Part shown: positions 1 through 64,000 of the stretch, one piece after another | Position numbering within the stretch: the first letter of the stretch is position 1 | Layout of the letters: each line of letters starts with the position of its first letter | NCBI GenBank assembly: GCA_016931115.1 | Contig: JAFGFM010000144.1 | Coordinates: 68,008 to 132,007 of the forward strand | DNA from: Deltaproteobacteria bacterium | GTDB lineage: Bacteria > Desulfobacterota > DSM-4660 > Desulfatiglandales > HGW-15 | Direction: 5' to 3' | DNA: 64,000 nucleotides | Position numbers and translations under genes: made by a program | Notes under the pieces: model-generated | The model's input: the letters and a program-made list of their open reading frames with translations, nothing else | The model's database searches: none | Told to the model about the DNA's origin: nothing

Positions 1-2
1 AG

Positions 3-749
3 ATAAAGATAGGTCCGGACGGGAAATCCATTGCTGAAAATGATATCAAATGGGTTATGAACCCCTATGATGAATACGGGGTTGAAGAGGCACTGAGATT
101 AAAGGAAAAATTTGGAGGAGAGGTCACTGTAATAGGCCTTGGCCCCAAGAGGGTGGCGGAATCTATCCGTACGGCCCTTGCCATGGGCGCTGATAAGGGC
201 ATCCTGATTACAGACCCTGCGCTTGATGGAAGTGATTCCCTCGCCGTAGCAAAGGCGCTTGCCGCTGCAATTAAGACCGTAAGCTATGATATTATTTTTG
301 CAGGTCAGAGAGGCGTTGATGATGACAGTGGTCTTGTGGGCGCAGCCATTGCGGAATACCTGGATATCCCCCAGATATCAATAATAACAAAGCTTGAAGT
401 ATCTGAAGATGGAAAAACAGTTAAGGCAAACAGGCCTGTAGAGGGTGAAACCCATGTTGTTGAGGCAAACACACCTGTCCTCTTAACCACACAGAAGGGT
501 CTTAATGAACCCAGGTACGCATCCCTTCCAGGCATTATGAAGGCAAAGAAGAAACCTCTTGATGAAAAGACCCTTGAATCCCTTGGGCTAAATGCAGCGG
601 AATTCGGCAAGGATGCCAGAAAGTTGAAGATAGTGGCGCTTACACCGCCCCCCCAGAGGGCTGCCGGTAAGATTATTGATGGGGATTCACCCCAGACCAA
701 GGCCGCACAGCTTGCGAAACTGTTACATGAAGAGGCAAAGGTTATCTAG
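3..749 (+). CDS. etfB: Electron transfer flavoprotein beta subunit (EtfB), 5'-truncated by the window edge
   Basis: The frame stays open from nt 3 with no stop before the first Met at 57 (IKIGPDGKSIAENDIKWVMNPYDEYGVEEALRLKE...). This is a typical EtfB core, and etfA follows 54 nt downstream. Confidence 0.9.
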   Translation: MKIGPDGKSIAENDIKWVMNPYDEYGVEEALRLKEKFGGEVTVIGLGPKRVAESIRTALAMGADKGILITDPALDGSDSLAVAKALAAAIKTVSYDIIFAGQRGVDDDSGLVGAAIAEYLDIPQISIITKLEVSEDGKTVKANRPVEGETHVVEANTPVLLTTQKGLNEPRYASLPGIMKAKKKPLDEKTLESLGLNAAEFGKDARKLKIVALTPPPQRAAGKIIDGDSPQTKAAQLAKLLHEEAKVI

Positions 750-803
750 TTAACGTGCCGGGTACCATACTAAAAAGGATATTATAAAGAAGGAGATATA
801 AAT

Positions 804-1787
804 ATGGCTCAAGGAGTTATGATCATCGCTGAACAGAGAGATGGAGACATAAGAAAGATATCATATGAACTCACAAGTGAAGGTAAAAGGCTTGCTGATG
901 CCTCCGGTCAGGAACTGACAGCGGTTTTATTAGGTTCAAATATCAAGGACAAGGCCGCATTGTTTGGAAAATACGGCGCAAAGAAGGTGATTGTGGCTGA
1001 TGACCCAAGGCTTGCAAAATATACAACAGATGCATATGCATCAGTAATCGCCCAGATCGTTAAGGCCGCTGGCCCTGCGATACTTCTGCTTGGCGCATCC
1101 TCACAGGGTAAAGACCTGGCCGGCCGCCTTGCGGCAAAACTTGGCGTAGGCATGGCACAGGACTGCACGAAGTTTGCAGTGGAAGGCGGAAAGCTTGTTG
1201 CAACAAGACCTATCTATGCAGGCAAGGCATATGCCCAGGTAAGCTATGATGATAGCTATCCGAACATGGCGACAGCAAGGCCAAATGTCATGGCAATAAT
1301 TCCACCAAATGATGCGCTTACCGCAGAGGTTGTTGATGCTGCATTTACTTTAGATGACAGCGCAATCAAGACAAAGGTGGTTGATGCTATCAAGGATGAA
1401 AGCGGAAAGGTGGACCTCACCGAGGCCGACAAGATTGTTTCGGGCGGACGCGGCATGAAGGGGCCTGAAGGCTTTGATGTGCTTGAAAAACTGGCCGATG
1501 CTATCAGGGCATCTGTTGGCGCATCACGTTCAGCAGTCGACGCAGGCTGGAGGACCCAGAATGATCAGGTAGGCCAGACAGGAAAGGTTGTTTCTCCTAA
1601 CCTGTACATTGCCTGCGGTATCTCAGGGGCAATCCAGCACCTGGCAGGCATGTCAACATCAAAATATGTTGTTGCCATTAACAAAGACCCTGAGGCACCT
1701 ATTTTCCAGAAGGCGGATTATGGGATTGTGGATGACCTGTTTAATGTGGTTCCAGCGTTAACAGAAGAGATCAAAAAGGTGATATAG
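804..1787 (+). CDS. etfA: Electron transfer flavoprotein alpha subunit (EtfA)
   Basis: 327-aa ORF with an AAGGAG RBS 8 nt upstream. C-terminal FAD-binding region ...[21 protein letters not shown]...[10 protein letters not shown]. Paired with etfB. Confidence 0.93.
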
Positions 1788-1801
1788 TAAATTATATAAA
1801 A

Positions 1802-1830
1802 CCGGGGAATATTATCTCCCCGGTTTTTTT
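1802..1830 (+). terminator. Rho-independent terminator after etfA
   Basis: Stem ccgggga / tccccgg with an 8-nt loop, followed by a T7 run (1824-1830). Confidence 0.75.
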
Positions 1831-1832
1831 GT

Positions 1833-1860
1833 TTGACAAAAGAAAAGATTTGGATAAATT
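1833..1860 (+). promoter_or_regulatory. Candidate sigma70 promoter for tRNA-Met
   Basis: TTGACA (1833-1838), 16-nt spacer, TAAATT (1855-1860). The tRNA starts 13 nt downstream. Confidence 0.4.
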
Positions 1861-1872
1861 AGGCAGTTCATT

Positions 1873-1946
1873 GGCGATGTAGCTCAGATGGTCAGAGCAT
1901 ACGGCTCATATCCGTAGGGTCACTGGTTCAACTCCAGTCATCGCCA
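1873..1946 (+). tRNA. tRNA-Met (anticodon CAT), elongator type; a lysidine-modified tRNA-Ile2 cannot be excluded
   Basis: Cloverleaf read by hand. Acceptor GGCGATG/CATCGCC, D-arm AGCTCAGATGGTCAGAGC, anticodon stem TACGG/CCGTA with loop CTCATAT, T-arm ACTGG-TTCAACT-CCAGT, discriminator A. No encoded CCA. Confidence 0.9.
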
Positions 1947-2026
1947 CTAAAAAGTCAAAAGGTGTTGACAATCTTGAAATCCGGTTTATTTTTTTAAATC
2001 GGAATTAAATATATCAAGAGAATTTC

Positions 2027-2557
2027 GTGATGACCTATTTGGCATTTAAGGATGATAATATCGATACTATCAGCGAGGCGCTTTTTATAGCTGAGGACAA
2101 GATCGGTGATTATTACAAGTTTTCGTCTGAACAATGGAAGAGATTTCAGTACGATGTAAAAACGCTGGCATCACTTGATGAAAATGAAATAACCTCCTTT
2201 GCATTTGCCCTTTTGAATAAAGGCACAAGGGCCATAAAAGGTTTTGATTCAAGCACAAAAAAACGTGATTTTTATTTTATATGCCTCCAGGATCATCTTA
2301 TATTAAATGCCCTTCAAAGAGATAAAGAGCTGACTTTGCTGCCACTCCTTGTTTATATATTTACTCATGAGCTGGTGCATATTGTCAGGTTCTGTAATTT
2401 TTTTCAGAGGTATGAGGTCTCAGGAAAAACCAGGGAGGAAGAAGAAGCTCTTGTGCATGATACCACATTTAAAATCCTTAAAAGGATTGCCCTGAAAAAC
2501 ATGGATTATATACTTGATTCATACAAACACCACAGACCATGTGAACTGGCTGTGTAA
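2027..2557 (+). CDS. Hypothetical protein with an HExxH motif (FTHELVHIV)
   Basis: 176-aa ORF in a co-directional gene string. I recognise no family; the only motif is HELVH, a possible metallopeptidase-like site. Confidence 0.55.
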   Translation: MMTYLAFKDDNIDTISEALFIAEDKIGDYYKFSSEQWKRFQYDVKTLASLDENEITSFAFALLNKGTRAIKGFDSSTKKRDFYFICLQDHLILNALQRDKELTLLPLLVYIFTHELVHIVRFCNFFQRYEVSGKTREEEEALVHDTTFKILKRIALKNMDYILDSYKHHRPCELAV

Positions 2558-2582
2558 TTTTTATGAGAGAGGTGAATTAAAA

Positions 2583-2912
2583 ATGCCTTTTTACGAATAT
2601 GAATGTACAAAATGTCATCATCATACTGAAGTTTTACAAAAGATATCTGATCCGCCAATCACAAAGTGTGAGAAATGCAAAGGCAAAATGAAAAAACTGA
2701 TATCCCACAGCACTTTTCATTTAAAGGGGTCAGGGTGGTATGTAACTGATTATGCTTCAAAATCAGGAGGGTATGACGGCAAGTCCGGCGCGGGTGATCC
2801 TGCTGCCAGCAATGGCAACAGTACTGAACCCGCTAAAGAAGCAAAAAGCAGCAGCACTGATGCTGCCCCCAAAAAGGCAGAGGCAAAAAGTGCAAAGACA
2901 AAGGATGAATAA
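2583..2912 (+). CDS. FmdB-family zinc-ribbon protein
   Basis: MPFYEYECTKCHHHTEVLQKISDPPITKCEKCKG is the canonical FmdB CxxC...CxxC N-terminus, followed by a low-complexity tail. Start moved to the ATG at 2583 (GAGAGG RBS upstream) from the ORF-track start at 2514. Confidence 0.85.
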   Translation: MPFYEYECTKCHHHTEVLQKISDPPITKCEKCKGKMKKLISHSTFHLKGSGWYVTDYASKSGGYDGKSGAGDPAASNGNSTEPAKEAKSSSTDAAPKKAEAKSAKTKDE

Positions 2913-2959
2913 CCTGCGTGAATTTATAACGGCCCAGTGCCCCTTAAAAAACAGGAAAT

Positions 2960-3520
2960 ATGAAACATCTAAATACAGATAAAGAACAGAATAAACTGAT
3001 AAAAAGGCTTGAGCAGCAGGAAAAAAAGCAGTCCATTCAGAGGGACAGGTTTCTCAAATACAAGATGAATGAGATCCATTCCAGCCTGACACAGGAACTT
3101 CTGATGCAGAAGGTTGTTGAAACAGATAATGCAGGGGCCTTTTCAGAGCTAATACTTAAGGGTTTGAAAAAGCTCCAGAAGACAAGCGAGTTTGATTACA
3201 AGTATTTTATCGCCCCCATAAGGGGCCTGATTCCCCGATCGAACCCCATTTCATTATATATGACCCAGTTTATCCTTGAAGATGTTATGAATGACCCGTG
3301 TGTTATTGATGTCTTTGGCACAGAGGAAGAGATATACAAGGCGGTAAACAGGGTTGTTTCAAACATAAACCTCAAGTTTGAAAGGGCTGAAGAGAAGATA
3401 ATGCAGCAGCTTTCAAACAACAAATCCATTTCTCCCGGTTCAAGGGACTATGACATTGCATTTGAAGAGCTCTTCCACAAAACCATGGGCGACCCACAGG
3501 GCGGAAGCATCCCTCAATAA
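2960..3520 (+). CDS. Hypothetical protein
   Basis: 186-aa ORF with no recognisable motif. Co-directional and followed by a terminator. Confidence 0.5.
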   Translation: MKHLNTDKEQNKLIKRLEQQEKKQSIQRDRFLKYKMNEIHSSLTQELLMQKVVETDNAGAFSELILKGLKKLQKTSEFDYKYFIAPIRGLIPRSNPISLYMTQFILEDVMNDPCVIDVFGTEEEIYKAVNRVVSNINLKFERAEEKIMQQLSNNKSISPGSRDYDIAFEELFHKTMGDPQGGSIPQ

Positions 3521-3545
3521 TGTCAAAAAAATATTAGTTATCAAA

Positions 3546-3579
3546 GCAACCCCTTTGTTTGTCAGGGGGTTGCTTTTTT
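3546..3579 (+). terminator. Rho-independent terminator
   Basis: Stem gcaacccc / ggggttgc with a 12-nt loop, then TTTTTT (3574-3579). It lies between the hypothetical gene and fabD. Confidence 0.7.
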
Positions 3580-3591
3580 AAGGAGCAACCA

Positions 3592-4533
3592 ATGTATAAT
3601 AAAATCGCATTCCTGTTTCCAGGTCAGAATTCCCAGATAACAGGTATGGGCATGGATCTCTCTGATGAATACCCTGAGGTGCGTGAACTGTTCAGAGAGC
3701 TTGATGATATCTGTGAAAAACCCATGTCTAAACTCTGCTTTGAAGGGCCTAATGAGGAGCTTATCCTTACTGTCAACCAGCAGCCCGCTATTACAGCGGT
3801 TAACCTTGCTTGTCTAAAGGCACTTAACATAAAGGGGATAAAGGCCTCCATATCTGCAGGCCACAGTCTTGGTGAGTTTGCAGCCCTTGTATCCGCAGGG
3901 GTGCTTACAGAATATGATGCCTTAAGAGTAGTGAAAAAACGCGGTGAACTCATGCACAGGGAGTCGTTAACTCATCCTGGAGTTATGGCCGCGGTTATGA
4001 AACTCCCTGTTGAAAAGGTTAGCGGGATAGTTGAAAAGGCAAAGAAGAAGGGGGTGCTTGCAGTAGCAAACCACAATTCGGCAGAGCAGATTGTTATTAC
4101 CGGTGAAGCTGCGCCCATGGAATATGCCCTCTCACTTGTCAAGGAAGAAAAGGGCAAGGCCATACCCTTAAAGGTAAGCGGTGCGTGGCACTGCGCTCTT
4201 ATGAAGGGGGCCGTGAATGAATTCAGGGAATATATGGAGGGGATCACCTTTAAAAGGCCTTCATCAACGATTCTCTTCAATGCAACCGCCAGTGTGGAGA
4301 CTGACCCGGAAAAGATAAAGGATATCATGGCAAATCAGTTAACATCCCCTGTAAGGTGGTATGATATTGTCCTCCGCATGATGGAAGAAAAGGTGGACGC
4401 CATGATTGATGTTGGCCCGCAGAAACAGATGATGGGGCTGGCCGGGAGGATAGTGCCAGAGGGGAGTAATATTAAACTATCGAGTGTTGAGGGTGTCCAG
4501 AGCCTTAATGAATTTATGAGCATGAACGTGTAA
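3592..4533 (+). CDS. fabD: Malonyl-CoA:ACP transacylase (FabD)
   Basis: MYNKIAFLFPGQNSQ N-terminus, active-site GHSLGEFAA, and the ...NHNSAEQIVITG... motif. The ATG at 3592 with an AAGGAG RBS is preferred over the track start at 3559, which overlaps the terminator. Confidence 0.92.
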   Translation: MYNKIAFLFPGQNSQITGMGMDLSDEYPEVRELFRELDDICEKPMSKLCFEGPNEELILTVNQQPAITAVNLACLKALNIKGIKASISAGHSLGEFAALVSAGVLTEYDALRVVKKRGELMHRESLTHPGVMAAVMKLPVEKVSGIVEKAKKKGVLAVANHNSAEQIVITGEAAPMEYALSLVKEEKGKAIPLKVSGAWHCALMKGAVNEFREYMEGITFKRPSSTILFNATASVETDPEKIKDIMANQLTSPVRWYDIVLRMMEEKVDAMIDVGPQKQMMGLAGRIVPEGSNIKLSSVEGVQSLNEFMSMNV

Positions 4534-4558
4534 TTTATATCTTATTGAATTTTTCTAA

Positions 4559-5299
4559 TCAATTCAGCGCCGGGAAAAAGACCCTGCATTTGATCCCCGC
4601 AGGCAGTGAATGCCCGGGATTTGCGAGTACAAGCCGCACACCGAATGTGCCGCTTGCAGCGTCTATCACAGTATCCACAACGCTTACCGTTGCCTTCAGC
4701 TCCCGTGAAACAGGGTTCTCTATCCTGATCCTGGCAGTTGAGCCCTTTTTGATCCTGCCATACTCCCCGGCAGGCATAACAACCTCCACATAAAGCGGGT
4801 CAATCCGGGCAATAGACATTATGGGTTTATCACTTACATACTCTCCCCTTGAGATAAACCTCTCAACAACAACGCCATTCACAGGGCTCTTTATATTCTT
4901 TATTTTCAGCTTTTCAAGGGCCTCTTTATACTGAAGCTCTGCGATCGTGAGTTCTGTCTCCATCTCATCCTTGTCATGAATGGAGATAAGCTGTTTTTTA
5001 TATAGGTCTTCATTCCTCTGGCATTTTCTCCTCATGAATTCGACCCTGGCAAGGGCAAGGTCCGCAGAGGCCTTTTCAATGTCAGAATTAAGAGAGGCAA
5101 TTACATCATCTGAACTGACCTTGTCACCCCGGTCAAAAAAGGCCTGTGCAAGGATGCCCTCAACCTGACTGCTCACCTTCACCAGCTCACTGGGCTCAAC
5201 AATACCGTCATAATACAGCTCCTCACCATGGACCGCATTCGAAAGGATGGCCGAAATCATTATTAATAAAAATGTGCCTTTGAGCAGGTTATGTTTCAT
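4559..5299 (-). CDS. HlyD/efflux-type periplasmic adaptor (membrane-fusion protein), small, signal-anchored
   Basis: Start at MKHNLLKGTFLLIMISAILSNAVHG (AAGGGG RBS), 13 nt after the SecA-like stop. Lipoyl-like hairpin (VSSQVEGIL...GDKV...IKSPVNGVV), coiled-coil segment and beta-barrel tail typical of MFPs. Last gene of the operon. Confidence 0.8.
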   Translation of the reverse strand: MKHNLLKGTFLLIMISAILSNAVHGEELYYDGIVEPSELVKVSSQVEGILAQAFFDRGDKVSSDDVIASLNSDIEKASADLALARVEFMRRKCQRNEDLYKKQLISIHDKDEMETELTIAELQYKEALEKLKIKNIKSPVNGVVVERFISRGEYVSDKPIMSIARIDPLYVEVVMPAGEYGRIKKGSTARIRIENPVSRELKATVSVVDTVIDAASGTFGVRLVLANPGHSLPAGIKCRVFFPALN

Positions 5300-5312
5300 T
5301 GATAAACCCCTT

Positions 5313-7316
5313 CTATTCAGAGCGCCCCGAAAATGAGAGCATATTGCCACGCCGCTCATCTTCTTTAAGCAGGTTTTTTCTCATGTCTGAATGGATATGT
5401 TCCATCCTCTTCTGTGCATACAATATGGCCTTTTTTGATAAAAAACAAAAGAGCAATGTCTTTTCAAATGGATAATTTACAGCCATCCATTTCCATAGCC
5501 CGGCTCTTCCTTTTTCAAGAAGGGTATCATCAAGGGATAACATGGCCTCAAAGCTTCCAGGGTCTCCCATACGGGCGCACCGTCCGGCAAGCTGACGGTC
5601 TATCCTGCCTGCCTCATGGCGTTCGGTAAGTATGACATGAAGGCCGTTAAGCTTACTCACTTTTTCCGAGAGCTTAATATCAACTCCGCGGCCAGCCATG
5701 TTTGTAGCAATGGTAATGCTGTATTCATTACCGGCCTGGGCAATAATATCCGCCTCTTCCCTGTCCTGTTTCGCATTCAGTATCCTGAAGGGTAAGCCCT
5801 TCGCAGCAAAATATTTCCCGGCCTTTTCCGAAGCGGCTACCGAATGTGTGCCTATAAGCACAGGCCTTCCCTCCTTATGCATGGCATAAACCCTTTCTGA
5901 AACAGCCTCCCATTTCTCCTCTTCTTTATAAAATACCCTGTCAGAAAACAATTTTCTGCTGTTAGGTTTATAGGTGGGGACGGTTATAACATTGAGCCCA
6001 TATACCTTAATAAGCTCATTTTTCACCTCACGGGCAGTGCCTGTCATCCCGGACAGCTTTATGTACCTTCTAAAAAATCTCTGATAGCTGATACGGGCAA
6101 GAACCTTTGTCTGTTTTGATATCTCACACCCCTCCTTTACCTCAATTAGCTGATGCAGCCCCTTTTCATAGGACCTGTCGGCCATCACCCTGCCGGTGAA
6201 TTCATCAATGATCTGCACCTTTCCATCGCGCACCATATACTGTTCATCAGGTTTGAAAAAATGTATTGCCGAAAGGGCAAGCCTAACGATCTCGGCCCTT
6301 CTTACCTTGCCTGTCCAAAGGGGGCCAAGTCCTGCTGATAATCTAACGATCATCTCTTCACCGCCTGGGGTCAGCCTTATCTCATGGCCAGGGATATTGA
6401 TACTGTAATCCCTGCCCTCGGTCAATTTGCCTGCCAGATCAATAGCCTGATGAAAGAATTTATGTTCATCATGGAGAGTTTCACTTTGACCTGAGATAAT
6501 GAGCGGTGTCCTTGCCTCATCGATCAAAACACTGTCTGCCTCATCTACAATAGCAAAATGAAGGCCCCTTAAAAGAAGCCTCTCTATCCGCTCACTCCCG
6601 TTATAGAGGTATTCAGCATGAAGCTTAAGCTTATTGCCCCTGTCTTCAAGGATGAGCCAGTCCTTAAGGTAGTCAAAAACTATCTCCTTGTTGGTGCAGT
6701 ATACTATATCCTTTTCGTAAGCCCTTCTTCTCTCTTCTGGCGTCATGCCATGAATGATAAATCCTGTGGTTAAACCCATTGCACTGTATATGGAAGATGT
6801 CCATTCTGCATCCCTCTGTGTCAGGTAATCGTTTACGGTTATAACATGAACAGGAATGCCTGCGAGCGCAACAGTCCCAGCTGCAAGGGTTGCGGTAAGG
6901 GTCTTCCCCTCTCCTGTCTCCATTTCAGCTATCATGCCGTCCAGCATGACTTTTCCACCTGCGATCTGTGTATCAAAGTGTTTAAGGCCCTTAATCCTTG
7001 AAGAAAACTCTCTTATAATAGCAAAGGCATGGCTGGCGTTTTTCTCTGTCATCCCCTCCCTTCTAAATATCGCCCTTAATTCATCCGCCTTTGTTCCAAG
7101 TTCTGTTTCTGTCAATCCTTCCAGGTTTGATGATAATTGTTCCACCTCTCCTGCAAATCTTTTAAGTCTGCGCCTGTAACCTTTAAAAGGTGATGAAAAG
7201 GAGATAACCAGATTTTTATATATTCTATCCAGCGCGTTTGTCCTCCTGTCAGCCTTTTCAGGCCTCAATATATGGGAGGCTGGAGGAAATTCTGTCCTGT
7301 TGAATAGCATGGTCAC
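5313..7316 (-). CDS. SecA-like ATPase (truncated SecA paralogue, 667 aa)
   Basis: SecA motor motifs. Walker A MIAEMETGEGKTLTA (ETGEGKT = nt 6900-6920). VHVITVNDYL. VDEADSVLIDEARTPLIISG (VDEAD = nt 6534-6548). LSGMTGTA. ATNMAGRGVDIKL. GLHVILTERHEAGRIDRQLAGRCARMGDPG. The GTG start overlaps the upstream stop (GTGA); an alternative ATG is at 7310. Confidence 0.85.
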   Translation of the reverse strand: MTMLFNRTEFPPASHILRPEKADRRTNALDRIYKNLVISFSSPFKGYRRRLKRFAGEVEQLSSNLEGLTETELGTKADELRAIFRREGMTEKNASHAFAIIREFSSRIKGLKHFDTQIAGGKVMLDGMIAEMETGEGKTLTATLAAGTVALAGIPVHVITVNDYLTQRDAEWTSSIYSAMGLTTGFIIHGMTPEERRRAYEKDIVYCTNKEIVFDYLKDWLILEDRGNKLKLHAEYLYNGSERIERLLLRGLHFAIVDEADSVLIDEARTPLIISGQSETLHDEHKFFHQAIDLAGKLTEGRDYSINIPGHEIRLTPGGEEMIVRLSAGLGPLWTGKVRRAEIVRLALSAIHFFKPDEQYMVRDGKVQIIDEFTGRVMADRSYEKGLHQLIEVKEGCEISKQTKVLARISYQRFFRRYIKLSGMTGTAREVKNELIKVYGLNVITVPTYKPNSRKLFSDRVFYKEEEKWEAVSERVYAMHKEGRPVLIGTHSVAASEKAGKYFAAKGLPFRILNAKQDREEADIIAQAGNEYSITIATNMAGRGVDIKLSEKVSKLNGLHVILTERHEAGRIDRQLAGRCARMGDPGSFEAMLSLDDTLLEKGRAGLWKWMAVNYPFEKTLLFCFLSKKAILYAQKRMEHIHSDMRKNLLKEDERRGNMLSFSGRSE

Positions 7317-9457
7317 ACACTGAATTTACTTAAAAATGTACGTCTTATTCCCTTGTAGATCCTTATGAAAAGAGGCTCATACCCGTGGTTGAATTTTACA
7401 AGCACCCTGGAGCCGATATTGGATATACGCGGATTCTCAATTGATATTTCAAAATGAAAAAGTTTTTCAAATGCATTAACCCTATCAGTGTCAGCAGGAT
7501 TAAGGGCATGTTCGCCTCCCCCTTCAAGAGAGAGGGCAAGACTTGGCAGTTCTGTGGATGCGGCAGGGATTTCTCTGTAAATACGGCCTGGATATGATTG
7601 CCCGGGGGTTTCCACAAGCATAGCCTCAACAGTACCGGGTTTCACCCTGATCCTGTCTATATCCCTTTGCGGCACCACTATCCTGGCAGTTACCCTGTTA
7701 AAATCCACAACATACCCTATCTGTACCCCCCTTCTTAAGTAAAGGCCAATAAGGTTTTCCTGGTCAGGAAGAAGAAATATACCCTCCGACGGACTTTTTA
7801 CTGTAAGGTTTTGGATCTGTTCAGTGATGTTTTTCAGCTCTGCGGATATCCGCCAAATCTCATCCTTTAATATCCTGGCCTCTATCCGGTCACGTGTCTC
7901 TGCAAGGTTGTGGCGCAGTTCATATTCCTTAACTATTGAATCCAGTTCTTTTTTTTGTGTTTCAAGATCCTGATTTACACATACTATAAGAGGATCGCCC
8001 GTTTTGACTTTTGAGCCTGAAGGCACGATAACCTTTTCTATGTATCCATCTGCGCCGGCATAGAGTCTTGAATTTTCAGGGGGCCACAGCACCCCCCTGG
8101 AAATCGTATGGGAGGGGAATGGGATGATAAACAGAGTTGGAATAATTACTAGAAGAGAGATTAATGCTACACTGATTGCCCTTGCCTTTTTTCGCTTCAT
8201 CACAGGATCAGAAAAGAAAAACTTTACTATTTTTACCAGGGGCATAACAATAATGCCAGCCAGACCCCAGATGGCAAGCACGACCCCTACAAAAAAGAAT
8301 CGCCCTGCAATGAATATTGCAATTCGGATTGTTATGAAAATGCGGTACGTAAAGGAACTCAGGCCGTATATCACAAACCATTTTGCCTCACCCTTTGCAG
8401 TTACGGGACTAACAACATCTTCCATATTGAGCAGGTACCGCCTGAACAGATAACCGATATAACTGGCTGAACGCATTGCAAGATTGGGTATCTCAAGAAG
8501 ATCTGACAGGATATAATAGGCATCAAACCTGAGCAGGGGATTGCCGTTAAACAGGATTGTTGAGAGCCCCGCAACAATCATGACGTTAAAGCATACTGCC
8601 CTTATAATCCCCGGCTCTACATTGACCCATAGCAGCATTGCTAAAGACGCAAGCATTAGTTCGGCGAGGATACCGCTGGCCCCCACCATTACCCTTTTGT
8701 ATTTTTCTCTGAAGGCGGATGAAGATGATGCATCAACATAGGGGACAGGCACAAATACAAGGAACATAATTCCCATGTCATGTACCTCGCCCCCAAAGTA
8801 TTTTACTGTATAGGCATGTGAAAACTCATGCACAGCCTTGATTACCGGGTAGATTATCCACAGAAGAAACATGTTTTCAAGGGCAAGAACCCTGTCAGCA
8901 AGGTTCATGGTCAGTTCCTTAAAATGAAATGTGGCAAGAGATAAAGAGAAAAGGAGCAGGATTAAATAGAAGACAAGCCCTGTTCCAGTGAAGAGGGGCC
9001 TGACAAGAAACATGCTCTTTTCAAGAAATCTTTCAGGATCAATCAGGGGCAATTTTATTGAGAGCGGTGATTTTATCCTGCTCAGGATATCATTTTTTTT
9101 AAACCCTTTATTGCGCTCATAAAGTTCCTTTATATCGGGCGGGATATCTGCCTGAAGCAGGTCAGCCTGATGAAGTTGAGATAAAAGCATTATCACCTCA
9201 TCCTGGGTAGGCATGTCATCTCCCAGCATTTCGCAGGCCGATTCCCATATCTCTTTAAGGCTGTTTTTACCATCCATCAAACCAATTATATAGTACGCCT
9301 CCTTTGAAAACCGATGAAAGCCGCCCGTGTAATTATCCTGGAGTACATGCCATTCCTCGCCCCTGTACATTTGGTGATGTACCTTTGCGTGACTTCTTAA
9401 TACTGGCCTTAATGCTGAAACCCTGTACCAGGATTCACTGAAAAGAGAGCCGGTCAA
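7313..9457 (-). CDS. Fusion protein: PqqD-like N-terminal domain + M50 (site-2-protease-like) polytopic membrane domain + C-terminal HlyD-type membrane-fusion domain
   Basis: aa ~10-100 follow a PqqD/RRE-like pattern (ALRPVLRSHAKV...WHVLQD...FHRFSKEAYYIIGLMDGKNSLKEIWE...VIMLLSQLHQADLL). HEFSH is at aa 210-214 (nt 8816-8830) inside a hydrophobic segment. NPLLRFDAYY is at aa 305-314 (within nt 8513-8545), matching the S2P NxxPxxxxDG-type second motif. About 8 hydrophobic segments. aa ~455-714 form the lipoyl/coiled-coil/beta-barrel MFP part. Confidence 0.8.
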   Translation of the reverse strand: MTGSLFSESWYRVSALRPVLRSHAKVHHQMYRGEEWHVLQDNYTGGFHRFSKEAYYIIGLMDGKNSLKEIWESACEMLGDDMPTQDEVIMLLSQLHQADLLQADIPPDIKELYERNKGFKKNDILSRIKSPLSIKLPLIDPERFLEKSMFLVRPLFTGTGLVFYLILLLFSLSLATFHFKELTMNLADRVLALENMFLLWIIYPVIKAVHEFSHAYTVKYFGGEVHDMGIMFLVFVPVPYVDASSSSAFREKYKRVMVGASGILAELMLASLAMLLWVNVEPGIIRAVCFNVMIVAGLSTILFNGNPLLRFDAYYILSDLLEIPNLAMRSASYIGYLFRRYLLNMEDVVSPVTAKGEAKWFVIYGLSSFTYRIFITIRIAIFIAGRFFFVGVVLAIWGLAGIIVMPLVKIVKFFFSDPVMKRKKARAISVALISLLVIIPTLFIIPFPSHTISRGVLWPPENSRLYAGADGYIEKVIVPSGSKVKTGDPLIVCVNQDLETQKKELDSIVKEYELRHNLAETRDRIEARILKDEIWRISAELKNITEQIQNLTVKSPSEGIFLLPDQENLIGLYLRRGVQIGYVVDFNRVTARIVVPQRDIDRIRVKPGTVEAMLVETPGQSYPGRIYREIPAASTELPSLALSLEGGGEHALNPADTDRVNAFEKLFHFEISIENPRISNIGSRVLVKFNHGYEPLFIRIYKGIRRTFLSKFSV

Positions 9458-9500
9458 TTTTTTTGTCCTGTAAATTCAAAACTGTTTTAATTTATTCTTT

Positions 9501-11369
9501 TTATTTGAAATATTCCCAAAACTTTACTGCAAGCCATTCCTTCATGGAGCGTGTCCAGATAGAAAAAAGATTTCTTCTGTCTATATATATCTTCCCTATC
9601 CCCTCCATGCCAGGTCTCAGCCTGTCTGTGATCACCTCAGGGGCAGCCTCAACCCTGAAAAAATTCAACCCCTCTTTTGCAGCAGCGATGGGTGTAATCT
9701 TGTTTACTGTAAAGGCAATCTTTTCATTTGGCAGGGCTGACAGGATCATATGCCCCTTTTGACCCGTTGTTACATCGGCAATCCGTCGTTCATCAACCTC
9801 CAGTATGATCCTGTATTCATCCAGGGGGGCCACTTCAAAGAGTATTTCACCCTTGACAGCTGCCCCGCCCAGCCTTTGACTCAGGTCACCGCTTATTACT
9901 ATCCCGTTAAACGGTGATACAAGATTTGCCCTTTCAATCTGGCTCTCTGTGAGCTCAAGTCTTGCGCTGGCCTGATCAATCTGTGCCCTGAATATCTCTG
10001 CCTCAGCTCTCTCACGCGTTGCCTGCGCTTCCTGATACTGTTTTTCATACTGTGCCTTTTTACTCATCCAGTTGAGCCTCTCAAGACGCAACTCCCTGTC
10101 ATCCATCATGCACAGTTTCGCATCCTTATCCACACGGTCTCCTGCCCTTACATAGGCATCCTTTATGTAGCCTTCAAATGGCGCCACAATCACCCGTTTG
10201 ACAGCCCCTTCAAGGATGGTATTTGCCGGGAGCCTGTAATCCCCATCCTTTACAGCGAAAAATATGACCATGATAACAATAAGGATGGCAAAAAGTTTTC
10301 TACCGCCATATTCAGTCCCCATACCTTTTTTGATAAAGCATTTAAAACCATCTGAGGCTTTTGTCAGTATTGGCCTTTCCCTTTCAAACATCATTCTGAG
10401 TACTGGCTGTATCAAGGATGCTACACTTTTACAGTACATGGAATCATCATCTGTAAATGGCCCTGTTTTGCTTCTTTCAAGGGTGATTACATTTACATAT
10501 CTCTCTTCATCATAAAAGGGGATTGTAAGGATATATTCTGACCCATGCTGTCGGGCGAGGGATTCGTGATCCCGTACGATCTGGCGTTCATGCCCTGTGC
10601 CAGGATAGAAAACTTCCTTTTGCTGGCTTATTGCCTCATCCATTGCCTGAATAATAGCTCTGACAAGATTCATATTATCGGAAACCCGGCTGCTGTGGGA
10701 TACTGCCTGGATCTTTATCTTTTTGTTTTTGATATGGCCAAGGCTAACCCTGTCACACATCAGGCATGTGGCCAACTCTGTCACAAAGGAGAGGCAGGCG
10801 CTCATATAATCTTTTCTGGATACAACCTCTGCCATTAAATCTACTGAAGCCTTGAGTCTTTTAAGTAATTCTCCGGCATCATTTTCACGTTCACGGCGCA
10901 GCATGACCTCCATCCAGGAGATGCCCCACTGAAGCTGCTCCAGGGTATATTTCAACTCTTCTTCTGTTTCAGCCTTTACCTCGATCGCGACAAGCCCGCA
11001 AAAGATGGTACCGGTAAAAACAGGATAGGCAACACCATATGAGCGGACGCTATCCTGCCTGGCCCTCTCTTCATGATCAAGCTCCACAAGCATGCCGCTT
11101 TTATCTTCAATAACCCGCTCTGCTATCTCTGTAAGGCGTTCCGGGTTTGCACCCTTTTCAGGCCATTTTGCCGCTGGAGAAAAATTCTCCTTTGCCTGAT
11201 CGGAAAGGATAACTATACCCTGAGTAACATTGGCGATTATTGCACATTGGAGTGTAAGCCAGTAAAGACAGTATTCTTCCCTTTCTACAGCGCTTGTGAA
11301 CTGAGACCACAAACGGTTGTCAATCCTGGGTCGAAATTTTATTCTTTCGTAATTGTATGTTTTATTCAC
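9501..11369 (-). CDS. GAF-domain-containing HlyD-type membrane-fusion protein
   Basis: The ~350-aa cytoplasmic N-terminus looks like two GAF-like folds by pattern, not by HMM. One TM segment (KLFAILIVIMVIFFAV). Then MFP hallmarks (APFEGYIKDAYVRAGDRV, long coiled coil, LVSPFNGIV, beta-barrel). GTG start. Confidence 0.72.
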   Translation of the reverse strand: MNKTYNYERIKFRPRIDNRLWSQFTSAVEREEYCLYWLTLQCAIIANVTQGIVILSDQAKENFSPAAKWPEKGANPERLTEIAERVIEDKSGMLVELDHEERARQDSVRSYGVAYPVFTGTIFCGLVAIEVKAETEEELKYTLEQLQWGISWMEVMLRRERENDAGELLKRLKASVDLMAEVVSRKDYMSACLSFVTELATCLMCDRVSLGHIKNKKIKIQAVSHSSRVSDNMNLVRAIIQAMDEAISQQKEVFYPGTGHERQIVRDHESLARQHGSEYILTIPFYDEERYVNVITLERSKTGPFTDDDSMYCKSVASLIQPVLRMMFERERPILTKASDGFKCFIKKGMGTEYGGRKLFAILIVIMVIFFAVKDGDYRLPANTILEGAVKRVIVAPFEGYIKDAYVRAGDRVDKDAKLCMMDDRELRLERLNWMSKKAQYEKQYQEAQATRERAEAEIFRAQIDQASARLELTESQIERANLVSPFNGIVISGDLSQRLGGAAVKGEILFEVAPLDEYRIILEVDERRIADVTTGQKGHMILSALPNEKIAFTVNKITPIAAAKEGLNFFRVEAAPEVITDRLRPGMEGIGKIYIDRRNLFSIWTRSMKEWLAVKFWEYFK

Positions 11370-11384
11370 GGCAGACCCGGTATT

Positions 11385-11418
11385 AAAAAAGGACTTAACC
11401 CTTCAAGTCAAGTCCTTT
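11385..11418 (-). terminator. Weak intra-operon hairpin + U-tract (possible attenuator/partial terminator)
   Basis: Minus strand: aaaggactt-(13 nt)-aagtccttt followed by tttaata. The stem is AT-rich and lies between the DUF3467 gene and the GAF-MFP gene. Confidence 0.25.
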
Positions 11419-11468
11419 AGCAAAATTGATAAAAATCTGATATACAGCTTTACAAGGGTACAGGTTAA

Positions 11469-11792
11469 TTATTTAGTAAGATCAATCTTCAGTTCACCAA
11501 AACGCGCCTCATATTCCCGTAAAATGTTACCAAGCAGAATGGCAAGCCTCTTTGCGGCAAAGGGGTTCAGAATGATACGATTTGTAAGCTGAACCGTCAG
11601 CTCAGGCTGCCCTGTATGCCAGCTCTGGTTTGTCCCAAAAAGCATTGTAACCTCTTCCCGTGTGCTGGAAACATTGCACACATTTGCATAGGTGCTTGTC
11701 ATTTTTGAGTCATCCCAGCGCAGGGTCTGTGTTGCAACCGCCTTTTTATCATCTTTTACCTCTTCCATCTTTTCCTCATGTTTAGTGGCCAT
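11469..11792 (-). CDS. DUF3467-like small protein (107 aa)
   Basis: ...YANVCNVSSTREEVTMLFG...VQLTNRIILNPFAAKRLAILLGNILREYEARFGEL matches my recollection of the DUF3467 pattern (YsN..i.hs..EF.lDF...v.sRiil.P.hAKrLl.aL..ni..yE). AAGGAG RBS. Lies 72 nt after the giant gene. Confidence 0.7.
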   Translation of the reverse strand: MATKHEEKMEEVKDDKKAVATQTLRWDDSKMTSTYANVCNVSSTREEVTMLFGTNQSWHTGQPELTVQLTNRIILNPFAAKRLAILLGNILREYEARFGELKIDLTK

Positions 11793-11864
11793 AATTTCTC
11801 CTTATTATTTTTCTATTTTATATTAAATATGTATCCATGTACCGAAACCATTTTCCATGTTCAT

Positions 11865-14800
11865 CTAATTAAGCTCTTTTTTCTTTAAATATGACAACTC
11901 ATTGCCTGATTTCTTATCCAGCTCTCCGTTAGTCCATTTGACAAACTTCCTGAGCCTGTTCTTTCTATCCAGATTTATGAATCCTGATTTGTCTATAATT
12001 TTACCTGTTTCAGATTTTTTACCAGACAATGCACCCCAGCCGGTCAGACCTGCTACCATTGCTGTTATATCTATTTTCTGGTCCAGATTATCAGACCTCT
12101 CTTTTGCTTTCAAGCCTGTGCGAAGGTCATTATCCATATTAGAGAGACCGTCAGTATCCCTTCTTGCGCTCAACAATAATTTATTCAGTCTCAGGTCTGT
12201 GCCTTCATTCTCCGCTGAGCTGTTAATGATCGTACCATCCGGCAGCACCTTTATTATCCTTCCATCAGGATATGTCGTTACAGAAGATCCATCCGGGTTT
12301 TTAATTGTTTTGGTACCATTAGGCAAGGTGATGGTAATGGTGCCATCAGGGAATATCATAACCTCCCTGCCGTCAGGTGCGTTCCTTACTATTGTTTTAT
12401 CCTGTTTAATAACTTCTATAAGGCCATTCGGATAACGCTTTTCAATTGCGCCATCAGACAGGATTGAGGTTTTAATTGTGGCTTTTCCCTGGCCCTGATT
12501 ATTACCGTCAGAGAGATGGCTGTAATAGCTACCCATACCAAAAGCCTCTTCCGGTCCGGTAATTACTGTCCCTGATGCAATTGTTTTACTCTCAATCTGC
12601 ATAAATAGAGACCTGTCAGAAGGGTGGAGAATGTTTTCTCCTGGCGAGGTTAATCTTCCGGCTTTAGATAATGCCCCTTCTGCCATATTATATTGAGGTG
12701 GGTAAACCCTGTTAACCCTGTATTCTTCAAGGATAACCCTTCCATATTTGCTGATCAGGACATCCTCAGGGGCTTTTTTGTTGATAATGTCTTTACCCTC
12801 ACCGCCAAAGAGGATATCTGTACCTTCACCACCATCAAAAATATCAGCCTCTCCATTGACTGTATGCCTGGTCTCTATTGTGACAGGGATACCATTACTG
12901 AACTGAATAAATCCATTATCACCAATGAGGATATCAGTGCCATTTCCTCCTGAAATCGTGTCTTTACCCTCACCGCCCAAGAGGATATCATTGCCATTGC
13001 CTCCGGATAACACCTCCTGTCCCCCGGAAGGTGCCGGGACGCTTATTACCTGGTAGACAACTCCATCTTCAAAGGTGACTATGCCAAGGTCACCAATTAT
13101 GATGTCACGACCAATTCCAGCAGTTATTGTGTCATTGCCCTGACCCGCTATCGCAATATTTGCACCATCACCAAGGTTAACAGTATCATCCCCACCAAGG
13201 TTATCCAGCCTTGTGTCAATTTCAGTAAGGTCACCCACATCTGTAAAGATCATGAGGCCATTATCACCGGTTACATGGTCATCTCCTGAACCTCCGGTTA
13301 CAGTATCGTTCCCGCCACCTGCTATCACATAGTTGTTACCATCTCCAGAATCGATTGTGTCATCGCCCGTAGTGGTGTCATTCGTATCTGTGCTCTCCAT
13401 CAGGGTTACAATGCCATCTGTGATTTCAATTGTGCCGTTGTCGCCGGTAATGTAATCCTTGCCTGCGCCTGTTGTTACAGTATCATCCCCTGCGCCAGCG
13501 ATTATGTAACTGGTGCCATCTCCTGTTGTTATCTCATCATCACCGCCTTGTGTCGGGCTTGTGCTTTCCAGCCTGGTTATCACACCATTTTCATCTATCT
13601 CTATTACGCCCGAATCACCGATAATGGCATCATTACCAATTCCAGCTGTTATTGTGTCATTGCCCTGGCCTGCTATCGCAATATTGTCACCATCACCAGC
13701 ATCGATTATATCGTCACCCGTGGTGGTATCATTAGTATCTTTGCTCTCCATCAGGGTTACGATATTGTCAGTGATTTCAATATTGCCATTGTCACCAGTT
13801 ATGTAATCCTTGCCTGCGCCTGTTGTGACTGAATCATTCCCTGCACCGGCTATTATGTAATTGGTGCCATCTCCTGCGGTTATATTATCATTACCACCCT
13901 GAGTCAGGCTTGTACTTTCCAGCCTGGTTATCACACCATTCTCATCTATTCCTATTACCCCTGAATCACCGATAATGGCATCACTGCCCTCTCCAGCTGT
14001 TATGGTATCATTACCCTGACCGCCTATCGCAATATTGTTACCATTGCCAAGGTCAATATTATCATCCCCGCCAAGGTTATCCAGCCTGGTGGCTATTTCG
14101 GTAAGGTCTCCCACATCTGTAAAGACCATTGTACCATGATCACCCGTTACATAATCTTCCCCGGATCCTCCAGTTACAGTATCCTTTCCGCCACCTGCTA
14201 TCACATAGTTGTCACCATCTCCAGCATCGATTATGTCGTCACCCGTGGTGGTATCATTAGTATCTTTGCTTTCCATCAGGGTTACAATGCCATTTGTGAT
14301 TTCAATGGTGCCGTTATCGCCAGTGATGTAGTCCTCTCCTCCACCTGTTGTTACAGCATCATTACCTGCACCGGCTATTATGTAATTGGTGCCATCTCCT
14401 GTTGTTATCTCATCATCACCGCCCTGTGTCAGTCTTGCGCTCTCAAGTCCGGTTATAATACCATTTTCATCTATTCCTATTACACCTGAATCACCTATAA
14501 TAGCATCATCACCAATCCCAGCTGTTATTGTGTCATTGCCCTGACCTGCTATCGCAATATTTGCACCATCACCAAGGTCAAGGATATCATCCCCGCCAAG
14601 CTCATTAAGGCGTGTGGCTATCTCGGTAAGGTCACCCACATCTGTAAAGACCAGTGTACCATGATCACCAATCACATAGTCATCGCCTGAACCGCCGGTT
14701 ACAGTATCCTTTCCACCACCTGCTATCACATAGTTGTCACCATCTCCAGAGTCGATTGTGTCATCGCCCGTAGTGGTATCATTCGTATCTCTGCTCTCCA

Positions 14801-17800
14801 TCAGGGTCACGATATTGTCAGTGATTTCAACTGTGCCATTGTCGCCTACAATATAGTCATTGCCATTGTTCCCGGTGATATCATCATCACCAAAACCGCC
14901 AACAAGTATATCGTCTCCATCATTACCAACAATTACCTCATTACCACCAGAGTCAGGCTGAACTGATACTACCCCTGTAATGTTGTAATTAATATCACGG
15001 TCAATTGTTGCCTCATCACCAAAGATAACATCATTACCATCTCCGCCAAACAGGTTATCATTACCAAGCCCGCCTGCCAGAACCAGCTCGGCACCAGCAG
15101 GAACAGCTGAGGCGTCAATCGTATCATCTCCATCATCGCCATGAACCTCAAGTCTGCCTGAAATAACCGTCTCTTCTATGGTTATAACATCGTCTCCTTC
15201 ATTTCCCGATATCGTTGTAAGAGTATCACTTTGGATATCTACTACAGAGATTACATCTGCACCCCTTCCGAAGATAATTTTTATACCGCCCTCAAAGGTT
15301 CCATTGGTTGCTGCATAATTAATATCCGCAGGCGACATGCCGGAGACCCTGTTCTCTGTAATAATTACATTAATATCCGCTGTTTCTGATCCTGCATCAC
15401 TTATGGTAATGGTGTTACTGCCTGATTCTGTATCAATATTGATTGTTCCGTTTATGCCATCCAGGTTACCAAGGTTAGCCGGGGCATCAGAGGATATATT
15501 AACAGTGTCATTACCTGCACCGGTAAAGATATTTGTAACTGTTCCTGATGCTGTTGCCTGCACATTAACCGCATCATCCCCGCTTCCTGTATTCAGGTTA
15601 AGGTTTTCTATGGCGGTATACTGAACTGAGCCATTTAAACCCATGTTAAAACCTGTAATAGTATCCTCTGTCAAGGTCCCTGTTACAGCTTCTGTCTCTC
15701 CGGTAATATCAAGGTGGAGTGTATCAATGCCTGCCCCGCCATCTATATCAATCAATTCAAGAATATTTCTGATATTACCTGAATTATTGCTGTCAGGATC
15801 AGCATTGCTTCCTATGCTGATAGTATCATTACCACCCAGCGTATTGATTACAGTTGGTGAGGCTGTATACATAATAGGAATAATATCATTATCGCTGTTA
15901 CCAGTTATCGTTACGAGATTACCAGTAACCATGCCTCTCATCTCCAGGACACCGCCAACACCAGCGTCCGCATTTCCAAAATCTACATAGAGTTCCACAC
16001 TGTCAGCGGCATGAACAATTGCCCCATCCTCAATAATGAGATTATCACCTGCCCTAAGCTCTATTGACCCGGCAGTCGATATTACATTCACACCCGCCTG
16101 TACAGTCAAATGGTCTGCATCAGAATTATCCGCTGTGGTAAGAATAATATCGCCTGCCTCCATGCGTTCTGTAACGGTCATGGGGCTGTGGGCTGTGATC
16201 TCTATCCTACCTTCAGCCCTGATGCCATCATTCTCTGTTACCCCGCCTATGATAAGGTGGCCCTGGTTAATAAGCCATATACTGCCATGTACAGAGCGAC
16301 CTTCAAGGTGGCCGATAGTGGTTTTAATGGCCCTTGTACCTGAACCTATATTTCCATCTGCAAACAGCCATGCAGAGCCTGACAGGATATTATCCTCCTC
16401 ATCAAGCCTTGCATTAAGTATTGATGCCCCGCTTCCGATAAATGCGGTATAACCAGGCCCTGTAAATACCTGATAAATTGATAGATCCCCATCTGTTTCA
16501 GTAAGATAGGTATTTAATGAGCTGGTACTGATAAGGCTTCCTTCGCCTGAGAATGCGCTGTTTATATCAAGGTCATTACCTGATATCCCGATCCCTCCGA
16601 ACATGGCCTCAAGGTTAATGCTATTCCCTGTAATATCTGCCTGAAGGTCATTTTCAGCATCAAGTATGGATGCCACTGCTCTTAAAGTAACATCACCATT
16701 CGAAGATACAATACTGCCTGTTAACATGTCTCCATCTGTCTCATAGAGATAGATATCTCCGCCTGCGGTTGCATTCAGGATGCCTTCAGGATAAAGATTG
16801 ATATCAAGGTAGTTAATTGTGTCCCCTGTTTTGCTGCCTATGGAATCCCCTGCAAAGAGGTTCAAGACCTCTGTGCGGATATTCAGGTAGTCATCATCAA
16901 AGGCATCAAGGATGGACATGTCAGCAATAAGATCTATCCTCTTTCTTGAAAACAGAGTATCTACATTCATATCTCCATTTACTTCATGGATAAATATCCC
17001 GTTATTTGCCCTTGAAGTGAGTTTAGCACCGGAAGCGAGGTCTATGGTTACAGGAGCCCCATCAAGGCCAATCCCCTCACGCCCTGATTCGAGGAACAGG
17101 TCACCGCCTTTAATATTAGTTCCTGCCCCCGCAGAAGAATTGTATATGCCGCCCTTTGTCTTAAGCCTTATCTCCCCGTTGGGATTATCATCCGGCCCAG
17201 CCTGAATAGATATGATATTCACATCTGACTCAGAACCTATGAATATGAATTCTCCTGCTTTTATATCTATGCCTGCACCTGTATCCTGCTGCTGAATAAT
17301 CCTTATCTCGCTTCTCGTTATATTGATAACACCTGTATCATTCGACCCAAGGGCGTTTTCCTCTGTGTCAAAGAGTTTTATGGTGAATTCATCAATAACT
17401 CTTGCATAATAAATCTCTCCATCTGTTACACCGGAGATATTGCTTATTGTAAAGGTGCCGAACGGCCCAAAATTAACAGGGGTACCGCTTGTAAGGTCAT
17501 GAGCCGAGCCAAACCTTATTGTATTTAGAGCGGAATTACTTTCTGTAATATCTTCCGGATCTGTTGAATTGATCAGGTCATTTTCATAATCAGTAAGGTT
17601 TAAGAGTGTACCCTCTCCACCCATATCCCCTTCTGATGTGTAGATGCTGATCTCGGTAACCGTCCCGCCTGAGGAGAAATCTATATCCTCACGCTGGACA
17701 ATCCTTGCCTCACTGCGCGTGATATTTATCAGGCCTGTATCACCCTCTCCCGTCGCATGAGCAGCGCTGTCAAACAGTTGTATGGTAAAATCATCTATTA

Positions 17801-20800
17801 CCCTGGCATAATATGTAACACCGTCAGTTACACCCTGTATCCCTCCAACACCCATATTCCCGCCTGACCCGAATATTACTGCTGCACCCGATTCCAGTTC
17901 ATGAAGGGTGCCAAAGCTTACAGTGTTGGTATCAGACTTAATGGAGATGAGATCTGCCCTTTCTGCGGCAGCAAGGGCAGCCTTTTCAGAATCGGCAAGA
18001 TCAATCAGGGTGCCGCCCGATTCAAGGTCACCGTTTGAAATAAGGATAACCTGTTCGTTTAGAAAATTACCTATGCTCCCGGAGGCATTAATAACAACAT
18101 TTTTACCAATAATATTTGAGGACTCTATACGTGTCTCAGTATCAGTGGTCTCCTTGAGCCACCCTGCACCAAGAGAATATTTGAGCTGCTCCTCTGTCCA
18201 GCTTGAGCCTATTGCAAGTGCATCAACATCAGAGATGCTGTGATCCGTTCCTGTTGCCCCTGAAGCATCAATATCAAGATAGATACCAAGGTTTGCATTC
18301 TCCAGTGAGTCAGCCAGCCTTATTATCGACGGATTACCGGAATCGGCCTTAATTATGTAATAAATTTTATCCTCGGCCAGCTCCTTCCATTCGCCCTCTT
18401 CCATGTACCTAATTTTAGAACCACCGTTTGCATTGTAGACAACCCCTGTACCGGTAGCTAACAGGTTGACACCTATGTTGATGGTATCATTTGCGCTGTC
18501 CACATCCTGGGCGGGCGTGAAGAGGGGCTCATACCCGGGGTTAGCGGTATCATATTGCCAGTCAGGATTAAAGGTATCACCCAATACGCTGAAGCGGTTA
18601 TGAAGCTCATGGAACTCCTGCGTTCTTTTTAACTCCTCCAGGTCTATCCTGGCATCATCCCACCCCAGCTGATCCTTGTAAGCCTCCCTCTGGGCATCAG
18701 TCATTGTGACTTTAAACCCCGTATCGTATGCCAGCATATTTGTCAGAGAGAACCTCCCTTCTGCTAAAGGAGTGCTGATATTTATGGACTGGTCTGCATT
18801 TGCGTGTGAGAGAGAATCAGCAAGCCTGATGGTATGGCTGCCTACAACAATGGCATAATAGGTCTGTTTATCATTAAGCCCTGTTATTGTATCTCCTTCC
18901 ATCACCCGGTAAAGCAGGGCATCACCGGTTGTAAACCCGTGATCAGCATCAAAGGTAATAGAAGTACCGCTTACCTGGGAGATACTGTCTATATATATGG
19001 TACTTCCTGTTCTATATCCCCAGTAGGTATTATATTCACGGGTCTTAAGCCCCTTGTAGGCATCCTGTGTTTCCTTACCGTCATTATCAATGAGATTCAT
19101 CTCATCCCACAGATCAGCGAGCTCAGCCTCTGTGCGGACATCCCGTCTTTCAAGCGTATTTACATCTACAAGGTTTCCGTCATCAATGGTGATATTTACA
19201 TCGCCATCAAGGGATTCAATGGCCACAACCCTGAGATCATCAGATATCTCATGTAAATATATGTCATTAAATGCATGGGCTGTAATGGCATCAAACTTAT
19301 CGTCATCATCATAGTTGTTATCATTATTTGTATTAATGCGTAAATTCAGTGATGAGGTGCCCAACGCTCCTGTTAAGGATGTCAGGTGTATGTTATCCCC
19401 GGAGATAAGGGAGCTGTTATCATTAGCAAAAATGCCCCCTTCTGATGCCATTACCACATCATCATTTGCAGATATGACCGTGTCGACAGTAACCTTGCCC
19501 TCTATCTCTTCAATAGCAACAAGGCCATCTGCACTGGCTGTAAGAAGACCGCCAGCTACATCAGTACGTACAGACTTATAATGCTCTTCAACTGCGGTCA
19601 GGGTTAAGGGGTCAGTATTGTATTCAGTAGTTGTATCATCCGTTACATTGTAGAGAGTAAATCCATCATTGTCTGTTATTGAAACCAGGCCTGAGCCGTT
19701 TTCAAGTGTAATTGTGCTTTCAGTAATTGAGGCAATGACAAAATCCTTATTGTTATTCTCCCCCAACCCATCAGTGAACCTGATAATATCTCCTGCATCA
19801 TATCCCTCTTCAGTCCATTTACCGCTGTTTCTCCTGATCGTCGCCCTTACCTGATTACCGATGGTTCCATTAGCTGCCTCAAGGGTTATATTTTCTGCCC
19901 TGATAAGCGCAAGCTCTTCAAGCTGGTTTATAGAGCCGTTTTCTGAAACAATGGCCGTCGGGCCGGAGAGGTTACTTATAACACCGGTAAGGTTTATGTC
20001 GGTGTCAGATGTGATCTCAACAACGCCTGTTTCATACCCCATAAACTCAATCTTTACAGGGTAGTCTGCCTTGACACTGTGATAATCATAATTGGTGCGG
20101 CCTACAGAGGTAATTCTCTCAAGGTGATAGGTCTTTGTAGAGAATATCCACCACCCGCTCGTTGTTACCCATTCCCTGGTATATACAACAGGATCTCCAA
20201 GGCTGTTGAATTCATAGGCATAACCTGGATTGGTTGTTCCATCGTTTTCCTTCTCAACAAATTTGCTTTCAGGTTCGAGATCTACCGGTGTCGGATCAAC
20301 ATAATTGTAATAGCTTCTGGATTGCCCATTTGCATAGTTAATGCCCCAAAAACTACTGCTTGTCCACTGTTCGGTCAGGACAGAGGTCTCTGAATATCCT
20401 GTTACCCAGTAATACCTCTGGCCGGAAACAGGCTGATATGTGGCATTACGGCCATCAATAATGGCGCTGGACCCTGAAACCACATTCTGAGTATCATTAT
20501 CTGTTACCTGTACAGAATTCCCTATCCTTGTATAGGTCGTTGTAAGTGGTTTGTAAACATTCGGGTCACTGTCCACATCATAGGCTGTGTCTGTGATAAT
20601 TACCTTTCCCTCTATGCCATTACCCATCCCCTTTACAGTTAGACCTTCAGAGATATTGACTTCATTAACAAGGAATGCGGTTGAATCAAGTTCAAGGCCC
20701 TTTTCCGTTACACGGACCACCTTGTATTCACCGTTATTATTTGCTGAGCCGGTAATTACTATTGTCTGGCCGTCACGGTATCCCTCTTCAATCCAGCTCC

Positions 20801-23800
20801 CTGCATTACGTGTTACCGTGTCCGAATCTGCGGTATGATTGAAGGTGATCCAGTTGCCTACCACCTCAAGTGTAGTAGAGGTGCTGACTTCACTGGAAAA
20901 ATCACCCCCTTCAAGTACAAGGTTAAGGTCTCCCACGGATTTCACAACATATATGCCATCATTCCCATTTGCAGAGTCTAAAATCCTGATCGATTGCCCC
21001 ACATAAAAACCATCAGTTATCCAGCTCCCTGCGCTCCGGCTTATTGTATCATCTGCACCTGTGTCTGAAAGGGTGATCCAGTTGCCGCTGATCTCAAAAG
21101 AGGAGTTGTCACGGAATTCAGTGGTAAGCGTCGCTCCTGCTGTAAGGGTAAGCGCCTTTTCCTCCACCCTCTCAACAGTATAGACCCCGTTATTACCTTC
21201 CTGTGAACCAGTTATGCGTACCTGCTGTCCCTCACGGAAACCATCAAGTATAAAGCTGCCTGTCTGCCTTGTAACTGTATCAGCCCCTGAAGCGCCGTTA
21301 TCCTTGAGTGTAATCCAGTCAGCTCCTGTTACTAGCATATCCCGGCCCGTAACACGCAGGTCAGCGCCGGTTAAGATCAGCTCCTCATCCTCTCCGGTTT
21401 TTATACTCTGTACATCAATTACATAGGAGGACTGATTATCGATTTTTATCTTGCCAAATCCATCCACGACCTTGAGCAGCCCATCTGTGTCCGTTGCAAG
21501 GATGTGCCCTGTAAGTTTTATCAGGCCTCCATCAACTGATACATCATCTATAATAATACGGTTGGTTTCATGGTTATAAAAGACCTCTATATCTGAATCT
21601 GTAAGAGTGATCCAGTCGCTTTTACCCTCTGCTTCCAGTGTTGATATTCTCTGATCAAGTGTGGTTGTCGTCTTATCCTTCAGTGTTACAGAAGAGGTAT
21701 CCTGAAGAGTTAGTGTACGATCTGCATTTCCGCTCTGGATCGGGCCATTAATATTAAGCACCCTTGCGGTGATAAACACATTGTTACCGGCAATAATGGC
21801 ACCATTCTGGGCACGATGTGCGGTATTGCTGCCGGTCCAGTTGCTCCCTCCATCATACTCGGTTCCGTCAGGATTAAATTTTTGAGTGCTATCACTTGCA
21901 GTTGCAAGATCATCCCATACTGCTGCTGGGTCTCCGCCCACATGCTGGGTATCAGTAGCTATGACAACATCCCTTCCGGCCTTTATCTCAACCGTCTTGG
22001 CCTTTATAGATGTCCTCTGCTCAGGAACTGTTGAATCATCATCCTTAATAAAGATGCTTCCCTCTTTGTTGGCGATACTTACTGTCCCCTCTATATTAGT
22101 AATATTTGAGCCCAGTATCTCTATATCCGGGGGTGGCGCTGATGCGAGCAGCCCTGTTGGTGGAGGATTATAGGTATTGCGTATCTCTATAAGGGGATCT
22201 GCTGAATTCTTGTCAGTAATGATGCTGCTGAATTGCGCAAGCCTGCCTGACCTGTTCCGAGCCTGTATGTCGCTATTACTGTAAACCCTTGCACCGTTAA
22301 AGGTGACATTTCCACCAAGGTCCAGGACAGTAAGGTCTTCCTTGATGCGCAAATAATAGGGGCTGTGATTTTCTATGGTGATGCGGGTATCCCCGGGGGC
22401 ATCGAGTTTTCCTGATCCTGAAAGTGTATCGCCTGAGATTATTATATCACCGCTTCTCGCGATAATCTCAGGGGTCTCAATAAATGTGACCTCCATATTT
22501 CCTACAACAGCGCCATCCGGGCTTAAAAGTCCAAGTTCGCCCGCCTGGTATTTAAGCTGGTCAATCTGCGCCTGTATGCCTGCAAGGGCCTTTCCATCTC
22601 CCCCATAATTTTGCTTATCCAGCTCCAGCTTATCTATCTCAGCTCTTATAGCTTCTGCTATATCTGCCTTTACCTCAAGAGGCATATCGACTCCCGGGGT
22701 ACGGTAGATAAGGTCTGAAATAGTGCCCGGTTTTATGGGTGTCGCATAGATTTTCATCCCTGCATACGTCTCGTTTTGACTGATCCTGTGGTTTCCATCC
22801 AGTATAAGAGAGTAACCGCTTATCTCCTGAATCCTGTATGTCCCGTCATTTCCTTCAGAACTACCGCGTATTACGATATACTGGTTTGCCTGGAACCCTT
22901 CGGCAGCCCAGTCACCGGTTAAGCGGGTAATGCGGTTGTCTGCCACTGTCAGGGTAAGGCTTGTCCCCTCTGTGAGTGACACTACCTGTTCAATGGATTT
23001 TGGTGCAATACCTGTAATATTCCTGCTTGCTGACGCAATGTATGTTTCATCAGCATCAAAGGTATCATACCCTGTTGCAAGGATAAGGGTGTCCCCTGTA
23101 GCCAGTTCTATCTTGTATATGCCGTTATTACCACTTGCAGACCCTGTAATCCTTATATACTGCCCTGTTGCAAAACCAAGATCTGACCAGTCTGAACTAT
23201 CAGTGAGTTCAATCCTGTCCTGGCTGCCACCAACGCCTCTTGTGAATAATATCCCTTTCCCATATGTTACCTCAACCACCTTTGCGGCAGGGGTCTGAAT
23301 AAGGGTATCTGTATCAGTGTTTGTTTCATCATGGGTTAATTCATACCCATCCTTCAGCCTGATGACAGTTGCAGTAACACTCTCAATTGCATAGTCGCCA
23401 TCATTATTATCAGAACCTTTGATAACAATCTTCTGATCAGCAGCAAACCCGTCAGTTACCCATGAACCGGAACTGCGCTCTATCCTGGCGTTGTCTATTG
23501 ACCATGTGATGTTCGCTGTAGCTGATGCGCTTACCGTTGCGGTTGTCTGTCCGCCGTTATCAACCATATCAAGGGTAAGTGGGCCGTTGACGTACATAGT
23601 GTTCCCGGAAACAGAAAGGATAGTATAAGAACCATTATTCCCTGAAATATCCGCCCCTGAGAAGGTGACCTGCTGATTTTGCCTGTAGTCAGATGACCAG
23701 CTGCCTGACTGGTTTATAACCTTTGCATATTCATGCTCTCTCTGGGCTGTGAAGCTGACATTATCTGATATAGTAAGGTTTAAGGTAAACAGAGAGCCAT

Positions 23801-26800
23801 TATCATCTGTAGCGGCACCAATTGACGAACTCTCAATAAGTGTAATTACAGAATCTGAAACAGAGTAGATCGAATAATTACCATTATTTGCTCCTGCATC
23901 AGATATGGTAATATTTTGCCCTGCCCTTAAACCTGCTGTAACCCAGCTGCCAGTGTCTCTGGTAATTGTTGCCCTAGAAACCAGATTATCATCACCATCC
24001 CTTACCTCGGCTGCAAAGGTTAAATCAACCCCGGACAAAACAGATATATCCTTTTGAATAGTTATGGGGCCGCTGCTTACAGCATCATCAATAATCCCTG
24101 AACCATCCACAAGTTGAATAACAGAACTGCTGACTGAGGATATTTCAAATCCTGTGCCTGTGTTATTAGCTGCATTATCGGCCCCTGAAATCCTTATCAG
24201 ATCACCAGCAGCAATACCCTGATCCGCCCAGTTGCCTCCAGACCAGGTTATTTCCGCATCAGCTTCAGCCTGTTCCGGCACAAATGCCATATCGACTGTG
24301 GTCTGGCCTATGGTTGATGTTATATTTTCAGCGATATCCGAATGCTCCGTAATATCATAGGTCTCTGCAAGGTACAGACTGCCTGCTGTTACCTGGACAA
24401 CTGCATAATTGACACCATCAATTATGATTGTCTTGCCTGACAGGAAACCATCATCTATAAAGCTGCCTGAACTCCTTTCTATTACTGCCCGCCTGGGAAT
24501 ATAATCAAGGACAGGATTACCTGTTATATTCGCAGCACTTGAGACCGGCTTTATTGCCTGTGCAACTATATCGGCGCTGCCTGTTGTTTCATTTGCAAGT
24601 TTTGATCCGGTTACAGTGATAACCGTGTCAGTTATTGACAGGATACGGTATGCACCATCATTATTTAAAGATCCATCCACATTAATATACTGTCCTTCGA
24701 CAAAACCATCTTCAATCCAGTCTCCAGCCGCGCGGGTAATTGTGGAATTTGTACGATTGAATGTAAGGTTCGGCGACCCGTTCATGACTATTGGTCTAGT
24801 ACCTGTAGAACTTGTGGCTGCAAAAAGATCTGCGCTGTCAGATACCCTGTCTATAATGATATTATCCGCAAGTGTAAGAACTGTATCTCCTACAGAATTA
24901 ATCTTGTATACGCCGTCATTACCGTTTGACCCGTATACCCTTATATATTGTCCTGCCTCAAACCCATCTGTAACCCATGATCCGTTACTCCTTGTAATGG
25001 TATCATCATCCACCCCGTTTGCTGCAAATGTCAGGAGCGGTACACCACTACCCTGATCAGTCATCATAATGGGGGCATACTGTTCATCCGTATTACTTAT
25101 AATGAGTTCCTGGATATTATTCTTCCCTGACCTTACACTACCATCTACCCTTACATCGGCAGATGCTGCCTCTTTGTATGAATCCTTAACTATCTTGAGG
25201 CTTACTGGTTTTATACCAAAGATTGATCCAAAAAAGTTTGCTATGGCGGCCAGCACCTCACGGTAAAGGTCTGTTCCCACACCGGCCCCATGTGCATAAT
25301 AATAACCCTTGTCTGCATTAAGATGCACATCAGCAGCAGAGCCTATATATGCCCCACTCTTTATATCTACAAGGTTGCTCTGGACTATCTCACCATGCGC
25401 CTTTGGATCAGTATAGATAGGAAGCGCTGTCTTGTTCCATAGGTCTGTATTGGCCTTTACATAGAAACTGTTACCAACCCCGGCATTAAGGCTGATATCC
25501 CCGAGTGCGTCTATTTCCGCATTATTGCCAACTGTTACCTTGTTATCTGCATGAACAGATGAATATGACTCTCCCTGAGCTGCCCCTGCAAGACCATAGG
25601 TATTAGAATTAGCCTGTGTCTGCACATTGGCTATTGAAGAGGCAGATATGCCTATACTTCCTACTCCGGTCAGGTTGGCATCCCCGATTATGATCTCATT
25701 TGTATTTACATTGTTTATGATAACTGATTTTGCCAGTGCAATGGCTATGGCTCCACCCGAATCAAGCTTCACCTTATCGGTTGCATAAAGCATGTTTTTG
25801 CTATCAAAATTCATGCTGCCAGGGTGATGCCTGTCACCATCCACCTCTATATCGGCACCATCCTGAACAATTATCTTTGTACGGTCAACAATTGTTGTTA
25901 TGCTTGATGCTGCTGGCCCGCCCACAAGCCCGCCTGCCCCTGCAACTACGTTATAACCGTCTGAGATCTTCGTGATAATATTATTAGCGTCAACATCAAT
26001 AGCCCCGGCATTAACATCTACCCCCGTGCCAAAGACAATATTCACATCAGAGGTGACATTGTTTGTGACATTGGCCCCGCTCCCTCCAACCAGCGCCGCT
26101 GTTATGCTGTCTGAATCTGCTCTGAACAGGGTGTTGTGTTCTGCCTTTACCTTGAAATTGCCACCAACATCTATTTTTGTACCGGTTCCGGTAGCGATAT
26201 CCACCCAGGTAGTGCTGTTATTTATGGTTTTTCCATTAGATGCAGACCCTGCCACCAGGCCACCACTCCCGGCCTTCACATACGCCTTATTATTATCAAC
26301 GCCTGTTGCACTGATATCCAGGCTACCGCCTGTGATGTTTACATTGCCCTCAATGTAGGCATGCGTAACTGTCCCTGAAAGTACAGTGGCCTTGTTAAAC
26401 CCGAGGGCGATTAATCCGCCTGCATTACTGTTTGCCTCTGAATATTGAAGGGTTTTATTATCAGCATTTATAACAGTTGTGCCTGTGATATTAAATTGTG
26501 CACCATCCAGGATATAGCTCTTAACAGCAGCCTTTGCTTCAACATTACCTGTAGTGGCATCAACCCCAACAAGGGCGCCCGCTGAACCTGTGGATCTTGC
26601 ATAGGTTGAATAACCGCTTGATGGCAGCTTATGAGTACCTTTTACCTGGATACTTTGAGCGGTTATGTCACCGCCTGCATAGGCAATAATTGTGGGCGAT
26701 ATCTTTGAGACTGACTTTGATGCGCCGACAGCAGCAAGGCCGGCATTAATGCCTGTAGTGGTCGCGTATGATTTAGAAGTAGCTTCTGCATTTACCTCAA

Positions 26801-29800
26801 TATTACCTGTTGCCTCAATGACCGTATTATCAGCGATGTAGGCATTTACTTCAGGCTTTATTTCCGATTCAGCATAATTTTCTGAGCCACCGCCTATACC
26901 TGCTGATATGGCAGTGGTTTTACTCATGATATCTGCATCGGAAATGGCATTTATATAGATGTCATTCAGATGGTCTGTATCCTGACCTATATCTGTATAA
27001 TCTCCGATATAAGCATTCACAGAACCGGCGATTTCAGACTCAACATCAGAGGCGCCAGCTGCAACGATCCCGACATTTGCGCCAAGACCTGCACCTTTAA
27101 TGCGGTAAGTGCCTTTTGCATATATATTAAGATCATCAGCCTTATTAATACTGTTTTTCTTTGAGCCCGATGTGCCATAGACCCTTGAAGATACATCATT
27201 ATCAATATTGTTGGTTACTGATACCCCGCCGATTGCTGCACCGATGGCACCTGCAAGGCTTAATGCAATGGAATCTATCTCAGACTCATCTGTGGCCTTT
27301 ACTGTAATATCATCGTTTGCCGAAACAGCGCACTCTCCTGATATATTTGCATCAACACTGTTTTTAATAGTATTGTTGGTCTCTGATGCGCTCAGGGCGA
27401 TACCCCCGGCTGCCCCAATACCCAGTGACATGGAGACAATCTTTGATTCTGATTCTGCAAATACAGTTATGTCAGAGGCAGTTGATGTTAAATCAGAATC
27501 TGTAACTGCTGCACTTACTGTGTTCTGAATATCATTATCCGAAACCGCCGCGGCCCCTGCTGCAAGCCCGGCGCCTCCGATGCTACCTGCAAAGGAGAGG
27601 ATATTTGCTGATGACGCATGATCTGTTCCTGACAGTCTACTGTTCAGAGATGAGGAGACATTATTGGGCATTGTCATGCCTGACATATAATTTGAGGCCT
27701 TATCGGCGGAATCAAGCGCCTTTATTATTATTTCCCCGTTTGTTGATATCAGGGTAGAGCCTGTCGCAAATGCTGATATGTTGTTTCTTATCTGGTTAAG
27801 GGTGACTGATGCAGCCCCTGAGACCCCTCCTGCCCCGCTTAACCCAGCAGCAAGAGACCTGATAACTGCTGCGGACTTTGCAAATGCCTCTATATTTCCA
27901 TTCACCGCAACATGGGAACCCTCTATACCTGCACCTACACTGTTTTGAATATGATTTTCCGACAGGGCCGCACCGGCTGCCGCTGCGCCAGAGGCCGCTA
28001 CTCCTACTGAAATGGAGTCAATGGTTGAGCTGTCTGTTGAAAGCAGGGTAATTGCCCCTGTCAGATCAAGATTCGAATCCTTTATCCTTGATGCAACGGT
28101 ATTAATAATGACATTGCCTGATAGCGATAACTGTGCTGCGACAGCCCCTGAAGCGGCAATACCACCGGTAAAGCTGTAGATATTTGAATCTGACAGGGCT
28201 GTGATGTTCAGGTTTGTGCCATCTGTTATTGTTGAACCGGAGATTTCTGCTGTAACAGTATTGGTAATAAAATTTACAGCACCTATTATTGAGGCCGCAA
28301 GCCCGCCTGATGCGGCTATGCTCAGGCCCACTGAGCGTATGGTGGATTTATCGGAAGCAGAGACCTTAATCTCGCCTGCCGCATCAAGAACTGATGTATC
28401 AGAGACAATGGATTCCACCCTGTTTGTAATGGTGTTTCCAAATGCGACCACACTTACTGCTGCGATACCGGAGCCTCCCACGCCAACCGATATAGAGACT
28501 ATCCCTGCGCTTGAAACAGAGGTTTCACTTATACCACCTGCTTCTGAGGTTACAGTTGAATCAGTGATCTCTGTTGTTATGGAGTTTGTTATAACATTTC
28601 CTGTAAAGGCCCCGCTTACTGCCACTGCGCCTGAACCCGCCACATTTATCAGCATTGAAAGTATGTTGGCTGACAGACTGAATGGCGTATCTGAAAGGGC
28701 GTCCTGTAATGAATTTTTAGTCTTTGCATCATTTATAAAGGAGCCAATCGCATCCATTAGAGGTATCATGGATGGGGATTTTTCCTCTGCCTTTATGGTA
28801 ATATCCCCGTTTGCAGTAACTGTGGAGCCGCTTATTAAGGAGGATGTGTCATTAGCGATTACATTCCCCATTGCTGAGACTTGTACCGCAAACCCGCCTG
28901 AACCGGATACCCCTATTGCCAGTGTTCTGATTATGGAGGAATTTGATGAGTCCATAAGGAGTGTGGAGTCAGTATCAACATCACTATTATTAATTTCGGT
29001 CTCTGCACTGTTTACAATAACATTTGCCGCAAGGGCTGCCCCCACAGCGCCTCCCCCAGAGCCTGCAACACCAATGGCAAGGGTGTTAATTTCTGATATG
29101 TCTTTAGCTGTAAGGTTTATTGCCCCTGTCGTATCAATATCAGACCTGCTTGTCTCCTCTCCGGTTATGGCTGCCCTGGTTGTATTTGTTATAACATTTC
29201 CGGTAAGAGAAAGGATACCCGCCCCGGCCCCTGAGGCTGCAACACCGACGCTCAGCCCCAGAATAGAGGATTTGTTTTCTGATGTGAGTTCAAGTTCTGC
29301 TCCGCTCTCAACTTTCGATGAGCTGATCTCTGTAATTACCGAATTACTAATTACATTTGCGCCTATAAGCGCCCCTGCGGCAATACCACCGGTTCCTGCA
29401 ACAGAGATGGCAGCGGATCGTATCAGGGATGTATCAGTCGCATCAAGGGTAATATCACCTGCGGTCGAACCGGTAATAACCTCCGAACCCCCTGTGATTC
29501 TTGATGAGACAGAGTTAGCAATAACATTCCCAAACCCTGTCGCATTAACCGCAACAGCGCCTGACCCTGCTACACCGATTGTAAGGGCAAGAATACCGGC
29601 CCTTGATTCCGTATCAAGCACTATAAGGCCTGTGTCTGATACAACCCTTGAATCATGTATCAACGCCTCAATATTGTTTGAAATAACATTACCGGTAAAT
29701 GCGCCATTTACAGCCACACCGCCTGTACCTGCTACACTTACCATAAGGGAGATTATGTTTGCGGTTGGATCGAAGGGCGTACCGGACAGACCATCTTTAA

Positions 29801-32800
29801 GGTCCTGGACTGTCTCTCCATCTGTAATGTATGAGCCGACAGCATCCATCAATGGAATCATGGTCGGCGCTATATCACTGGCATCAATATTGATATCACC
29901 AGCAGCTGTAACTTCCGAATCACTTATTACAGCGGAGGTATCATTTGCGATCACATTCCCCATGGCTGTTACCTGTACGGCAAATCCACCAGAACCTGAA
30001 ACCCCTATAGCCAGCGTGCGAATTATCGATGAATTCTCAGATGTCAGATCAAGGGTCGACCCTGTCTCAAGTGTTGTACCCTCTATCCTTGTTCCGACAG
30101 AATTGGTAATAACATTTGCTGCAAGGGCCACGCCAACTGCGCCGCCGCCAGTTGCCGACACGCCAATTGCAAGTGTATTGATTTCTGATGTATCTTTGGA
30201 TGAGATTGTCACAGCCCCTGCTGCATCAATAACTGAACCTGTCAAGGCATTGGCCATAAGATCAATCGATTGCCCGTTATATGCATCCTCCTTTGTATAT
30301 GCGAGTTCAATATTCCCTGATGCAGGGTCATCAACTATAACATAATAGGTCTCACCATCTGTAAGACCGCCTATAGCTGAACCTCCACTTGTACCATATA
30401 TAAGCGCATCACCCGTCTTAAAACCATGGTCAGGACCGACGCATATCGTATTATTATCAATACTTACATCATTGGCAGGATCAAAAACTTTCTTTTTGTC
30501 CGCAGTTGCCGTATCATCCAGAGTAAGCTCATGAACCAGCCCTGTACCGCTGCTTATACCTGCCTCGGTTGTGTTTGAGATGACGTTGGCAGATAATGAC
30601 AGCAATACTGAGGCTGCGCCCGATCCGGCAACGCCCACGGTCAACCCAAGAATATCCGAATTGTTTTCAGCTTCAATATTAAGTGTTGACCCGGTTACGA
30701 CTGTCGATCCTGCAATATTCGCCATAACAGTGTTGGCAACAACATTGGCAGCAATTAGCGCACCTACTGATACAGCCCCTGAACCTGCAACGCTAACACC
30801 AAGCGACCGGATCTGGCTGCTATCCATTGCTGTTATATCGATCGTATCCGACGCGGTGACATGTGAACCGCCTGTGATAATTGATTCAATCCTGTTGGTT
30901 ATCACATTCCCATAACCTGTTGCATTCACAGCAACAGCCCCTGAACCTGCAACCCCAACTGTAAGGCCGATAATGCCTGCTTTTGATAATGCATCAATAT
31001 CGATAAGGCCGCCTAATGATTCAACATCAGACTCGCTGATCTCTGCTGTAACTGTATTGGCAATAACATTTCCAACGAGTGCGGCATTTACTGCAACTGA
31101 ACCTGAGGCCGCTACGCTTACCATAACGGAAAGTATATTTGCATCAAGATCAATCGGAGTACCTTCAAGGGCCTTTGTTAGATCATCGGCCCTGTCTGCT
31201 GAGACTATCCAGTCAGGGATGAGGCTTGGGGCAATATCCTTTGCAGTAATTGTTATATCCCCTGCTGCTGTGACTATTGATCCTTCTGAAATGGTTGCGG
31301 AAACCGTATTTGCCACTGCATTTCCCATGGCCGTTACCTGAACCGCTACTGACCCAGAGCCAGAGACCCCTATGGCAAGTGTGCGTATTATTGCGGAAGA
31401 CTCAGACTCGATGCCAAGAGTTGAACCTGTATCAAGATCTGACCCGATAATTGAACTCTCTATGGTATTAACGATAACATTTGCACCAAGACCAATACCT
31501 ACTGCCGTGCTTCCGCTGCCCGAAACACCAAAGGCAAGGGAATCTATGGTTGAGCTATCCTTGGCCGAGATGTCTACTGCACCGCCAGCATCAATATCAG
31601 ACCGGTGATTTATGTTATTGATCAATTGATCACTTATAATCGCCTTTGTAGAGTTTGTAATTACGTTGGCTGAAAGGGAAACCAGCACCGCGGTAGAACC
31701 GGCAGCTGCCACTCCACCGGTAAAGGCCATTATATCGGAATCGGACAAAGATTTAAGTGCAAGACTGTCTCCACTTTTTACATGAGAACCAGCGATTTCT
31801 GATGTCACGCTGTTTGTAATCACATTTGCGCCGACAATTGCGCCTATGGCATTGCTTCCTGAGGCAGCTATGCTTAACCCCAGAGACCTGATGGATGAAT
31901 CATCTTTAGCACTCACAGATATATCGTCTGCAACCTCTACACTGGAATTTGAGATGATCCCTGCCCCTGTACTGTTTGTGATAACATTACCAAATCCGGT
32001 CCCCTGAACAGCCAGATCGCCTGATGCGCCTACGCCAACTGTAACAGCAAGAATGCCCGCCTTTGAATAGGCATCAAAGGAGAGATCAGACTCTGCGTTT
32101 ATCACTGTACCGGTATCATCTACTCCTGCCCTTACTGTTGAACCGCTGATCTCAGCCGCTATATCATTTGTGACTACATTACCCATGAGAGCCACCCCAA
32201 CAGCCTTTTGTCCGCTTCCTGCAACGCTGACATTGACCGCAAGGATGCTCGATTTAAGGTCTATTGGTGAGTCTTCCAGGGCAGCGTTCAGATCCTCCTG
32301 AACCCCTTCATCTATCATCCAGGTGGGTATTATAAACCCTGCCTCATCCTTTGCAGAGAGCAGCACATCCCCTTCTGCTGTAACTGTTGACCCATCCTTT
32401 ATTATGGCCCTGACACTATTGGCAACAGCGTTTCCGGATGCATTTATTGCCACCGCATTTTCACCTGAGCCTGAAACGCCTATACCCAGTGACCTGATTA
32501 TGGGGGTGGATTTGGCTGAGAGGGATACATTTCCCTCTGAATCGATTGTTGATCCTGATATCTCCGCAAGAACGTTGTTTGTAATTATATTAACAGAGCC
32601 TGCTGCACCCACACCGGTTTTACCGGCAGCTGCTATTGTAAAGGCAATAGTGTTTAGGCTGGATGTGTCTGTCGCCGTAAGGATCACATTTCCGCCGGAA
32701 TCAATTGATGCCCCGTCTATGTTGGCCCGTGTATCGGCTGTAAGCACAAATACCGCAAGGGAGCCTGCAATACCGTTTTGCTTTGAGACCCCGGCTGATA

Positions 32801-35800
32801 CCGCAACTGATGTAATATCCTCTTCTGAATCTGCATTTATGGTTACTGACTTATCTGCATTTACTGTTGCACCAGATTCAATATAGGCCTCTGTATCCTT
32901 AACAATAACACCTACATCAAGGGCTATGCCGACGCCTGTGCCACCAAAGGCAACAGCGAGACCTCCGGCGCCGTTGAGTATCCTTGTAAGGCTTGAGGCA
33001 TCAACTACAACAGACTGATTAAGCCCTGCAATTAATGCGGGATCAGTGTTTATCTTTACCCCTTCACCAACATAGGCATGGGTATTCTGTACAACTACAT
33101 CTACAACCGCAGATCCTCCAACGGCTGCCTTCCCTTCACTGCTGGTGCTTACTCCTCCGCCCGCTGCTATGGATGAGACACCAAAACCAAGGGAACCCAT
33201 ACCAGGTATTTCAAGATTAACCGGTGTTATCGAGGAATCGGAGTTGATTGATATTACCTCACTGGCATCCGCATGTGTATCCTCACTTAAGTATGCATCA
33301 GTATTAGAGACGATTATATTGGCTGCAACCGCAACTCCCACACCGGCCTTTTTGCCAACACCACCGCCGCCAGCTATATTCTGGTATGAGATATCATTTT
33401 CTGCATCTATATCTATATTACCTGTGGATTTGAGGGTGGCACCTGCACCTGTGGAGGCATCCGTATCCATGACCATGACATTGATACCGGCTGACCCTGC
33501 AACACCATTATCCTTGCCTCCGCCAATGGCCAGCGCCCATACTGTAAAATCATTTGTCCTATCTTCAGGTGTAACCGCCTGGATAGAGATATTGGCTGCC
33601 TCGATGTCTGCACCGGCACCGATAATTGCCTCATTAGATAAAATCCCGACATTGAGCCCTACTGCCGCTCCCACACCTGTTGTACTGTCAAAGGAGAGGG
33701 CAGCGCCTGTGACTTTAGTTGTAAGGTCTGTTTCAGATTCAGCAATTACCTCAAGTGAGCCACCAGCATTCACATGGATATCCTCTGCAATAGAGGTTTT
33801 ATTGTCCGATATTACCCAGTTTACTCCGATAGCCGCTGCAATACCCACGCTACTTGAACCGGTTCCGTTTTTTCCGTTCTTATCATTGGTTTTTTCCAGG
33901 GATTTGTCATTTGCATCAGAAAGGCTGTCATTTGCCTTTGGCAAAGTTTTTGTGCCGCCGGTTGCTGCATTGGCCTGGGCCTGGGCCTCGTCATCACTGC
34001 TCCTGGGTGCAGCCTCACCCTCTTTTGTCTCATCTTCGCTCTTGTTACCCTTTGCGCTGGCAGTAATATCCAGCATACTGATTTGATCTGTCAGGGCATC
34101 AATTTTTATGTAACCATCTGCAGAAATATCACGTTCTATTTTTGCGACTGTGGAATCAAGAATAATATTTAACCCCACTGCTGCACCAACCGCAGCCTTG
34201 TCACCGGCCACAGATGCGTCTGCTATTGTATGGGCTGTTCCTGTGTGGTTTGCCTCAATAGTTACATTGCCTGTAATATCTATCTGGCTGATATCATTGG
34301 CACCTAACCTGGCAGTCGTATAATCATTGGCAAAGGCTACAGCTACAGCAGGGCTCACTGCCGTACCGCCTGCAGCCCCTGCCTTGACCGTTGTAAACAC
34401 GGCATGCTCTGATTCTGCCTTTATGGTAAGGTCATTACCCCCGGTTATTTGTGAATTATCCTGTATATCCGCATTTATTACATTTACCGGAAGGACATTA
34501 AGCGCCACCGATGCACCTATGCCTACTTTACCGCCTGTGACCTTTGATGCTGCACTTGCTGAATCATTCTGTGAGCTTTCAGCTATTATAGAAATATTGC
34601 CTGTCCCGGCATCAACTGCCGCTAAAGATTCAATCACTGCCTCAGTATGGGTTGTAATAACATTCAGCGCCAGGGAGCCTGCAACACCTACATTTGAGGC
34701 ACCCGCACCAGAAACCGCATTTGCGACAAAGCTATGACTCTTTTCAATGAGCCTGTGATTACTGCCCGTGGCTCCTGTTGTAAGGTCTATTGTTTTTCCG
34801 ATCAGGGCATCCTCCGGGGTTAATGCAAGTTTTACTGCCACCGGATATACAATAGTAAATTTGTGATCAAAGAAGCTTATGTTTTCAACTGAAAATAGAA
34901 GGTCCTGCACTTCATCGGAATCAGGGTCAAGCAGTTTAATCCGGGTTGGATTATCTTCATCCACATCAACCTTGTATGTTGCCCCCTCTTTCAATCCCCC
35001 GATAGGTCCGCTGTTAAGCAGGTTCCCCTTGGAATAGACCACAAGGTCTCCATCCTTTAAAAAATGGTCAGCCCCCAGCTCTATCCAGTTATCTGTATAA
35101 TTTATAGACCCGCCTATTGTATTTATGTCTATACCCACCTTTGCCATTGCGTCCCTGAAGGTATTGAGTTCATTTACCCCGAGGTCATCAATGTCATAGG
35201 GGATAATATTGAAGCTTCTGGTATCATCCAAAACGGCATAATAGGTCTGGCCATCTACAAGCCCGCCAATGCTGGCATCCCCGCCGTTGTCATATACTAT
35301 TTTGTCCCCTGTCTGGATACCATGCTCTTCCCCAAGATTTATACTTTCCCTTGTCACAGAAACACTGGAAAGATCAATGGCCTTTTCATCCCCTGCCATA
35401 TCGGCCTTTACTACAAGACCGTTGGTATCTATATCAGCATCGGTTCCTACATAGGCCCTGTTTGCCACATCCGAATAATTTATTGCAATCGCTGCGCCTA
35501 TGCCAACCTTTGTATTGGCAGGATCAACAGCGCTTCCGTCTGCATCTGCTTTTGCATCCGTGTTATTTGAAGAGTTTAATGTAAGGGTGCCTCCTGATAC
35601 TACATGTCCATTTGCAGGGATAAATGCCTTTGATTCACTTAATGTGATATTTACCCCTATGGCGGCTGCAACACTTACAGTGCCATCAGAGGTTTCAGCC
35701 TTGGGTGTTTCAGCAGCATCTCCAGTACCTTTTTTACCTGTCTCCTGTGCCTTGTCATCAGCGAGCTTTCTCTGATCACCAACCTTCTTGTCAACATTTT

Positions 35801-38800
35801 CAGATGAACCGCTCCCTTCAGATTCACCCTCAGACCCTTTTGCACTTGCCTTGGCAGATGAGGAGCTTGTAGTAATGGTAAAGGCCTCAAAATTCATATC
35901 ACCGGCAGAATCTATCTCCCTGTCTGTAGTAGATATAGCACTATCAGTAACCACATTCAGACCCAGGGCTATACCTATAGCTGCACCACCACCAGAGGCT
36001 GCACCATCGGCCTTTGTCTCTGTTACTCCTTTGTGATTAGCCTTTGCGTTAAAGTCACCATCTATGTCCAGTTTATCTCCACTGCCCACGTAGGTTATTG
36101 TATCGTTATTGGCTACCGCTATACTGATAGCCCCACCTATCCCAACTCCACTCCCACCCTTGGCTTCACCACCGGCTGTTGAGGTCGTGACTGCCTTGGT
36201 ATTACTGTCCGCTGACAAACTTATATCATTTATCGTTCCGGTTATTATCGCGCTGTTTTCTATCTTCGCCGTTGAGGTGTTGTTAGATATATTTAAGGCT
36301 ACAGAGGCACCTATACCTAGGTTACCTCCTCCGCTTGCAGGGGCTGCTGATTCTACTGTAAGGCTCTGTATTCCTGTTCCGGCTGATGTAATATCAATCG
36401 CTGTACCAGCATTGGCATTAGCCTCTGTAGTGGCAAGCTTCACCCTGGTAGTCCCATCGGTAATCACATAATAGATCGTGCCATCAGTTAAACCGCCTAT
36501 AGCTGTTCCGTCACCCTTGTTGTATACAACCGCATCACCTGTCTGAAGGGCATGTTTCTCCCCCAGTTCAATCGTGTCTGAGGTAGCCACAACCTTTGTA
36601 CCTGCATCAAATCCTTTGCTTGCTACCGCATCAGCGCTGACAGCCTTCACCTTCTCACCGGTCATTACAGACCCTTCAGCGTTCGCTGTCGTAGTCTCAA
36701 GTCCAAGCTGTGTAATGGCAGTAGCTGCACCAATAGCCTCCACCTTAAATTGCTTCACGCTGGCTGTCTGGGTATCTGTCCAGATCGTCATTGTCTCTGA
36801 CGAGTCAAAGATAAGCTGATTTCCTATAAACTTTACATCCACTAATGCTGCATCACCTGCTTCAAGATGACCGGCATCTACCATGGCATCTTTTATCGCG
36901 GCCTTGATATCACTTAACCATGCCTTCTTGCACTCATCCGCTGTACCTAGGTACTCCTTTGCTTCAACTGTTACAAACACACGCTCGTTATCTGTCCCTA
37001 CACGTAAGGCAAAATTAAGCGCTTCGCTTTCATCATTAATTGGTGATTCAACCGCTGTTCCACCATCCCTCCTGTAAAATACTGGGCTCCCTGTCATGGT
37101 TACTGATGTTCCTGCACTTACAACCGGGTCAGCAGGGGTGATAGTATCCGTCATTACAAACTGCTGCTTTGCCTCGTCAAAGCTTGCTACCAGTTGACCC
37201 TTGTTGTTCCCGGCATTGTTGATCTTCTCTATAACCTCACGCACAGTTGTTGCACCATTCAGGACAACCACAAAGCTCTTCCCATTACGCAGGTTAAAAA
37301 CCAGATCTCCTGTGCCAGCACCTGCTGCTGTCAGGTTAAATTCCCCGGCTCCTTGCCCGATCTTTGTATCAAGTGTGATCCGATCCGTGTCACCTGCTGC
37401 CTCTACCTTCTTCTCAGGCTCTACAGAAGCTCCTTTGGCCGTGGCCAAAACTGTAGACTCAGTAGACCCTTCTGCAATGACCTTAACATCCCCGCCAGTA
37501 AGAGTTACTGTGCTACCTCCATTTATCAGCGCCTCGTTTCTGCTGTCAGCTATGTTCAGAGCCAATGACCCAGCTATACCTACCTTGCCTCCGCTCGCCC
37601 CTGATATCGCCTCTGCGCCAATTTTGCCTGTTGTATCACCTGATACAGATCTCTTCTTGGCCTCTATTGTCAGCCAGTCCGCATTTATCGTTGATCCTGT
37701 TCCTACATAGGCCTCATTTACTGCGCTAACAAGGTTGATAGCTACCGCTGCACCTATGCTTACCCCTCCAGATGCACTCGTTGCGCTTCCATCTGCCTTG
37801 GCTGTCGCATCAGTGTTATTGCTGGAACTCAAAGTAACCATGCCGTCAGAGGCTATTGTGCCGTTATCTGGGATATATGCCTGTGCCGTTGATTTAGCTA
37901 TGTTCACCCCTATCGCTGCCGCTACGCTCACGCCACCTTCTGATGTCTCAGCAGCAGGTGTCTCTGCAGATTCCCCTGTCCCCTTTGTACCTGTCTCACC
38001 TGCCTTCTTATCCGCAAGGCCCCTCTCTGCCCCTATCTTCTTGTCTACCCCCTTATCCTTTTCAGGATCAGCATCATCCTCTTCCTTTGCGCCTGATGCA
38101 CTGGCTTTAGCGCCTGCGCTGCTTGCACCCGCATTGTAGGCCCCAAACATCACGTCTCCACCGGCTGTTATTACCCTTTCAGTCGTAGACAGGCTTATAT
38201 CATTTACTACATTAAGCCCCAGCGCTACACCTATACCTGCGCTTGCCCCTCCTGCTGATCCGTCTGCAAAGGTGGTTGTGTTCCCTGTATGCTGTGCCTC
38301 TGCCTTAAGTGCTCCGGTTATACTTAACGGGCTGCCTTCTCCTATTACTGTAATTGCTTCATTGTTAACTACGCTTGTTGCTATGGCACCGCCTAAACCT
38401 ACGCCGCTTCCTCCTGTGGCCGCGCCCCCTGCCTTCGCTGTAGTCACTACAGTATTATCAGATGTGGCCTTCAGGGTTACATCATCCGCTCCGGTGAGAA
38501 CAACTGTGTCAGCTACCTTAGCCCTCGTGCTCGTATTGGCTATATTTAGCGCTACTGATGCACCTACGCCTACGCTCCCTGCTGTAGCACCCTCATTCGC
38601 CGGATTCGCGATAACTGTGTTTACTGTCGTGTTCTCTGCTGTTAAACTTACATCCCCTGCGCCAGTTATAACCACACTCGCACCACTCTCTATCTCCGCC
38701 CGGCTATTACCATCCAATATACCTAATGCCAATGACCCGGCTACTCCTACAGTACCCCCATTAGCGCCCGATATAGCCTCAGATGATATGGTGTTTGCGA

Positions 38801-41216
38801 GGATTGTTTCATCACCCTTTTCAGCCATCAATGCATTAATAGTGATACCGGCAGCACGAATCTCTCCTCCCCCACTCAGATATGCCTCATTACTTATATC
38901 TGCAATATTGATGGATACCCCTGCACCGACACCAACAGCAGCCGAACCTACCGTGCTCCCATCAGCCTTTGCTGAAGAATCTGAATTATTAAGGGATGTT
39001 AAATTTAAAAGACCGCTGGTTATAATACTCTGAGAGCTGTCAATATATGCCCTTGTATCACCTGAAAGGGTGGAAACAGCCACTGCACCCGCGATTGTAA
39101 CCGCACCATCACTCGTTTCTGCCTTATTATCGCTCAGGGCCTTTTCTGTTTTAGTTGATCCGCCTGATTCACTCGCCCCGCCTGATGTTGATTTTGCCGC
39201 TGTTGTTATGGTGTCAAGCTTTTTGGCCTGTATGGAAATACTCCCGGCAGTTTCCACAGATGCGCTTTCACTCAGGTACGCCTCAGTATCCCCTGTTATG
39301 GTTGTTACCGCTACGCTGCCTCCGGCAGCTGTTGAACCTCCTGCTGTACCGTCCGCCTCTGTCTTTACTGTCCTTGTGTTCAGCGCATTGATATTGATTG
39401 CACCACCCGCATTAAATGCGGATGAGCCTGTTACCCTGACAGCCGCAGACCCGTTAACAATAGAGGTTGCAACCGCTGCATCGGCAGATACTGACCCGCC
39501 CATTGATGCAAGAGATTGCGCTGTTGTCTGGGTTGTTGATGTTGCGCTGATACTGGTATTTCCTGTAGTAACTATCCTTGATGAGCCTGTTATGGATATG
39601 ATAGCCTCTGAAGTTACATTGATAAGCGCTACATCCACAGGGAGCTTCAGCTCAAGCGACGCATCTGCATCAACACCTGCTTCTGCAATTATATTTATTT
39701 CGCCTGCATTAAGAGTGGCATTATTAATGGTGACATAGGCCCTTGCATCTCCAAATACACTGTTATCAACAGCAGTTGACAAAAGGTTTATAGCGCCTGA
39801 CCCTGTGTCTATGGAGTTGTTTATATTGATTATCTCTGCCCCTATTGTCAGATTAACACCTGTAAGGAGCAGATTATCAGATATGGTAATGGTATCTTTT
39901 CCATCACCACCATTTATTGTTATATTTTCAATATTGGATATGCTGTTTAAAATAATGCCATAGGAAGTACCGTTTATGGTAATCCCGGAATCTGATATTC
40001 CTATGGTATCAGCGCCTGTTGTGCCCTCTATAATAAGGGTATCATTTCCCTCAAGACCGTTTATCAGGTAATTATCCGATGTTAAGGTGCCTGTAACAAA
40101 ACCATCGTATACTGTGAGTGTCTCCAGATTAAAGGTGATTGTATCTGCACCTGTTGTACCATTCACATTGATATCCGCCAGCAGGTGATCATACCCTGAC
40201 ATATCAATAGCACTGAAAAGGGAGGTGGACTCAATAATGCCCTCAGTGTATTCAAGATCCCAGTCCCCGCCATACCCCATGTGGCCGCTTTCATCTGTTG
40301 AAGCTGCCACATCAGCGCCAGTCTGCCTGCTTAACTCTGTGATAAAGCCAATGCCCAGTTCATCATCTGCAATATTGCACCCATAAAGCAGAATATCCCC
40401 GCCATCATTAAGACTTTCCTGCCAGACCCTCAGGCTTTCCGAATGCTCCTCCAGACTGTTCCTGTCAACAATACTGTTTCCAATACGCATCATACCTGAT
40501 GCACCATGTGAAATAATATGAATGGAGTCTATATCTTTATACTGGCTCAGTATCTCTGTAATCTGTTCAATCCCGTCCCTGCCAGGATCCAGGATTATTA
40601 CCTCATAAGAAGAATCCCTGACATCATCACCCTTTATCCCATTCTGAATGCCCCCATCTCCTGACAGGCTTTTCTCTTGAAGAATATCCTGATTTTCCGT
40701 ACCACCAGGGCTATCCTCAAATTTCCTGTTAATAAGTGTTTCATATTCAGGAACTGAGGGATCAATAATTACAAGCTGGCGTCCACTATCCTCTGAAAGC
40801 AGGTAAGATAACTGAACAGATATATTTTCCTTTGAAAAAGTATAAGCTTCGGAATCGTTTTTTATTGCTGAGGTATCGCCTTCGGACAGGGTGTCCGCAT
40901 GATTTGTCCCTCTACCATCTTTCCAGTCAGCAGATGTTACCGCCTCTGGTGGTGTTATACCAGCCTTTACATCATCAGTGTTTGATTCATTATTCACTCT
41001 TTCGCTGGAAAGTGTGTCCACTTGAGCAGCAGAGATGGCGCCTGTAAGAAGTATCTCATGCTCCTGCAGATCCTGTGCAGCAATAATCGGATCAGCAGAA
41101 AGCAGAATACGCTTTTCAAGGGTTTCAAAAAGCATCCTGCGGCGTTCGGGTTCTTTTTTTGATATTCTACCTGTAAAGGTCTTAAGCCTGCCTGTCAGTT
41201 TTTTCAGGTGTGACAT
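11865..41216 (-). CDS. Giant (9,783 aa) repetitive extracellular/adhesin-like protein: LEPR-XLL-like N-terminus, DUF4347-like domain, beta-solenoid (filamentous-adhesin/LktA-like) repeats, novel repeated modules, C-terminal RTX repeats
   Basis: A single uninterrupted 29,352-nt ORF with an AGAGG RBS. Acidic and G/S/T/A/N/D-rich, and I spotted only four Cys. N-terminal RRRMLFETLEKRILLSADP. DUF4347-like block ...VIIDPSVPEY...IHIISHGASG...LLYGCN...GADVAASTD..GYGGDWDLEY. Hundreds of ...G.GAS.A.N...N.T.A.I... solenoid turns. GGxGxD-type repeats near the C-terminus. Confidence 0.92.
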   Translation of the reverse strand: MSHLKKLTGRLKTFTGRISKKEPERRRMLFETLEKRILLSADPIIAAQDLQEHEILLTGAISAAQVDTLSSERVNNESNTDDVKAGITPPEAVTSADWKDGRGTNHADTLSEGDTSAIKNDSEAYTFSKENISVQLSYLLSEDSGRQLVIIDPSVPEYETLINRKFEDSPGGTENQDILQEKSLSGDGGIQNGIKGDDVRDSSYEVIILDPGRDGIEQITEILSQYKDIDSIHIISHGASGMMRIGNSIVDRNSLEEHSESLRVWQESLNDGGDILLYGCNIADDELGIGFITELSRQTGADVAASTDESGHMGYGGDWDLEYTEGIIESTSLFSAIDMSGYDHLLADINVNGTTGADTITFNLETLTVYDGFVTGTLTSDNYLINGLEGNDTLIIEGTTGADTIGISDSGITINGTSYGIILNSISNIENITINGGDGKDTITISDNLLLTGVNLTIGAEIININNSIDTGSGAINLLSTAVDNSVFGDARAYVTINNATLNAGEINIIAEAGVDADASLELKLPVDVALINVTSEAIISITGSSRIVTTGNTSISATSTTQTTAQSLASMGGSVSADAAVATSIVNGSAAVRVTGSSAFNAGGAININALNTRTVKTEADGTAGGSTAAGGSVAVTTITGDTEAYLSESASVETAGSISIQAKKLDTITTAAKSTSGGASESGGSTKTEKALSDNKAETSDGAVTIAGAVAVSTLSGDTRAYIDSSQSIITSGLLNLTSLNNSDSSAKADGSTVGSAAVGVGAGVSINIADISNEAYLSGGGEIRAAGITINALMAEKGDETILANTISSEAISGANGGTVGVAGSLALGILDGNSRAEIESGASVVITGAGDVSLTAENTTVNTVIANPANEGATAGSVGVGASVALNIANTSTRAKVADTVVLTGADDVTLKATSDNTVVTTAKAGGAATGGSGVGLGGAIATSVVNNEAITVIGEGSPLSITGALKAEAQHTGNTTTFADGSAGGASAGIGVALGLNVVNDISLSTTERVITAGGDVMFGAYNAGASSAGAKASASGAKEEDDADPEKDKGVDKKIGAERGLADKKAGETGTKGTGESAETPAAETSEGGVSVAAAIGVNIAKSTAQAYIPDNGTIASDGMVTLSSSNNTDATAKADGSATSASGGVSIGAAVAINLVSAVNEAYVGTGSTINADWLTIEAKKRSVSGDTTGKIGAEAISGASGGKVGIAGSLALNIADSRNEALINGGSTVTLTGGDVKVIAEGSTESTVLATAKGASVEPEKKVEAAGDTDRITLDTKIGQGAGEFNLTAAGAGTGDLVFNLRNGKSFVVVLNGATTVREVIEKINNAGNNKGQLVASFDEAKQQFVMTDTITPADPVVSAGTSVTMTGSPVFYRRDGGTAVESPINDESEALNFALRVGTDNERVFVTVEAKEYLGTADECKKAWLSDIKAAIKDAMVDAGHLEAGDAALVDVKFIGNQLIFDSSETMTIWTDTQTASVKQFKVEAIGAATAITQLGLETTTANAEGSVMTGEKVKAVSADAVASKGFDAGTKVVATSDTIELGEKHALQTGDAVVYNKGDGTAIGGLTDGTIYYVITDGTTRVKLATTEANANAGTAIDITSAGTGIQSLTVESAAPASGGGNLGIGASVALNISNNTSTAKIENSAIITGTINDISLSADSNTKAVTTSTAGGEAKGGSGVGIGGAISIAVANNDTITYVGSGDKLDIDGDFNAKANHKGVTETKADGAASGGGAAIGIALGLNVVTDSAISTTDREIDSAGDMNFEAFTITTSSSSAKASAKGSEGESEGSGSSENVDKKVGDQRKLADDKAQETGKKGTGDAAETPKAETSDGTVSVAAAIGVNITLSESKAFIPANGHVVSGGTLTLNSSNNTDAKADADGSAVDPANTKVGIGAAIAINYSDVANRAYVGTDADIDTNGLVVKADMAGDEKAIDLSSVSVTRESINLGEEHGIQTGDKIVYDNGGDASIGGLVDGQTYYAVLDDTRSFNIIPYDIDDLGVNELNTFRDAMAKVGIDINTIGGSINYTDNWIELGADHFLKDGDLVVYSKGNLLNSGPIGGLKEGATYKVDVDEDNPTRIKLLDPDSDEVQDLLFSVENISFFDHKFTIVYPVAVKLALTPEDALIGKTIDLTTGATGSNHRLIEKSHSFVANAVSGAGASNVGVAGSLALNVITTHTEAVIESLAAVDAGTGNISIIAESSQNDSASAASKVTGGKVGIGASVALNVLPVNVINADIQDNSQITGGNDLTIKAESEHAVFTTVKAGAAGGTAVSPAVAVAFANDYTTARLGANDISQIDITGNVTIEANHTGTAHTIADASVAGDKAAVGAAVGLNIILDSTVAKIERDISADGYIKIDALTDQISMLDITASAKGNKSEDETKEGEAAPRSSDDEAQAQANAATGGTKTLPKANDSLSDANDKSLEKTNDKNGKNGTGSSSVGIAAAIGVNWVISDNKTSIAEDIHVNAGGSLEVIAESETDLTTKVTGAALSFDSTTGVGAAVGLNVGILSNEAIIGAGADIEAANISIQAVTPEDRTNDFTVWALAIGGGKDNGVAGSAGINVMVMDTDASTGAGATLKSTGNIDIDAENDISYQNIAGGGGVGKKAGVGVAVAANIIVSNTDAYLSEDTHADASEVISINSDSSITPVNLEIPGMGSLGFGVSSIAAGGGVSTSSEGKAAVGGSAVVDVVVQNTHAYVGEGVKINTDPALIAGLNQSVVVDASSLTRILNGAGGLAVAFGGTGVGIALDVGVIVKDTEAYIESGATVNADKSVTINADSEEDITSVAVSAGVSKQNGIAGSLAVFVLTADTRANIDGASIDSGGNVILTATDTSSLNTIAFTIAAAGKTGVGAAGSVNIITNNVLAEISGSTIDSEGNVSLSAKSTPIIRSLGIGVSGSGENAVAINASGNAVANSVRAIIKDGSTVTAEGDVLLSAKDEAGFIIPTWMIDEGVQEDLNAALEDSPIDLKSSILAVNVSVAGSGQKAVGVALMGNVVTNDIAAEISGSTVRAGVDDTGTVINAESDLSFDAYSKAGILAVTVGVGASGDLAVQGTGFGNVITNSTGAGIISNSSVEVADDISVSAKDDSSIRSLGLSIAASGSNAIGAIVGANVITNSVTSEIAGSHVKSGDSLALKSLSDSDIMAFTGGVAAAGSTAVLVSLSANVITNSTKAIISDQLINNINHRSDIDAGGAVDISAKDSSTIDSLAFGVSGSGSTAVGIGLGANVIVNTIESSIIGSDLDTGSTLGIESESSAIIRTLAIGVSGSGSVAVQVTAMGNAVANTVSATISEGSIVTAAGDITITAKDIAPSLIPDWIVSADRADDLTKALEGTPIDLDANILSVMVSVAASGSVAVNAALVGNVIANTVTAEISESDVESLGGLIDIDALSKAGIIGLTVGVAGSGAVAVNATGYGNVITNRIESIITGGSHVTASDTIDITAMDSSQIRSLGVSVAGSGAVSVGALIAANVVANTVMANIAGSTVVTGSTLNIEAENNSDILGLTVGVAGSGAASVLLSLSANVISNTTEAGISSGTGLVHELTLDDTATADKKKVFDPANDVSIDNNTICVGPDHGFKTGDALIYGTSGGSAIGGLTDGETYYVIVDDPASGNIELAYTKEDAYNGQSIDLMANALTGSVIDAAGAVTISSKDTSEINTLAIGVSATGGGAVGVALAANVITNSVGTRIEGTTLETGSTLDLTSENSSIIRTLAIGVSGSGGFAVQVTAMGNVIANDTSAVISDSEVTAAGDINIDASDIAPTMIPLMDAVGSYITDGETVQDLKDGLSGTPFDPTANIISLMVSVAGTGGVAVNGAFTGNVISNNIEALIHDSRVVSDTGLIVLDTESRAGILALTIGVAGSGAVAVNATGFGNVIANSVSSRITGGSEVITGSTAGDITLDATDTSLIRSAAISVAGTGGIAAGALIGANVISNSVITEISSSKVESGAELELTSENKSSILGLSVGVAASGAGAGILSLTGNVITNTTRAAITGEETSRSDIDTTGAINLTAKDISEINTLAIGVAGSGGGAVGAALAANVIVNSAETEINNSDVDTDSTLLMDSSNSSIIRTLAIGVSGSGGFAVQVSAMGNVIANDTSSLISGSTVTANGDITIKAEEKSPSMIPLMDAIGSFINDAKTKNSLQDALSDTPFSLSANILSMLINVAGSGAVAVSGAFTGNVITNSITTEITDSTVTSEAGGISETSVSSAGIVSISVGVGGSGIAAVSVVAFGNTITNRVESIVSDTSVLDAAGEIKVSASDKSTIRSVGLSIAASGGLAASIIGAVNFITNTVTAEISGSTITDGTNLNITALSDSNIYSFTGGIAASGAVAAQLSLSGNVIINTVASRIKDSNLDLTGAITLLSTDSSTIDSISVGVAASGAAAAGAALSENHIQNSVGAGIEGSHVAVNGNIEAFAKSAAVIRSLAAGLSGAGGVSGAASVTLNQIRNNISAFATGSTLISTNGEIIIKALDSADKASNYMSGMTMPNNVSSSLNSRLSGTDHASSANILSFAGSIGGAGLAAGAAAVSDNDIQNTVSAAVTDSDLTSTASDITVFAESESKIVSMSLGIGAAGGIALSASETNNTIKNSVDANISGECAVSANDDITVKATDESEIDSIALSLAGAIGAAIGGVSVTNNIDNDVSSRVYGTSGSKKNSINKADDLNIYAKGTYRIKGAGLGANVGIVAAGASDVESEIAGSVNAYIGDYTDIGQDTDHLNDIYINAISDADIMSKTTAISAGIGGGSENYAESEIKPEVNAYIADNTVIEATGNIEVNAEATSKSYATTTGINAGLAAVGASKSVSKISPTIIAYAGGDITAQSIQVKGTHKLPSSGYSTYARSTGSAGALVGVDATTGNVEAKAAVKSYILDGAQFNITGTTVINADNKTLQYSEANSNAGGLIALGFNKATVLSGTVTHAYIEGNVNITGGSLDISATGVDNNKAYVKAGSGGLVAGSASNGKTINNSTTWVDIATGTGTKIDVGGNFKVKAEHNTLFRADSDSITAALVGGSGANVTNNVTSDVNIVFGTGVDVNAGAIDVDANNIITKISDGYNVVAGAGGLVGGPAASSITTIVDRTKIIVQDGADIEVDGDRHHPGSMNFDSKNMLYATDKVKLDSGGAIAIALAKSVIINNVNTNEIIIGDANLTGVGSIGISASSIANVQTQANSNTYGLAGAAQGESYSSVHADNKVTVGNNAEIDALGDISLNAGVGNSFYVKANTDLWNKTALPIYTDPKAHGEIVQSNLVDIKSGAYIGSAADVHLNADKGYYYAHGAGVGTDLYREVLAAIANFFGSIFGIKPVSLKIVKDSYKEAASADVRVDGSVRSGKNNIQELIISNTDEQYAPIMMTDQGSGVPLLTFAANGVDDDTITRSNGSWVTDGFEAGQYIRVYGSNGNDGVYKINSVGDTVLTLADNIIIDRVSDSADLFAATSSTGTRPIVMNGSPNLTFNRTNSTITRAAGDWIEDGFVEGQYINVDGSLNNDGAYRILSITDTVITVTGSKLANETTGSADIVAQAIKPVSSAANITGNPVLDYIPRRAVIERSSGSFIDDGFLSGKTIIIDGVNYAVVQVTAGSLYLAETYDITEHSDIAENITSTIGQTTVDMAFVPEQAEADAEITWSGGNWADQGIAAGDLIRISGADNAANNTGTGFEISSVSSSVIQLVDGSGIIDDAVSSGPITIQKDISVLSGVDLTFAAEVRDGDDNLVSRATITRDTGSWVTAGLRAGQNITISDAGANNGNYSIYSVSDSVITLIESSSIGAATDDNGSLFTLNLTISDNVSFTAQREHEYAKVINQSGSWSSDYRQNQQVTFSGADISGNNGSYTILSVSGNTMYVNGPLTLDMVDNGGQTTATVSASATANITWSIDNARIERSSGSWVTDGFAADQKIVIKGSDNNDGDYAIESVTATVIRLKDGYELTHDETNTDTDTLIQTPAAKVVEVTYGKGILFTRGVGGSQDRIELTDSSDWSDLGFATGQYIRITGSASGNNGIYKIELATGDTLILATGYDTFDADETYIASASRNITGIAPKSIEQVVSLTEGTSLTLTVADNRITRLTGDWAAEGFQANQYIVIRGSSEGNDGTYRIQEISGYSLILDGNHRISQNETYAGMKIYATPIKPGTISDLIYRTPGVDMPLEVKADIAEAIRAEIDKLELDKQNYGGDGKALAGIQAQIDQLKYQAGELGLLSPDGAVVGNMEVTFIETPEIIARSGDIIISGDTLSGSGKLDAPGDTRITIENHSPYYLRIKEDLTVLDLGGNVTFNGARVYSNSDIQARNRSGRLAQFSSIITDKNSADPLIEIRNTYNPPPTGLLASAPPPDIEILGSNITNIEGTVSIANKEGSIFIKDDDSTVPEQRTSIKAKTVEIKAGRDVVIATDTQHVGGDPAAVWDDLATASDSTQKFNPDGTEYDGGSNWTGSNTAHRAQNGAIIAGNNVFITARVLNINGPIQSGNADRTLTLQDTSSVTLKDKTTTTLDQRISTLEAEGKSDWITLTDSDIEVFYNHETNRIIIDDVSVDGGLIKLTGHILATDTDGLLKVVDGFGKIKIDNQSSYVIDVQSIKTGEDEELILTGADLRVTGRDMLVTGADWITLKDNGASGADTVTRQTGSFILDGFREGQQVRITGSQEGNNGVYTVERVEEKALTLTAGATLTTEFRDNSSFEISGNWITLSDTGADDTISRSAGSWITDGFYVGQSIRILDSANGNDGIYVVKSVGDLNLVLEGGDFSSEVSTSTTLEVVGNWITFNHTADSDTVTRNAGSWIEEGYRDGQTIVITGSANNNGEYKVVRVTEKGLELDSTAFLVNEVNISEGLTVKGMGNGIEGKVIITDTAYDVDSDPNVYKPLTTTYTRIGNSVQVTDNDTQNVVSGSSAIIDGRNATYQPVSGQRYYWVTGYSETSVLTEQWTSSSFWGINYANGQSRSYYNYVDPTPVDLEPESKFVEKENDGTTNPGYAYEFNSLGDPVVYTREWVTTSGWWIFSTKTYHLERITSVGRTNYDYHSVKADYPVKIEFMGYETGVVEITSDTDINLTGVISNLSGPTAIVSENGSINQLEELALIRAENITLEAANGTIGNQVRATIRRNSGKWTEEGYDAGDIIRFTDGLGENNNKDFVIASITESTITLENGSGLVSITDNDGFTLYNVTDDTTTEYNTDPLTLTAVEEHYKSVRTDVAGGLLTASADGLVAIEEIEGKVTVDTVISANDDVVMASEGGIFANDNSSLISGDNIHLTSLTGALGTSSLNLRINTNNDNNYDDDDKFDAITAHAFNDIYLHEISDDLRVVAIESLDGDVNITIDDGNLVDVNTLERRDVRTEAELADLWDEMNLIDNDGKETQDAYKGLKTREYNTYWGYRTGSTIYIDSISQVSGTSITFDADHGFTTGDALLYRVMEGDTITGLNDKQTYYAIVVGSHTIRLADSLSHANADQSINISTPLAEGRFSLTNMLAYDTGFKVTMTDAQREAYKDQLGWDDARIDLEELKRTQEFHELHNRFSVLGDTFNPDWQYDTANPGYEPLFTPAQDVDSANDTINIGVNLLATGTGVVYNANGGSKIRYMEEGEWKELAEDKIYYIIKADSGNPSIIRLADSLENANLGIYLDIDASGATGTDHSISDVDALAIGSSWTEEQLKYSLGAGWLKETTDTETRIESSNIIGKNVVINASGSIGNFLNEQVILISNGDLESGGTLIDLADSEKAALAAAERADLISIKSDTNTVSFGTLHELESGAAVIFGSGGNMGVGGIQGVTDGVTYYARVIDDFTIQLFDSAAHATGEGDTGLINITRSEARIVQREDIDFSSGGTVTEISIYTSEGDMGGEGTLLNLTDYENDLINSTDPEDITESNSALNTIRFGSAHDLTSGTPVNFGPFGTFTISNISGVTDGEIYYARVIDEFTIKLFDTEENALGSNDTGVINITRSEIRIIQQQDTGAGIDIKAGEFIFIGSESDVNIISIQAGPDDNPNGEIRLKTKGGIYNSSAGAGTNIKGGDLFLESGREGIGLDGAPVTIDLASGAKLTSRANNGIFIHEVNGDMNVDTLFSRKRIDLIADMSILDAFDDDYLNIRTEVLNLFAGDSIGSKTGDTINYLDINLYPEGILNATAGGDIYLYETDGDMLTGSIVSSNGDVTLRAVASILDAENDLQADITGNSINLEAMFGGIGISGNDLDINSAFSGEGSLISTSSLNTYLTETDGDLSIYQVFTGPGYTAFIGSGASILNARLDEEDNILSGSAWLFADGNIGSGTRAIKTTIGHLEGRSVHGSIWLINQGHLIIGGVTENDGIRAEGRIEITAHSPMTVTERMEAGDIILTTADNSDADHLTVQAGVNVISTAGSIELRAGDNLIIEDGAIVHAADSVELYVDFGNADAGVGGVLEMRGMVTGNLVTITGNSDNDIIPIMYTASPTVINTLGGNDTISIGSNADPDSNNSGNIRNILELIDIDGGAGIDTLHLDITGETEAVTGTLTEDTITGFNMGLNGSVQYTAIENLNLNTGSGDDAVNVQATASGTVTNIFTGAGNDTVNISSDAPANLGNLDGINGTINIDTESGSNTITISDAGSETADINVIITENRVSGMSPADINYAATNGTFEGGIKIIFGRGADVISVVDIQSDTLTTISGNEGDDVITIEETVISGRLEVHGDDGDDTIDASAVPAGAELVLAGGLGNDNLFGGDGNDVIFGDEATIDRDINYNITGVVSVQPDSGGNEVIVGNDGDDILVGGFGDDDITGNNGNDYIVGDNGTVEITDNIVTLMESRDTNDTTTGDDTIDSGDGDNYVIAGGGKDTVTGGSGDDYVIGDHGTLVFTDVGDLTEIATRLNELGGDDILDLGDGANIAIAGQGNDTITAGIGDDAIIGDSGVIGIDENGIITGLESARLTQGGDDEITTGDGTNYIIAGAGNDAVTTGGGEDYITGDNGTIEITNGIVTLMESKDTNDTTTGDDIIDAGDGDNYVIAGGGKDTVTGGSGEDYVTGDHGTMVFTDVGDLTEIATRLDNLGGDDNIDLGNGNNIAIGGQGNDTITAGEGSDAIIGDSGVIGIDENGVITRLESTSLTQGGNDNITAGDGTNYIIAGAGNDSVTTGAGKDYITGDNGNIEITDNIVTLMESKDTNDTTTGDDIIDAGDGDNIAIAGQGNDTITAGIGNDAIIGDSGVIEIDENGVITRLESTSPTQGGDDEITTGDGTSYIIAGAGDDTVTTGAGKDYITGDNGTIEITDGIVTLMESTDTNDTTTGDDTIDSGDGNNYVIAGGGNDTVTGGSGDDHVTGDNGLMIFTDVGDLTEIDTRLDNLGGDDTVNLGDGANIAIAGQGNDTITAGIGRDIIIGDLGIVTFEDGVVYQVISVPAPSGGQEVLSGGNGNDILLGGEGKDTISGGNGTDILIGDNGFIQFSNGIPVTIETRHTVNGEADIFDGGEGTDILFGGEGKDIINKKAPEDVLISKYGRVILEEYRVNRVYPPQYNMAEGALSKAGRLTSPGENILHPSDRSLFMQIESKTIASGTVITGPEEAFGMGSYYSHLSDGNNQGQGKATIKTSILSDGAIEKRYPNGLIEVIKQDKTIVRNAPDGREVMIFPDGTITITLPNGTKTIKNPDGSSVTTYPDGRIIKVLPDGTIINSSAENEGTDLRLNKLLLSARRDTDGLSNMDNDLRTGLKAKERSDNLDQKIDITAMVAGLTGWGALSGKKSETGKIIDKSGFINLDRKNRLRKFVKWTNGELDKKSGNELSYLKKKELN
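12700..15150 (-). repeat. RTX-type (GGxGxD nonapeptide-like) calcium-binding repeat region of the giant protein
   Basis: Examples: GGLGNDNLFGGDGNDVIFGDE, GNDGDDILVGGFGDDDITGNNGNDYIVGDNG, GGNGNDILLGGEGKDTISGGNGTDILIGDNG. Confidence 0.85.
12890..14816 (-). repeat. Tandem DNA repeat: four units of 525/525/351/~525 nt within the RTX region
   Basis: The marker (c/t)tccatcaggg (reverse complement of ...TLMES) sits at 13395, 13746, 14271 and 14796. Units are roughly 80-90% identical by eye. The 351-nt unit lacks a 174-nt (58-aa) in-frame block. Confidence 0.85.
20640..21325 (-). repeat. Three further copies of the GSWxxDGF module
   Basis: VTRQTGSFILDGFREGQQVRITGSQEGNNGVYTVERV; ISRSAGSWITDGFYVGQSIRILDSANGNDGIYVVKSV; VTRNAGSWIEEGYRDGQTIVITGSANNNGEYKVVRV. 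A 13th copy lies at ~19690-19860. Confidence 0.8.
22745..25045 (-). repeat. Nine tandem ~55-85-aa 'GSWxxDGFxxGQxIxIxGSxxNDGxYxIxSV' modules in the giant protein
   Basis: Examples: ITRSNGSWVTDGFEAGQYIRVYGSNGNDGVYKINSVGDTVLTLAD; ITRAAGDWIEDGFVEGQYINVDGSLNNDGAYRILSITDTVITV; IERSSGSWVTDGFAADQKIVIKGSDNNDGDYAIESVTATVIRL. Confidence 0.8.
27450..32900 (-). repeat. Five tandem super-repeats (356-455 aa each) inside the giant gene
   Basis: The marker I(I/V)R(T/S)LA(I/A)G(V/L)SG(S/A)G recurs at nt ~27843, 28912, 30004, 31369 and 32479, giving spacings of ~1068, 1092, 1365 and 1110 nt. Each is followed by a non-solenoid loop ending ANILS. Confidence 0.8.
40255..40785 (-). other. DUF4347-like domain of the giant protein
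   Basis: QLVIIDPSVPEYETL ... EVIILDPGRDGIEQITEIL ... SIHIISHGASGMMRIG ... ILLYGCNIA ... GADVAASTDESGHMGYGGDWDLEY. Confidence 0.65.
41088..41135 (-). other. LEPR-XLL-like N-terminal motif of the giant protein (aa 28-43: MLFETLEKRILLSADP)
   Basis: A basic run (KKEPERRR) is followed by MLFETLEKRILLSADP, a Pro->Lys variant of the LEPRxLLSA signature that starts many giant repetitive proteins. Confidence 0.65.
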
Positions 41217-41279
41217 TTGAAGGATTACCTCTTGTGTGGATTTTATTAAATATTAATCCGTTAACTCTTTATTTTTTTG

Positions 41280-42827
41280 CTACTTAAGCCACTCATTGAC
41301 AACCGTGATATCTTCCTGTGCAAGCAGGCCGACCGCCTTTTTGAGCCTGAAGCTGTAGATAATGTACTCATACAGCGATTTGGTATACTCCTGCTTGGTC
41401 TGGTACAGGTCCCTTTCTGCATCTGTTACAGCAAGGCTGGGGAACATGCCGGACTTGAATCCCTCTTTCTTGGCCGTGAGTGTAATCTGGTTACTGATCA
41501 TTGCCTCTTTCAGGGCATTGATATTCTCTATTGAGCTTTTAATACCCAAGAACGCTGCCTTGGATTCCCTGGTTGCGGATCTGATCTCTCCTTCAAGATC
41601 CTCTTCAGCGGCCTTTAAAAGAAGCCTTGCCTCCCTCACCTTTGATGAGGTGGAGAAGCCGTTAAAAATAGGGATCTTAAGTTCAACTGCCCCTTCCCAT
41701 CTCTCAAGATCGCTCCCGCCGCCATATAATGACCCATCTTCTATATCCCTGTTCATCCTGCCAACAAGATTAAGAGTCGGCAGATGGCCTGAGTTCTGTA
41801 TTGAGACCTCTTTTCCTGCCACAACCACTCTCTTCTCCTTTACAAGCACATCAATATTCTGCCTTCTTGCTGAAGCGACCCATTCATCAACATTATCAGG
41901 TATCGGGGTTATCAACGGGATTGTGTCCCATGTGTATGCCACTGTTTCTCCGGGGTTCAGGCTGTTGAAGCCCTTTATATCTATATCACCTGTCCCAGGA
42001 GATTGTTTTTCATCAGTAACGGCAGCCTTTGTGCCGCCATTAATATTTCTTGCGCCAGGTTCAGAGAGGTAACTATCAATCTTGATATCGGGCAATATTA
42101 TGGTTTTAAGATCATCCATCCGCCTGCCAGTTATCTCAGCCAGCCCCTCAAGGGCATCTTCAAGGATATGGTCAGCCCTTACACGCTTTGTCGTAATAAC
42201 GGCAAGCCGGGCCTTTGCGTCATGGAAATCGGTAACAGGGGCAAGACCGTTTTCGTATCTTTCCTTTGCAAGATTATAATGCATATTAACAGCCGCCTCT
42301 TCCGATCTGCTGAATTGAAGGATATCCTTTGCCTCAAGCGCTGCAAGGTATGCCTCTGTAACCCGGAGAATGAGTGTCTGTTTTGCTGTCTCAAGCTCCA
42401 GATCAGCCTGCCTGACCTCCTCCTTTGCCTGTGAAAGCCTGACAATAGATGAGTATTTAAAAAGAGGCTGGCTCAATACCAGATCAAACCCCTTACCCGG
42501 ATATTTTGCAGTGCTGTCGCCATATACCACAACCTCATTGTCAAATATCTCATGCCTTGAACGTTTGTAAAAGGCATCAAAACTGACAACAGGCAGTATC
42601 TCAGCGAATGCCTGATTATATATTTCAGGCGATGCGTTGTGCCGGTGTATCTCCTTCTGAAAGGTTGCATCATTCTCAAGGGCAACCTGATAGACCTCAA
42701 GCAGATCAGAAGAATATGCAGACAGAGAGCAGATGAACAGTAACAGAGAGCAAAAAGAGAGCCTTATAAATCCTCCTTTAATGCCCCCTGAAAAACAGTA
42801 AAAATATCTTGAGATAATTGAATACAT
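41280..42827 (-). CDS. TolC-family outer-membrane channel protein
   Basis: Signal peptide (…LLLFICSLSAYSSDL) and GGGAGG RBS. Two-fold repeated TolC pattern (LLEVYQVALENDATFQ..., ...AERDLYQTKQEYTKSLYEYI...) with a ~70-aa insertion between the halves. First gene of the operon. Confidence 0.87.
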   Translation of the reverse strand: MYSIISRYFYCFSGGIKGGFIRLSFCSLLLFICSLSAYSSDLLEVYQVALENDATFQKEIHRHNASPEIYNQAFAEILPVVSFDAFYKRSRHEIFDNEVVVYGDSTAKYPGKGFDLVLSQPLFKYSSIVRLSQAKEEVRQADLELETAKQTLILRVTEAYLAALEAKDILQFSRSEEAAVNMHYNLAKERYENGLAPVTDFHDAKARLAVITTKRVRADHILEDALEGLAEITGRRMDDLKTIILPDIKIDSYLSEPGARNINGGTKAAVTDEKQSPGTGDIDIKGFNSLNPGETVAYTWDTIPLITPIPDNVDEWVASARRQNIDVLVKEKRVVVAGKEVSIQNSGHLPTLNLVGRMNRDIEDGSLYGGGSDLERWEGAVELKIPIFNGFSTSSKVREARLLLKAAEEDLEGEIRSATRESKAAFLGIKSSIENINALKEAMISNQITLTAKKEGFKSGMFPSLAVTDAERDLYQTKQEYTKSLYEYIIYSFRLKKAVGLLAQEDITVVNEWLK

Positions 42828-43290
42828 GTTTGCGACCTCCCGATCTAATAGCTGCCGTTTAGAAGAACAAGATAACTAGCCATAATAACTATATTTTTAT
42901 TAATTAATTTACAAGATAAATCAATGTTCCTGATTACTATTCTTGTCTACAGGCAAAGGCAGCTTTTCCTTCTGACAGGAAGCACCGAATTTAAGTTATT
43001 TTTCTTTGAAACCGATATGTTTCTACTACGAAAAGAGTTTTTTTGAAGGTTTTATGGAAACCGGGGCAGTATACCGGTTTATTCATGTGGAGGGTTTGAT
43101 ATTTAATTCGGTTTACTTAATTAATATTCACAACATTTTAAAAAGGTAAGTTATCACACAAAGCCTCAAAGACCACCAAGAAAAACAGTTTTATTTTAAG
43201 TATTTACCTTTGCGACTTTGTGTCTTTGTGTGAGATTCAGCTTTTTTACGAAACCATTAATATTGATTTGCAGTATCGATTAGTCAAGCG

Positions 43291-43329
43291 TTTTATTTTA
43301 AAACCGGGGCAGGTTCAGTAACCTGCCCC
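43291..43329 (-). terminator. Rho-independent terminator after the FecR-domain gene
   Basis: Minus strand: ggggcaggt-tactga-acctgcccc followed by ggttttaaaataaaa. It separates the upstream cluster from the tolC-led operon. Confidence 0.7.
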
Positions 43330-43346
43330 TGTGGTAAATTTATACA

Positions 43347-46300
43347 TCAGGGTTTTACGCTAACATATCCTGCACCCTCGCCGGAAAAGCTGCCCGATGT
43401 GCCTCCGGTATGGGTGCCGCCAGCCACACCGCTGAACTCTATCTGTGCAGTTGTACCCGTGTCTGCTCTGCTCAGGGTGCCATGTCCATTATATACATCA
43501 GCTCCCCATGTGTTATTCATGGTATCCCAATTCTTAATATTAAAATCAACACTGAGATCGCCATTTGTAAGCATTACATTCTCGCCAAAAGGATTGTCTG
43601 TAAATTCGCCGGTTATGTTCCCGGTAGCCCATATCTCAGGGGCGCTGCCTGTTGATGATGCAAAAAAGGTAACATCATGCATTGTAATATCTGTAACATT
43701 GACACCTGTACCTGAGAGGGTTGTTCTGCCTATCTCCACCGCAGGTATATTGAGTGATGAAAGTATTGCACGGCCGGTCTCTGTTGCCGCCATCCCAACA
43801 TATTCGCCTGCCTTTACCCATACCCCTGCAGCGGCTGACTGCCATTTGAGATTTTCTGAATCTGATGGGTCATATGTACCCGCTATCTTACCTGAAGAGA
43901 CCCCTACAATCGGGACAATATCGTTCAGGTCAACCCATGCTCCAACCATATCACCTTCAATCCTGTTATCAGACCACGTGCCATCAACATTATATTTGGC
44001 AATCATCCCTGCGGTGTTGCCAACTCCTTCGATATAAAAATCACTGTGATAATTAATTATCCACCTGCTCTCAGGGGTTCCGCTGTACGTGCCGCCCAGC
44101 ACTGCCTGCCACACACCCCACGGCTCACCATTGATATTACGAATTGTATGATTACCCCCTCCTGCATATAAATACCCGGTTGAGTAACCCATTGAGTCAA
44201 GAAAGTTCCCTTCGCCAGGATATAAATATGAACCATAGTCATAACGGCCCCAGAAATAGAGGGTCTTATCCTTTAGCCCTTCCAGAAGTGTGCCCGGGGT
44301 TGAAGAGGCCATTTCAACCTGCACCGGATATATACCCCCTGTTGCATCCCATATGCCTGATACCCTGTTTGCGCTCCCGGTGTAATCACCAATAAGTATA
44401 CCCGCCCTGTTTACCGGGCTTATATAGACCGCATATATGTTCCCAAATGTGGAAGAACCAAGTACACCACTTATAAATCCAGCATATGCCCCGCCATCAG
44501 GGGTTGTGTCGGTGTCATTATAGGGGTTGTAGCTATCCAGGCGGTTTGCAAATATGAAAGGCTGAGATGGGTTGACTGAAAACTGGGCATCATAATTACC
44601 CAGAAAGGTTATCCCGGCTTTATTTGCATAGGTTGCACCCCACAGGTCATTAAGGCCTCCCATAATGCCGTCGAGCCAGCCTGTATTATACATATTAAAA
44701 CCCTGCCACGAAGAATTGTACTCCCAGGTGTAAGTGCCTGGCGGTGTAGCAAGAGAGGTAAGATCAAACATGGTAAATGGGCCGGTTGATTCATATGAGA
44801 TGAAATTTCCTGTTGAATGGTCATACACCCACTTCTGGCTGAAGAAATTGGCATATGTGCCATCAAAAGACCTTGCATTTACCTGATAATAGGTATCTGT
44901 ACCTGCACCGGCATTATAAAAGGTATAGCCTCCCTCATGGCTGGATAGGTCATAGTGGTAATGATACATGCTCGGGTTACTGATCATGGAGTAGTTGCCA
45001 CCTGTTTCTCCTCTTAACAGATATAATCCACTCCCAAAGCTGCTGCTGAACTCAAGGTCAGCGGACTTCTTATATAAGCCAACAGAGATACCTGACCAGT
45101 TCCCACCACTACCTCCCGGGCCGATAAGCTCGCCATCTATGGTGCCCGTGCTGGTCATGGTTAAAAATTCACCCATAATCTCACCTGATATCCCATCAGT
45201 AAGCCATGCACCGTCTGTGATTTTGGCAGCCCACATGCCGCCATCATTACGCCATTGTCCTGAATCATCCAGATACTCCCCGAAAAGCCCGCTCCCGCTT
45301 ATTGCTCCGGACCATGAATCTGATGCCAGCCCCTCATCATATCCTGCATAACCGAACGACATATTAAGAATACCCCAATCCTCTCCTCTTATATATGAGG
45401 TATCACCGAATCCATGAGCCTTGATGCCTGTCTCGGAACTCCCTGAAAAGGTGCCTGAGAGCATCTCCACTTCAATAAAGCCGTGTCCAATAAAACTGTT
45501 AAACTCATTTACTGTAAAGGTCCTTCCTGTGCTAACCGGTGTCGCATACATTGTACCGGTAGCGCTCCATGCACCTGTGAGGTCAGATGATCCGCTGAAT
45601 TCGCCTGAAAGGATACCAATCCCTGTACCATCAGGGCTCAGGTAAAGGGCATGGATCAGGCCGCTTGCATCAGCCGCGGTTCCTCCAAAGTAACCTGAAT
45701 AGGCCCCTCCACTCTTAAATGTACCTGAAAGGGTTGCCCTGAAGAGGTATAAAGGATCTGATGATGTGTACTGGCCTGAAAGGGTTATTGCAAGAGGCTC
45801 TGTTTCAGTGGCGCCCCAGAAATCCTCTGCCATGCCTGAAATATCGCCTGTAAAGCTCCCTGTGTCTGCAATTATTGTTGTCGTAAAGCTATCCTGGAAT
45901 CGTTGATAATAACCTGCAGATGGAGGATCCGCCAGAAATGCAAGTGAACCGCTCCATGAGCTTTCAGTTACATCGGGCGCAAACTCATCCTCTCCTCCTG
46001 TCTCTATATAAAGCATACCTCCCGGGGCATAATTATAGAATGTTTCAGAGTCTGAATCCATTATCTCGGTTTCACTCATGCCCCTTAAATAGGTTACATC
46101 ATCATCCTTTAGAAAATTAAAATACTCATATTCATATCTTGCCTGCGCATCACTTTTATTATTTCCATTCTTGCGGGGGTCTGTTGAGTAAGGTAGTACA
46201 TACTCCCCTTCATAATGTGTACCTGAGACAAGACCAAGCATATTACCGTTAAAGGCCATCAGGGAAGTGGGTGCTGGCGGTTCTACCGGTGGCGGTTCCA

Positions 46301-47432
46301 CTGGCGGCACTACCGGTGGCTCTACCGGTGGTGGTTCCACTGGTGGCGGCTCTACCTGAGAAGGTTCTACCGGCGGTATATAAGGCGGGTCAACCGGTTC
46401 CACAGGTGTAATTGGCGGAGAAGCTTCAGGGGTTAAAGTTTCTGGCTGCGGAGATGGCACTTCAGGGAGGTCTCCACCTGGTCCAAGATCGGCCATTAAG
46501 GTTTCTTCAGGCACAAACTCGCCGGTGTCCCCGCCATCCCCGATAATCCCGGTATCCCCTGTATCACCTACAGCTCCAGTATCGCCAGTTGAATTCACAG
46601 ACCCGGTCTCCCCTCCGGCTGTTGAACCTTCACCTTCTGCCTGTGTCTCTTCCGGGCTCTCTGATGCTGACCCGCTATCGCCCTCTTGTTCACCTTCAGA
46701 CTCTTCTGATGTGGCCTCTCCTGCCTGATCATCACCCGAGGCCTCACTTTCTATACCCTTTTCTTCATCTGTCCCTTCCTTATCAGCCTCTTCCTCTTCC
46801 GCCGGGGTTGTTTCCCCTTCAAGCCTTTCTATATCATCATCCGAGGCGATCTGAACAACAGGGTGCGCATCCGCATTGGGTATTATCATGGACTCGCCTG
46901 CCTCAATTTTTATCATGTTATCTGGCTCATTTTTGTTATACCCGTAGCCAAATCCCTCTTTGAATGTGGCGCCGCTTTCACCCTTCTCATAATACATGAA
47001 AAAATCAGTACCCCTTACACCGCATACCGATGTTGGGGTGTGCACCTCATACCGGTTTCCATCATTGCCAAGCACGCTGCCCAGCAGCTTTTTTACCCTG
47101 TTCTGGATCTTTCCCCTGAACAGATTAAGCACTGCGCTACGCCTGCCTGACTCATTTATATATTCTGATATCTCTACCCTTGTATTCTGTGCAAGTTTCA
47201 GGATGTTTCCATCTGTAAAGAGGATCTCCGCCTTAGAATTGCTCTTTGACCTTACTATGTCCTTTTCAAAGACTTGAGTCCCGGCATTAACCTCTTCTGC
47301 CGGGCTTCCAGGTCTGGTGATATCAACACGACCTTCAACTTTTGTAAATTTGCCAATAGACTCAGCATAAACCGCATGTGAAGCCACAGCGGCCAGCATA
47401 ATGATAAAAAATCCGGTTAATATCTTTCCCAT
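43347..47432 (-). CDS. Large secreted FecR-domain protein (1,361 aa) with acidic and proline-rich linkers and a long G/S/T/Y/W-rich C-terminal region
   Basis: Sec signal MGKILTGFFIIMLAAVASHAVYA|E. FecR-like block (FTKVEGRVDITRPG...GTQVFEKDIVRSKSNSKAEILFTDGNILKLAQNTRVEI...YEVHTPTSVCGVRGTDF). D/E-rich segment and (VEPPP)n linker. About 900 aa of unknown function with internal repeats. Confidence 0.8.
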   Translation of the reverse strand: MGKILTGFFIIMLAAVASHAVYAESIGKFTKVEGRVDITRPGSPAEEVNAGTQVFEKDIVRSKSNSKAEILFTDGNILKLAQNTRVEISEYINESGRRSAVLNLFRGKIQNRVKKLLGSVLGNDGNRYEVHTPTSVCGVRGTDFFMYYEKGESGATFKEGFGYGYNKNEPDNMIKIEAGESMIIPNADAHPVVQIASDDDIERLEGETTPAEEEEADKEGTDEEKGIESEASGDDQAGEATSEESEGEQEGDSGSASESPEETQAEGEGSTAGGETGSVNSTGDTGAVGDTGDTGIIGDGGDTGEFVPEETLMADLGPGGDLPEVPSPQPETLTPEASPPITPVEPVDPPYIPPVEPSQVEPPPVEPPPVEPPVVPPVEPPPVEPPAPTSLMAFNGNMLGLVSGTHYEGEYVLPYSTDPRKNGNNKSDAQARYEYEYFNFLKDDDVTYLRGMSETEIMDSDSETFYNYAPGGMLYIETGGEDEFAPDVTESSWSGSLAFLADPPSAGYYQRFQDSFTTTIIADTGSFTGDISGMAEDFWGATETEPLAITLSGQYTSSDPLYLFRATLSGTFKSGGAYSGYFGGTAADASGLIHALYLSPDGTGIGILSGEFSGSSDLTGAWSATGTMYATPVSTGRTFTVNEFNSFIGHGFIEVEMLSGTFSGSSETGIKAHGFGDTSYIRGEDWGILNMSFGYAGYDEGLASDSWSGAISGSGLFGEYLDDSGQWRNDGGMWAAKITDGAWLTDGISGEIMGEFLTMTSTGTIDGELIGPGGSGGNWSGISVGLYKKSADLEFSSSFGSGLYLLRGETGGNYSMISNPSMYHYHYDLSSHEGGYTFYNAGAGTDTYYQVNARSFDGTYANFFSQKWVYDHSTGNFISYESTGPFTMFDLTSLATPPGTYTWEYNSSWQGFNMYNTGWLDGIMGGLNDLWGATYANKAGITFLGNYDAQFSVNPSQPFIFANRLDSYNPYNDTDTTPDGGAYAGFISGVLGSSTFGNIYAVYISPVNRAGILIGDYTGSANRVSGIWDATGGIYPVQVEMASSTPGTLLEGLKDKTLYFWGRYDYGSYLYPGEGNFLDSMGYSTGYLYAGGGNHTIRNINGEPWGVWQAVLGGTYSGTPESRWIINYHSDFYIEGVGNTAGMIAKYNVDGTWSDNRIEGDMVGAWVDLNDIVPIVGVSSGKIAGTYDPSDSENLKWQSAAAGVWVKAGEYVGMAATETGRAILSSLNIPAVEIGRTTLSGTGVNVTDITMHDVTFFASSTGSAPEIWATGNITGEFTDNPFGENVMLTNGDLSVDFNIKNWDTMNNTWGADVYNGHGTLSRADTGTTAQIEFSGVAGGTHTGGTSGSFSGEGAGYVSVKP
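46271..46375 (-). repeat. 15-nt tandem repeat encoding (V-E-P-P-P)n
   Basis: Plus strand: ggttc(t/c)ac(c/t)ggtgg(c/t) repeated about 7 times. It encodes ...PPVEPSQVEPPPVEPPPVEPPVVPPVEPPPVEPP... Confidence 0.85.
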
Positions 47433-47617
47433 TTTTACCCCCGGTTTTAAGAGATACAGATTTAGTCCCCGCAGAATATTTCGCGGTTATCCAGATAAAT
47501 ATGAGGGTTAAAAAACTCCTGTACCCTCTCTCGATTCAAATCGACAGGTGGGGGCAAAGACTTAAATTTTTTAACCGGATCAGTTAATGGTATACAGGAT
47601 GCAAATATCTTTTAATA

Positions 47618-49051
47618 TCAGTCTTTTAGTTCTTCAAGATACTCACTGTAATACTGTAGAATAAGATTTCTGAAACCTATGGTTTCACTGAAGGGAGGGA
47701 GGCCATCAAATTCCTTTACCCTGTGCTGGCCCGCATTGTAGGAGGCCAGGGCAAGGCTTATATCACCATTATTGCTCTTCATCAGCCTTGTAAAATAGGT
47801 ATACCCTGCCTCAATAACCTTTTGTGCATCAAACCGGTCATCGTTTTTTCCATCAGCAAGCTCCTTTTTATATTTTTTAAGCAGCTCTTTTCGCTTTTCA
47901 CCTGCGTTTATGGATTTATTTATATGCTCTCTTGCCTGTTTTGCTGCCTGAGTATCATCCCTTTTTGAGATACTTAAAAGCGCCTGCCTGGCCTTTGCCC
48001 TCATTTCCCGCTCGGTCCTGGATAACTCACCGGCTTTTTTATAATAATCAGGCATATATATCTCTTTCAGGCCAAGATCCAGCGCGGTCTGCGGCATAAG
48101 CTGGGTCAGACCGGCAGCACCGACATAAGAAACCGCCCTGGGCCTGAATGATGACTCCTTTTTCATCAGCGCAAGAAAGAGCAGGGGGTCTGTTCGGTAT
48201 ATGCTGCCCCCCTTTTCCAGAGCTGATTCTATAACAGGCAGAAATTCTGGCACCTCTTTATTTACAACCTTTTTCCAGTCCCCATAGTCCGAACCATTAC
48301 CGTTCCTGCTGTTCTTATCCATATTAAAGAGGCTGATTTCCTCCGGGGATGCCTGGGCAATAAATCTGTTAAAGAGACTGTTTACAAACCGAATGTTTTC
48401 AGGGGCAAGAAAATGACTTCCGTGTTTTGTACTGTGACACCTGTTGTAGAAGCAGGCTAGTGTATCCCTAAGGTTATTACCGGTCTCATTCAGGTCTTCA
48501 TTCAGAATGGTGATGATTAGCCTGTTGCAGATCTCGGGGTTAAACCTGTCATCCTGATCTTTATCTAAATTTTTCCGGTAGTTAACAAGCTTTTCCTTTG
48601 CAAGCAGGGAGTTTTCTTTATAGAGGAGGATATTAGAGATAATTTTTTGTATGACAGCATGTTCAGGCTCCCTGTTTCCCCTGTAAGAGAGGGCCTTTTC
48701 CGCAGCCTCAAGGGCATCAGCCGCCTTTTCAAAAAGGGCGACTGCATCATTGTAATCCTGATCAGTATATACTTTTAAGCCAAGCTTTAAGGCCTCCTCA
48801 GGTTTTATGAAAAGTATCCCCTCTTCCCCTCTGTAGGTTTTATTGCTATCTGAAAGCCTGATCTGTTCTGCATTATATTCAACAATATACCCTGCTATCT
48901 TCTGAACAGCAGTTGTATTATTATCCGCCTGGCAATTAATGGAAGGGTAGAGGAAAACAGTTAATGAATATACTGCTATTACCAGGTTTTTTATTGCTTT
49001 TGTATTAATTTTCAAATTATTTCTCAAATCAGCCGGGTTGGCAGCAAACAA
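47618..49051 (-). CDS. Lytic transglycosylase (SLT-domain) protein
   Basis: The C-terminal catalytic pattern LALMKKESSFRPRAVSYVGAAGLTQLMP ... LALASYNAG is the E-S ... GLMQ ... YNAG family signature. The N-terminal helical region is preceded by a signal-like segment. The start codon is uncertain: TTG at 49051, with in-frame TTGs at 49027 and 49015. Confidence 0.8.
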   Translation of the reverse strand: MFAANPADLRNNLKINTKAIKNLVIAVYSLTVFLYPSINCQADNNTTAVQKIAGYIVEYNAEQIRLSDSNKTYRGEEGILFIKPEEALKLGLKVYTDQDYNDAVALFEKAADALEAAEKALSYRGNREPEHAVIQKIISNILLYKENSLLAKEKLVNYRKNLDKDQDDRFNPEICNRLIITILNEDLNETGNNLRDTLACFYNRCHSTKHGSHFLAPENIRFVNSLFNRFIAQASPEEISLFNMDKNSRNGNGSDYGDWKKVVNKEVPEFLPVIESALEKGGSIYRTDPLLFLALMKKESSFRPRAVSYVGAAGLTQLMPQTALDLGLKEIYMPDYYKKAGELSRTEREMRAKARQALLSISKRDDTQAAKQAREHINKSINAGEKRKELLKKYKKELADGKNDDRFDAQKVIEAGYTYFTRLMKSNNGDISLALASYNAGQHRVKEFDGLPPFSETIGFRNLILQYYSEYLEELKD

Positions 49052-49096
49052 ACCATTGATAAATCATAGAGTAATCAGCTCTTGAAAAATTTATGC

Positions 49097-49116
49097 GCCC
49101 CGGAAAAACCCGGGGC
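49097..49116 (-). terminator. Possible terminator hairpin after skp
   Basis: gccccgg-aaaaac-ccggggc stem-loop. On the minus strand it is followed by cataaattttt, an interrupted U-tract. Confidence 0.35.
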
Positions 49117-49139
49117 ACTTTATATCGGTAAAAGTTTTT

Positions 49140-49655
49140 TTAGGGCTTTGAATCGTATAGTTTTATGATCTGATCAGTTACATCAATCGCTTTATCAGAA
49201 GCCACTATTGAACTCTTTTCAACTATTATTGAAAGCTTCTCTTTGTTCAGGTATTCCTGGGCTGCATCCCTTATGGCTGTTAAAAATTTGCGCCCCAGTT
49301 CTGTATCCTTGGCCTGCATTTCCGCCTCAATCTCTTCCTTCATACGGGGGAGATCCCTTGCTTCCTTTCTGAGGGTCTCTGCCTTGTCTCGCCTGACCTG
49401 TTCAGTCATTGTGCTCCCCTTGGTGGCTAGTTCGTTATCCAGGGCCTGAGCAGCGCTCTGCCTTTTTATGAGTTCCTGCCTTTTGGCCTCAAACTCCTTT
49501 GTGAAATCAGCGCGCGCTTTAGTGATTTTTGCTGACTGCGACAAAATTTTCTGGGTATCTATTACACCTATCTTTACTTCTGCTGCAAAAGCGGGAAAAA
49601 GATTGGCTGCAATGAGCGCAAGAAAACAGATTAACAATAGCGTGAGTCTTTTCAT
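49140..49655 (-). CDS. skp: OmpH/Skp-family periplasmic chaperone
   Basis: Signal peptide followed by KIGVIDTQKILSQSAKITKARADFTKEFEAKRQELIKRQ..., a long charged coiled region. 171 aa, typical Skp size. Confidence 0.85.
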   Translation of the reverse strand: MKRLTLLLICFLALIAANLFPAFAAEVKIGVIDTQKILSQSAKITKARADFTKEFEAKRQELIKRQSAAQALDNELATKGSTMTEQVRRDKAETLRKEARDLPRMKEEIEAEMQAKDTELGRKFLTAIRDAAQEYLNKEKLSIIVEKSSIVASDKAIDVTDQIIKLYDSKP

Positions 49656-49769
49656 AATGATCTTCCTTTCAATAAGATATTAAAGTAATAAGTAATTCAG
49701 GGGTAGAAAAATGTCAAGTGACACCTCATTATCGGTAAGAATCCCCCTCAATGAGGTGTATAAAGCTGA

Positions 49770-51293
49770 TCAAAACCTGTATTCCATACCTAATGTATAG
49801 ATATTTCTTTTATAATCATATATGCCGATATTGGAATCGGTTCTCATCCTGGAGTATTGAATTACTATAGTGGCATTGCTTTCCCAGTTCCATGAAAAGC
49901 CGCCTGACATGGTATATATCTTGTCCTCTCTTTTTAGATCAAAGACCGTATGAAGGTGTTTAAACTCCTGGTCGCTGATCTGGCCGCTCAACTGCAGCTT
50001 GATATCCTTATATATCGGCATTGCATAATTGGCGGAAAAACCTAACATGCTGTTATCCCAGTTTCTGCCCTCTGTATCCATGATATCAGACATAAACCTG
50101 AGATTCAGGAAGTAGTCCTTTTTAAAAAGCCATAAATAACTTATGTAGCTTTTATACCCCTGAGCGTCCCGGTCTTCTTCTGGGGCAAGGGCAGGCCTGA
50201 AGTACTGGCTGTTTGAATAGCCTGAAAATATCTCAAGGAGCTGCGTATCTTTTACTGACATCCTAAGGAGAGGGCCGGTATTGAATGTACCTGAATACTC
50301 TTTAAAGTCAGGGTTTCTTACAAATGCATGGTTATAACTTGTGGCAAGATAGATCGCATACTTGCCGAAATTGTAACCCGGTGTAATGGAGATACTGTTT
50401 GAGATGGAGTCATGGGTAAACCTGTTTTTATCGTGTGTGCTGGCGCCCAGGGCATACTGGGCATTAAACAGCCACCTGCTCTTAAGGTAGGGGGTATAAT
50501 TGACGCGGAAGGATGTATTTAAGACCCCGCTCCCCTCATTTGTGATCCCTGTGGCAAATGCCTGGTCATCAGGCTTTAAGACCATGTTATCATCATACTG
50601 CCCGAATACCCCTATGGTGAACCTTAAGGGTCTTTCAAGTTCGATCCTCTGCTCCACCGCTGCAAGATACTGCCTTGCAAACCCGGCCATATCTGACTGG
50701 GGGTCACTCAGGATGGCCGCCTCAAAGCTCTTTTTTGCCTCCCTCAGATCGCGCTCTTTTATAAAGCCCATGGCAATCCTCATATCAGCGGCCTGAGTAA
50801 TCTTGGGGTCTATGGCCTTGGCCCTTGCAAAGGCATCATTGGCCTCTTTTATCCTGCCCTCTTCCGTGAGGATAAGCCCCTTTAAAAAGGCGGTCTTGGC
50901 AGGGAAGATATTTTCTGTTTCTGCGACTTCAATCCAGTGCTTTGCAACATCCAGCTTATCAAGCTGCATAGCAACATCCACAACCTCGATAAGGGCCTCC
51001 TTGATCCTGGGGGTAAGATTCACTGCATCCAGCAGGTTTGTAAGGGCCTTTTCATAATCCATTGTCTGTTTATAGGCCATGCCAAGGAAGAATGCGGCAG
51101 CAGACGAGCCAGGTTCATCAGCCCTGGCCCTGGTGAGGATTACTATTGCCTCTTCATAACTTTCATCCCTGTATTCATCCATGCCTTTTTGAAGGTTATC
51201 TGATTGCTCACAAAAAATATTCAGGGGAAAAAGTATAATAAAAAGCAGAGAGATTAAAGCAAATGAGGAAATCCTGGTTGCGATCTTTATCAT
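49770..51293 (-). CDS. TPR-repeat + C-terminal outer-membrane beta-barrel protein (Slam/DUF560-like architecture; family assignment tentative)
   Basis: Signal peptide. About 200 aa of TPR-like helices (AIVILTRARADEPGSSAAAFFLGMAYKQTMDYEKALTNL...). Then ~290 aa of alternating beta-strand pattern ending in the OMP C-terminal signature ...YTLGMEYRF. Confidence 0.65.
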   Translation of the reverse strand: MIKIATRISSFALISLLFIILFPLNIFCEQSDNLQKGMDEYRDESYEEAIVILTRARADEPGSSAAAFFLGMAYKQTMDYEKALTNLLDAVNLTPRIKEALIEVVDVAMQLDKLDVAKHWIEVAETENIFPAKTAFLKGLILTEEGRIKEANDAFARAKAIDPKITQAADMRIAMGFIKERDLREAKKSFEAAILSDPQSDMAGFARQYLAAVEQRIELERPLRFTIGVFGQYDDNMVLKPDDQAFATGITNEGSGVLNTSFRVNYTPYLKSRWLFNAQYALGASTHDKNRFTHDSISNSISITPGYNFGKYAIYLATSYNHAFVRNPDFKEYSGTFNTGPLLRMSVKDTQLLEIFSGYSNSQYFRPALAPEEDRDAQGYKSYISYLWLFKKDYFLNLRFMSDIMDTEGRNWDNSMLGFSANYAMPIYKDIKLQLSGQISDQEFKHLHTVFDLKREDKIYTMSGGFSWNWESNATIVIQYSRMRTDSNIGIYDYKRNIYTLGMEYRF

Positions 51294-51450
51294 GTAAGCC
51301 CCCTTTCATCCTGTCCGCTATAGATCTCTTAAACATATGCCCGTTTTAATGGGATATGATAGGCATCTCAGCGAATTTTGTCAATAATATAGCCAATCTT
51401 ACATAGCTAACATTTAATATTGAAAATGTATCTAAACATCTACAAACATC

Positions 51451-51478
51451 TTGACATTAAATATCATGATCTTAATTT
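51451..51478 (+). promoter_or_regulatory. Candidate sigma70 promoter for clpB
   Basis: TTGACA (51451-51456), 16 nt, TAATTT (51473-51478), about 60 nt upstream of the clpB ATG. Confidence 0.4.
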
Positions 51479-51537
51479 CCTTTAATCGGTTAAACAGGCC
51501 GGTATCTTAAAAAAAATAATCGCAGGAGGATACTTAT

Positions 51538-54120
51538 ATGCGTCTTGATAAACTAACATTAAAGGGGCAGGAGGCCCTGAAGGAATCGCAGCAGACCGCT
51601 GAAAGGCTGGGGCATCAGCAGATAGAGCCGGAACATATTTTGAGCGCCATAATTAGAGAGAAGGATGGGGCCATACCTCCCCTTCTGGCAAAGGTGGGGG
51701 CAAACCAGCCCGCCCTGATTAAAAATATTACCGATGTACTTGAACGGCTCCCGAAAGTTTCCGGAGGAGGATATGGGCAGTCATATCTCTCAGCAAAGAG
51801 CCAGGCCATGCTTGAGCAGGCATTCAAAGAGGCCGAGCAGATGAAGGATGAATATGTGAGCCTTGAACATATACTCATAGCCATATCCGATGAAAAGGAT
51901 GGTAATGCGGCAAGGATACTCAAATCATCCGGTATCACAAGGGATACCATACTTGCTGCCCTTGTGGATATAAGGGGCGGGCAGAGGATCACAGACCAGA
52001 ACCCTGAAGACAAATACCAGGCGCTTGAGAGGTTTGGCCGTGACCTTACAGCTATTGCGGCAAAGGACAAGCTTGACCCTGTCATAGGCCGTGATGATGA
52101 GATAAGAAGGGTTGTCCAGGTGCTCTCAAGGAGGACAAAGAATAATCCTGTGCTGATAGGTGAACCCGGTGTAGGGAAAACCGCAATCGTTGAAGGGCTT
52201 GCCCAGAGGATCATACAGGGGGATATCCCTGAAACGCTCAAGAACAAGCGTGTGGTGGCCCTTGATATGGGCGCCCTTGTGGCAGGGGCCAAGTACAGGG
52301 GAGAGTTTGAGGACAGGCTCAAGGCCGTGCTCAAGGAGGTCACTGACTCCAATGGCGAGATAATACTCTTTATAGATGAAATGCATACGATCGTGGGCGC
52401 AGGCGCCGCAGAGGGTGCTGTTGACGCATCAAACATGCTGAAACCTGCGCTGGCCAGGGGAGAGCTGCGCTGTGTGGGTGCAACCACCATAAAGGAGTAC
52501 AGAAAATATATAGAAAAGGATGCGGCATTTGAGAGGAGGTTCCAGCCTGTTAATGTGGAGGAGCCTTCAGTGGAGGACACCATATCCATATTAAGGGGGC
52601 TCAAAGAAAAGTATGAGGTGCACCACGGTGTAAGGATACAGGACTCTGCCCTTGTAGCCGCAGCAACCCTTTCACACAGGTACATTACAGACAGGTTCCT
52701 GCCTGACAAGGCCATTGACCTTATAGATGAGGCCACCAGCAGGCTAAGGATAGAGATAGACAGTATGCCTGCTGAGATCGATGCGGTGCAGCGCAAGATC
52801 ACACAGCTTGAGATAGAAAAACAGGCCTTGAAAAAGGAAAAAGATACTGCTTCAAAGGATAGGCTTGTAAAAATCGAAGAGGAGCTTAAGCAGTTAAAGG
52901 CAGGCAGCGATGAGATGATAAAGCACTGGCGGATGGAAAAGGAGATCATATCAAAAATAGGCGAGGTAAAGGAGAGGCTTGAATCAACCAGAACAGCAGC
53001 CCAGGTGGCAGAAAGGGCAGGCGACCTCTCAAAGGCCGCAGAGCTCAGGTATGGCACCACTATTGCTCTTGAAAAGGAGCTTGAGGCACAGAATGCAAGG
53101 CTCAATGAGCTTCAAAAGGGTAATAAGATGCTCAAGGAGGAGGTGGATGCAGAGGACATCGCAGAGGTGGTTGCAAAGTGGACAAACATCCCTGTATCAA
53201 GGCTTATGCAGGGAGAGCGTGAAAAGCTCATAAAAATGGAGGAGATGCTCTCTAAAAGGGTTATAGGACAGGAGCAGGGGGTTATTGCGGTCGCCAATGC
53301 TGTAAGACGCGCCAGATCAGGGCTCCAGGACCCGAATCGGCCCATAGGCTCATTTATCTTCCTTGGCCCTACAGGTGTTGGGAAAACAGAGCTTGCCCGC
53401 GCGGTTGCAGAGTTTCTCTTTGATGATGAGCAGTACATGATCAGGGTCGACATGTCCGAATATATGGAGAAGCACTCTGTGGCAAGACTTATAGGCGCAC
53501 CCCCGGGGTATGTGGGCTATGATGAGGGAGGGTACCTGACAGAGGCGGTACGCCGACACCCCTACTCTGTCATTCTGTTTGACGAGATAGAAAAGGCGCA
53601 CCCTGATGTTTTTAACGCCCTATTGCAGATACTGGATGATGGCAGGATGACCGATGGCAAGGGACGCACAGTTGATTTCAAGAATACAGTGCTGATCATG
53701 ACCTCAAATGTTGGGAGCCAGTGGATCAATGAACTCAGAGGCAAAGATGAAAAGGAGATGGAATCACGAGTATTGGAGGCGCTTAAAAATATGTTCAGGC
53801 CGGAATTCTTAAATAGAATAGATGAGACCATAATATTCCATTCACTTGGCAGGGAGGAGATCAAACATATCGTGGATATACAGATCAACCTCCTTAAAAA
53901 GAGGCTTGAGGCAAACAAGATAACCCTGGAGCTTACTGAGGATGCAAGGGAATACCTTGCTGAAGCTGGCTTTGACCCTGTTTATGGCGCAAGACCACTT
54001 AAGAGGGCCATACAGCAGATCGTTCAGAACCCGCTTTCCATGAGGATACTTGAGGGCAGGATCAGCGAGGGGAGCAGGGTTCAAATGGATATAAAAAATG
54101 GTGAGGTGATGTTTGAATAA
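51538..54120 (+). CDS. clpB: ATP-dependent chaperone/disaggregase ClpB
   Basis: 860 aa. Clp N-domain, two AAA+ modules ([15 protein letters not shown]; [15 protein letters not shown]), a long coiled-coil middle domain, and the [11 protein letters not shown] and GARPLKR motifs. GGAGG RBS. Confidence 0.97.
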
Positions 54121-54163
54121 GGCGCAGGGCTTAAGGTGTAAAAGGCACGGAGCAGAAGATAAT

Positions 54164-54222
54164 AAAGCTGAAAGCTCAAAGCTCAAAGGATAAAAAAGCT
54201 TTTACTTTGAGCCTTTAGCTTT
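54164..54222. terminator. Hairpin between convergent clpB and the HU-like gene (candidate bidirectional terminator)
   Basis: aaagctgaaagctcaaag (54164-54181) pairs 16/18 with ctttgagcctttagcttt (54205-54222). The left arm contains a tandem agctcaa heptamer. The right arm overlaps the HU-like stop codon. U-tracts are weak. Confidence 0.45.
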
Positions 54223-54559
54223 TCCCATTCATCCTCTCCTTCAGCCTTTTAAAATAGCGGAATTTTATCTTTCTTTTGGAGTTGATGAATATCTTTTCAC
54301 CTGTTTTCGGGTTTCTCCACTTTTTTGCCCATTTGAATTCTACATCAAACTGTCCAAATCCGGGGATATTGATAAAATCACCCTTTTCAAGGCATGACTT
54401 CATAATATCAAGAAGGGAGTTTACTATGCTCTCGGCCTTGTTTTTTGGCATAAGGTCATAATTTAGCTCAGGAAAGAGCCACTGCTGCCTCTCCCTCTTT
54501 TTCTTTTTCAGATGAACATTTTCTATCACACTTTTTACGAGATCAGTTTTATTTATCAC
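54215..54559 (-). CDS. HU/IHF-family DNA-binding protein (with an N-terminal insertion)
   Basis: MINKTDLVKSV...AESIVNSLLDIMKSCLEKGDFINIPGFGQFDVEFKWAKKWRNPKTGEKIFINSKRKIKFR matches the IHF/HU pattern (..GFG.F......R.gRNP.TGe.i.i.a.....F.). GTG start. Confidence 0.8.
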   Translation of the reverse strand: MINKTDLVKSVIENVHLKKKKRERQQWLFPELNYDLMPKNKAESIVNSLLDIMKSCLEKGDFINIPGFGQFDVEFKWAKKWRNPKTGEKIFINSKRKIKFRYFKRLKERMNGKS

Positions 54560-54674
54560 AGGAGACCTAAATGATATAATTTTTTTCTCAGCGCTATTTA
54601 AGATTGTTAAAAGGTGCCATATCTGTTAAAGATTGTCAATTATTCTAAATCATTAGGGAAATTTTAATTAAAGA

Positions 54675-55211
54675 ATGCATCATAATTACATATTTCGTCA
54701 CTGCCCCGTGTGCGGTGATGAGTTTACAAAAAAGAGAGTAAAGGATCATGAGCCTCCCAGGCTTGTCTGTAAAAACAGGGAGTGCGGATTTGTATTTTAC
54801 CTTGACCCGAAGCTTGTGGCATGTGCGATCGTTGAAATGGATAACAGGATTGTACTCTTGAAGCGCGCCAGATCACCTGAAAGGGGCAAGTGGGTAATGC
54901 CCGGGGGCTACGTTGACAGGGGGGAAAAGGTAGAAGATGCCGCTATCCGGGAAACAAAAGAGGAGTGCGGGATTGATATCAGGCTCAAAGGGCTCTTTGG
55001 TGTCTATTCTTACCCAGGATACCTTGAGGTGGTTATTGTTTATCTTGCGGATTATATATCCGGCACGCTTGCCGCTGAAGATGAAACCACTGACAGCAAA
55101 CTTATCAGTGTCGAGGAAATACCCTGGGATGAACTGGCCTTTGAAAGCACGAGGGATGCGCTTAAGGATTACTGTGAGATGAAAAAGAATGCAGAAAAGG
55201 AGTTAAAATAA
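54675..55211 (+). CDS. NUDIX hydrolase with N-terminal zinc ribbon
   Basis: Nudix box GGYVDRGEKVEDAAIRETKEECGI. N-terminal CPVCG...CKNRECG. Confidence 0.88.
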   Translation: MHHNYIFRHCPVCGDEFTKKRVKDHEPPRLVCKNRECGFVFYLDPKLVACAIVEMDNRIVLLKRARSPERGKWVMPGGYVDRGEKVEDAAIRETKEECGIDIRLKGLFGVYSYPGYLEVVIVYLADYISGTLAAEDETTDSKLISVEEIPWDELAFESTRDALKDYCEMKKNAEKELK

Positions 55212-56519
55212 TTGCTTAATCTTAAACCTGAAAGGATTGATGAACTTGACAGAGCGAGATGGAAATCCATTATGGAAAGGTCAATGGAGGATATCTCATC
55301 TGTCTTTGAGGATACAAGAAAGATAGTAGAGGATGTGCGCAGGAACGGCGACAAAGTTGCGCTTATGCACTATAAAAAGCATAAAGAGGATATTTGTGCT
55401 GCTGATCTTGAGGTAACAGCAGGAGAAATTGCCAATGCATATAAAAGGATAAACCCCCATGTTGTGAAGTGCCTTAAAAAGGCCGCAGAAAATATTACAA
55501 GATTCCACAGGGCACAGCTTGAAAGGGAGATGTGGTCAATAGAGGTGCAAAAGGGGATACTGGCAGGCCGCATAACAAGACCAATGGATATTGTGGGCTG
55601 TTACATCCCTGGCGGGCGGGCGGTCTACCCGAGTTCCATTTTAATGACCGTGCTACCGGCAAAGGTTGCTGGTGTAAAGGATATTGTAGCGGTTACCCCG
55701 CCGGAGAAGGGCATGACTGTTAACCCTGCAATTCTTGTTGCAGCGGATATTGCGGGGTGCGACCGGATATTCAAGGTGGGCGGCCCCTGGGGTGTTGCCG
55801 GGCTTGCATATGGCACAGAGACCATGCCAAAGGTGCACAAGATAGTGGGGCCGGGCAACAAGTATGTTACTGCGGCAAAGATGATCGTGTATGGCCAGGT
55901 GGATATAGATTCACCGGCAGGCCCCAGCGAATCACTTATACTTGCGGATGAAAGCGGTAACCCGGCATTTATTACAGTGGATTTTCTTTCACAGGCTGAG
56001 CATGACCCTGACTCTGCGGCAGTGCTGGTAACCACTTCTGCTGAGCTTGCTAAAAAGGTGTGTGATAATATTGCGAGGGAATATGAGACCCTGCCGAGAA
56101 AGGAGATATTTGAGTCTTCCCTTAACAGGCACTCATATGTGCTTATTGCAAATGATATGGCACAGGCCATTGATTTTACAAACGAATATGCAGCAGAACA
56201 CCTACAGATCATTACAATAGACCCATTTATTACATTAACATCCATAAAACATGCAGGCTCTATTTTTATGGGGCCATATGCGCCTGTACCTGTGGGTGAT
56301 TATGCATCCGGTACAAACCATGTACTTCCAACAGGCCAGTGCGCAAGGATGTTTTCAGGGCTCTCGGTTGATGATTTTATAAAAAAACCGACATTCCAGT
56401 ACCTGAGCAAAGAGGGGCTCGAAGGGCTGAAAGACACGGTGATTACACTTGCGGAAGAGGAGGGGCTGCCGCTCCATGCGAGGACGGTTAAAGCAAGGTT
56501 TGAAAAAGCAGAGGGCTAA
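55212..56519 (+). CDS. hisD: Histidinol dehydrogenase
   Basis: 435 aa. ...YIPGGRAVYPSSILMTVLPAKVAGV..., GPGNKYVTAAK, AGPSESLILAD, QAEHDPDSAAVLVT, GDYASGTNHVLPT. The TTG start directly abuts the NUDIX stop. Confidence 0.93.
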   Translation: MLNLKPERIDELDRARWKSIMERSMEDISSVFEDTRKIVEDVRRNGDKVALMHYKKHKEDICAADLEVTAGEIANAYKRINPHVVKCLKKAAENITRFHRAQLEREMWSIEVQKGILAGRITRPMDIVGCYIPGGRAVYPSSILMTVLPAKVAGVKDIVAVTPPEKGMTVNPAILVAADIAGCDRIFKVGGPWGVAGLAYGTETMPKVHKIVGPGNKYVTAAKMIVYGQVDIDSPAGPSESLILADESGNPAFITVDFLSQAEHDPDSAAVLVTTSAELAKKVCDNIAREYETLPRKEIFESSLNRHSYVLIANDMAQAIDFTNEYAAEHLQIITIDPFITLTSIKHAGSIFMGPYAPVPVGDYASGTNHVLPTGQCARMFSGLSVDDFIKKPTFQYLSKEGLEGLKDTVITLAEEEGLPLHARTVKARFEKAEG

Positions 56520-56551
56520 GCGCATAGAGAAGAGGGCAATAAGTTTGTAGG

Positions 56552-56571
56552 GGTAGACCTGCGTGTCTGCC
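56552..56571. repeat. REP-like GC-rich hairpin after hisD
   Basis: ggtagac-ctgcgt-gtctgcc within tgtaggggtagacctgcgtgtctgcccg. This resembles a short palindromic element I have seen dispersed in many environmental anaerobe genomes. Confidence 0.35.
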
Positions 56572-56633
56572 CGCCCGGAGAAAGAACCAAGGTATTTCTG
56601 TAGCCTTAAAGTTCTTAAATAAGAAAATTTGTT

Positions 56634-56662
56634 TTGACAAAGGTAATTTTATTCTCTATATA
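56634..56662 (+). promoter_or_regulatory. Sigma70-type promoter for tRNA-Lys
   Basis: TTGACA (56634-56639), 17 nt, TATATA (56657-56662). The tRNA begins 18 nt downstream. Confidence 0.6.
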
Positions 56663-56679
56663 AAATGATTCTTTTTCAC

Positions 56680-56755
56680 GGGTCGTTAGCTCAGCTGGTA
56701 GAGCAGCGGACTTTTAATCCGTTGGTCGTGGGTTCGATTCCCGCACGACCCACCA
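56680..56755 (+). tRNA. tRNA-Lys (anticodon TTT), CCA encoded
   Basis: Acceptor GGGTCGT/ACGACCC, anticodon stem GCGGA/TCCGT with loop CTTTTAA, T-arm GTGGG-TTCGATT-CCCGC, then A-CCA. Confidence 0.95.
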
Positions 56756-56848
56756 GTAACTGCCTCTGGTGAGAATAAAAAGGCGGCTTTTAACACGATA
56801 AATTATGTGTTAAAAAATAAAAATCAGGTCAATAGCGCAAAATTGATC

Positions 56849-56877
56849 TTGATTAATCTGAAAAAGAAAATTAGAAT
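56849..56877 (+). promoter_or_regulatory. Sigma70-type promoter upstream of the tRNA-like element / tRNA-Glu
   Basis: TTGATT (56849-56854), 17 nt, TAGAAT (56872-56877). The tRNA-like element starts 13 nt downstream. Confidence 0.5.
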
Positions 56878-56889
56878 TGCGTTTTTCTG

Positions 56890-56968
56890 GCTCCTTATTG
56901 TCTAGCCCGGTCCAGGACATCCCGCTTACTGCGGGACGACAGGGTGTGACAAAATGAACTGGGGAGCA
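56890..56968 (+). pseudogene. Degenerate tRNA-like element (tRNA-Glu-derived 5' half, alternative anticodon arm, no T-arm)
   Basis: GTCTAGCCCGGTCCAGGACA, the variable CGAC and AGGG are identical to the neighbouring tRNA-Glu. The anticodon stem is replaced by a fully paired TCCCG/CGGGA with loop CTTACTG (TAC, but T at position 37). Acceptor GCTCCTT/GGGGAGC needs two G-U pairs. The T-loop and 3' T-stem are replaced by GTGACAAAATGAAC. Confidence 0.4.
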
Positions 56969-56996
56969 CAGAAGAGTATGATATAAGGATTTATGC

Positions 56997-57074
56997 GTCC
57001 CCATCGTCTAGCCCGGTCCAGGACACAGGCCTTTCACGCCTGCGACAGGGGTTCGAATCCCCTTGGGGACGCCA
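56997..57074 (+). tRNA. tRNA-Glu (anticodon TTC), CCA encoded
   Basis: GTCCCCA...TGGGGAC-G-CCA. Anticodon arm CAGGC-CTTTCAC-GCCTG. T-arm AGGGG-TTCGAAT-CCCCT. Close to the E. coli tRNA-Glu layout. Confidence 0.95.
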
Positions 57075-57240
57075 ACTTTAATAACAGGGAGTTAATCCTA
57101 AGACGGGTTGACTCCTTGTTTTATTTCCGGGACAGGACATCCCGCTTACATGAAAACCATTTATTGCATATGAAAATTAATTATATTTCATTCTTTTCAT
57201 GAAAAACGAGTATGATAAAAAGGCAGGCATAAAAATAAAA

Positions 57241-57273
57241 AAGGGCTTATACCCTAAAAAGGTATAAGCCCTT
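57241..57273. terminator. Bidirectional rho-independent terminator between tRNA-Glu (+) and tRNA-fMet (-)
   Basis: aagggcttatacc-ctaaaaa-ggtataagccctt. It is flanked by a T-run on the plus side (gaattttttt) and an A-run on the other side, which is a T-run on the minus strand. Confidence 0.7.
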
Positions 57274-57282
57274 GAATTTTTT

Positions 57283-57359
57283 TGGTAGCGGGGGCTGGAT
57301 TCGAACCAACGACCTTCGGGTTATGAGCCCGACGAGCTGCCTGACTGCTCCACCCCGCG
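57283..57359 (-). tRNA. Initiator tRNA-fMet (anticodon CAT), CCA encoded
   Basis: The reverse complement reads CGCGGGGTGGAGCAG...TCGGGCTCATAACCCGA.... There are three consecutive G-C pairs closing the anticodon stem, and position 1:72 is unpaired (C:U). T-arm GTTGG-TTCGAAT-CCAGC. Confidence 0.93.
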
Positions 57360-57374
57360 TCATGTAAACAGGTG

Positions 57375-57403
57375 CTTATAGCACTACTAACCTAGCTAGT
57401 CAA
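57375..57403 (-). promoter_or_regulatory. Sigma70-type promoter for tRNA-fMet
   Basis: Minus strand: TTGACT (57403-57398), 17 nt, TATAAG (57380-57375). The tRNA 5' end is 15 nt downstream. Confidence 0.5.
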
Positions 57404-57433
57404 TGATATTATTTAAAATAATTTTGTGCCTTT

Positions 57434-58942
57434 TTATTCCGGAATCTGGATGGTAAAGGTGGTGCCCCTCCCCGGGACGCTTACTGCCCATATATCACCA
57501 TTATGTGCCTGAACTATCTTATATGAAATGGCAAGGCCAAGGCCAGTCCCCTTTTCCCTTGTTGTGTAAAATGGTTCAAAGATATGTTTCATCTCTTCGC
57601 TGGTCATACCCTTTCCATCATCACCTATGGATATCTCAACCCCTCCATCAATTTTAACTGTCTTTACCCTGATCACACCCCCTTCAGGCATGGCCTCTAC
57701 CCCGTTTGATATGATATTTATGAACACCTGCTTGAGCTTGTCCGGGTCACAGGTGATCTCACATAATCCATCATCTTGATATCGTTCAAAATAATACTTT
57801 TCATTACTGTATACCCCTGCCATGATATTCAGGACATCCTCTATAACAGAGTTTATTTCAGCCGGTCTCATAACCAGCCTGTATTCCTTTGTAAAATCGC
57901 CAAGATTGGCCACAAGCCTTTCAAGCCTGGCAACCTCTTCAAGCACCATATCTATCTTGTTGATATCCTTTTTATTCTCAAGTACCGACCTTATCTGGCT
58001 GGTAAAACCCCCTATTATCATAAGGGGATTTTTGATCTCATGAGCAACGCGGGCCACTGCCTGCCCCACAGAGGCAAGTCTTTCTGCCTGAAGCATCTTC
58101 CTTTCCATCTGCTGCTGATGGGTTATATCACGTATTATTGCAGTGAAGGTCTTTTTACCACCCATGTTCAGGACAGAGATACTGAGATCAACAGGAAAAA
58201 ACTCGCCGTTCTTCCTCATTGCGTTAAGTGCGATATTTTTACCGGTTATGCCTTGTTCCTGGTTTTCCATGAGGCGGTCCAGGTATATTTGATAGTGCTC
58301 GGAGTTCTGGGGAATTATGGTATCAAGGGTCTTCCCTGTAACCTCACTGCCTAAATAACCAAAAATCTTCTGGGCCGCATTATTGAACAGTATTATGCGC
58401 TGGTTTTCATCTATGCTTATAATGGCATCTGTTGCCGTATCCAGGATGGCCTTAAACCTCTTTTCAGAACGCTGAAGTTTAAGTATAAGATGGCGGTATT
58501 CGGTAACATCCCTTGTGATCTCAAGATAATATCTTCTACTCTCCTCCTCTGCCATGAGCGGGTACATGATGACAATATATTCACGCGATTCCCCTTTTTC
58601 GTCTTTATGGGTAACTGTCATCTCAACCGGTTCGCCGGTTGTGGCCTTTTCTACCGGGCATCTTCCCTCGTCTGCCAGACAGGGCAGCCACGCCCTTTTG
58701 ACCTCATAACATTTCCTGCCTGCCACATCCTTTTTTTCAAGCCCTGCCTTTGCAAGAAATGCCCTGTTTGCATCAATAATATAAAAATCCTGGTCTATTA
58801 CGATTATCTCTTCGCTTATGCCATCATAAAGGGATGAGAGAAACATATTGGTTTTTTTAAGGGCTCTTATCTCACTGTTAAGCTTTTCAAGGCGGGAATC
58901 CCGGGTCTCTTCTTTAAGGATTCGTGATTTTTTTATGACCAT
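57434..58942 (-). CDS. PAS-domain sensor histidine kinase
   Basis: Two PAS-like segments, H-box ARVAHEIKNPL, N/G boxes (FINIISNGVEAM; DDGKGM; GTGLGLAISYKIVQAHNG). GAGGAG RBS. Confidence 0.88.
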   Translation of the reverse strand: MVIKKSRILKEETRDSRLEKLNSEIRALKKTNMFLSSLYDGISEEIIVIDQDFYIIDANRAFLAKAGLEKKDVAGRKCYEVKRAWLPCLADEGRCPVEKATTGEPVEMTVTHKDEKGESREYIVIMYPLMAEEESRRYYLEITRDVTEYRHLILKLQRSEKRFKAILDTATDAIISIDENQRIILFNNAAQKIFGYLGSEVTGKTLDTIIPQNSEHYQIYLDRLMENQEQGITGKNIALNAMRKNGEFFPVDLSISVLNMGGKKTFTAIIRDITHQQQMERKMLQAERLASVGQAVARVAHEIKNPLMIIGGFTSQIRSVLENKKDINKIDMVLEEVARLERLVANLGDFTKEYRLVMRPAEINSVIEDVLNIMAGVYSNEKYYFERYQDDGLCEITCDPDKLKQVFINIISNGVEAMPEGGVIRVKTVKIDGGVEISIGDDGKGMTSEEMKHIFEPFYTTREKGTGLGLAISYKIVQAHNGDIWAVSVPGRGTTFTIQIPE

Positions 58943-59030
58943 AGCTCCTCTCTTATTTAAAAAGGCAGGATCATTAAATCATATATAATCAACCGACATG
59001 GGCCTTTCCACCGGCCAAAGAGGCATTATG

Positions 59031-59939
59031 TCATGGCCTGGGGTGGTATTTTTCGTGTATTTTCTTAAGCCTTTCCCTGCTCACATGGGTATAAATCTGT
59101 GTTGTCGAAATATCAGAATGCCCGAGCATTATCTGTACGGACCGCAGGTCTGCCCCCCCTTCAAGCAGATGCGTTGCAAATGAGTGTCTCAGGCTGTGGG
59201 GGGTGATCCTTTTTGTAATGCCCGCCATTATGCCATATTTTTTTATTATTTTCCAGAAACCCTGTCTGGACATTGAAGCGCCTCTGGAATTGAGGAAAAG
59301 AAAAGGGCTGTTTTTGCCCCTGATGAGCTCCCTGCGCCCATATGCAAGGTAAAGCCTCAGGGCATCCCTTGCCTTGTCACCCATAGGTACAATCCTCTCC
59401 TTTGAACCCTTTCCGACGGTCCTGACATACCCGGGTTCAAGATTGAGATTAACAAGATGCAGCCCTACAAGCTCGGAAACCCTTAAACCTGTTGCGTATA
59501 ACAGCTCAAGCATTGCGCTGTCCCTCTTGCCGAGGTCTGTTTTTATGTCAGGGGCCGCGAGCAGGCTATCCACCTCTTCATGGCTTAAGGTCCCTGGAAG
59601 CCTGCCAGGGAGCTTTATGGGGTCAAGGAGCCTTGCCGGGTTTTCAGTGAGCCTCCCCTCGGTGATAAGAAACCTGTAGAACATCTTTATCGCAGAGATG
59701 TTTCTTGCTATTGTGCGTGCTGAAAGGCCTTTTTCTTTTTTTAACACCCCTGTGTATTCGGCTATATCCTCTCTCTTTACCAGGAGAGGTATTCTTTTTA
59801 TCAGGGAAAGATACCCGAAATATTTGATCAGGTCACTAGCGTATGAAGAGACTGTATTTTCTGAAAGCCCCCGCTCTACCCTCAGATGATTCAGGAACTG
59901 GTCAAGGAGGTCATTATTTTCTGCATCATTTGTCTTCAT
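59031..59939 (-). CDS. xerD: Tyrosine recombinase XerD (XerC/XerD family)
   Basis: N-terminal LDQFLNHLRVERGLSENTVSSYASDL. Catalytic region ATGLRVSELVGL...HSLRHSFATHLLEGGADLRSVQIMLGHSDISTTQIYTHVSRERL. 302 aa. Confidence 0.8.
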   Translation of the reverse strand: MKTNDAENNDLLDQFLNHLRVERGLSENTVSSYASDLIKYFGYLSLIKRIPLLVKREDIAEYTGVLKKEKGLSARTIARNISAIKMFYRFLITEGRLTENPARLLDPIKLPGRLPGTLSHEEVDSLLAAPDIKTDLGKRDSAMLELLYATGLRVSELVGLHLVNLNLEPGYVRTVGKGSKERIVPMGDKARDALRLYLAYGRRELIRGKNSPFLFLNSRGASMSRQGFWKIIKKYGIMAGITKRITPHSLRHSFATHLLEGGADLRSVQIMLGHSDISTTQIYTHVSRERLKKIHEKYHPRP

Positions 59940-59953
59940 AAATATGATTACCC

Positions 59954-61066
59954 TTAAAAATCATAATACCTTCTGTTCATGGTTAATATCCTCGGCCCCC
60001 TCTTTCCTATAACAACCATCTCTTCAAGGCGTACACCCCCTTTTCCGGGGAGATAAATGCCCGGTTCAACAGTAACCACCATGCCCTCGATAAGTTTAAC
60101 CGGGTTTCTGGGGCTTAACCTCGGTGCCTCATGGGTGGCAAGACCAACACCGTGCCCCAGGGAGTGACCGAAAAAGCTGCCATAACCTGCCCTGCCTATA
60201 ATATCCCTTGCCACGGAGTCGGGCCTTGTGCTCATCTCCCCGGGTCTTACATATTCAAGTGCGTTAAGCTGTGCCTCCCTGACTATCTTATATATCTCCT
60301 TAATCTTTCTTTCCGGCTTTCCAATAAAAACTGTGCGTGTCATGTCACAGCAGTATCCATTCACCTTGAGCCCCACATCAAAGGTAATGTGATCCCTCTT
60401 TTTTATCTTTCTATCTGTGGGCACCGCATGGGGAAGGGCTGCATTCGGGCCTGATGCCACGATTGATTCAAAGGCCATTCCCTCTGCCCCTGCCTCAATG
60501 GATAAGTCGTGGATCATCCTCGCGATCTCCTTTTCGGTCTGGCCAGGGACAACAGAATCAATAACCCTGTCCAGCACCTCTGACATCATTTTAGATGCCC
60601 TTTCCATGATGGCTATTTCAGAGGCATCCTTGACCTCCCTCATCTTTTCGATCATGCCGGAGATGTTTTTCATCTTCACCGGATTGGGGGATTTTTTAAA
60701 CCTTTTTAAAAGGTCGTTATACAGGTTAAATATTACATGATCCCCTTCAAACCCGATGGTCTTACCCCCAGCCCTTTCGACCTGCTTTACAAGCTCATCC
60801 TGAAAAGCCCCCTTCTGGGTAATGACCCTGAAATCAGGTGCCTCCCTTTTTGCCACCACTGTATACCTTGAATCAGTAATGAGCTGGTTCTTTTTTCTGG
60901 AAATTAAAAGAGAGCCTGATGATTCATTAAGCTGGGTATCATGGGCCATGAATCCGGAAAGATACTGCCTGTTTTCAGGCTGAACAATCCAGAGCATATC
61001 GATATTTTTATCCTCAAAATCTTTTTTGAGGTATGAAAGCCTTTTTTTAAAGGGCGAATTCTTCAT
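59954..61066 (-). CDS. M24-family Xaa-Pro aminopeptidase
   Basis: Creatinase-like N-domain + pita-bread fold motifs ([54 protein letters not shown]). Start set at the ATG at 61066 (GGAGG RBS) rather than the track start at 61162. Confidence 0.85.
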
Positions 61067-61117
61067 TATGTTCCTCCAGGGGTATTGTAATAAAATGTAA
61101 GTAATGAACAGCAAGAA

Positions 61118-61141
61118 ATATGTCAAGCTTTGTTGACATAT
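61118..61141. promoter_or_regulatory. 9-bp inverted repeat carrying two divergent TTGACA boxes
   Basis: atatgtcaa-gctttg-ttgacatat in the 238-nt divergent region between the aminopeptidase operon and the RNB gene. Candidate -10 elements are weak (TAAACA on plus, TACTTA on minus). Confidence 0.3.
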
Positions 61142-61304
61142 CTTATATCCCTTGCTAAACATAACAGGTTGATTGGTTAATAAACCTGATCACTACCCCG
61201 GTCTTTTACGCAGTTATAGAGCTGCTTCACTTCTGTAATGGGGAGATTTGCCGGTTAAAAATCAGGGATCCGATAATCTCATAGATAGAAAGTATTTTTA
61301 ACCC

Positions 61305-63299
61305 ATGTCTGAGGGCAAAATAATAGAATATATTGATCAGGGGAGGCTTGTCTGCGCCCTCTGTATCCAGGATAAGGGGCAGAGACTCCATCTCCTTACC
61401 CTTTCAAACAGGCTTGTAAACCTCTCTGAAAAACGGGCAACCCATATATCTGTTTCACGCATTCCAACAGAGCGGCCAAGGGAAGAGCTTATTCACCGCT
61501 TGAGGGAAATCGATACAGCCAGGGAATCACTAAAGGCGGAAATAAACATAAAAGAGCTCTGGGAGCTTATCAAGGACGAAAACGAAAGCTTTGATTACAA
61601 ATACCTTGCCCAGCTCTGTTTTGGTGATGATGTTACGGACGACCATGTTGCTGCCCTTGTCAGGGCTCTCTTTGAAGACCAGCTCTTTTTCAAGATGAAG
61701 GATGGTCACTTCCTGCCTAATCCTGAAGAAAAGATAGCCTCAGCAATCCGACAAATGGAGGAGGAGCGGCAAAAGGAAGAAAAGCTCATTTCAGGGAGTG
61801 ACTGGCTTAAAAGGTCATTAAAGGAAGGGGCCATTATAAATAGTGATTCGGAAAGATACGTAGTCGATAACCTTATAGACCTTGCCCTTAACCAAAGGGA
61901 GGCAAAGGAGTATAAATTTGTAAAGGAGCTGCTCGAAAGGGCAGGGATTACCGATACTGCTGAGGCAAGGAATATCCTTGTGAAGCTTGGGATATGGGAA
62001 AGGGATGAGCATGTTGACCTGATCCGGTACAATATACCCCAGTCATTCAGCGATGAGCAGATTGAACAGGCGGTTTTGCTGAATAAAAAACCGGTCTCAT
62101 ATAATGGTTATGAAGACCTGCGCCATCTGGATGTCTTTACTGTTGATGGGGCAGATACCCTTGATTTTGATGATGCCCTGAGCATTGAGAGGGATGGGGA
62201 TCATATGCAGGTCGGGATACACATAACCGATGTCTCATCGGTTATAGATGCCGGGAGTATACTTGATAAGGAGGCGCTTTTCAGGGCCTCTTCTTTATAT
62301 CTGCCCGGAAAAGAGATCCCCATGTTTCCGCCGCAGCTCTCACACGACAGGCTGAGCCTTAAAAAGGATCATGAACGGCAGGCACTCTCTCTACTTGTGA
62401 ATTTTGATATGAACGGGGAGATATTTGACTACAGGTTTGTCCCTAGCATTATTTGTATCAAAAGGCACCTCACCTATGACCATGTGAATAATATCTATGA
62501 AACAGAGAAGGATACCATTTTTCACTGGCTTTACAGGCTTGCCCTGAAAAGACAGAGACACAGGGTGGAGCAGGGCGGGGCTCTTATACTTTCGCTGCCG
62601 GAATTGAGCATCTCTATAGATAAAGATAATTCCATCAATATAGGGCTTGTACGCCAGGAGACACCGTCACGCATGATGATAGCCGAGATGATGATCCTCT
62701 ACAACTGGCTTGCAGCAAGGTTCTGCCGCGATAATCGTGTTCCCACAATATACAGGGCACAGAAGGAGCCCTCTGAAAAGCTGGGGCTTGAAGATGGGAA
62801 CTATATCTATTATGTGTTCAGACAGAGGAGGAAGCTTCAGCCGCTTAATATTGATGTGGAGCCCCTGCCCCATTCAGGCATTGGCCTTGACAGCTACATC
62901 AATGTGACATCACCCATAAGAAGATATTTTGACCTCATCAGCCAGCGCCAGATGCTGAACTTCATGTTCAGGGGAACACCTTTTTATAACAGGGAAGAGC
63001 TGGACAGGATCATCACACAGGTGACAGCAGTGATCAAGGATCTCAATACCGTGAAGAGAAACAGGCACAACTACTGGATTATAAGATACCTTGAGACCCG
63101 TGCAGGAAAACCCATCCCTGCCATTGTTCTGGATGTGCTGAAGGGCAGATACAGGGTTATACTGACAGATTTCTTCATTACCGCTGAGATAAAACGTGAA
63201 AAGGAGAGTAGATTAACCGCAGGTGAAGAGATATATGTGAGGGTGACAAAGGCAGATGCATGGAATGATATACTTGACCTGGAGCATGTCAGAACCTGA
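61305..63299 (+). CDS. RNB-domain 3'-5' exoribonuclease (RNase II/R family)
   Basis: VFTVDGADTLDFDDALSIE...IHITDVS (RNB motif I region), HSGIGLDSYINVTSPIRRYFDLISQRQ (motif IV), and a C-terminal S1-like tail. Confidence 0.88.
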   Translation: MSEGKIIEYIDQGRLVCALCIQDKGQRLHLLTLSNRLVNLSEKRATHISVSRIPTERPREELIHRLREIDTARESLKAEINIKELWELIKDENESFDYKYLAQLCFGDDVTDDHVAALVRALFEDQLFFKMKDGHFLPNPEEKIASAIRQMEEERQKEEKLISGSDWLKRSLKEGAIINSDSERYVVDNLIDLALNQREAKEYKFVKELLERAGITDTAEARNILVKLGIWERDEHVDLIRYNIPQSFSDEQIEQAVLLNKKPVSYNGYEDLRHLDVFTVDGADTLDFDDALSIERDGDHMQVGIHITDVSSVIDAGSILDKEALFRASSLYLPGKEIPMFPPQLSHDRLSLKKDHERQALSLLVNFDMNGEIFDYRFVPSIICIKRHLTYDHVNNIYETEKDTIFHWLYRLALKRQRHRVEQGGALILSLPELSISIDKDNSINIGLVRQETPSRMMIAEMMILYNWLAARFCRDNRVPTIYRAQKEPSEKLGLEDGNYIYYVFRQRRKLQPLNIDVEPLPHSGIGLDSYINVTSPIRRYFDLISQRQMLNFMFRGTPFYNREELDRIITQVTAVIKDLNTVKRNRHNYWIIRYLETRAGKPIPAIVLDVLKGRYRVILTDFFITAEIKREKESRLTAGEEIYVRVTKADAWNDILDLEHVRT

Positions 63300-63663
63300 G
63301 GGGATTCTGATAAGGGTTTACATCACGCCCCTTTGCAGACAGATGCCCGCACCTTGCTATTACCTTGGCAGGCTGAAGCTTTTTCGGCTGCCGTCGTCGC
63401 CAAGGCCATGCCGGCCAAGGAAGGCAGTTAGTATTTTCCGATTTACCTTCAGACTTCAGACTAAACACCTTCAGTCTACCTTTCATTCCCCACTGTAATT
63501 CACGAAATCGGCCAAGGTCTTTTTTACCACCAAGCGATAGCCCAAATGATAGACTCAGGCCAGCAGTGCTTTTCAGCGACTTGAGTAACTGTGAATCCTT
63601 CTTTAAAATCATAAATCGGCCATTTTGCCAGCATCGGCATTTTGGCCGATATATGATTATTAA

Positions 63664-63963
63664 TTGTCTTTAGTGGAATCCCTAAGCGTTCCGAAACCTG
63701 TCATTATTGATCGGGATATAGCAGCCTTTTATGATGTGGAGACAAGAGTCGTAAACCAGGCTGTAAAAAGGAATATAGAGAGATTTCCCGAGGAATTTTG
63801 TTTCCAGTTAACTGAAAAGGAATTCCATGATTGGAAATCACAAATTGTGATATCCAATAAAGAAAAAATGGGGCTCAGGAAAGCGCCTTATGCATTTACT
63901 GAACAGGGTGTTGCAATGCTTTCTGCTGTCTTGAAAAGCGAAACAGACGTAAAAATAGTATGA
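63664..63963 (+). CDS. ORF6N-domain protein, apparently truncated (possible pseudogene)
   Basis: ...DRDIAAFYDVETRVVNQAVKRNIERFPEEFCFQLTEKEFHDWKSQIV...APYAFTEQGVAMLSAVLKSE matches the ORF6N/KilA-N-like core. It has a non-ATG start, lacks the usual N-terminal part, and stops early (…DVKIV*). Confidence 0.5.
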   Translation: MSLVESLSVPKPVIIDRDIAAFYDVETRVVNQAVKRNIERFPEEFCFQLTEKEFHDWKSQIVISNKEKMGLRKAPYAFTEQGVAMLSAVLKSETDVKIV

Positions 63964-64000
63964 AGGGCTCCGTCAAAAAAACTGGAACTTGATGTGCTGA

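What the first reader, a model, noticed from the sequence alone, without database searches (positions are those of the whole stretch)
4559..42827. Type-I-like secretion operon with no ABC transporter: TolC + giant substrate + DUF3467 + three membrane-fusion proteins + M50-like membrane domain + SecA-like ATPase
Seven co-directional minus-strand genes are packed with these spacings:
- tolC-like to giant gene: 63 nt;
- giant gene to DUF3467: 72 nt;
- DUF3467 to GAF-MFP: 99 nt;
- GAF-MFP to PqqD/M50/MFP: 43 nt;
- PqqD/M50/MFP to SecA-like: GTGA overlap;
- SecA-like to small MFP: 13 nt.

The unit is delimited by a terminator at 43306-43329 upstream and by the convergent fabD downstream. An outer-membrane channel, periplasmic adaptors and an RTX-bearing, nearly Cys-free giant substrate are the hallmarks of a type I secretion locus. 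The obligatory ABC exporter is missing, however. No Walker-A/ABC-signature ORF exists anywhere in the operon.

The only energy-transducing candidate is a truncated SecA paralogue, translationally coupled to a polytopic M50-like protein that is itself fused to an HlyD domain. I am not aware of a characterised secretion system with this composition. My inference is that a SecA-type motor plus the M50/HlyD membrane protein replace the ABC component.
Basis: partly seen in the sequence, partly recalled or inferred. Interest (0 to 1): 0.92.

Follow-up and report, generated by a model that had tools for sequence, protein, structure and literature searches.

The report
SecA-like, ABC-less giant-protein secretion operon
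This is a widespread but never experimentally studied gene set that looks like a TolC-type secretion machine powered by a truncated SecA-like ATPase instead of the usual ABC transporter; across many bacteria it sits next to giant surface proteins carrying a shared N-terminal "LEPR-XLL" tag, which are its probable cargo.

Summary
Seven co-directional minus-strand genes encode: TolC; a 9,783-aa LEPR-XLL/DUF4347/RTX giant; DUF3467; a GAF-MFP; a PqqD-like/M50/HlyD fusion; a truncated SecA-like ATPase; and a small MFP. None is an ABC protein.

The four-gene core keeps its order in about 80 species from several phyla. At least 585 species carry the M50-HlyD protein (4,364 clusters at 50% identity). 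No T1SS-type ABC exporter lies within 10 kb of it in the first 82 loci.

The core is not new. Kamneva, Poudel & Ward (PLoS One 2015, PMC4452313) described it and proposed that SecA_DEAD supplies the ATPase and M50 the pore. I found no experimental follow-up.

New here:
- Giant genes adjoin the core in about 43 of 54 loci. Reciprocally, four of five tag-bearing DUF4347 giants have it beside their 5' end.
- All 10 visible N-termini of linked giants carry the basic-stretch + LEPRxLLSAD tag.
- The M50 zinc site is invariant, and the domain is preceded by a PqqD-like leader-binding domain.
- DUF3467 or SapC are recurrent accessories.
- Many linked giants share a ~70-aa C-terminal module.

Best reading: an ABC-less, TolC-coupled exporter of tagged giants. 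The mechanism, the membrane pore especially, is inferred.

The parts
43306..43329 (-). GC-rich hairpin just downstream of the preceding FecR-domain gene; likely its terminator and the upstream boundary of the unit
   Evidence: RNA fold gives -22.6 kcal/mol, z = -4.1, with 0 of 200 shuffles as stable. The consensus scan did not call it.
43259..43287 (-). Sigma-70-like promoter match (TTGACT-17-AATATT) upstream of the TolC gene
   Evidence: It is a consensus match only, and the number of matches found does not exceed the shuffled expectation.
41280..42827 (-). TolC-family outer-membrane channel (515 aa)
   Evidence: OEP at 1.7e-50. TIGR01844 type_I_sec_TolC at 240.7 bits, above its 225.15 cut-off.
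11865..41216 (-). Giant putative cargo protein (9,783 aa)
   Evidence: A single uninterrupted ORF. It matches DUF4347, the LEPR-XLL domain, LktA_tand_53 repeats and RTX repeats. It has 4 Cys in all.
41067..41132 (-). N-terminal LEPR-XLL tag (aa 29-50: ...RRRMLFETLEKRILLSADP), preceded by a K/R-rich stretch
   Evidence: NF012209 at 29.1 bits against a cut-off of 17. PF07595 Planc_extracel, weak. The same tag is at 10 of 10 visible N-termini of cassette-linked giants.
40179..40775 (-). DUF4347 domain of the giant (aa 148-346)
   Evidence: PF14252 at 5.5e-50.
12789..15740 (-). RTX (GGxGxD) calcium-binding repeat region of the giant (aa ~8493-9476)
   Evidence: HemolysinCabind at 8.8e-44.
11868..12083 (-). 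Conserved ~70-aa C-terminal module of the giant (..AMVAGLTGWGALSGKK..LDRKNRLRKFVKWTNGEL..)
   Evidence: An HMM built from 17 giants hits only the C-terminal ends of giants in about 25 loci (17 seeds plus 8 non-seed) and nothing else in those loci. Pfam and NCBIfam scans reported nothing at the extreme C-terminus; the only hits in the last ~1,000 aa are RTX and Tcp10_C-like repeats.
11469..11792 (-). DUF3467 small cytoplasmic accessory protein (107 aa)
   Evidence: PF11950 at 2.6e-21. It has no hydrophobic segment. It lies directly upstream of the core in 28 of 54 loci. Homologues are 70-95% identical.
9501..11369 (-). GAF-MFP: ~350-aa cytoplasmic N-terminal part with a GAF domain, one TM segment (aa 353-378), and a periplasmic adaptor
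   Evidence: Searches give the domains; one search gives the hydropathy. It is upstream of M50-HlyD in 69 of 69 loci.
7313..9457 (-). PqqD-like (RRE) domain + about 7-TM M50 metalloprotease + periplasmic HlyD/MacA-like adaptor (714 aa)
   Evidence: Domain matches are. H210-E211-x-x-H214 and N306-P307...D312 are invariant in 16 homologues. The AF2 model has pLDDT 62, with a beta3-alpha3 N-terminus and a hairpin adaptor. Foldseek's best hits are MacA, MexA and AcrA.
5313..7316 (-). Truncated SecA-like ATPase (667 aa): NBD1 + PPXD + NBD2 + the start of the scaffold helix; no wing domain, two-helix finger or C-terminal tail
   Evidence: Pfam matches are. It scores below every NCBIfam SecA/SecA2 cut-off. 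It aligns to B. subtilis SecA residues 13-604 only; the chain is 783 aa. ATPase motifs are conserved in 60 homologues. It lies downstream of M50-HlyD in 68 of 70 loci.
4559..5299 (-). Small periplasmic adaptor (246 aa from the ATG at 5299) with an N-terminal signal/anchor segment
   Evidence: TIGR01730 at 119.7 bits, above its 94.9 cut-off. It is present in 60 of 64 loci.

Best explanation
The locus is a member of the conserved 'secondary SecA_DEAD / type-I-secretion-related' module. It most likely encodes an envelope-spanning, TolC-coupled export apparatus dedicated to the adjacent giant protein.

Proposed steps, each marked as shown or inferred:
1. The giant is made in the cytoplasm with an N-terminal leader: a basic stretch followed by LEPRxLLSAD (shown).
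2. The cytoplasmic PqqD-like domain of the M50-HlyD protein binds that leader, as RiPP recognition elements bind leader peptides (inferred).
3. The truncated SecA-like ATPase keeps the motor and the polypeptide clamp (NBD1, PPXD, NBD2) but lacks the parts that dock on and insert into SecY (shown). It docks on the cytoplasmic faces of M50-HlyD and GAF-MFP and feeds the unfolded chain into an inner-membrane portal formed by their transmembrane segments (inferred; the pore is the weakest point).
4. The catalytically intact M50 domain removes the leader (inferred from the invariant zinc site and from homology to RiPP leader peptidases).
5. The three adaptor proteins bridge to TolC (inferred from fold similarity to MacA/MexA/AcrA).
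6. Calcium-driven folding of the RTX region outside the cell prevents back-sliding (inferred from established type I secretion knowledge).
7. DUF3467, or SapC in other lineages, acts as a cytoplasmic accessory or chaperone. The GAF domain provides regulation. Both are inferred.
For: Domains and the absence of an ABC protein:
- Domain calls confirmed, and no ABC protein in the operon or the window.
- Within +/-10 kb of the core in the first 82 loci, the only ABC-like ORFs are two small (257-259 aa) ATPases far from the core.

Core synteny across Desulfobacterota, Alpha-, Beta- and Gammaproteobacteria, Rokubacteria, Omnitrophota and a Flavobacteriales MAG:
- GAF-MFP upstream in 69 of 69 loci.
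- SecA-like downstream in 68 of 70.
- Small MFP present in 60 of 64.

Linkage to giants:
- A giant gene lies directly upstream in 39 of 54 loci. Four more are rearranged or fragmented cases.
- Reciprocal test: four of five DUF4347 giants, at least three of them with a readable LEPR tag, have the core directly beside their 5' end.
- Two tag-less cyanobacterial DUF4347 proteins do not.
- The LEPR tag is at 10 of 10 visible N-termini of linked giants, including giants without DUF4347.

M50-HlyD protein:
- M50 zinc-site residues are invariant.
- Closest named families are the daptide and YydH/LiaK RiPP leader peptidases.
- PqqD matches 13 of 16 homologues.
- The model shows a beta3-alpha3 N-terminal domain.
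- The C-terminal part resembles MacA/MexA/AcrA.

SecA-like protein:
- It retains the Walker A, DEAD and arginine-finger regions and the PPXD.
- It ends near B. subtilis SecA residue 604.
- Its start overlaps the M50-HlyD stop.

TolC is encoded in the unit in the window, L013, L056, L079, L087, and the Methylosinus and Thalassospira plasmids.

Kamneva et al. 2015 reached the same secretion hypothesis independently.
Against: - There is no experimental evidence of any kind. In M. extorquens AM1 the genes other than the GAF gene were barely expressed in exponential phase (PMC4452313).
- No component is an established protein-conducting channel. Site-2 proteases are not known to translocate polypeptides.
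- The Thalassospira marina operon has the tagged giant, DUF3467, GAF-MFP, M50-HlyD, the small MFP and TolC but no SecA-like gene. Either the ATPase is encoded elsewhere or it is dispensable.
- The RTX region and the conserved C-terminal module resemble the layout of classical C-terminal-signal T1SS cargo. A distant ABC transporter cannot be excluded from a 64-kb window.
- About 11 of 54 loci have no giant next to the core. Three of them instead have radical-SAM, methyltransferase and halogenase genes.
- The PqqD and M50 matches in the window protein itself are below Pfam cut-offs.
- Both AF2 models are of low to moderate confidence.
Confidence: 0.6

Rival explanations
1. Classical type I secretion through an ABC exporter encoded elsewhere moves the giant. 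The cassette is an accessory module that processes, retains, releases or regulates it. This would be analogous to LapG/LapD control of LapA-type adhesins: M50 cuts the N-terminal anchor, GAF senses a signal, and the SecA-like ATPase unfolds or extracts the anchor.
For: - The giant has RTX repeats near its C-terminus, followed by about 300 aa and a conserved C-terminal module. That is the layout of T1SS cargo.
- No recognised pore protein is present in the cassette.
- A GAF sensor domain is present.
- TolC is often not in the locus: 2 of 54.
- The T. marina variant lacks SecA-like.
Against: - No T1SS ABC exporter lies within 10 kb of the core in the first 82 loci, although T1SS ABC and MFP genes are normally adjacent.
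- Three adaptor proteins and an ATPase are a great deal of machinery for a processing role.
- Many linked giants have no detectable RTX region.
- No LapG- or LapD-like proteins are in the window.
Confidence: 0.17
2. Two-step route. The SecA-like protein is an accessory SecA2-type motor that drives the giant through the housekeeping SecYEG channel, using the LEPR region as an atypical signal. M50 acts as the signal peptidase or signal-peptide peptidase. The adaptors and TolC then take the chain from the periplasm, as MacAB-TolC does for some peptides.
For: - There are SecA2 precedents in Gram-positives and mycobacteria. The SecA-like protein's NCBIfam scores to SecA2 families are high (407-541 bits) although below the cut-offs.
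- The tag has a basic n-region, as signal peptides do.
- From my own knowledge: the M50 protease RseP degrades remnant signal peptides.
Against: - The protein lacks the two-helix finger, the wing domain, most of the scaffold and the C-terminal tail. Canonical SecA uses these to bind and act on SecY, and SecA2 proteins largely retain them (PMC4452313).
- The LEPR tag has no uninterrupted hydrophobic core.
- A 9,783-aa unfolded periplasmic intermediate is hard to reconcile with a two-step route.
Confidence: 0.13
3. The cassette is primarily an exporter and leader peptidase for small modified peptides (RiPP-like), and its adjacency to giants is secondary.
For: - The PqqD-like plus M50 architecture is closest to the daptide and YydH/LiaK RiPP proteases.
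- In L003, L061 and L071 the core lies next to radical-SAM, O-methyltransferase and halogenase genes, and DUF3467 is fused to an enzyme-like protein.
Against: - Giants adjoin the core in about 80% of informative loci, in co-directional upstream, co-directional downstream and divergent arrangements.
- The reciprocal search starting from giants recovers the core.
- The LEPR tag is at 10 of 10 visible N-termini.
- No small precursor-like ORF was noticed in the window operon.
Confidence: 0.05

Closest known systems
'Secondary SecA_DEAD domain protein' locus of Kamneva, Poudel & Ward, PLoS One 2015 (PMC4452313)
   Same: The four proteins are the same: GAF+HlyD, Peptidase_M50+HlyD, a SecA_DEAD protein lacking wing/scaffold, and HlyD/biotin-lipoyl. 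An OEP/TolC neighbour is occasional and there is no ABC transporter. The hypothesis is also the same: SecA_DEAD as the ATPase and M50 as a possible pore, with the locus spread by horizontal transfer.
   Different: That paper named no cargo. It did not report the PqqD-like domain, the conserved M50 catalytic residues, DUF3467/SapC, the LEPR-XLL tag or giant genes. It did not list Desulfobacterota, Omnitrophota or Rokubacteria. The present locus adds TolC and the cargo in one apparent operon.
Classical type I secretion system (HlyB-HlyD-TolC; LapBCE for giant RTX adhesins)
   Same: It shares the TolC outer-membrane channel, HlyD-family adaptors, a giant RTX-bearing cargo that is nearly Cys-free, and operon linkage of cargo and machinery.
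   Different: There is no ABC exporter. The ATPase is a soluble truncated SecA. There are three different adaptors, one fused to an M50 protease and one to a GAF domain. The shared cargo tag is N-terminal (LEPR-XLL), not only C-terminal.
SecA / accessory SecA2 translocation ATPases
   Same: It shares the DEAD-like motor (NBD1, NBD2) and the preprotein cross-linking domain with conserved ATPase motifs. It is about 45% identical to B. subtilis SecA over the aligned part (my estimate from the alignment).
   Different: It ends after the first part of the scaffold helix. It has no wing domain, two-helix finger or C-terminal linker/zinc finger. It scores below all NCBIfam SecA/SecA2 cut-offs. It is encoded with TolC-type machinery rather than SecY2/Asp proteins.
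Membrane-embedded RiPP leader peptidases of the M50 type (daptide HExxH protease NF041824; YydH/LiaK NF058609), and PCAT-type leader-cleaving exporters
   Same: It has an N-terminal PqqD-like region followed by a polytopic HExxH metalloprotease. The concept of leader recognition and cleavage coupled to export also applies.
   Different: It scores 151 bits against a cut-off of 300, so it is not an equivalog. It is fused to a periplasmic adaptor and partnered with a SecA-like ATPase. The presumed substrate is thousands of residues long, not a peptide.
SecA-like domains inside giant proteins of Omnitrophota and Actinobacteria (West-Roberts et al., bioRxiv 10.1101/2023.11.21.568195)
   Same: These are SecA DEAD plus preprotein-binding domains lacking scaffold and wing, associated with giant proteins, and proposed to export the giant.
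   Different: There the SecA-like domains are part of the giant itself, and TolC, HlyD and M50 are not mentioned. Here the ATPase is a separate 667-aa protein in a TolC/MFP operon.

Membership tests
Classical type I secretion system | Inner-membrane ABC exporter (Walker A/B, LSGGQ signature, ABC_membrane) | tested here: not met
   No ABC_tran or ABC_membrane match in any operon ORF. A motif scan of the window and of 82 related loci found no exporter-type ABC protein.
Classical type I secretion system | HlyD-family periplasmic adaptor | tested here: met
   Three proteins have HlyD_D23/HlyD_3 matches. The small one exceeds the TIGR01730 cut-off. The adaptor part of the fusion protein resembles MacA, MexA and AcrA in structure.
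Classical type I secretion system | TolC-family outer-membrane factor | tested here: met
   TIGR01844 at 240.7 bits, above its 225.15 cut-off.
Classical type I secretion system | Cargo with RTX nonapeptide repeats and a C-terminal secretion signal | tested here: inconclusive
   RTX repeats are present (8.8e-44). A conserved C-terminal module exists, but its role as a signal is untested. Many linked giants lack RTX.
Secondary SecA_DEAD / T1SS-related module (Kamneva et al. 2015) | SecA_DEAD protein that has lost the wing/scaffold domain | tested here: met
   It aligns only to SecA residues 13-604. It is below all SecA/SecA2 cut-offs.
Secondary SecA_DEAD / T1SS-related module (Kamneva et al. 2015) | Co-encoded Peptidase_M50+HlyD, GAF+HlyD and HlyD/biotin-lipoyl proteins in a conserved neighbourhood | tested here: met
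   All three are present with those domains. Neighbourhood conservation: 69 of 69, 68 of 70 and 60 of 64 loci.
Canonical SecA / SecA2 | NBD1, PPXD and NBD2 with ATPase motifs | tested here: met
   SecA_DEAD at 3.7e-102, SecA_PP_bind at 2.9e-23, P-loop_SecA at 1.5e-48. The motifs are conserved in 60 homologues.
Canonical SecA / SecA2 | Helical scaffold, wing domain, two-helix finger and C-terminal linker; score above the family cut-off | tested here: not met
   The protein ends about 13 aa after the position aligned to B. subtilis SecA residue 604; the chain is 783 aa. The best NCBIfam score is 595 against a cut-off of 814.
Peptidase family M50 (site-2 protease) | HExxH and NxxPxxxxD zinc-binding motifs in a polytopic membrane domain | tested here: met
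   H210, E211, H214, N306, P307 and D312 are invariant in 16 sequences. About seven hydrophobic segments span aa 149-453.
Peptidase family M50 (site-2 protease) | Pfam gathering score | tested here: not met
   22.4 bits against a cut-off of 27.2 in the window protein. All 16 homologues match at E <= 1, the best at 4.9e-6.
PqqD-like RiPP recognition element | PF05402 match and a beta3-alpha3 winged-helix fold | tested here: inconclusive
   The window protein gives E = 0.02, 15.7 bits against a cut-off of 23.4. Thirteen of 16 homologues match, the best at 1.7e-5. The AF2 model shows three strands then three helices at aa 24-97, but with pLDDT about 55-68. Peptide binding cannot be tested here.
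LEPR-XLL domain-containing protein (NF012209) | N-terminal LEPRxLL motif above the curated cut-off | tested here: met
   29.1 bits against a cut-off of 17, at aa 29-50.
LapA-type T1SS adhesin with LapG/LapD control | LapG-type periplasmic cysteine protease and a LapD-type GGDEF/EAL receptor near the adhesin | tested here: not met
   No such domains appear in any ORF of the window scanned with Pfam.
SecB-like chaperone (considered for DUF3467) | Sequence-profile or fold similarity to SecB | tested here: inconclusive

The most novel reading that the evidence does not exclude
This is a distinct class of Gram-negative protein secretion system. A soluble truncated SecA motor, a leader-recognising (PqqD-like) M50 protease fused to a periplasmic adaptor, two further adaptors and TolC together export giant proteins. 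The cargo is marked by an N-terminal LEPR-XLL / 'Planctomycete extracellular' leader that is cleaved during transport. No ABC transporter and no SecYEG are involved. The many orphan LEPR-XLL/PF07595-tagged proteins in Planctomycetes, Proteobacteria and Desulfobacterota would be its secretome.
Probability: 0.4. Interest if true: 0.9.

Novelty: new member of a known kind. Interest (0 to 1): 0.62.

Why it matters
If the model is right, bacteria have a major protein-export route that is absent from current secretion-system classifications. The signature M50-HlyD protein occurs in at least 585 species and forms 4,364 clusters at 50% identity.

The route would use a SecA-derived motor outside the Sec pathway. 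It would handle some of the largest proteins known, at 4,000 to more than 15,000 aa.

The 2015 description left the locus without a cargo, so no phenotype could be looked for. The link established here supplies one:
- a specific cargo class, the giant proteins;
- a specific tag, LEPRxLLSAD after a basic stretch;
- a specific receptor candidate, the PqqD-like domain;
- a specific processing site candidate, the intact M50 centre.

This makes the hypothesis directly testable in culturable carriers of the module, such as Methylobacterium extorquens AM1, Mesorhizobium ciceri, Methylosinus, Thalassospira marina and Neptuniibacter.

It also offers an explanation for the long-unexplained N-terminal 'Planctomycete extracellular' motif. 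It gives annotators a reason to stop naming the ATPase 'preprotein translocase SecA', 'DEAD/DEAH box helicase' or 'prepilin peptidase'.

Tried and rejected
- Literature. Searches for LEPR-XLL, DUF4347, DUF3467, SecA+HlyD+TolC+M50 and PqqD+M50+HlyD found nothing on the system. The prior description surfaced only with SecA2, TolC and membrane-fusion terms.
- Link to the Chlorochromatium giants. These are flanked by sapC and TolC, and the genome has a horizontally acquired secA (bioRxiv 10.64898/2026.03.19.712371).
- The consensus terminator scan found no terminator at either end of the unit. Folding was needed to confirm the hairpin.
- P0316 (Planktothrix DUF4347) was not on record for a context look-up.
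- The upstream FecR-domain, SLT, OmpH and TPR-porin genes were tested as possible parts of the system. No homologues appeared in any of the 82 related loci, so they are treated as unrelated neighbours.
- A whole-genome phylogenetic profile of tag against module could not be run, because only one genome-collection scan was allowed.

Full report
**1. The observation**

The seven minus-strand ORFs exist as described. From 5' to 3':

| Gene | Coordinates | Length |
|---|---|---|
| TolC | 41280-42827 | 515 aa |
| Giant | 11865-41216 | 9,783 aa |
| DUF3467 | 11469-11792 | 107 aa |
| GAF-MFP | 9501-11369 | 622 aa |
| PqqD-like/M50/HlyD | 7313-9457 | 714 aa |
| SecA-like | 5313-7316 | 667 aa |
| Small MFP | 4559-5299 | 246 aa |

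The small MFP must then start at the ATG at 5299, which follows a Shine-Dalgarno-like AGGGG.
- The hairpin at 43306-43329 folds at -22.6 kcal/mol with z = -4.1.
- fabD is convergent at the other end.
- Pfam and NCBIfam confirm every domain call and find no ABC domain.
- A Walker-A/LSGGQ scan of all six frames of the window finds no ABC protein.
- The giant carries the LEPR-XLL domain (NF012209, above its cut-off), DUF4347 and RTX repeats near the C-terminus. It has only four cysteines.

**2. What the individual proteins are**

SecA-like protein:
- It aligns to B. subtilis SecA residues 13-604 and then stops. It therefore has NBD1, the preprotein cross-linking domain, NBD2 and the beginning of the scaffold helix.
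- It lacks the wing domain, the two-helix finger and the C-terminal tail.
- Its Walker A (METGEGKT), DEAD box (VDEADS) and arginine-finger region are conserved in 60 homologues of uniform length, about 655-670 aa.
- It scores below every curated SecA/SecA2 cut-off.

714-aa fusion protein:
- Hydropathy and the AF2 model give three parts: a cytoplasmic N-terminal domain with a strand-strand-strand-helix-helix-helix order, about seven membrane helices, and a periplasmic adaptor with a short hairpin.
- The adaptor's best structural matches are MacA, MexA and AcrA.
- In an alignment of 16 homologues at 49-74% identity, H210-E211-x-x-H214 and N306-P307...D312 are invariant. This is the M50 zinc site, so the protease is probably active.
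- The N-terminal domain matches PqqD in 13 of 16 homologues, but only at E = 0.02 in the window protein.
- The closest named NCBIfam families are membrane RiPP leader peptidases (daptide HExxH protease, YydH/LiaK), both below cut-off.

Other proteins:
- GAF-MFP has about 350 cytoplasmic residues with a GAF domain, one membrane segment and a periplasmic adaptor.
- The small MFP has an N-terminal signal or anchor.
- DUF3467 is small, has no hydrophobic segment and is very highly conserved. Its fold could not be established.

**3. Comparative genomics**

Spread of the M50-HlyD protein:
- More than 6,700 word-sharing relatives, nearly all 714 aa.
- 4,364 clusters at 50% identity with E <= 1e-30.
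- The best 80 loci cover Desulfobacterota, Gammaproteobacteria (Neptuniibacter, Marinobacterium, Kistimonas, Vibrio, Thiomicrorhabdus), Alphaproteobacteria (Mesorhizobium, Bradyrhizobium, Methylobacterium), Betaproteobacteria (Accumulibacter, Sulfuritalea), Rokubacteria, Omnitrophota and a Flavobacteriales MAG.

I searched the ORFs of these loci with the window proteins:

| Feature | Loci with it / loci with enough DNA |
|---|---|
| GAF-MFP directly upstream of M50-HlyD | 69 / 69 |
| SecA-like directly downstream | 68 / 70 |
| Small MFP present | 60 / 64 |
| Giant ORF (runs off the locus or >= 1,000 aa) directly upstream of the core | 39 / 54 |
| DUF3467 | 28 / 54 |
| SapC (PF07277) | 9 / 54 |
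| TolC within the locus | 2 / 54 |

- Four more loci have the giant divergent, downstream or fragmented.
- SapC is inserted inside or beside the core in 12 loci overall.
- TolC in most loci would lie beyond the giant, outside the fetched DNA. Complete plasmids of Methylosinus sp. C49 and Thalassospira marina show it at the end of the operon.
- Only two small ABC ATPase ORFs, both remote from the core, were seen in the first 82 loci.

**4. The reciprocal test and the tag**

- Starting from the giant's N-terminal 350 aa, I looked up five DUF4347 proteins on long contigs.
- Four have the core directly beside the giant's 5' end. Three are co-directional upstream. One is a divergent variant that includes a 700-aa OEP.
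- Two cyanobacterial DUF4347 proteins lacking the tag have no core within 10 kb.
- Wherever the N-terminus of a core-linked giant could be read, it begins with a K/R-rich stretch followed by [FL]-E-x-L-E-P-R-x-L-L-S-A-D.
- That holds in 10 cases: the window, L013, L056, L057, L083, L084, L087, Mesorhizobium ciceri, Thalassospira marina and Methylosinus. Some of these giants have no DUF4347.
- The tag, not DUF4347, is therefore the feature that travels with the machinery. It is the same motif as Pfam's 'Planctomycete extracellular'.
- Kamneva et al. found the module in Planctomycetes. That fits the idea that the motif is its targeting signal, but this step is inference.

**5. A second conserved end**

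- Many linked giants from Desulfobacterota and several Gammaproteobacteria share a ~70-aa C-terminal module: A-x-A-G-[LF]-x-G-W-G...basic...R-R-[FW]-x-x-W-x-x-G.
- An HMM of it hits only the last residues of giants in about 25 loci and nothing else in those loci.
- Neither Pfam nor NCBIfam reported a match there.
- Its role is open. It could be a C-terminal signal, an anchor, or a binding site for DUF3467.

**6. Prior knowledge**

- Kamneva, Poudel & Ward (PLoS One 2015, PMC4452313) described 'secondary SecA_DEAD domain proteins' lacking the wing/scaffold domain.
- They noted that no ABC transporter was present. They suggested that SecA_DEAD supplies ATPase activity and the M50 protein a pore.
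- The paper does not mention substrates, giant proteins, RTX, DUF4347, PqqD or DUF3467.
- I found one later paper citing it and no experimental work.
- NCBIfam (June 2026) has no dedicated model for either protein.
- RefSeq names the core proteins inconsistently. The M50-HlyD protein appears as 'peptidase M50', 'PqqD family protein' or 'hypothetical protein'. The SecA-like ATPase appears as 'preprotein translocase subunit SecA', 'DEAD/DEAH box helicase' or even 'prepilin peptidase'. The last is 48% identical to the window SecA-like protein over its full length.
- West-Roberts et al. (bioRxiv 2023) reported similarly truncated SecA-like domains inside Omnitrophota giants and suggested self-export. 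They made no link to TolC, HlyD or M50.

**7. Mechanism**

Shown:
- The composition of the operon.
- The conserved linkage of the core genes to each other and to giants.
- The N-terminal tag on linked giants.
- The intact ATPase motifs of the SecA-like protein and the intact zinc site of the M50 domain.
- The predicted topologies.
- The absence of an ABC exporter nearby.

Inferred:
- The PqqD-like domain binds the LEPR leader.
- The SecA-like motor, deprived of its SecY-interacting parts, docks on the M50-HlyD/GAF-MFP cytoplasmic face and pushes the unfolded chain.
- The M50 domain removes the leader.
- The adaptors connect to TolC.
- RTX folding outside the cell ratchets the chain.

The inner-membrane conduit is the unresolved step. 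The rivals are listed with their evidence: an ABC exporter encoded elsewhere with the cassette as a processing or regulatory module; a SecYEG-dependent two-step route; and a RiPP-type exporter. The T. marina operon without SecA-like and the loci with radical-SAM neighbours show that the module is used in more than one configuration.

**8. Verdict**

It belongs to a bioinformatically known but experimentally uncharacterised kind.
- The value added here is the cargo and tag assignment and the re-interpretation of the M50 fusion as a leader-recognising protease. Together these make the 2015 hypothesis testable.
- Interest is moderate to high. Novelty: a new member of a known kind.

Noticed in passing
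window 11868-12083 (-); also the C-terminal ends of giants in L002, L004, L008-L012, L015-L020, L022-L024, L028, L031, L034, L036, L043, L049, L051, L060: Giants next to the core share a ~70-aa C-terminal module (A.AG[LF].GWG..S, a basic stretch, then RR[FW]..W..G). Pfam and NCBIfam scans did not detect it. An HMM of it hits only giant C-termini.
   Followed up: partly
L048 12340-13188 (+); also L050, L070, L073, L075, L035, L053, L066, L072, L077, L061, L034: A SapC-family gene (PF07277, 4e-72) sits inside or beside the core in 12 loci, mostly ones without DUF3467. SapC is the unexplained accessory of the Campylobacter fetus S-layer type I system. A sapC also flanks the Chlorochromatium giant genes in bioRxiv 10.64898/2026.03.19.712371.
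   Followed up: partly
L003 944-5280 (-); L061 2054-7436 (-); L071 ~1379-7353 (-): In three loci without a giant, the core is divergently next to radical-SAM, O-methyltransferase and (in Methylobacterium) tryptophan-halogenase genes. In L003 a DUF3467 domain is fused to a larger protein. This suggests DUF3467 is a substrate-binding module and that some versions of the core handle modified peptides or proteins.
   Followed up: partly
L056 10001-22091 (Omnitrophota MAG): Here the LEPR-tagged giant starts just downstream of M50-HlyD, and no separate SecA-like gene was detected in the locus. Published Omnitrophota giants carry SecA-like domains internally, so the ATPase may be fused to the cargo in this phylum.
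   Followed up: no
L096 5522-24487 (Thalassospira marina plasmid NZ_CP024200.1): This is a complete operon: LEPR-XLL giant, DUF3467, GAF-MFP, M50-HlyD, small MFP, TolC. There is no SecA-like gene and no gap where one could be.
   Followed up: no
L095 22222-24138 (Methylosinus sp. C49 plasmid); L091 22174-24135 (Mesorhizobium ciceri plasmid): RefSeq annotates the SecA-like ATPase as 'prepilin peptidase' in Methylosinus. That protein is 48% identical to the window protein over its full length. In M. ciceri the gene in the corresponding position is annotated 'DEAD/DEAH box helicase'; its identity as the SecA-like ATPase is inferred from position and size only and was not compared. The M50-HlyD protein is variously 'hypothetical', 'PqqD family protein' or 'biotin/lipoyl-binding protein'.
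   Followed up: partly
L087 667-9400 (-): A rearranged variant lies divergent from a LEPR-tagged giant: a 700-aa OEP protein, SecA-like, several small unknown ORFs, an MFP, then M50-HlyD.
   Followed up: no
window 43347-51293 (-): Upstream of the unit lie a 1,361-aa FecR-domain protein with a signal peptide, an SLT lytic transglycosylase, an OmpH/Skp chaperone and a TPR + beta-barrel-porin (DUF2860/BBP2) protein. No homologues were found in the 82 related loci. The Methylosinus locus does also have a small FecR-family gene near the core (L095 27887-28516).
   Followed up: partly
window 59031-59939 (-): A tyrosine recombinase (Phage_integrase, 5.5e-51) lies about 16 kb from the unit. The GC profile shows no obvious island boundary. 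The module is thought to spread by horizontal transfer.
   Followed up: no
L002 6065-7567 (+): In the closest complete relative (65% identical M50-HlyD; giant of 15,183 aa), a DDE transposase is inserted between DUF3467 and GAF-MFP.
   Followed up: no

Follow-up and report, generated by a model that had tools for sequence, protein, structure and literature searches.

The open reading frame at positions 5313 to 7316 of the 64-kb stretch of DNA analysed here (64,000 nucleotides; hereafter the window) encodes a short SecA paralogue which is a real, conserved protein and not a truncation artefact. On balance we favour the view that this protein is the ATPase of an accessory, type-I-like, envelope-spanning exporter which operates without an ABC transporter and specifically serves the giant LEPR-XLL/RTX protein encoded next to it.

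The short SecA-like protein

5313 to 7316, minus strand: short SecA-like ATPase, 667 aa from the GTG start codon, 665 aa from the ATG at 7310

The predicted protein has NBD1, the PPXD and NBD2, but of the scaffold helix only the initial part. Pfam searches returned SecA_DEAD (3.7e-102), P-loop_SecA (1.5e-48; the second nucleotide-binding domain) and SecA_PP_bind (2.9e-23; full model, residues 284–392) but no match to SecA_SW. A first-pass annotation made from the letters alone had described a SecA motor with every recognisable motif and a shortened preprotein-crosslinking insert. Its positions for ETGEGKT (6920–6900, coded by GAGACAGGAGAGGGGAAGACC; zero matches expected by chance) and VDEAD (6548–6534, coded by GTAGATGAGGCAGAC) are exact, the other motifs quoted there are visible in the translation, and the PPXD is indeed present in shortened form.

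Residues 49–654 could be aligned to residues 19–650 of the 901-residue SecA of E. coli (38% identity), and residues 42–654 to residues 10–601 of the 841-residue SecA of B. subtilis. From the ends of both alignments it follows that the protein stops inside the first long scaffold helix. Its C terminus corresponds to approximately residue 663 in E. coli numbering and lies 81 aa behind the last motor motif. Compared with the reference proteins, the wing domain, the IRA1/two-helix finger and the C-terminal linker with the zinc tail are missing. The annotation had also predicted that the wing, the zinc tail and most of the scaffold are lost, which the end of the alignment at about residue 650–663 of E. 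coli SecA confirms.

The protein scored below every SecA and SecA2 equivalog cut-off. With the NCBIfam secA models (TIGR00963 / PRK12904) it reached 595 bits versus cut-offs of 800 and 814, the match covering about the first 475–490 of approximately 790–814 model positions. The values obtained with SecA2 models were 470 of 930 (TIGR03714), 432 of 725 (TIGR04221), 541 of 1085 (TIGR04397) and 407 of 1100 (NF012136). No second secA was found in the 64-kb window.

In the sequence GTGTGA, the GTG start codon and the TGA of the preceding M50-HlyD gene overlap by 4 nt. A second possible start, the ATG at 7310 used in the NCBI call (P0001, 665 aa), is located 2 nt past that stop codon. Whichever start applies, the two genes are tightly coupled, in agreement with the earlier description.

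Conservation of the short SecA family

A set of 120 homologues has a length of approximately 664 aa, and of the best 150 matches among 50%-identity cluster representatives almost every one has a length of 650–690 aa. Throughout the family, the motor motifs are conserved, as is the PPXD polypeptide clamp. All 30 aligned short members share a C-terminal LxF(S/A)GxxE motif, an N-terminal extension and an insert of about 26 aa in NBD1, none of which is found in E. coli SecA; the NBD1 insert also corresponds to a gap in the alignment with B. subtilis SecA, which stops at residue 601 of 841. Raw identity of the window protein to distant clade members (38–41%) is the same as to E. coli SecA. The designation as a truncated SecA paralogue holds with one proviso: "truncated" describes the entire family and refers to no event in the present genome. 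That the gene is a paralogue is inferred from its relatives, i.e., from plasmid-borne copies and from second copies reported in complete genomes (PMC4452313).

Genes of the surrounding cassette

The short SecA-like gene is accompanied by the following genes, which corroborates its previously noted placement in an adaptor/TolC operon:

4559 to 5299, minus strand: short periplasmic adaptor (HlyD), 246 aa, with signal peptide (RND_mfp 119.7 bits, cut-off 94.9)
7313 to 9457, minus strand: M50-HlyD, a fusion of a putative PqqD-like (RRE) domain, a putative M50-type intramembrane metalloprotease and a periplasmic HlyD part, 714 aa
9501 to 11369, minus strand: GAF-HlyD, 622 aa, with GAF in the cytoplasmic N-terminal ~350 aa, followed by a membrane-fusion domain
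11469 to 11792, minus strand: DUF3467 protein, 107 aa (Pfam 2.6e-21)
41280 to 42827, minus strand: TolC-family outer-membrane channel, 515 aa (OEP 1.7e-50; TIGR01844 240.7 bits, cut-off 225.15)

M50-HlyD contains HExxH at residues 210–214 and NPLLRFD at residues 306–312, and residues H210, E211, H214, N306, P307 and D312 do not vary among 37 sequences. It matched the NCBIfam model of daptide HExxH proteases (4.7e-44) and, less well, YydH/LiaK (2.2e-07), while the score with Pfam M50 was 22.4 versus a cut-off of 27.2. The PqqD match (PF05402) of the window protein is sub-threshold (15.7 bits versus 23.4; E 0.02). Such a match was obtained with 29 of 37 homologues (best 1.4e-05), and orthologues carry the PGAP name PqqD family. 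In an AF2 model (pLDDT 78), residues 24–97 adopt a beta-beta-beta-alpha-alpha-alpha arrangement, i.e., a PqqD-like topology. When the model was searched with Foldseek, MexA, MacA and AcrA were retrieved at about 1e-10, in line with a true MFP fold of the periplasmic part; only this adaptor half produced ranked matches, and the membrane core gave none.

The cytoplasmic and periplasmic parts of GAF-HlyD are separated by one hydrophobic stretch which, as judged by eye, is a putative transmembrane segment. The short HlyD gene most likely begins not at 5359 but at the ATG at 5299, 13 nt past the stop codon of the SecA-like gene, a start which yields a signal peptide. Of all cassette proteins, the DUF3467 protein shows the highest conservation, with 65–95% identity among homologues, which have a variable N terminus and a highly conserved body. 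A fold search with this protein gave no informative match; a role as chaperone or adaptor is a guess.

A scan for promoters and terminators across the cassette yielded counts not above those of shuffled controls and hence no evidence for internal signals. None of the window ORFs that were scanned contains an ABC transporter domain, nor was an ABC transporter annotated or called in the flanks of approximately 10–20 kb displayed around the cassette in related loci.

The giant protein as candidate cargo

63 nt downstream of the TolC gene begins a giant gene with the following features:

11865 to 41216, minus strand: giant putative cargo protein, 9,783 aa, zero cysteine, with LEPR-XLL, DUF4347, long repeats and RTX
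41067 to 41132, minus strand: LEPR-XLL motif, residues 29–50, FETLEKRILLSADP (NF012209 29.9 bits, cut-off 17)
40179 to 40775, minus strand: DUF4347, residues 148–346 (5.5e-50)
12747 to 13022, minus strand: RTX calcium-binding nonapeptide repeats near the C terminus (HemolysinCabind 8.4e-44)

Inspection by eye of the N terminus of the giant protein did not reveal a classical Sec signal peptide. LEPRxLLSAD or a close variant is present in all six readable N termini of cassette-adjacent giants, and we propose that the LEPR-XLL motif is a targeting signal or leader. Close relatives share a conserved C-terminal stretch of ~150 aa. Complete cassette-adjacent giants range from about 8,800 to 18,500 aa. 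The giant protein is probably the cargo of the SecA-like cassette.

Distribution and gene order

The order GAF-HlyD, PqqD/M50-HlyD, SecA-like, short HlyD is nearly invariant. The SecA-like gene directly follows M50-HlyD in 65 of 69 metagenomic loci, GAF-HlyD precedes M50-HlyD in 69 of 70, and the short HlyD gene comes after the SecA-like gene in 42 of 47. The first-pass annotation had asked whether the clade is associated with MFP/TolC neighbourhoods in other genomes, and its reading withstood this check. An MFP neighbourhood was found in the said 65 of 69 metagenomic loci, in five loci on large contigs which contain the cassette, on a Methylomirabilota MAG contig (L001) and on 11 plasmids, whereas a TolC gene is located inside the locus in a minority of cases only. 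The MAG contig was the one locus retrieved when a genome collection was scanned with a single protein, and it contains the same cassette; the plasmids are those of cultured Alphaproteobacteria with a short SecA, 11 of 11 of which also encode M50-HlyD. DUF3467 is present in 29 of 49 loci and missing from 20; in others SapC takes its place (present in L008, L058 and L065). No SecY2 or Asp-type genes were found in the window, the inspected large-contig loci or the plasmid loci.

Of 43 loci for which upstream sequence is available, 25 have a giant or contig-truncated ORF adjoining the cassette and three more a giant downstream; no giant is present on either side in 15 of the 43, and the cassette of L006 also lacks an adjacent one. 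The complete order giant, DUF3467, GAF-HlyD, M50-HlyD, SecA-like, HlyD is seen again in loci L002 to L005 and on a Methylosinus plasmid. In L004 and L005, radical-SAM and DUF3467-fusion genes adjoin the cassette.

A related locus of Azospirillum brasilense Sp7 without a SecA-like gene encodes an LEPR/DUF4347 protein (4,195 aa) together with TolC, M50-HlyD and MFP. This pairing ties LEPR cargo to M50-HlyD, and the lack of a SecA-like gene in the locus implies that the short SecA motor may be auxiliary.

Relation to described systems

The locus is that of the "secondary SecA_DEAD protein", which Kamneva, Poudel and Ward identified computationally in 2015 (PLoS One, PMC4452313). They reported the clade, its HlyD/M50/GAF/OEP neighbourhood and its presence alongside canonical SecA in complete genomes, so that the first-pass annotation implied more novelty than is warranted. 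The gene order given there, e.g., for Methylobacterium extorquens AM1 (META1p2399-2402), is the same, namely GAF, Peptidase_M50, SecA_DEAD and HlyD/biotin-lipoyl; the scaffold/wing of the SecA_DEAD protein is likewise missing or reduced, and an OEP/TolC gene occurs occasionally. With its GAF-HlyD, M50-HlyD and HlyD/biotin-lipoyl genes beside the SecA-like gene, the window cassette fits this context. The same authors had already proposed the ATPase as a substitute for an ABC transporter and M50 as the membrane part or pore (PMC4452313). The core gene association has thus been known since 2015, and the present locus is a good example of it with a plausible cargo assignment rather than a new kind of system. 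That paper contains no mention of cargo, LEPR-XLL, RTX, DUF3467, SapC or a PqqD-like domain. What is added here is the giant, cysteine-free RTX LEPR-XLL protein which usually adjoins the cassette, and the PqqD-like N terminus of M50-HlyD. Neither an experimental study of the cassette nor a paper connecting LEPR-XLL with it was found in the literature searched.

The cassette resembles type I secretion systems (HlyB-HlyD-TolC; LapBCE for giant RTX adhesins) in its membrane-fusion proteins and TolC, and the cargo is similarly large, repeat-rich and cysteine-free, with RTX Ca2+-binding repeats near the C terminus. It differs from them in that it has (i) no ABC transporter in the locus; (ii) three adaptor paralogues rather than one; (iii) a SecA-type motor and an M50/PqqD membrane protein; and (iv) a cargo with a conserved N-terminal motif. 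Canonical SecA and the SecA2 of Gram-positive bacteria and mycobacteria share with the short SecA the homologous DEAD motor, the PPXD and the start of the scaffold helix. The short protein, in contrast, lacks the wing, two-helix finger and zinc site, has its own NBD1 insert, N-terminal extension and C-terminal motif, and does not have SecY2 or Asp neighbours.

A scaffold/wing-less motor linked to giant proteins is also known from Omnitrophota and Actinobacteriota, whose giants contain SecA_DEAD and PPXD modules proposed to export the very proteins in which they are embedded (West-Roberts et al., bioRxiv 2023). Those modules lie by transmembrane helices inside the giant polypeptide, whereas the protein described here is a separate one of 667 aa in an HlyD/M50/TolC cassette. 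A further parallel is provided by Cag_663 and Cag_665 of Chlorobium chlorochromatii, which are N-terminal LEPRxLL giants with adjacent TolC and SapC (10.64898/2026.03.19.712371). The giant LEPRxLL proteins of Chlorochromatium were reported to be exported, and a horizontally acquired 'secA' (Cag_1676) to be co-expressed; the authors noted that the giants lack known signals and proposed a Sap-like type I system, assigning Cag_1676 no part in that export route (10.64898/2026.03.19.712371).

Proposed mode of action

In the exporter that we envisage, the N-terminal LEPR-XLL leader of the giant would be recognised by the cytoplasmic PqqD-like domain and then cleaved, maybe by the conserved HExxH...D site, which would resemble the action of the C39 peptidase domain in ABC exporters of bacteriocins. 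In place of the ATPase of an ABC transporter, the SecA-like motor would thread the unfolded 10-kaa chain, which might pass the inner membrane through the polytopic M50 domain. The three adaptor paralogues could form a periplasmic sleeve docking to TolC, and extracellular Ca2+ bound by the RTX repeats may assist in the pulling and folding of the chain. The role of a cytoplasmic accessory would fall to DUF3467 or, in other loci, to SapC. Several points count against this proposal: the cassette is not always found beside a giant gene, and the PqqD match of the window protein is sub-threshold. To our knowledge, M50 proteases have not been described as protein-conducting channels. The conserved C-terminal domain of the giant, together with RTX, would also fit a C-terminal signal of the classical type and an ABC transporter encoded elsewhere. 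Finally, in M. extorquens, the sole organism with expression data, the SecA-like gene is barely expressed (PMC4452313).

A more general version of the proposal, which we put forward tentatively, is that LEPR-XLL represents the dedicated N-terminal leader of a distinct, unnamed secretion system. PqqD-like domains would bind it and M50 would cut it, the three adaptors and TolC would provide the conduit, and the short SecA would supply the additional force required for cargos of 9,000 to >18,000 residues, with SecA-less versions serving smaller ones.

Alternative explanations

The presence of motor and clamp may also be read as a two-step route, in which the short SecA brings the giant to the housekeeping SecYEG, similar to SecA2-only systems, and adaptors plus TolC take over from the periplasm. 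The alignments show that two SecY-contacting parts of canonical SecA, the PPXD and the start of the scaffold helix, are retained, and the clade was placed beside actinobacterial SecA2 (Kamneva et al., PMC4452313). We nevertheless consider such a route unlikely because the wing domain and the two-helix finger, i.e., the part entering SecY, are missing, a Sec-type hydrophobic signal peptide is not visible in the giant by eye, scores with all four SecA2 models are far below the cut-offs, SecY2/Asp genes are absent from every inspected locus, and the close, nearly invariant linkage with M50-HlyD suggests a dedicated partner. It is quite improbable that the short SecA has a role other than export, be it gating or regulation of the conduit or the extraction and quality control of stalled chains, with transport powered otherwise, through Ca2+-dependent folding or the proton-motive force. 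A hint of regulation comes from the GAF domain, and the SecA-less Azospirillum variant has the same set of M50-HlyD, MFP and TolC along with an LEPR/DUF4347 cargo. This cargo is far shorter, however (4,195 aa versus about 8,800 to 18,500 aa), and the absence of SecA is known for the locus only; moreover, conservation of motor motifs and PPXD clamp throughout the family argues against a non-export role.

Still less credence is given to the maturation and export of a small peptide or protein, perhaps DUF3467, as in RiPP/bacteriocin systems, with proximity of the giant being incidental or regulatory. In its favour, RiPP leader proteases give the best matches to the M50 part (see above for daptide and YydH/LiaK, 4.7e-44 and 2.2e-07), M50-HlyD has a putative PqqD-like leader-recognition domain, radical-SAM and DUF3467-fusion genes lie by the cassette in L004 and L005, and cassettes without an adjacent giant gene exist. 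Yet a giant LEPR-XLL ORF adjoins the cassette in most loci with enough sequence, DUF3467 is missing from 20 of 49 loci while others have SapC instead, and its variable N terminus with a conserved body is the reverse of a leader-plus-core precursor. We also know of no RiPP exporter which features a translocation ATPase with a polypeptide clamp. As to a housekeeping secA truncated by mis-assembly, frameshift or pseudogenisation, the search for secA covered the 64-kb window only, which would speak for it; it was rejected on the basis of family-wide length, shared terminus and synteny, and its probability is negligible. Hundreds of homologues have the same length and conserved C-terminal motif, the operon context is conserved, copies are found on plasmids of cultured bacteria and alongside canonical SecA in complete genomes (Kamneva et al., PMC4452313), and the score is below the secA equivalog cut-off.

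Implications for the export of giant proteins

The locus in the window bears on how bacterial proteins of 10,000 to 36,000 residues are exported across two membranes. It joins a candidate signal (LEPR-XLL), a candidate receptor/protease (PqqD-M50), a short SecA motor, a conduit of three adaptors and TolC, and a cargo. If the dedicated exporter exists as proposed, its ATPase would be the first Sec-type motor acting outside the SecYEG pathway. Should LEPR-XLL in fact be a leader, the exit route of the largest bacterial proteins would be explained, those of the Chlorochromatium symbiosis included. As the same arrangement is found on plasmids of culturable Alphaproteobacteria, the idea of export is amenable to genetic tests.

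Gene organization of the SecA-like locus

The genes under study lie on the minus strand of the window in the order TolC, giant, DUF3467, GAF-HlyD, M50-HlyD, SecA-like and short HlyD:

41280-42827 (-), TolC
11865-41216 (-), giant ORF, 9,783 aa
11469-11792 (-), DUF3467
9501-11369 (-), GAF-HlyD
7313-9457 (-), M50-HlyD fusion, 714 aa
5313-7316 (-), SecA-like ATPase, 667 aa (ORF call and translation)
4559-5299 (-), short HlyD adaptor with signal peptide

For the short HlyD gene, the mechanically called ORF start (5359) gives a 47-nt overlap with the SecA-like gene; the true start is likely ATG 5299, located after an AAGGGG ribosome-binding site and yielding the signal peptide MKHNLLKGTFLLIMISAILSNAVHG. 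An ABC transporter domain was found in none of the scanned ORFs of the 64-kb window, and the genes flanking the cassette have housekeeping functions (ETF, FabD, ClpB, HisD and others). The region upstream of TolC (43347-51293 (-)) encodes a 1,361-aa protein with a FecR domain, a lytic transglycosylase (SLT), a chaperone of the OmpH/Skp type and a protein combining TPR and beta-barrel; a FecR-family gene also adjoins the cassette on a Methylosinus plasmid. Among the cassette proteins, DUF3467 of the window shows the highest conservation (65-95% identity to homologues, compared with 55-78% for SecA-like in the same loci); it begins with about 22 variable residues rich in Lys and Glu.

The SecA-like protein belongs to a conserved short family

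The first-pass annotation had described the ORF at 5313-7316 as a SecA paralogue with motor motifs that lacks most of the scaffold/wing region and the zinc tail and whose start overlaps the M50-HlyD stop. The observation was confirmed, and the interpretation placed on it is supported. Walker A (ETGEGKT) and VDEAD were located in the window DNA at 6920-6900 (-) and 6548-6534 (-), and Pfam assigned SecA_DEAD (3.7e-102), the SecA P-loop domain (1.5e-48) and the preprotein-crosslinking domain over its whole length (2.9e-23). The protein scored 595 bits with the NCBIfam secA equivalog (cut-off 800) and far below the respective cut-offs of all four NCBIfam SecA2 models. The alignment to E. coli SecA pairs residues 49-654 with positions 19-650 of 901 (38% identity), and that to B. 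subtilis SecA pairs residues 42-654 with positions 10-601. By the SecA domain map known from the structures of both species, the protein ends inside the first long scaffold helix and is devoid of the helical wing domain, IRA1/two-helix finger, C-terminal linker and zinc site. Its GTG start shares 4 nt with the stop of the upstream gene; an alternative ATG is present at 7310, 2 nt past that stop.

In a search of 5.8 billion proteins, the best 120 matches, mostly from deltaproteobacterial or Desulfobacterota MAGs, were of near-uniform length (about 664 aa; 51-100% identity). Likewise, when representatives of 50%-identity clusters were searched exhaustively, nearly all of the best 150 matches comprised 650-690 aa. 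When 30 diverse members were aligned with E. coli SecA, the short proteins all shared an identical stop position with a conserved LxF(S/A)GxxE end, an N-terminal extension of about 45 aa, and an NBD1 insertion of about 26 aa that is absent from E. coli and B. subtilis SecA. Given this uniform length and common end, together with the recurring gene order described below, a truncation artefact was rejected, and a broken housekeeping secA is extremely improbable. NCBI pipeline labels for the short SecA-like proteins are 'prepilin peptidase' or 'DEAD/DEAH box helicase' (L007, 20028-21944; L008, 19923-21947; database proteins P0102 and P0116), and those for M50-HlyD are 'PqqD family protein' or 'efflux RND transporter periplasmic adaptor subunit'; because of these names the family is hard to find via annotation.

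Occurrence of the cassette in other genomes

The gene order of the window was repeated in four large-contig loci (L002-L005) with giant genes of 12,631-18,499 aa, while a fifth (L006) had the four core genes but no giant. A metagenome scan with an M50-HlyD alignment yielded 80 loci, in which neighbours were counted only where enough sequence was present. M50-HlyD was followed by SecA-like in 65 of 69 loci and preceded by GAF-HlyD in 69 of 70; SecA-like was followed by short HlyD in 42 of 47, and DUF3467 preceded GAF-HlyD in 29 of 49. The median stop-to-stop length of complete SecA-like ORFs in these loci was 668 aa. Short SecA-like genes were also present on 11 plasmids of cultured Alphaproteobacteria, including Methylosinus, Pseudosulfitobacter, Rhizobium, Sinorhizobium/Ensifer, Mesorhizobium and Pontibrevibacter, each time alongside M50-HlyD (11/11). 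The order on the Methylosinus plasmid (L007) is giant, DUF3467, MFP, 'PqqD family protein', SecA-like (mislabelled 'prepilin peptidase'), MFP, TolC. A lack of MFP/TolC association in other genomes, which the first-pass annotation had named as grounds for refutation, is therefore not what was observed, although TolC itself is encoded within the locus only in a minority of cases.

Three loci devoid of DUF3467 encode a SapC-family protein, either at the DUF3467 position (L058, 6540-7337; L065, 6217-7023) or between M50-HlyD and SecA-like (L008, 19109-19930), and the two proteins may be alternative accessory subunits. In two distant relatives, L004 (13930-16892) and L005 (14280-16322), the opposite strand just past the cassette encodes a radical-SAM protein and long fusions containing DUF3467 (688 and 378 aa).

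The giant protein as putative cargo

The giant protein carries a LEPR-XLL motif at residues 29-50 (FETLEKRILLSADP; NF012209, 29.9 bits versus a cut-off of 17), a DUF4347 domain (5.5e-50) and RTX repeats close to its C-terminus (8.4e-44). Gly, Ala, Thr, Ser, Ile and Asp are abundant in it, and none of its 9,783 residues is a cysteine. Very long or contig-truncated ORFs directly adjoin the cassette in 25 of the 43 loci having upstream sequence, and a giant gene lies on the downstream side in three more. LEPRxLLSAD or a close variant was present in all six cassette-adjacent giants with a readable N-terminus (e.g. LEKRILLSAD in the window, LEPRVLLNAD in Methylosinus, LEPRLLFSAD in L077; for L081, the core LEPRLLL alone was read out). 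The last 150 aa are likewise conserved in the nearest relatives, and they can be aligned over their full length with the C-termini of the giants in L002-L005 and L009-L011. DUF4347 (40179-40775 (-)) includes 'IHIISHG' and 'ILLYGCN', each preceded by a hydrophobic strand, a His/Cys pattern that recalls clan-CD (caspase/CPD-like) peptidases and could point to self-processing. Long ORFs on the plus strand within the giant gene, such as 28201-30345 (714 aa), are probably spurious antisense reading frames.

A putative ABC-less export apparatus

HExxH (210-214) and NPLLRFD (306-312) are invariant across 37 M50-HlyD homologues. PF05402 (PqqD) matches 29 of these; the window protein itself gave only a sub-threshold 0.02. 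From the N- to the C-terminus, the AF2 model of M50-HlyD (pLDDT 78) has a beta-beta-beta-alpha-alpha-alpha domain, a polytopic core, another transmembrane helix and a periplasmic adaptor; the latter matches MexA, MacA and AcrA at about 1e-10 in structure comparison.

The best-supported reading, held with moderate confidence, is that SecA-like belongs to an ABC-less, type-I-like export apparatus. The gene associations and domain assignments are observed; recognition, cleavage, the pore and the motor are inferred. The conduit would consist of three adaptor paralogues plus TolC, and the M50 core would be the inner-membrane component; the PqqD-like domain may act as receptor for the LEPR-XLL leader, and the short SecA as translocation motor. 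As both cargo ends are conserved, the chain may leave either N-first or C-first. Hand-off of the cargo to SecYEG is unlikely; no Sec-type signal peptide was visible when the N-terminus of the giant was judged by eye. Slightly less probable still is a regulatory or quality-control role of the ATPase, and we give even less credit to a peptide or RiPP-type function in which the giant plays no part.

Relation to described systems

The window locus is of the type described by Kamneva, Poudel and Ward (PLoS One 2015, PMC4452313), whose 'secondary SecA_DEAD domain proteins' have lost the wing-scaffold domain, are additional to canonical SecA in complete genomes, and are encoded with GAF, Peptidase_M50, HlyD/biotin-lipoyl and at times OEP proteins. 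These authors proposed that the ATPase stands in for the ABC transporter, with the M50 protein as membrane part; a substrate, RTX, DUF3467 and PqqD are not mentioned, and our literature search, of limited reach, found no experimental follow-up. SecA_DEAD and PPXD modules without scaffold/wing also occur in giant Omnitrophota proteins (West-Roberts et al., bioRxiv 2023). As the short SecA family and its operon context are already published, the window locus is a further member of a known but uncharacterised kind. The potentially new part is the assignment of cargo, leader and receptor, which is testable in cultured carriers.

On plasmid ABSP7_p2 of Azospirillum brasilense Sp7 (L092; NZ_CP012916.1, 238256-257247), the gene for a 4,195-aa protein starting MALEPRFMF and containing DUF4347 is followed by TolC, a 262-aa MFP, a 454-aa HlyD without GAF domain and a 733-aa M50-HlyD. 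Within this locus, no GAF domain and no SecA-like, ABC or other ATPase gene was found. This layout ties LEPR cargo to M50-HlyD and suggests that the motor, perhaps also the GAF domain, is an add-on to the system. A DUF4347 match together with a distant M50-HlyD match occurs on at least seven plasmids from Azospirillum, Variovorax and Indioceanicola, L092 being the one whose locus was inspected.

In Chlorochromatium, giants with a LEPRxLL N-terminus, for which export has been reported, adjoin SapC and TolC and are co-expressed with a horizontally acquired 'secA', Cag_1676 (bioRxiv 2026, 10.64898/2026.03.19.712371). The SapC near these giants resembles the situation in the L058, L065 and L008 cassettes.

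Follow-up and report, generated by a model that had tools for sequence, protein, structure and literature searches.

Fusions of an RRE to a site-2 protease (S2P) are known from daptides. According to its published description, MpaP is an intramembrane peptidase that depends on an RRE and cuts off a leader with a conserved acidic-Leu-acidic motif, and the daptide producers named in papers are Microbacterium and Staphylococcus. Adaptors with lipoyl, α-hairpin and β-barrel parts after a TM anchor occur in MacA, MexA/AcrA, EmrA and HlyD, while HlyBD-TolC, LapBCE/LapA and SiiCDF/SiiE combine adaptors and a TolC-family channel with a giant repetitive RTX substrate encoded beside them. In the window analysed here, the whole 64,000-nucleotide stretch of contig JAFGFM010000144.1, a single gene joins an RRE, a protease-like membrane domain and an adaptor:

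7313..9457, minus strand: RRE, M50/S2P and periplasmic adaptor fusion, whole ORF (714 aa plus stop)
9152..9406, minus strand: PqqD/RRE-type domain, aa 18-102, cytoplasmic (profile vs PDB, Pfam PqqD in homologues, AF2, Foldseek)
8123..8986, minus strand: M50/site-2-protease-like domain with seven TM, aa 158-445 (NF041824, Pfam M50, hydropathy, AF2, Foldseek)
8816..8830, minus strand: HEFSH, aa 210-214, zinc/catalytic motif of the HExxH type where TM2 ends on the cytoplasmic side (conservation)
8522..8548, minus strand: NGNPLLRFD, the second S2P motif, aa 304-312, with D312 as presumed third metal ligand (conservation)
7316..8122, minus strand: periplasmic adaptor (membrane-fusion) domain, aa 446-714 (HlyD_D23, TIGR01730, Foldseek, secondary structure)
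7811..7972, minus strand: adaptor α-hairpin, aa 496-549, with about 27 residues in each of its two helices

The ORF begins with a TTG codon. Most homologues among the matches listed are also 714 aa long and cover the full query, so both start and fusion are genuine and no frameshift artefact is involved. An earlier note on this DNA had read the ORF as a three-part fusion. Profile searches and a high-confidence AlphaFold (AF2) model (pLDDT 89.6) back all three parts, confirming that they reside in a single polypeptide. Hydropathy and the model give seven hydrophobic helices with a KRKKAR cluster preceding the last one, which puts the RRE on the cytoplasmic and the adaptor on the periplasmic side, the placement that the same note had predicted.

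The assignment of the N-terminus to the PqqD/RRE fold holds. The domain has the β3-α3 fold of RREs, with strands at aa 24-31, 34-41 and 47-50 and helices at aa 52-59, 67-81 and 85-97 in the AF2 model. Pfam PqqD aligns to aa 37-101 across the whole profile (2-67/67) with a weak score under the gathering cut-off (E=0.02 for the full protein, 0.0016 for the N-terminus alone), and is matched by 29 of 30 diverse homologues, at best with 1e-6. When a profile of the N-terminus was compared with the PDB, the sole matches were PqqD/RRE chains (3g2b, E=6.7e-6; 5sxy, 6e-4; TfuB1 6jx3, 0.079). The top Foldseek matches of the modelled domain are TbiB1 5v1v (TM 0.76), TfuB1, TruD and CteB. Its closest structures are thus RREs of lasso-peptide and cyanobactin systems, solved with leader peptide.

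The membrane domain likewise proved to be of the M50/S2P type, as had been suggested. NCBIfam NF041824 (“daptide biosynthesis intramembrane metalloprotease”) matches aa 20-407 with E=4.7e-44, and Pfam M50 matches under its cut-off (E=8.7e-5). In Foldseek the M. jannaschii site-2 protease 3b4r ranks first (prob 0.99), with a weak superposition (E=0.027, TM 0.39). A β-hairpin at aa 228-241 separates TM2 and TM3. HEFSH lies exactly where it had been located, and the NPLLRFDAYY segment corresponds to aa 306-315. Across 150 homologues with 39-81% identity, H210, E211 and H214 of the first motif and N304, N306, P307, L308 and D312 of the second (NxNPLxxxD) are unchanged.

Like MpaP and other NF041824 proteins, the 714-aa protein joins an N-terminal RRE to an HExxH-containing intramembrane M50 protease, with homology over aa 20-407. 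Unlike the daptide family, it reaches only half of the NF041824 cut-off (151 vs 300 bits), has about 290 extra residues forming TM7 and the periplasmic adaptor, and has no daptide enzymes encoded near it. Its presumed substrate is about 10,000 aa long, compared with about 25 aa for a daptide peptide. Microbacterium and Staphylococcus are Gram-positive, whereas the RRE-M50-adaptor family is found in Gram-negative lineages.

The C-terminal part is an HlyD-type adaptor, in agreement with the earlier reading, and consists of lipoyl halves, an α-hairpin and a β-barrel. Pfam HlyD_D23 exceeds its cut-off (32.7 vs 30 bits), TIGR01730 matches with E=3.3e-9, profile matches include MacA (3e-7) and the MFP of the HlyB-HlyD complex 8dck (7e-6), and Foldseek retrieves MacA, MexA and AcrA at E~1e-11. 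It resembles MacA, MexA/AcrA, EmrA and HlyD in these parts, in following a TM anchor and in having a TolC gene in its locus. It differs in being joined to a polytopic protease and an RRE, in being one of three different adaptors in one operon without an ABC, RND or MFS partner, and in its short hairpin, with no membrane-proximal domain seen in aa 446-714; the hairpin of HlyD is long. D523-R524 is conserved at the hairpin tip. The canonical R-L-S TolC-binding motif was not found in the short hairpin, and contact with TolC is therefore assumed.

The fusion gene belongs to a cassette with a tightly conserved order (GAF-adaptor, 714-aa fusion, C-terminally truncated SecA-like ATPase, short adaptor), as judged from 82 loci of many phyla; the denominators given for the two directly adjoining genes are informative loci. 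The partners and neighbours in the window are:

9501..11369, minus strand: GAF-adaptor partner, 622 aa, directly upstream of the fusion gene (65/69 loci)
5313..7316, minus strand: SecA-like ATPase, 667 aa, directly downstream of the fusion gene (70/72 loci)
4559..5359, minus strand: short membrane-anchored periplasmic adaptor, 266 aa (TIGR01730; 56/65 loci)
11469..11792, minus strand: DUF3467 small protein, 107 aa (Pfam E=2.6e-21), upstream of the cassette in 35/63 loci
41280..42827, minus strand: TolC-family outer-membrane channel, 515 aa (TIGR01844, Pfam OEP)
11865..41216, minus strand: giant protein, 9,783 aa, presumed substrate
41067..41132, minus strand: N-terminal LEPR-XLL motif of the giant protein, aa 29-50, RRRMLFETLEKRILLSADP, presumed leader (NF012209 and sequence)
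40179..40775, minus strand: DUF4347 domain of the giant protein, aa 148-346 (Pfam E=4.5e-50)
12780..15740, minus strand: RTX-type Ca-binding nonapeptide repeat cluster of the giant protein, aa ~8493-9479 (Pfam HemolysinCabind E=7e-46, motif positions)

In the 622-aa partner, a cytoplasmic GAF domain is followed by a single TM (aa ~355-373) and a periplasmic adaptor. The 266-aa adaptor exceeds the TIGR01730 cut-off (119.7 vs 94.9 bits) and has its TM at aa 25-43. The TolC-family protein scores 240.7 bits against a TIGR01844 cut-off of 225.15 and matches Pfam OEP with E=1.7e-50; TolC adjoins the system in only a few loci (L013, L033 and L040). The surroundings of the cassette hardly ever include an ABC, RND or MFS transporter: none is encoded in the window, and ABC-like ORFs lie within 10 kb in 2-3 of the 82 loci. 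No obvious candidate for a protein-conducting channel was identified.

The start of the SecA-like gene overlaps the stop of the fusion gene (GTGA). Like SecA and SecA2, its product has the DEAD motor, the preprotein cross-linking domain and the second nucleotide-binding domain; it carries a Walker A motif (MxTGEGKT) and VDEADS, and its match to B. subtilis SecA has E=1e-130. Unlike SecA, it covers only residues 10-601 of the B. subtilis protein and has little of the scaffold and neither the wing nor the C-terminal tail, and it falls under every NCBIfam SecA/SecA2 cut-off. The missing region includes the two-helix finger, which SecA inserts into SecY. Giant Omnitrophota proteins contain SecA-like domains likewise without scaffold and wing (bioRxiv 10.1101/2023.11.21.568195); a term search of that paper returned no mention of HlyD, TolC or M50.

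The N-terminus of the giant protein exceeds the cut-off of NCBIfam NF012209 (29.1 vs 17 bits). An RTX-containing giant ORF lies upstream of the cassette in 32 of 57 loci, and LEPR-XLL/DUF4347 N-termini adjoin it in L013, L058 and L069; in a blind start from six LEPR-XLL/DUF4347 fragments, four were immediately downstream of a cassette. Some genomes have the cassette without a giant gene nearby (L001). The idea that the giant protein's N-terminus is the putative RRE ligand gains support from the LEPR-XLL domain and from this genetic linkage. LEPR-XLL also bears a loose likeness to the leader that the homologous daptide RRE-protease binds; this likeness extends to only three or four residues and could be due to chance.

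We propose a mechanistic model that we consider reasonably likely: giant LEPR-XLL proteins would be secreted by a conserved machine that spans the envelope, and the 714-aa protein would be its inner-membrane subunit for recognising the substrate and processing the leader. The operon, with its shortened SecA motor, probably exports giant surface proteins via TolC without the usual ABC transporter. The RRE would bind the leader of the giant protein, a basic N-terminus followed by (F/L)ExLE(P/K)RxLLSAD, as RREs of RiPP pathways bind theirs. The SecA-like motor, which retains the ATPase core and preprotein clamp and has lost the SecY-docking parts, would thread the unfolded chain into a channel to which the cassette proteins contribute their membrane domains, and the M50 site would remove the leader at the cytoplasmic face. 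The three adaptors may build a periplasmic tube to TolC for one-step export, with the RTX repeats folding with calcium outside the cell. Giant RTX substrate, adaptors and channel gene recall type I secretion. However, the window and almost all related loci lack the ABC transporter that defines that pathway, and the cassette has a truncated SecA-like ATPase instead; unlike type I RTX adhesins, the substrate carries a conserved N-terminal LEPR-XLL motif.

RTX repeats usually mark ABC-driven type I substrates, and the transporter could be elsewhere in the genome, which counts against the SecA-like/TolC route.

The cassette might instead be an accessory module and not the translocon. The giant protein would then leave C-terminus first through a type I ABC transporter whose gene lies elsewhere, the fusion protein would anchor the LEPR-XLL segment and later cut it for release, and the GAF protein would give the regulatory signal, akin to LapA/LapG/LapD retention-and-release but on the cytoplasmic side. 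The RTX repeats close to the C-terminus, the GAF sensor domain of the partner adaptor, the cytoplasmic protease active site and the GGDEF/EAL genes flanking the system in one locus (L087) would all fit. We nevertheless regard this as unlikely: the locus encodes three adaptors as well as TolC, a search for an ABC transporter came up empty in the window and in 79 of the 82 loci, and pure retention has no obvious need for an ATPase with a preprotein-binding clamp, present in 70 of 72 loci.

A role in RiPP or bacteriocin maturation, with the RRE-protease trimming the leader of a small peptide, adaptor and TolC exporting it and the giant gene a mere neighbour, is very improbable. The nearest characterised relatives of the RRE-M50 part are indeed peptidases that cut RiPP leaders (MpaP for daptides and the YydH/LiaK protease for epipeptides), and EpeP is thought to cleave and export its peptide (PMC10885120). 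However, the equivalog cut-offs are far from reached (151 vs 300 bits; 30.8 vs 225 bits), the window has no RiPP-modifying enzymes, no candidate precursor peptide was identified, and the conserved neighbours are the SecA-like motor, adaptors and giant LEPR-XLL/RTX genes. Hardly credible is a signalling protease for regulated intramembrane proteolysis of a membrane regulator, or an ordinary small-molecule pump adaptor: site-2 proteases classically cut anti-sigma factors, PMC8144685 gives cleavage of FecR by E. coli RseP as a precedent, a FecR-domain protein upstream of TolC (43347-47432) is an example target, and public annotation reads “efflux RND transporter periplasmic adaptor subunit”, but FecR-type genes are absent from the conserved neighbours, the locus has no sigma factor or RND, ABC or MFS pump, and the conserved RRE and SecA-like partner would be left unexplained.

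The presumed leader-processing subunit of a secretion machine for giant LEPR-XLL proteins has generic names alone in public annotation, such as the efflux adaptor name above, and no paper describing the ~715-aa RRE-M50-adaptor family was found in the literature. The triple fusion with the adaptor is a very large family, with homologues of ~715 aa in at least 4,364 clusters spread over many Gram-negative phyla.

The protein encoded at 7313-9457 on the minus strand (714 aa) was read in the earlier note as three parts in one polypeptide: a PqqD-like RiPP recognition element (RRE), an M50/site-2 protease (S2P) membrane domain and an HlyD-type adaptor. Profiles, an AlphaFold model and Foldseek uphold all three assignments, and in the translation the two motifs quoted there fall at aa 210-214 (HEFSH; nt 8816-8830, the position given there) and aa 306-315 (NPLLRFDAYY). 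Among 8,000 candidates scored, 6,722 are significant homologues, and most of the best 120 are exactly 714 aa long with full coverage. In an exhaustive search against representatives of 50%-identity clusters, 4,364 clusters reach E ≤ 1e-30, and of the top 150 representatives nearly all are ~715 aa long. Judged by these sequences, this is a real gene, and its fusion did not arise from an assembly error or frameshift.

Relatives of the fusion protein occur in at least 587 species when one genome is scanned per species, and they span Desulfobacterota, Gamma-, Beta- and Alphaproteobacteria, Acidobacteriota, Planctomycetota, Rokubacteria and a Flavobacteriales MAG. The nearest named relatives are from Desulfatiglans sp. 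(74% identity for the fusion protein, 66% for the N-terminus of the giant protein described below). Cultured carriers of the gene cassette described below include Methylobacterium, Mesorhizobium, Geomonas paludis, Marinobacterium rhizophilum, Desulfuromonas acetoxidans and Desulfobulbus rhabdoformis.

The first full-length AlphaFold2 model was mediocre (pLDDT 69.7), with a good C-terminal third; a second model, of aa 1-450 and built with 150 homologues, reached pLDDT 89.6 and pTM 0.84. In this second model, aa 24-97 form a beta-beta-beta-alpha-alpha-alpha unit, the winged-helix-like RRE fold in which a three-helix bundle follows a three-stranded sheet. Foldseek matches it to TbiB1 (5v1v, TM 0.76), TfuB1 (6jx3, TM 0.70), TruD and CteB (prob 0.91-1.00), all of them RREs solved with their own leader peptides. 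The single sequence scores 15.7-19.1 bits with Pfam PqqD (PF05402; cut-off 23.4; E=0.02 over the whole 67-position profile), and 29 of 30 diverse homologues match the same model, the best at 1e-6. When a profile of these 30 N-termini was searched against the PDB, only PqqD/RRE chains were found: PqqD 3g2b over its whole length (6.7e-6), 5sxy, 5vrd and the lasso-peptide RRE TfuB1. The conserved R32, R49 and L95 (150 homologues and the model) map to strand 1, strand 3 and helix 3, in or near which RREs bind their leaders.

The membrane domain is matched by Pfam Peptidase_M50 at E=8.7e-5 (22.4 bits, cut-off 27.2), and the top Foldseek match of the aa 1-450 model is the S2P of M. jannaschii (3b4r; prob 0.99, E=0.027, TM 0.39). 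HEFSH lies inside a transmembrane (TM) helix (aa 193-220), as the HExxH of M50 proteases does, and NGNPLLRFD (aa 304-312) is the second motif of the NxxPxxxxDG type with its Asp metal ligand. A beta-hairpin separates TM2 and TM3 in the model, a feature that S2Ps carry. Across 150 homologues of 39-81% identity, H210, E211, H214, N304, N306, P307, L308 and D312 are invariant. Both metal motifs are therefore under selection as a protease site rather than kept as a relic, and a dead scaffold was rejected on the same ground.

Seven TM helices (~158-177, 193-220, 252-279, 284-304, 357-386, 388-416 and 424-444) emerge from both hydropathy and the model, with a KRKKAR cluster ahead of the last. Since the number is odd and the adaptor is necessarily periplasmic, the RRE would lie in the cytoplasm and both metal motifs at the cytoplasmic face of the membrane. 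In placing the RRE in the cytoplasm and the HlyD part in the periplasm, this predicted topology agrees with the earlier note.

The adaptor assignment of the periplasmic part is sound. HlyD_D23 passes its cut-off of 30 with 32.7 bits, while TIGR01730 and TIGR01843 stay under theirs, and Foldseek matches the C-terminal third to MacA, MexA, AcrA, ZneB and EmrA at E~1e-11. The model shows the lipoyl, hairpin and beta-barrel fold, and TM7 directly ahead of it serves as membrane anchor. A regex for the R-L-S TolC-binding motif finds nothing in the hairpin of the fusion protein, the tip of which bears a conserved D523-R524 pair; it hits both partner adaptors, possibly by chance. A loop in the beta-barrel region at aa 631-687, chiefly 631-654 (7396-7567, minus strand), reads 'PAAS.ELPS.ALS.EGGG..AL.P' and is invariant across homologues, and it is modelled with pLDDT <50. 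This loop may touch the partner adaptors or line the channel.

The gene context makes the fusion protein more interesting than one odd fusion. It shares its strand with the following genes, the gene for the fusion protein itself lying between those for the GAF-adaptor and the SecA-like protein.

41280-42827, minus strand: TolC
11865-41216, minus strand: giant protein, 9,783 aa
11469-11792, minus strand: DUF3467 protein, 107 aa
9501-11369, minus strand: GAF-TM-adaptor protein
5313-7316, minus strand: SecA-like protein, 667 aa, the start overlapping the stop of the fusion gene
4559-5359, minus strand: anchored adaptor, 266 aa

Synteny was counted in 82 related loci, the denominators being the loci with enough flanking sequence. 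The GAF-adaptor gene lies directly upstream of the fusion gene in 65/69 loci and the SecA-like gene directly downstream in 70/72, followed by the short adaptor in 56/65. Upstream of these genes, DUF3467 adjoins in about half of the loci (35/63), and in 32/57 a very long ORF with RTX repeats extends beyond the 10-kb flank; TolC is adjacent in three of 82. These counts point to a four-gene core cassette as the unit of selection, commonly attached to a giant gene. In one locus (L002, 1-5446), DUF3467 and the cassette directly follow a giant gene called at 15,183 aa, and a transposase is inserted between DUF3467 and the GAF-adaptor gene.

Walker A, the VDEADS box, the preprotein cross-linking domain and the second nucleotide-binding domain are all retained in the SecA-like protein. 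Its alignment to B. subtilis SecA covers residues 10-601 only, so that most of the scaffold, the wing and the C-terminal tail are missing. The region lost is the one that holds the two-helix finger with which SecA engages SecY. Homologues of the SecA-like protein, all of ~664 aa, go by the name 'preprotein translocase subunit SecA' alone; a dedicated NCBIfam model was found for none of the cassette proteins. SecA-like domains without scaffold and wing have been described inside giant Omnitrophota proteins, and a term search of that paper returned no mention of adaptors, TolC or M50 (10.1101/2023.11.21.568195).

The DUF3467 protein has a disordered N-terminus followed by a conserved YANVxNV..TREE..L.FG...AAKRL core, and it matches nothing in the PDB as single sequence or profile. 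A SecB-like chaperone was considered and dropped, since hhalign against E. coli SecB (approximate SecB sequence) gave 0.6% probability.

The giant protein, the presumed substrate of the cassette, has a basic stretch at its very start, followed by MLFETLEKRILLSADP. This LEPR-XLL domain (NF012209, 29.1 bits, cut-off 17) is followed by DUF4347, with RTX repeats near the C-terminus. In three other loci (L013, L058, L069), every visible N-terminus of a large gene beside the cassette has LEPR-XLL and DUF4347. In the reverse test, six LEPR-XLL/DUF4347 fragments were picked only for their long contigs: four lie immediately downstream of a cassette (L083, L084, L087, L088), and for the other two the cassette is absent within 10 kb, their giant genes extending past the flank as in the window. 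Among 120 homologues of the DUF4347 N-terminal region, 63 carry the motif after a basic stretch, with the consensus (F/L)ExLE(P/K)RxLLSAD and two conserved glutamates, and in the remaining 57, mostly cyanobacterial, DUF4347 itself forms the start. LEPR-XLL can therefore be regarded as an N-terminal module of its own, separable from DUF4347.

In several of the metagenomic contigs among L083-L088, many consecutive ORFs with cadherin-like and Big_9 domains stand in place of one giant gene downstream of the cassette. These may be due to frameshift errors of the assemblies and not be real small genes. DUF4347 of the window (40179-40775, minus strand) shares 'I(I/V)SHG' and 'LLYGC(N/S)' with all the DUF4347 sequences read; the His-Gly ... 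Cys pair recalls clan-CD cysteine peptidases, and the domain might process its own protein. PA0256, a DUF4347 protein, is a candidate Hcp-dependent T6SS effector. PDB 9qpe chain G ('DUF4347 domain-containing protein') was taken as unrelated because its match reached only E=1.2, and none of the 9qpe chains matches the fusion protein or the GAF-adaptor.

The cassette, with or without DUF3467 and TolC, may be an unrecognised and widespread one-step secretion system, in which a SecA-derived motor takes the place of the ABC transporter and substrates of up to 15,183 aa in the loci studied are chosen by their LEPR-XLL leader; we put the chance of this reading somewhat short of even. In the mechanism that we propose, the RRE would bind this leader, a step to which the genetic linkage with LEPR-XLL proteins lends indirect support. 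The SecA-like motor would thread the chain, the M50 site built into the adaptor would remove the leader at the cytoplasmic face, and the three adaptors would build the passage to TolC. The fusion protein itself combines known kinds, an RRE-S2P and an adaptor, in a new form, and its system may be a new secretion route.

Chief among the rivals is a role in retention and release, or as an accessory, beside a distant ABC exporter. Of the parts of a type I secretion system (ABC transporter, adaptor, TolC-family channel and a substrate with a C-terminal signal), three adaptors, TolC and an RTX substrate are present here and the ABC transporter is absent. A scan of every other large ORF in the 64-kb window found no ABC, RND or MFS transporter, and ABC-like ORFs occur in 2-3 of the 82 related loci. 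With no such energiser present, the system does not qualify as type I secretion or as a tripartite efflux pump.

Small-peptide maturation is a weaker reading. RRE-fused intramembrane S2Ps are the handle by which daptides were discovered, and the daptide peptidase MpaP is described as RRE-dependent. Daptide precursors share an N-terminal ELExMEAP motif, and changing L(-7) or M(-4) of the leader abolishes processing by MpaB/MpaC, which depends on the MpaB RRE. Other M50 enzymes also process RiPPs, and EpeP is thought both to cleave and to export its product (PMC10885120). The daptide intramembrane metalloprotease model NF041824 matches aa 20-407 of our protein at E=4.7e-44, yet the score of 151 bits against a cut-off of 300 places it as a homologue outside the equivalog, and no daptide gene cluster (aminotransferase, methyltransferase, dehydrogenase) is found in the window. 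Signalling proteolysis by the M50 site is likewise a weaker reading.

To our knowledge, the export of proteins of 10,000 aa and more by bacteria is poorly understood, and public databases annotate LEPR-XLL proteins without assigning them a pathway. Full-text searches of the literature accessible without subscription found no description of the fusion, the cassette or a function for LEPR-XLL. If the cassette is the LEPR-XLL exporter, tripartite TolC systems could be energised in a new way, by a SecA-like motor and not an ABC transporter, and RiPP-style leader recognition with intramembrane leader cleavage would extend to giant proteins. Thousands of genes now called only 'peptidase M50', 'SecA' or 'efflux adaptor' would then gain a function.

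Upstream of TolC in the window, 43347-51293 (minus strand) encodes a 1,361-aa FecR-domain protein, an SLT lytic transglycosylase, an OmpH/Skp chaperone and a TPR plus beta-barrel-porin-like protein, which may serve the system in the envelope or have nothing to do with it. On the metagenomic contig L087, a GGDEF-EAL response regulator (848-2770) and a PAS-GGDEF protein (20035-20759) flank the cassette and giant gene. These neighbours hint at cyclic-di-GMP control, fitting the GAF domain of the partner adaptor.
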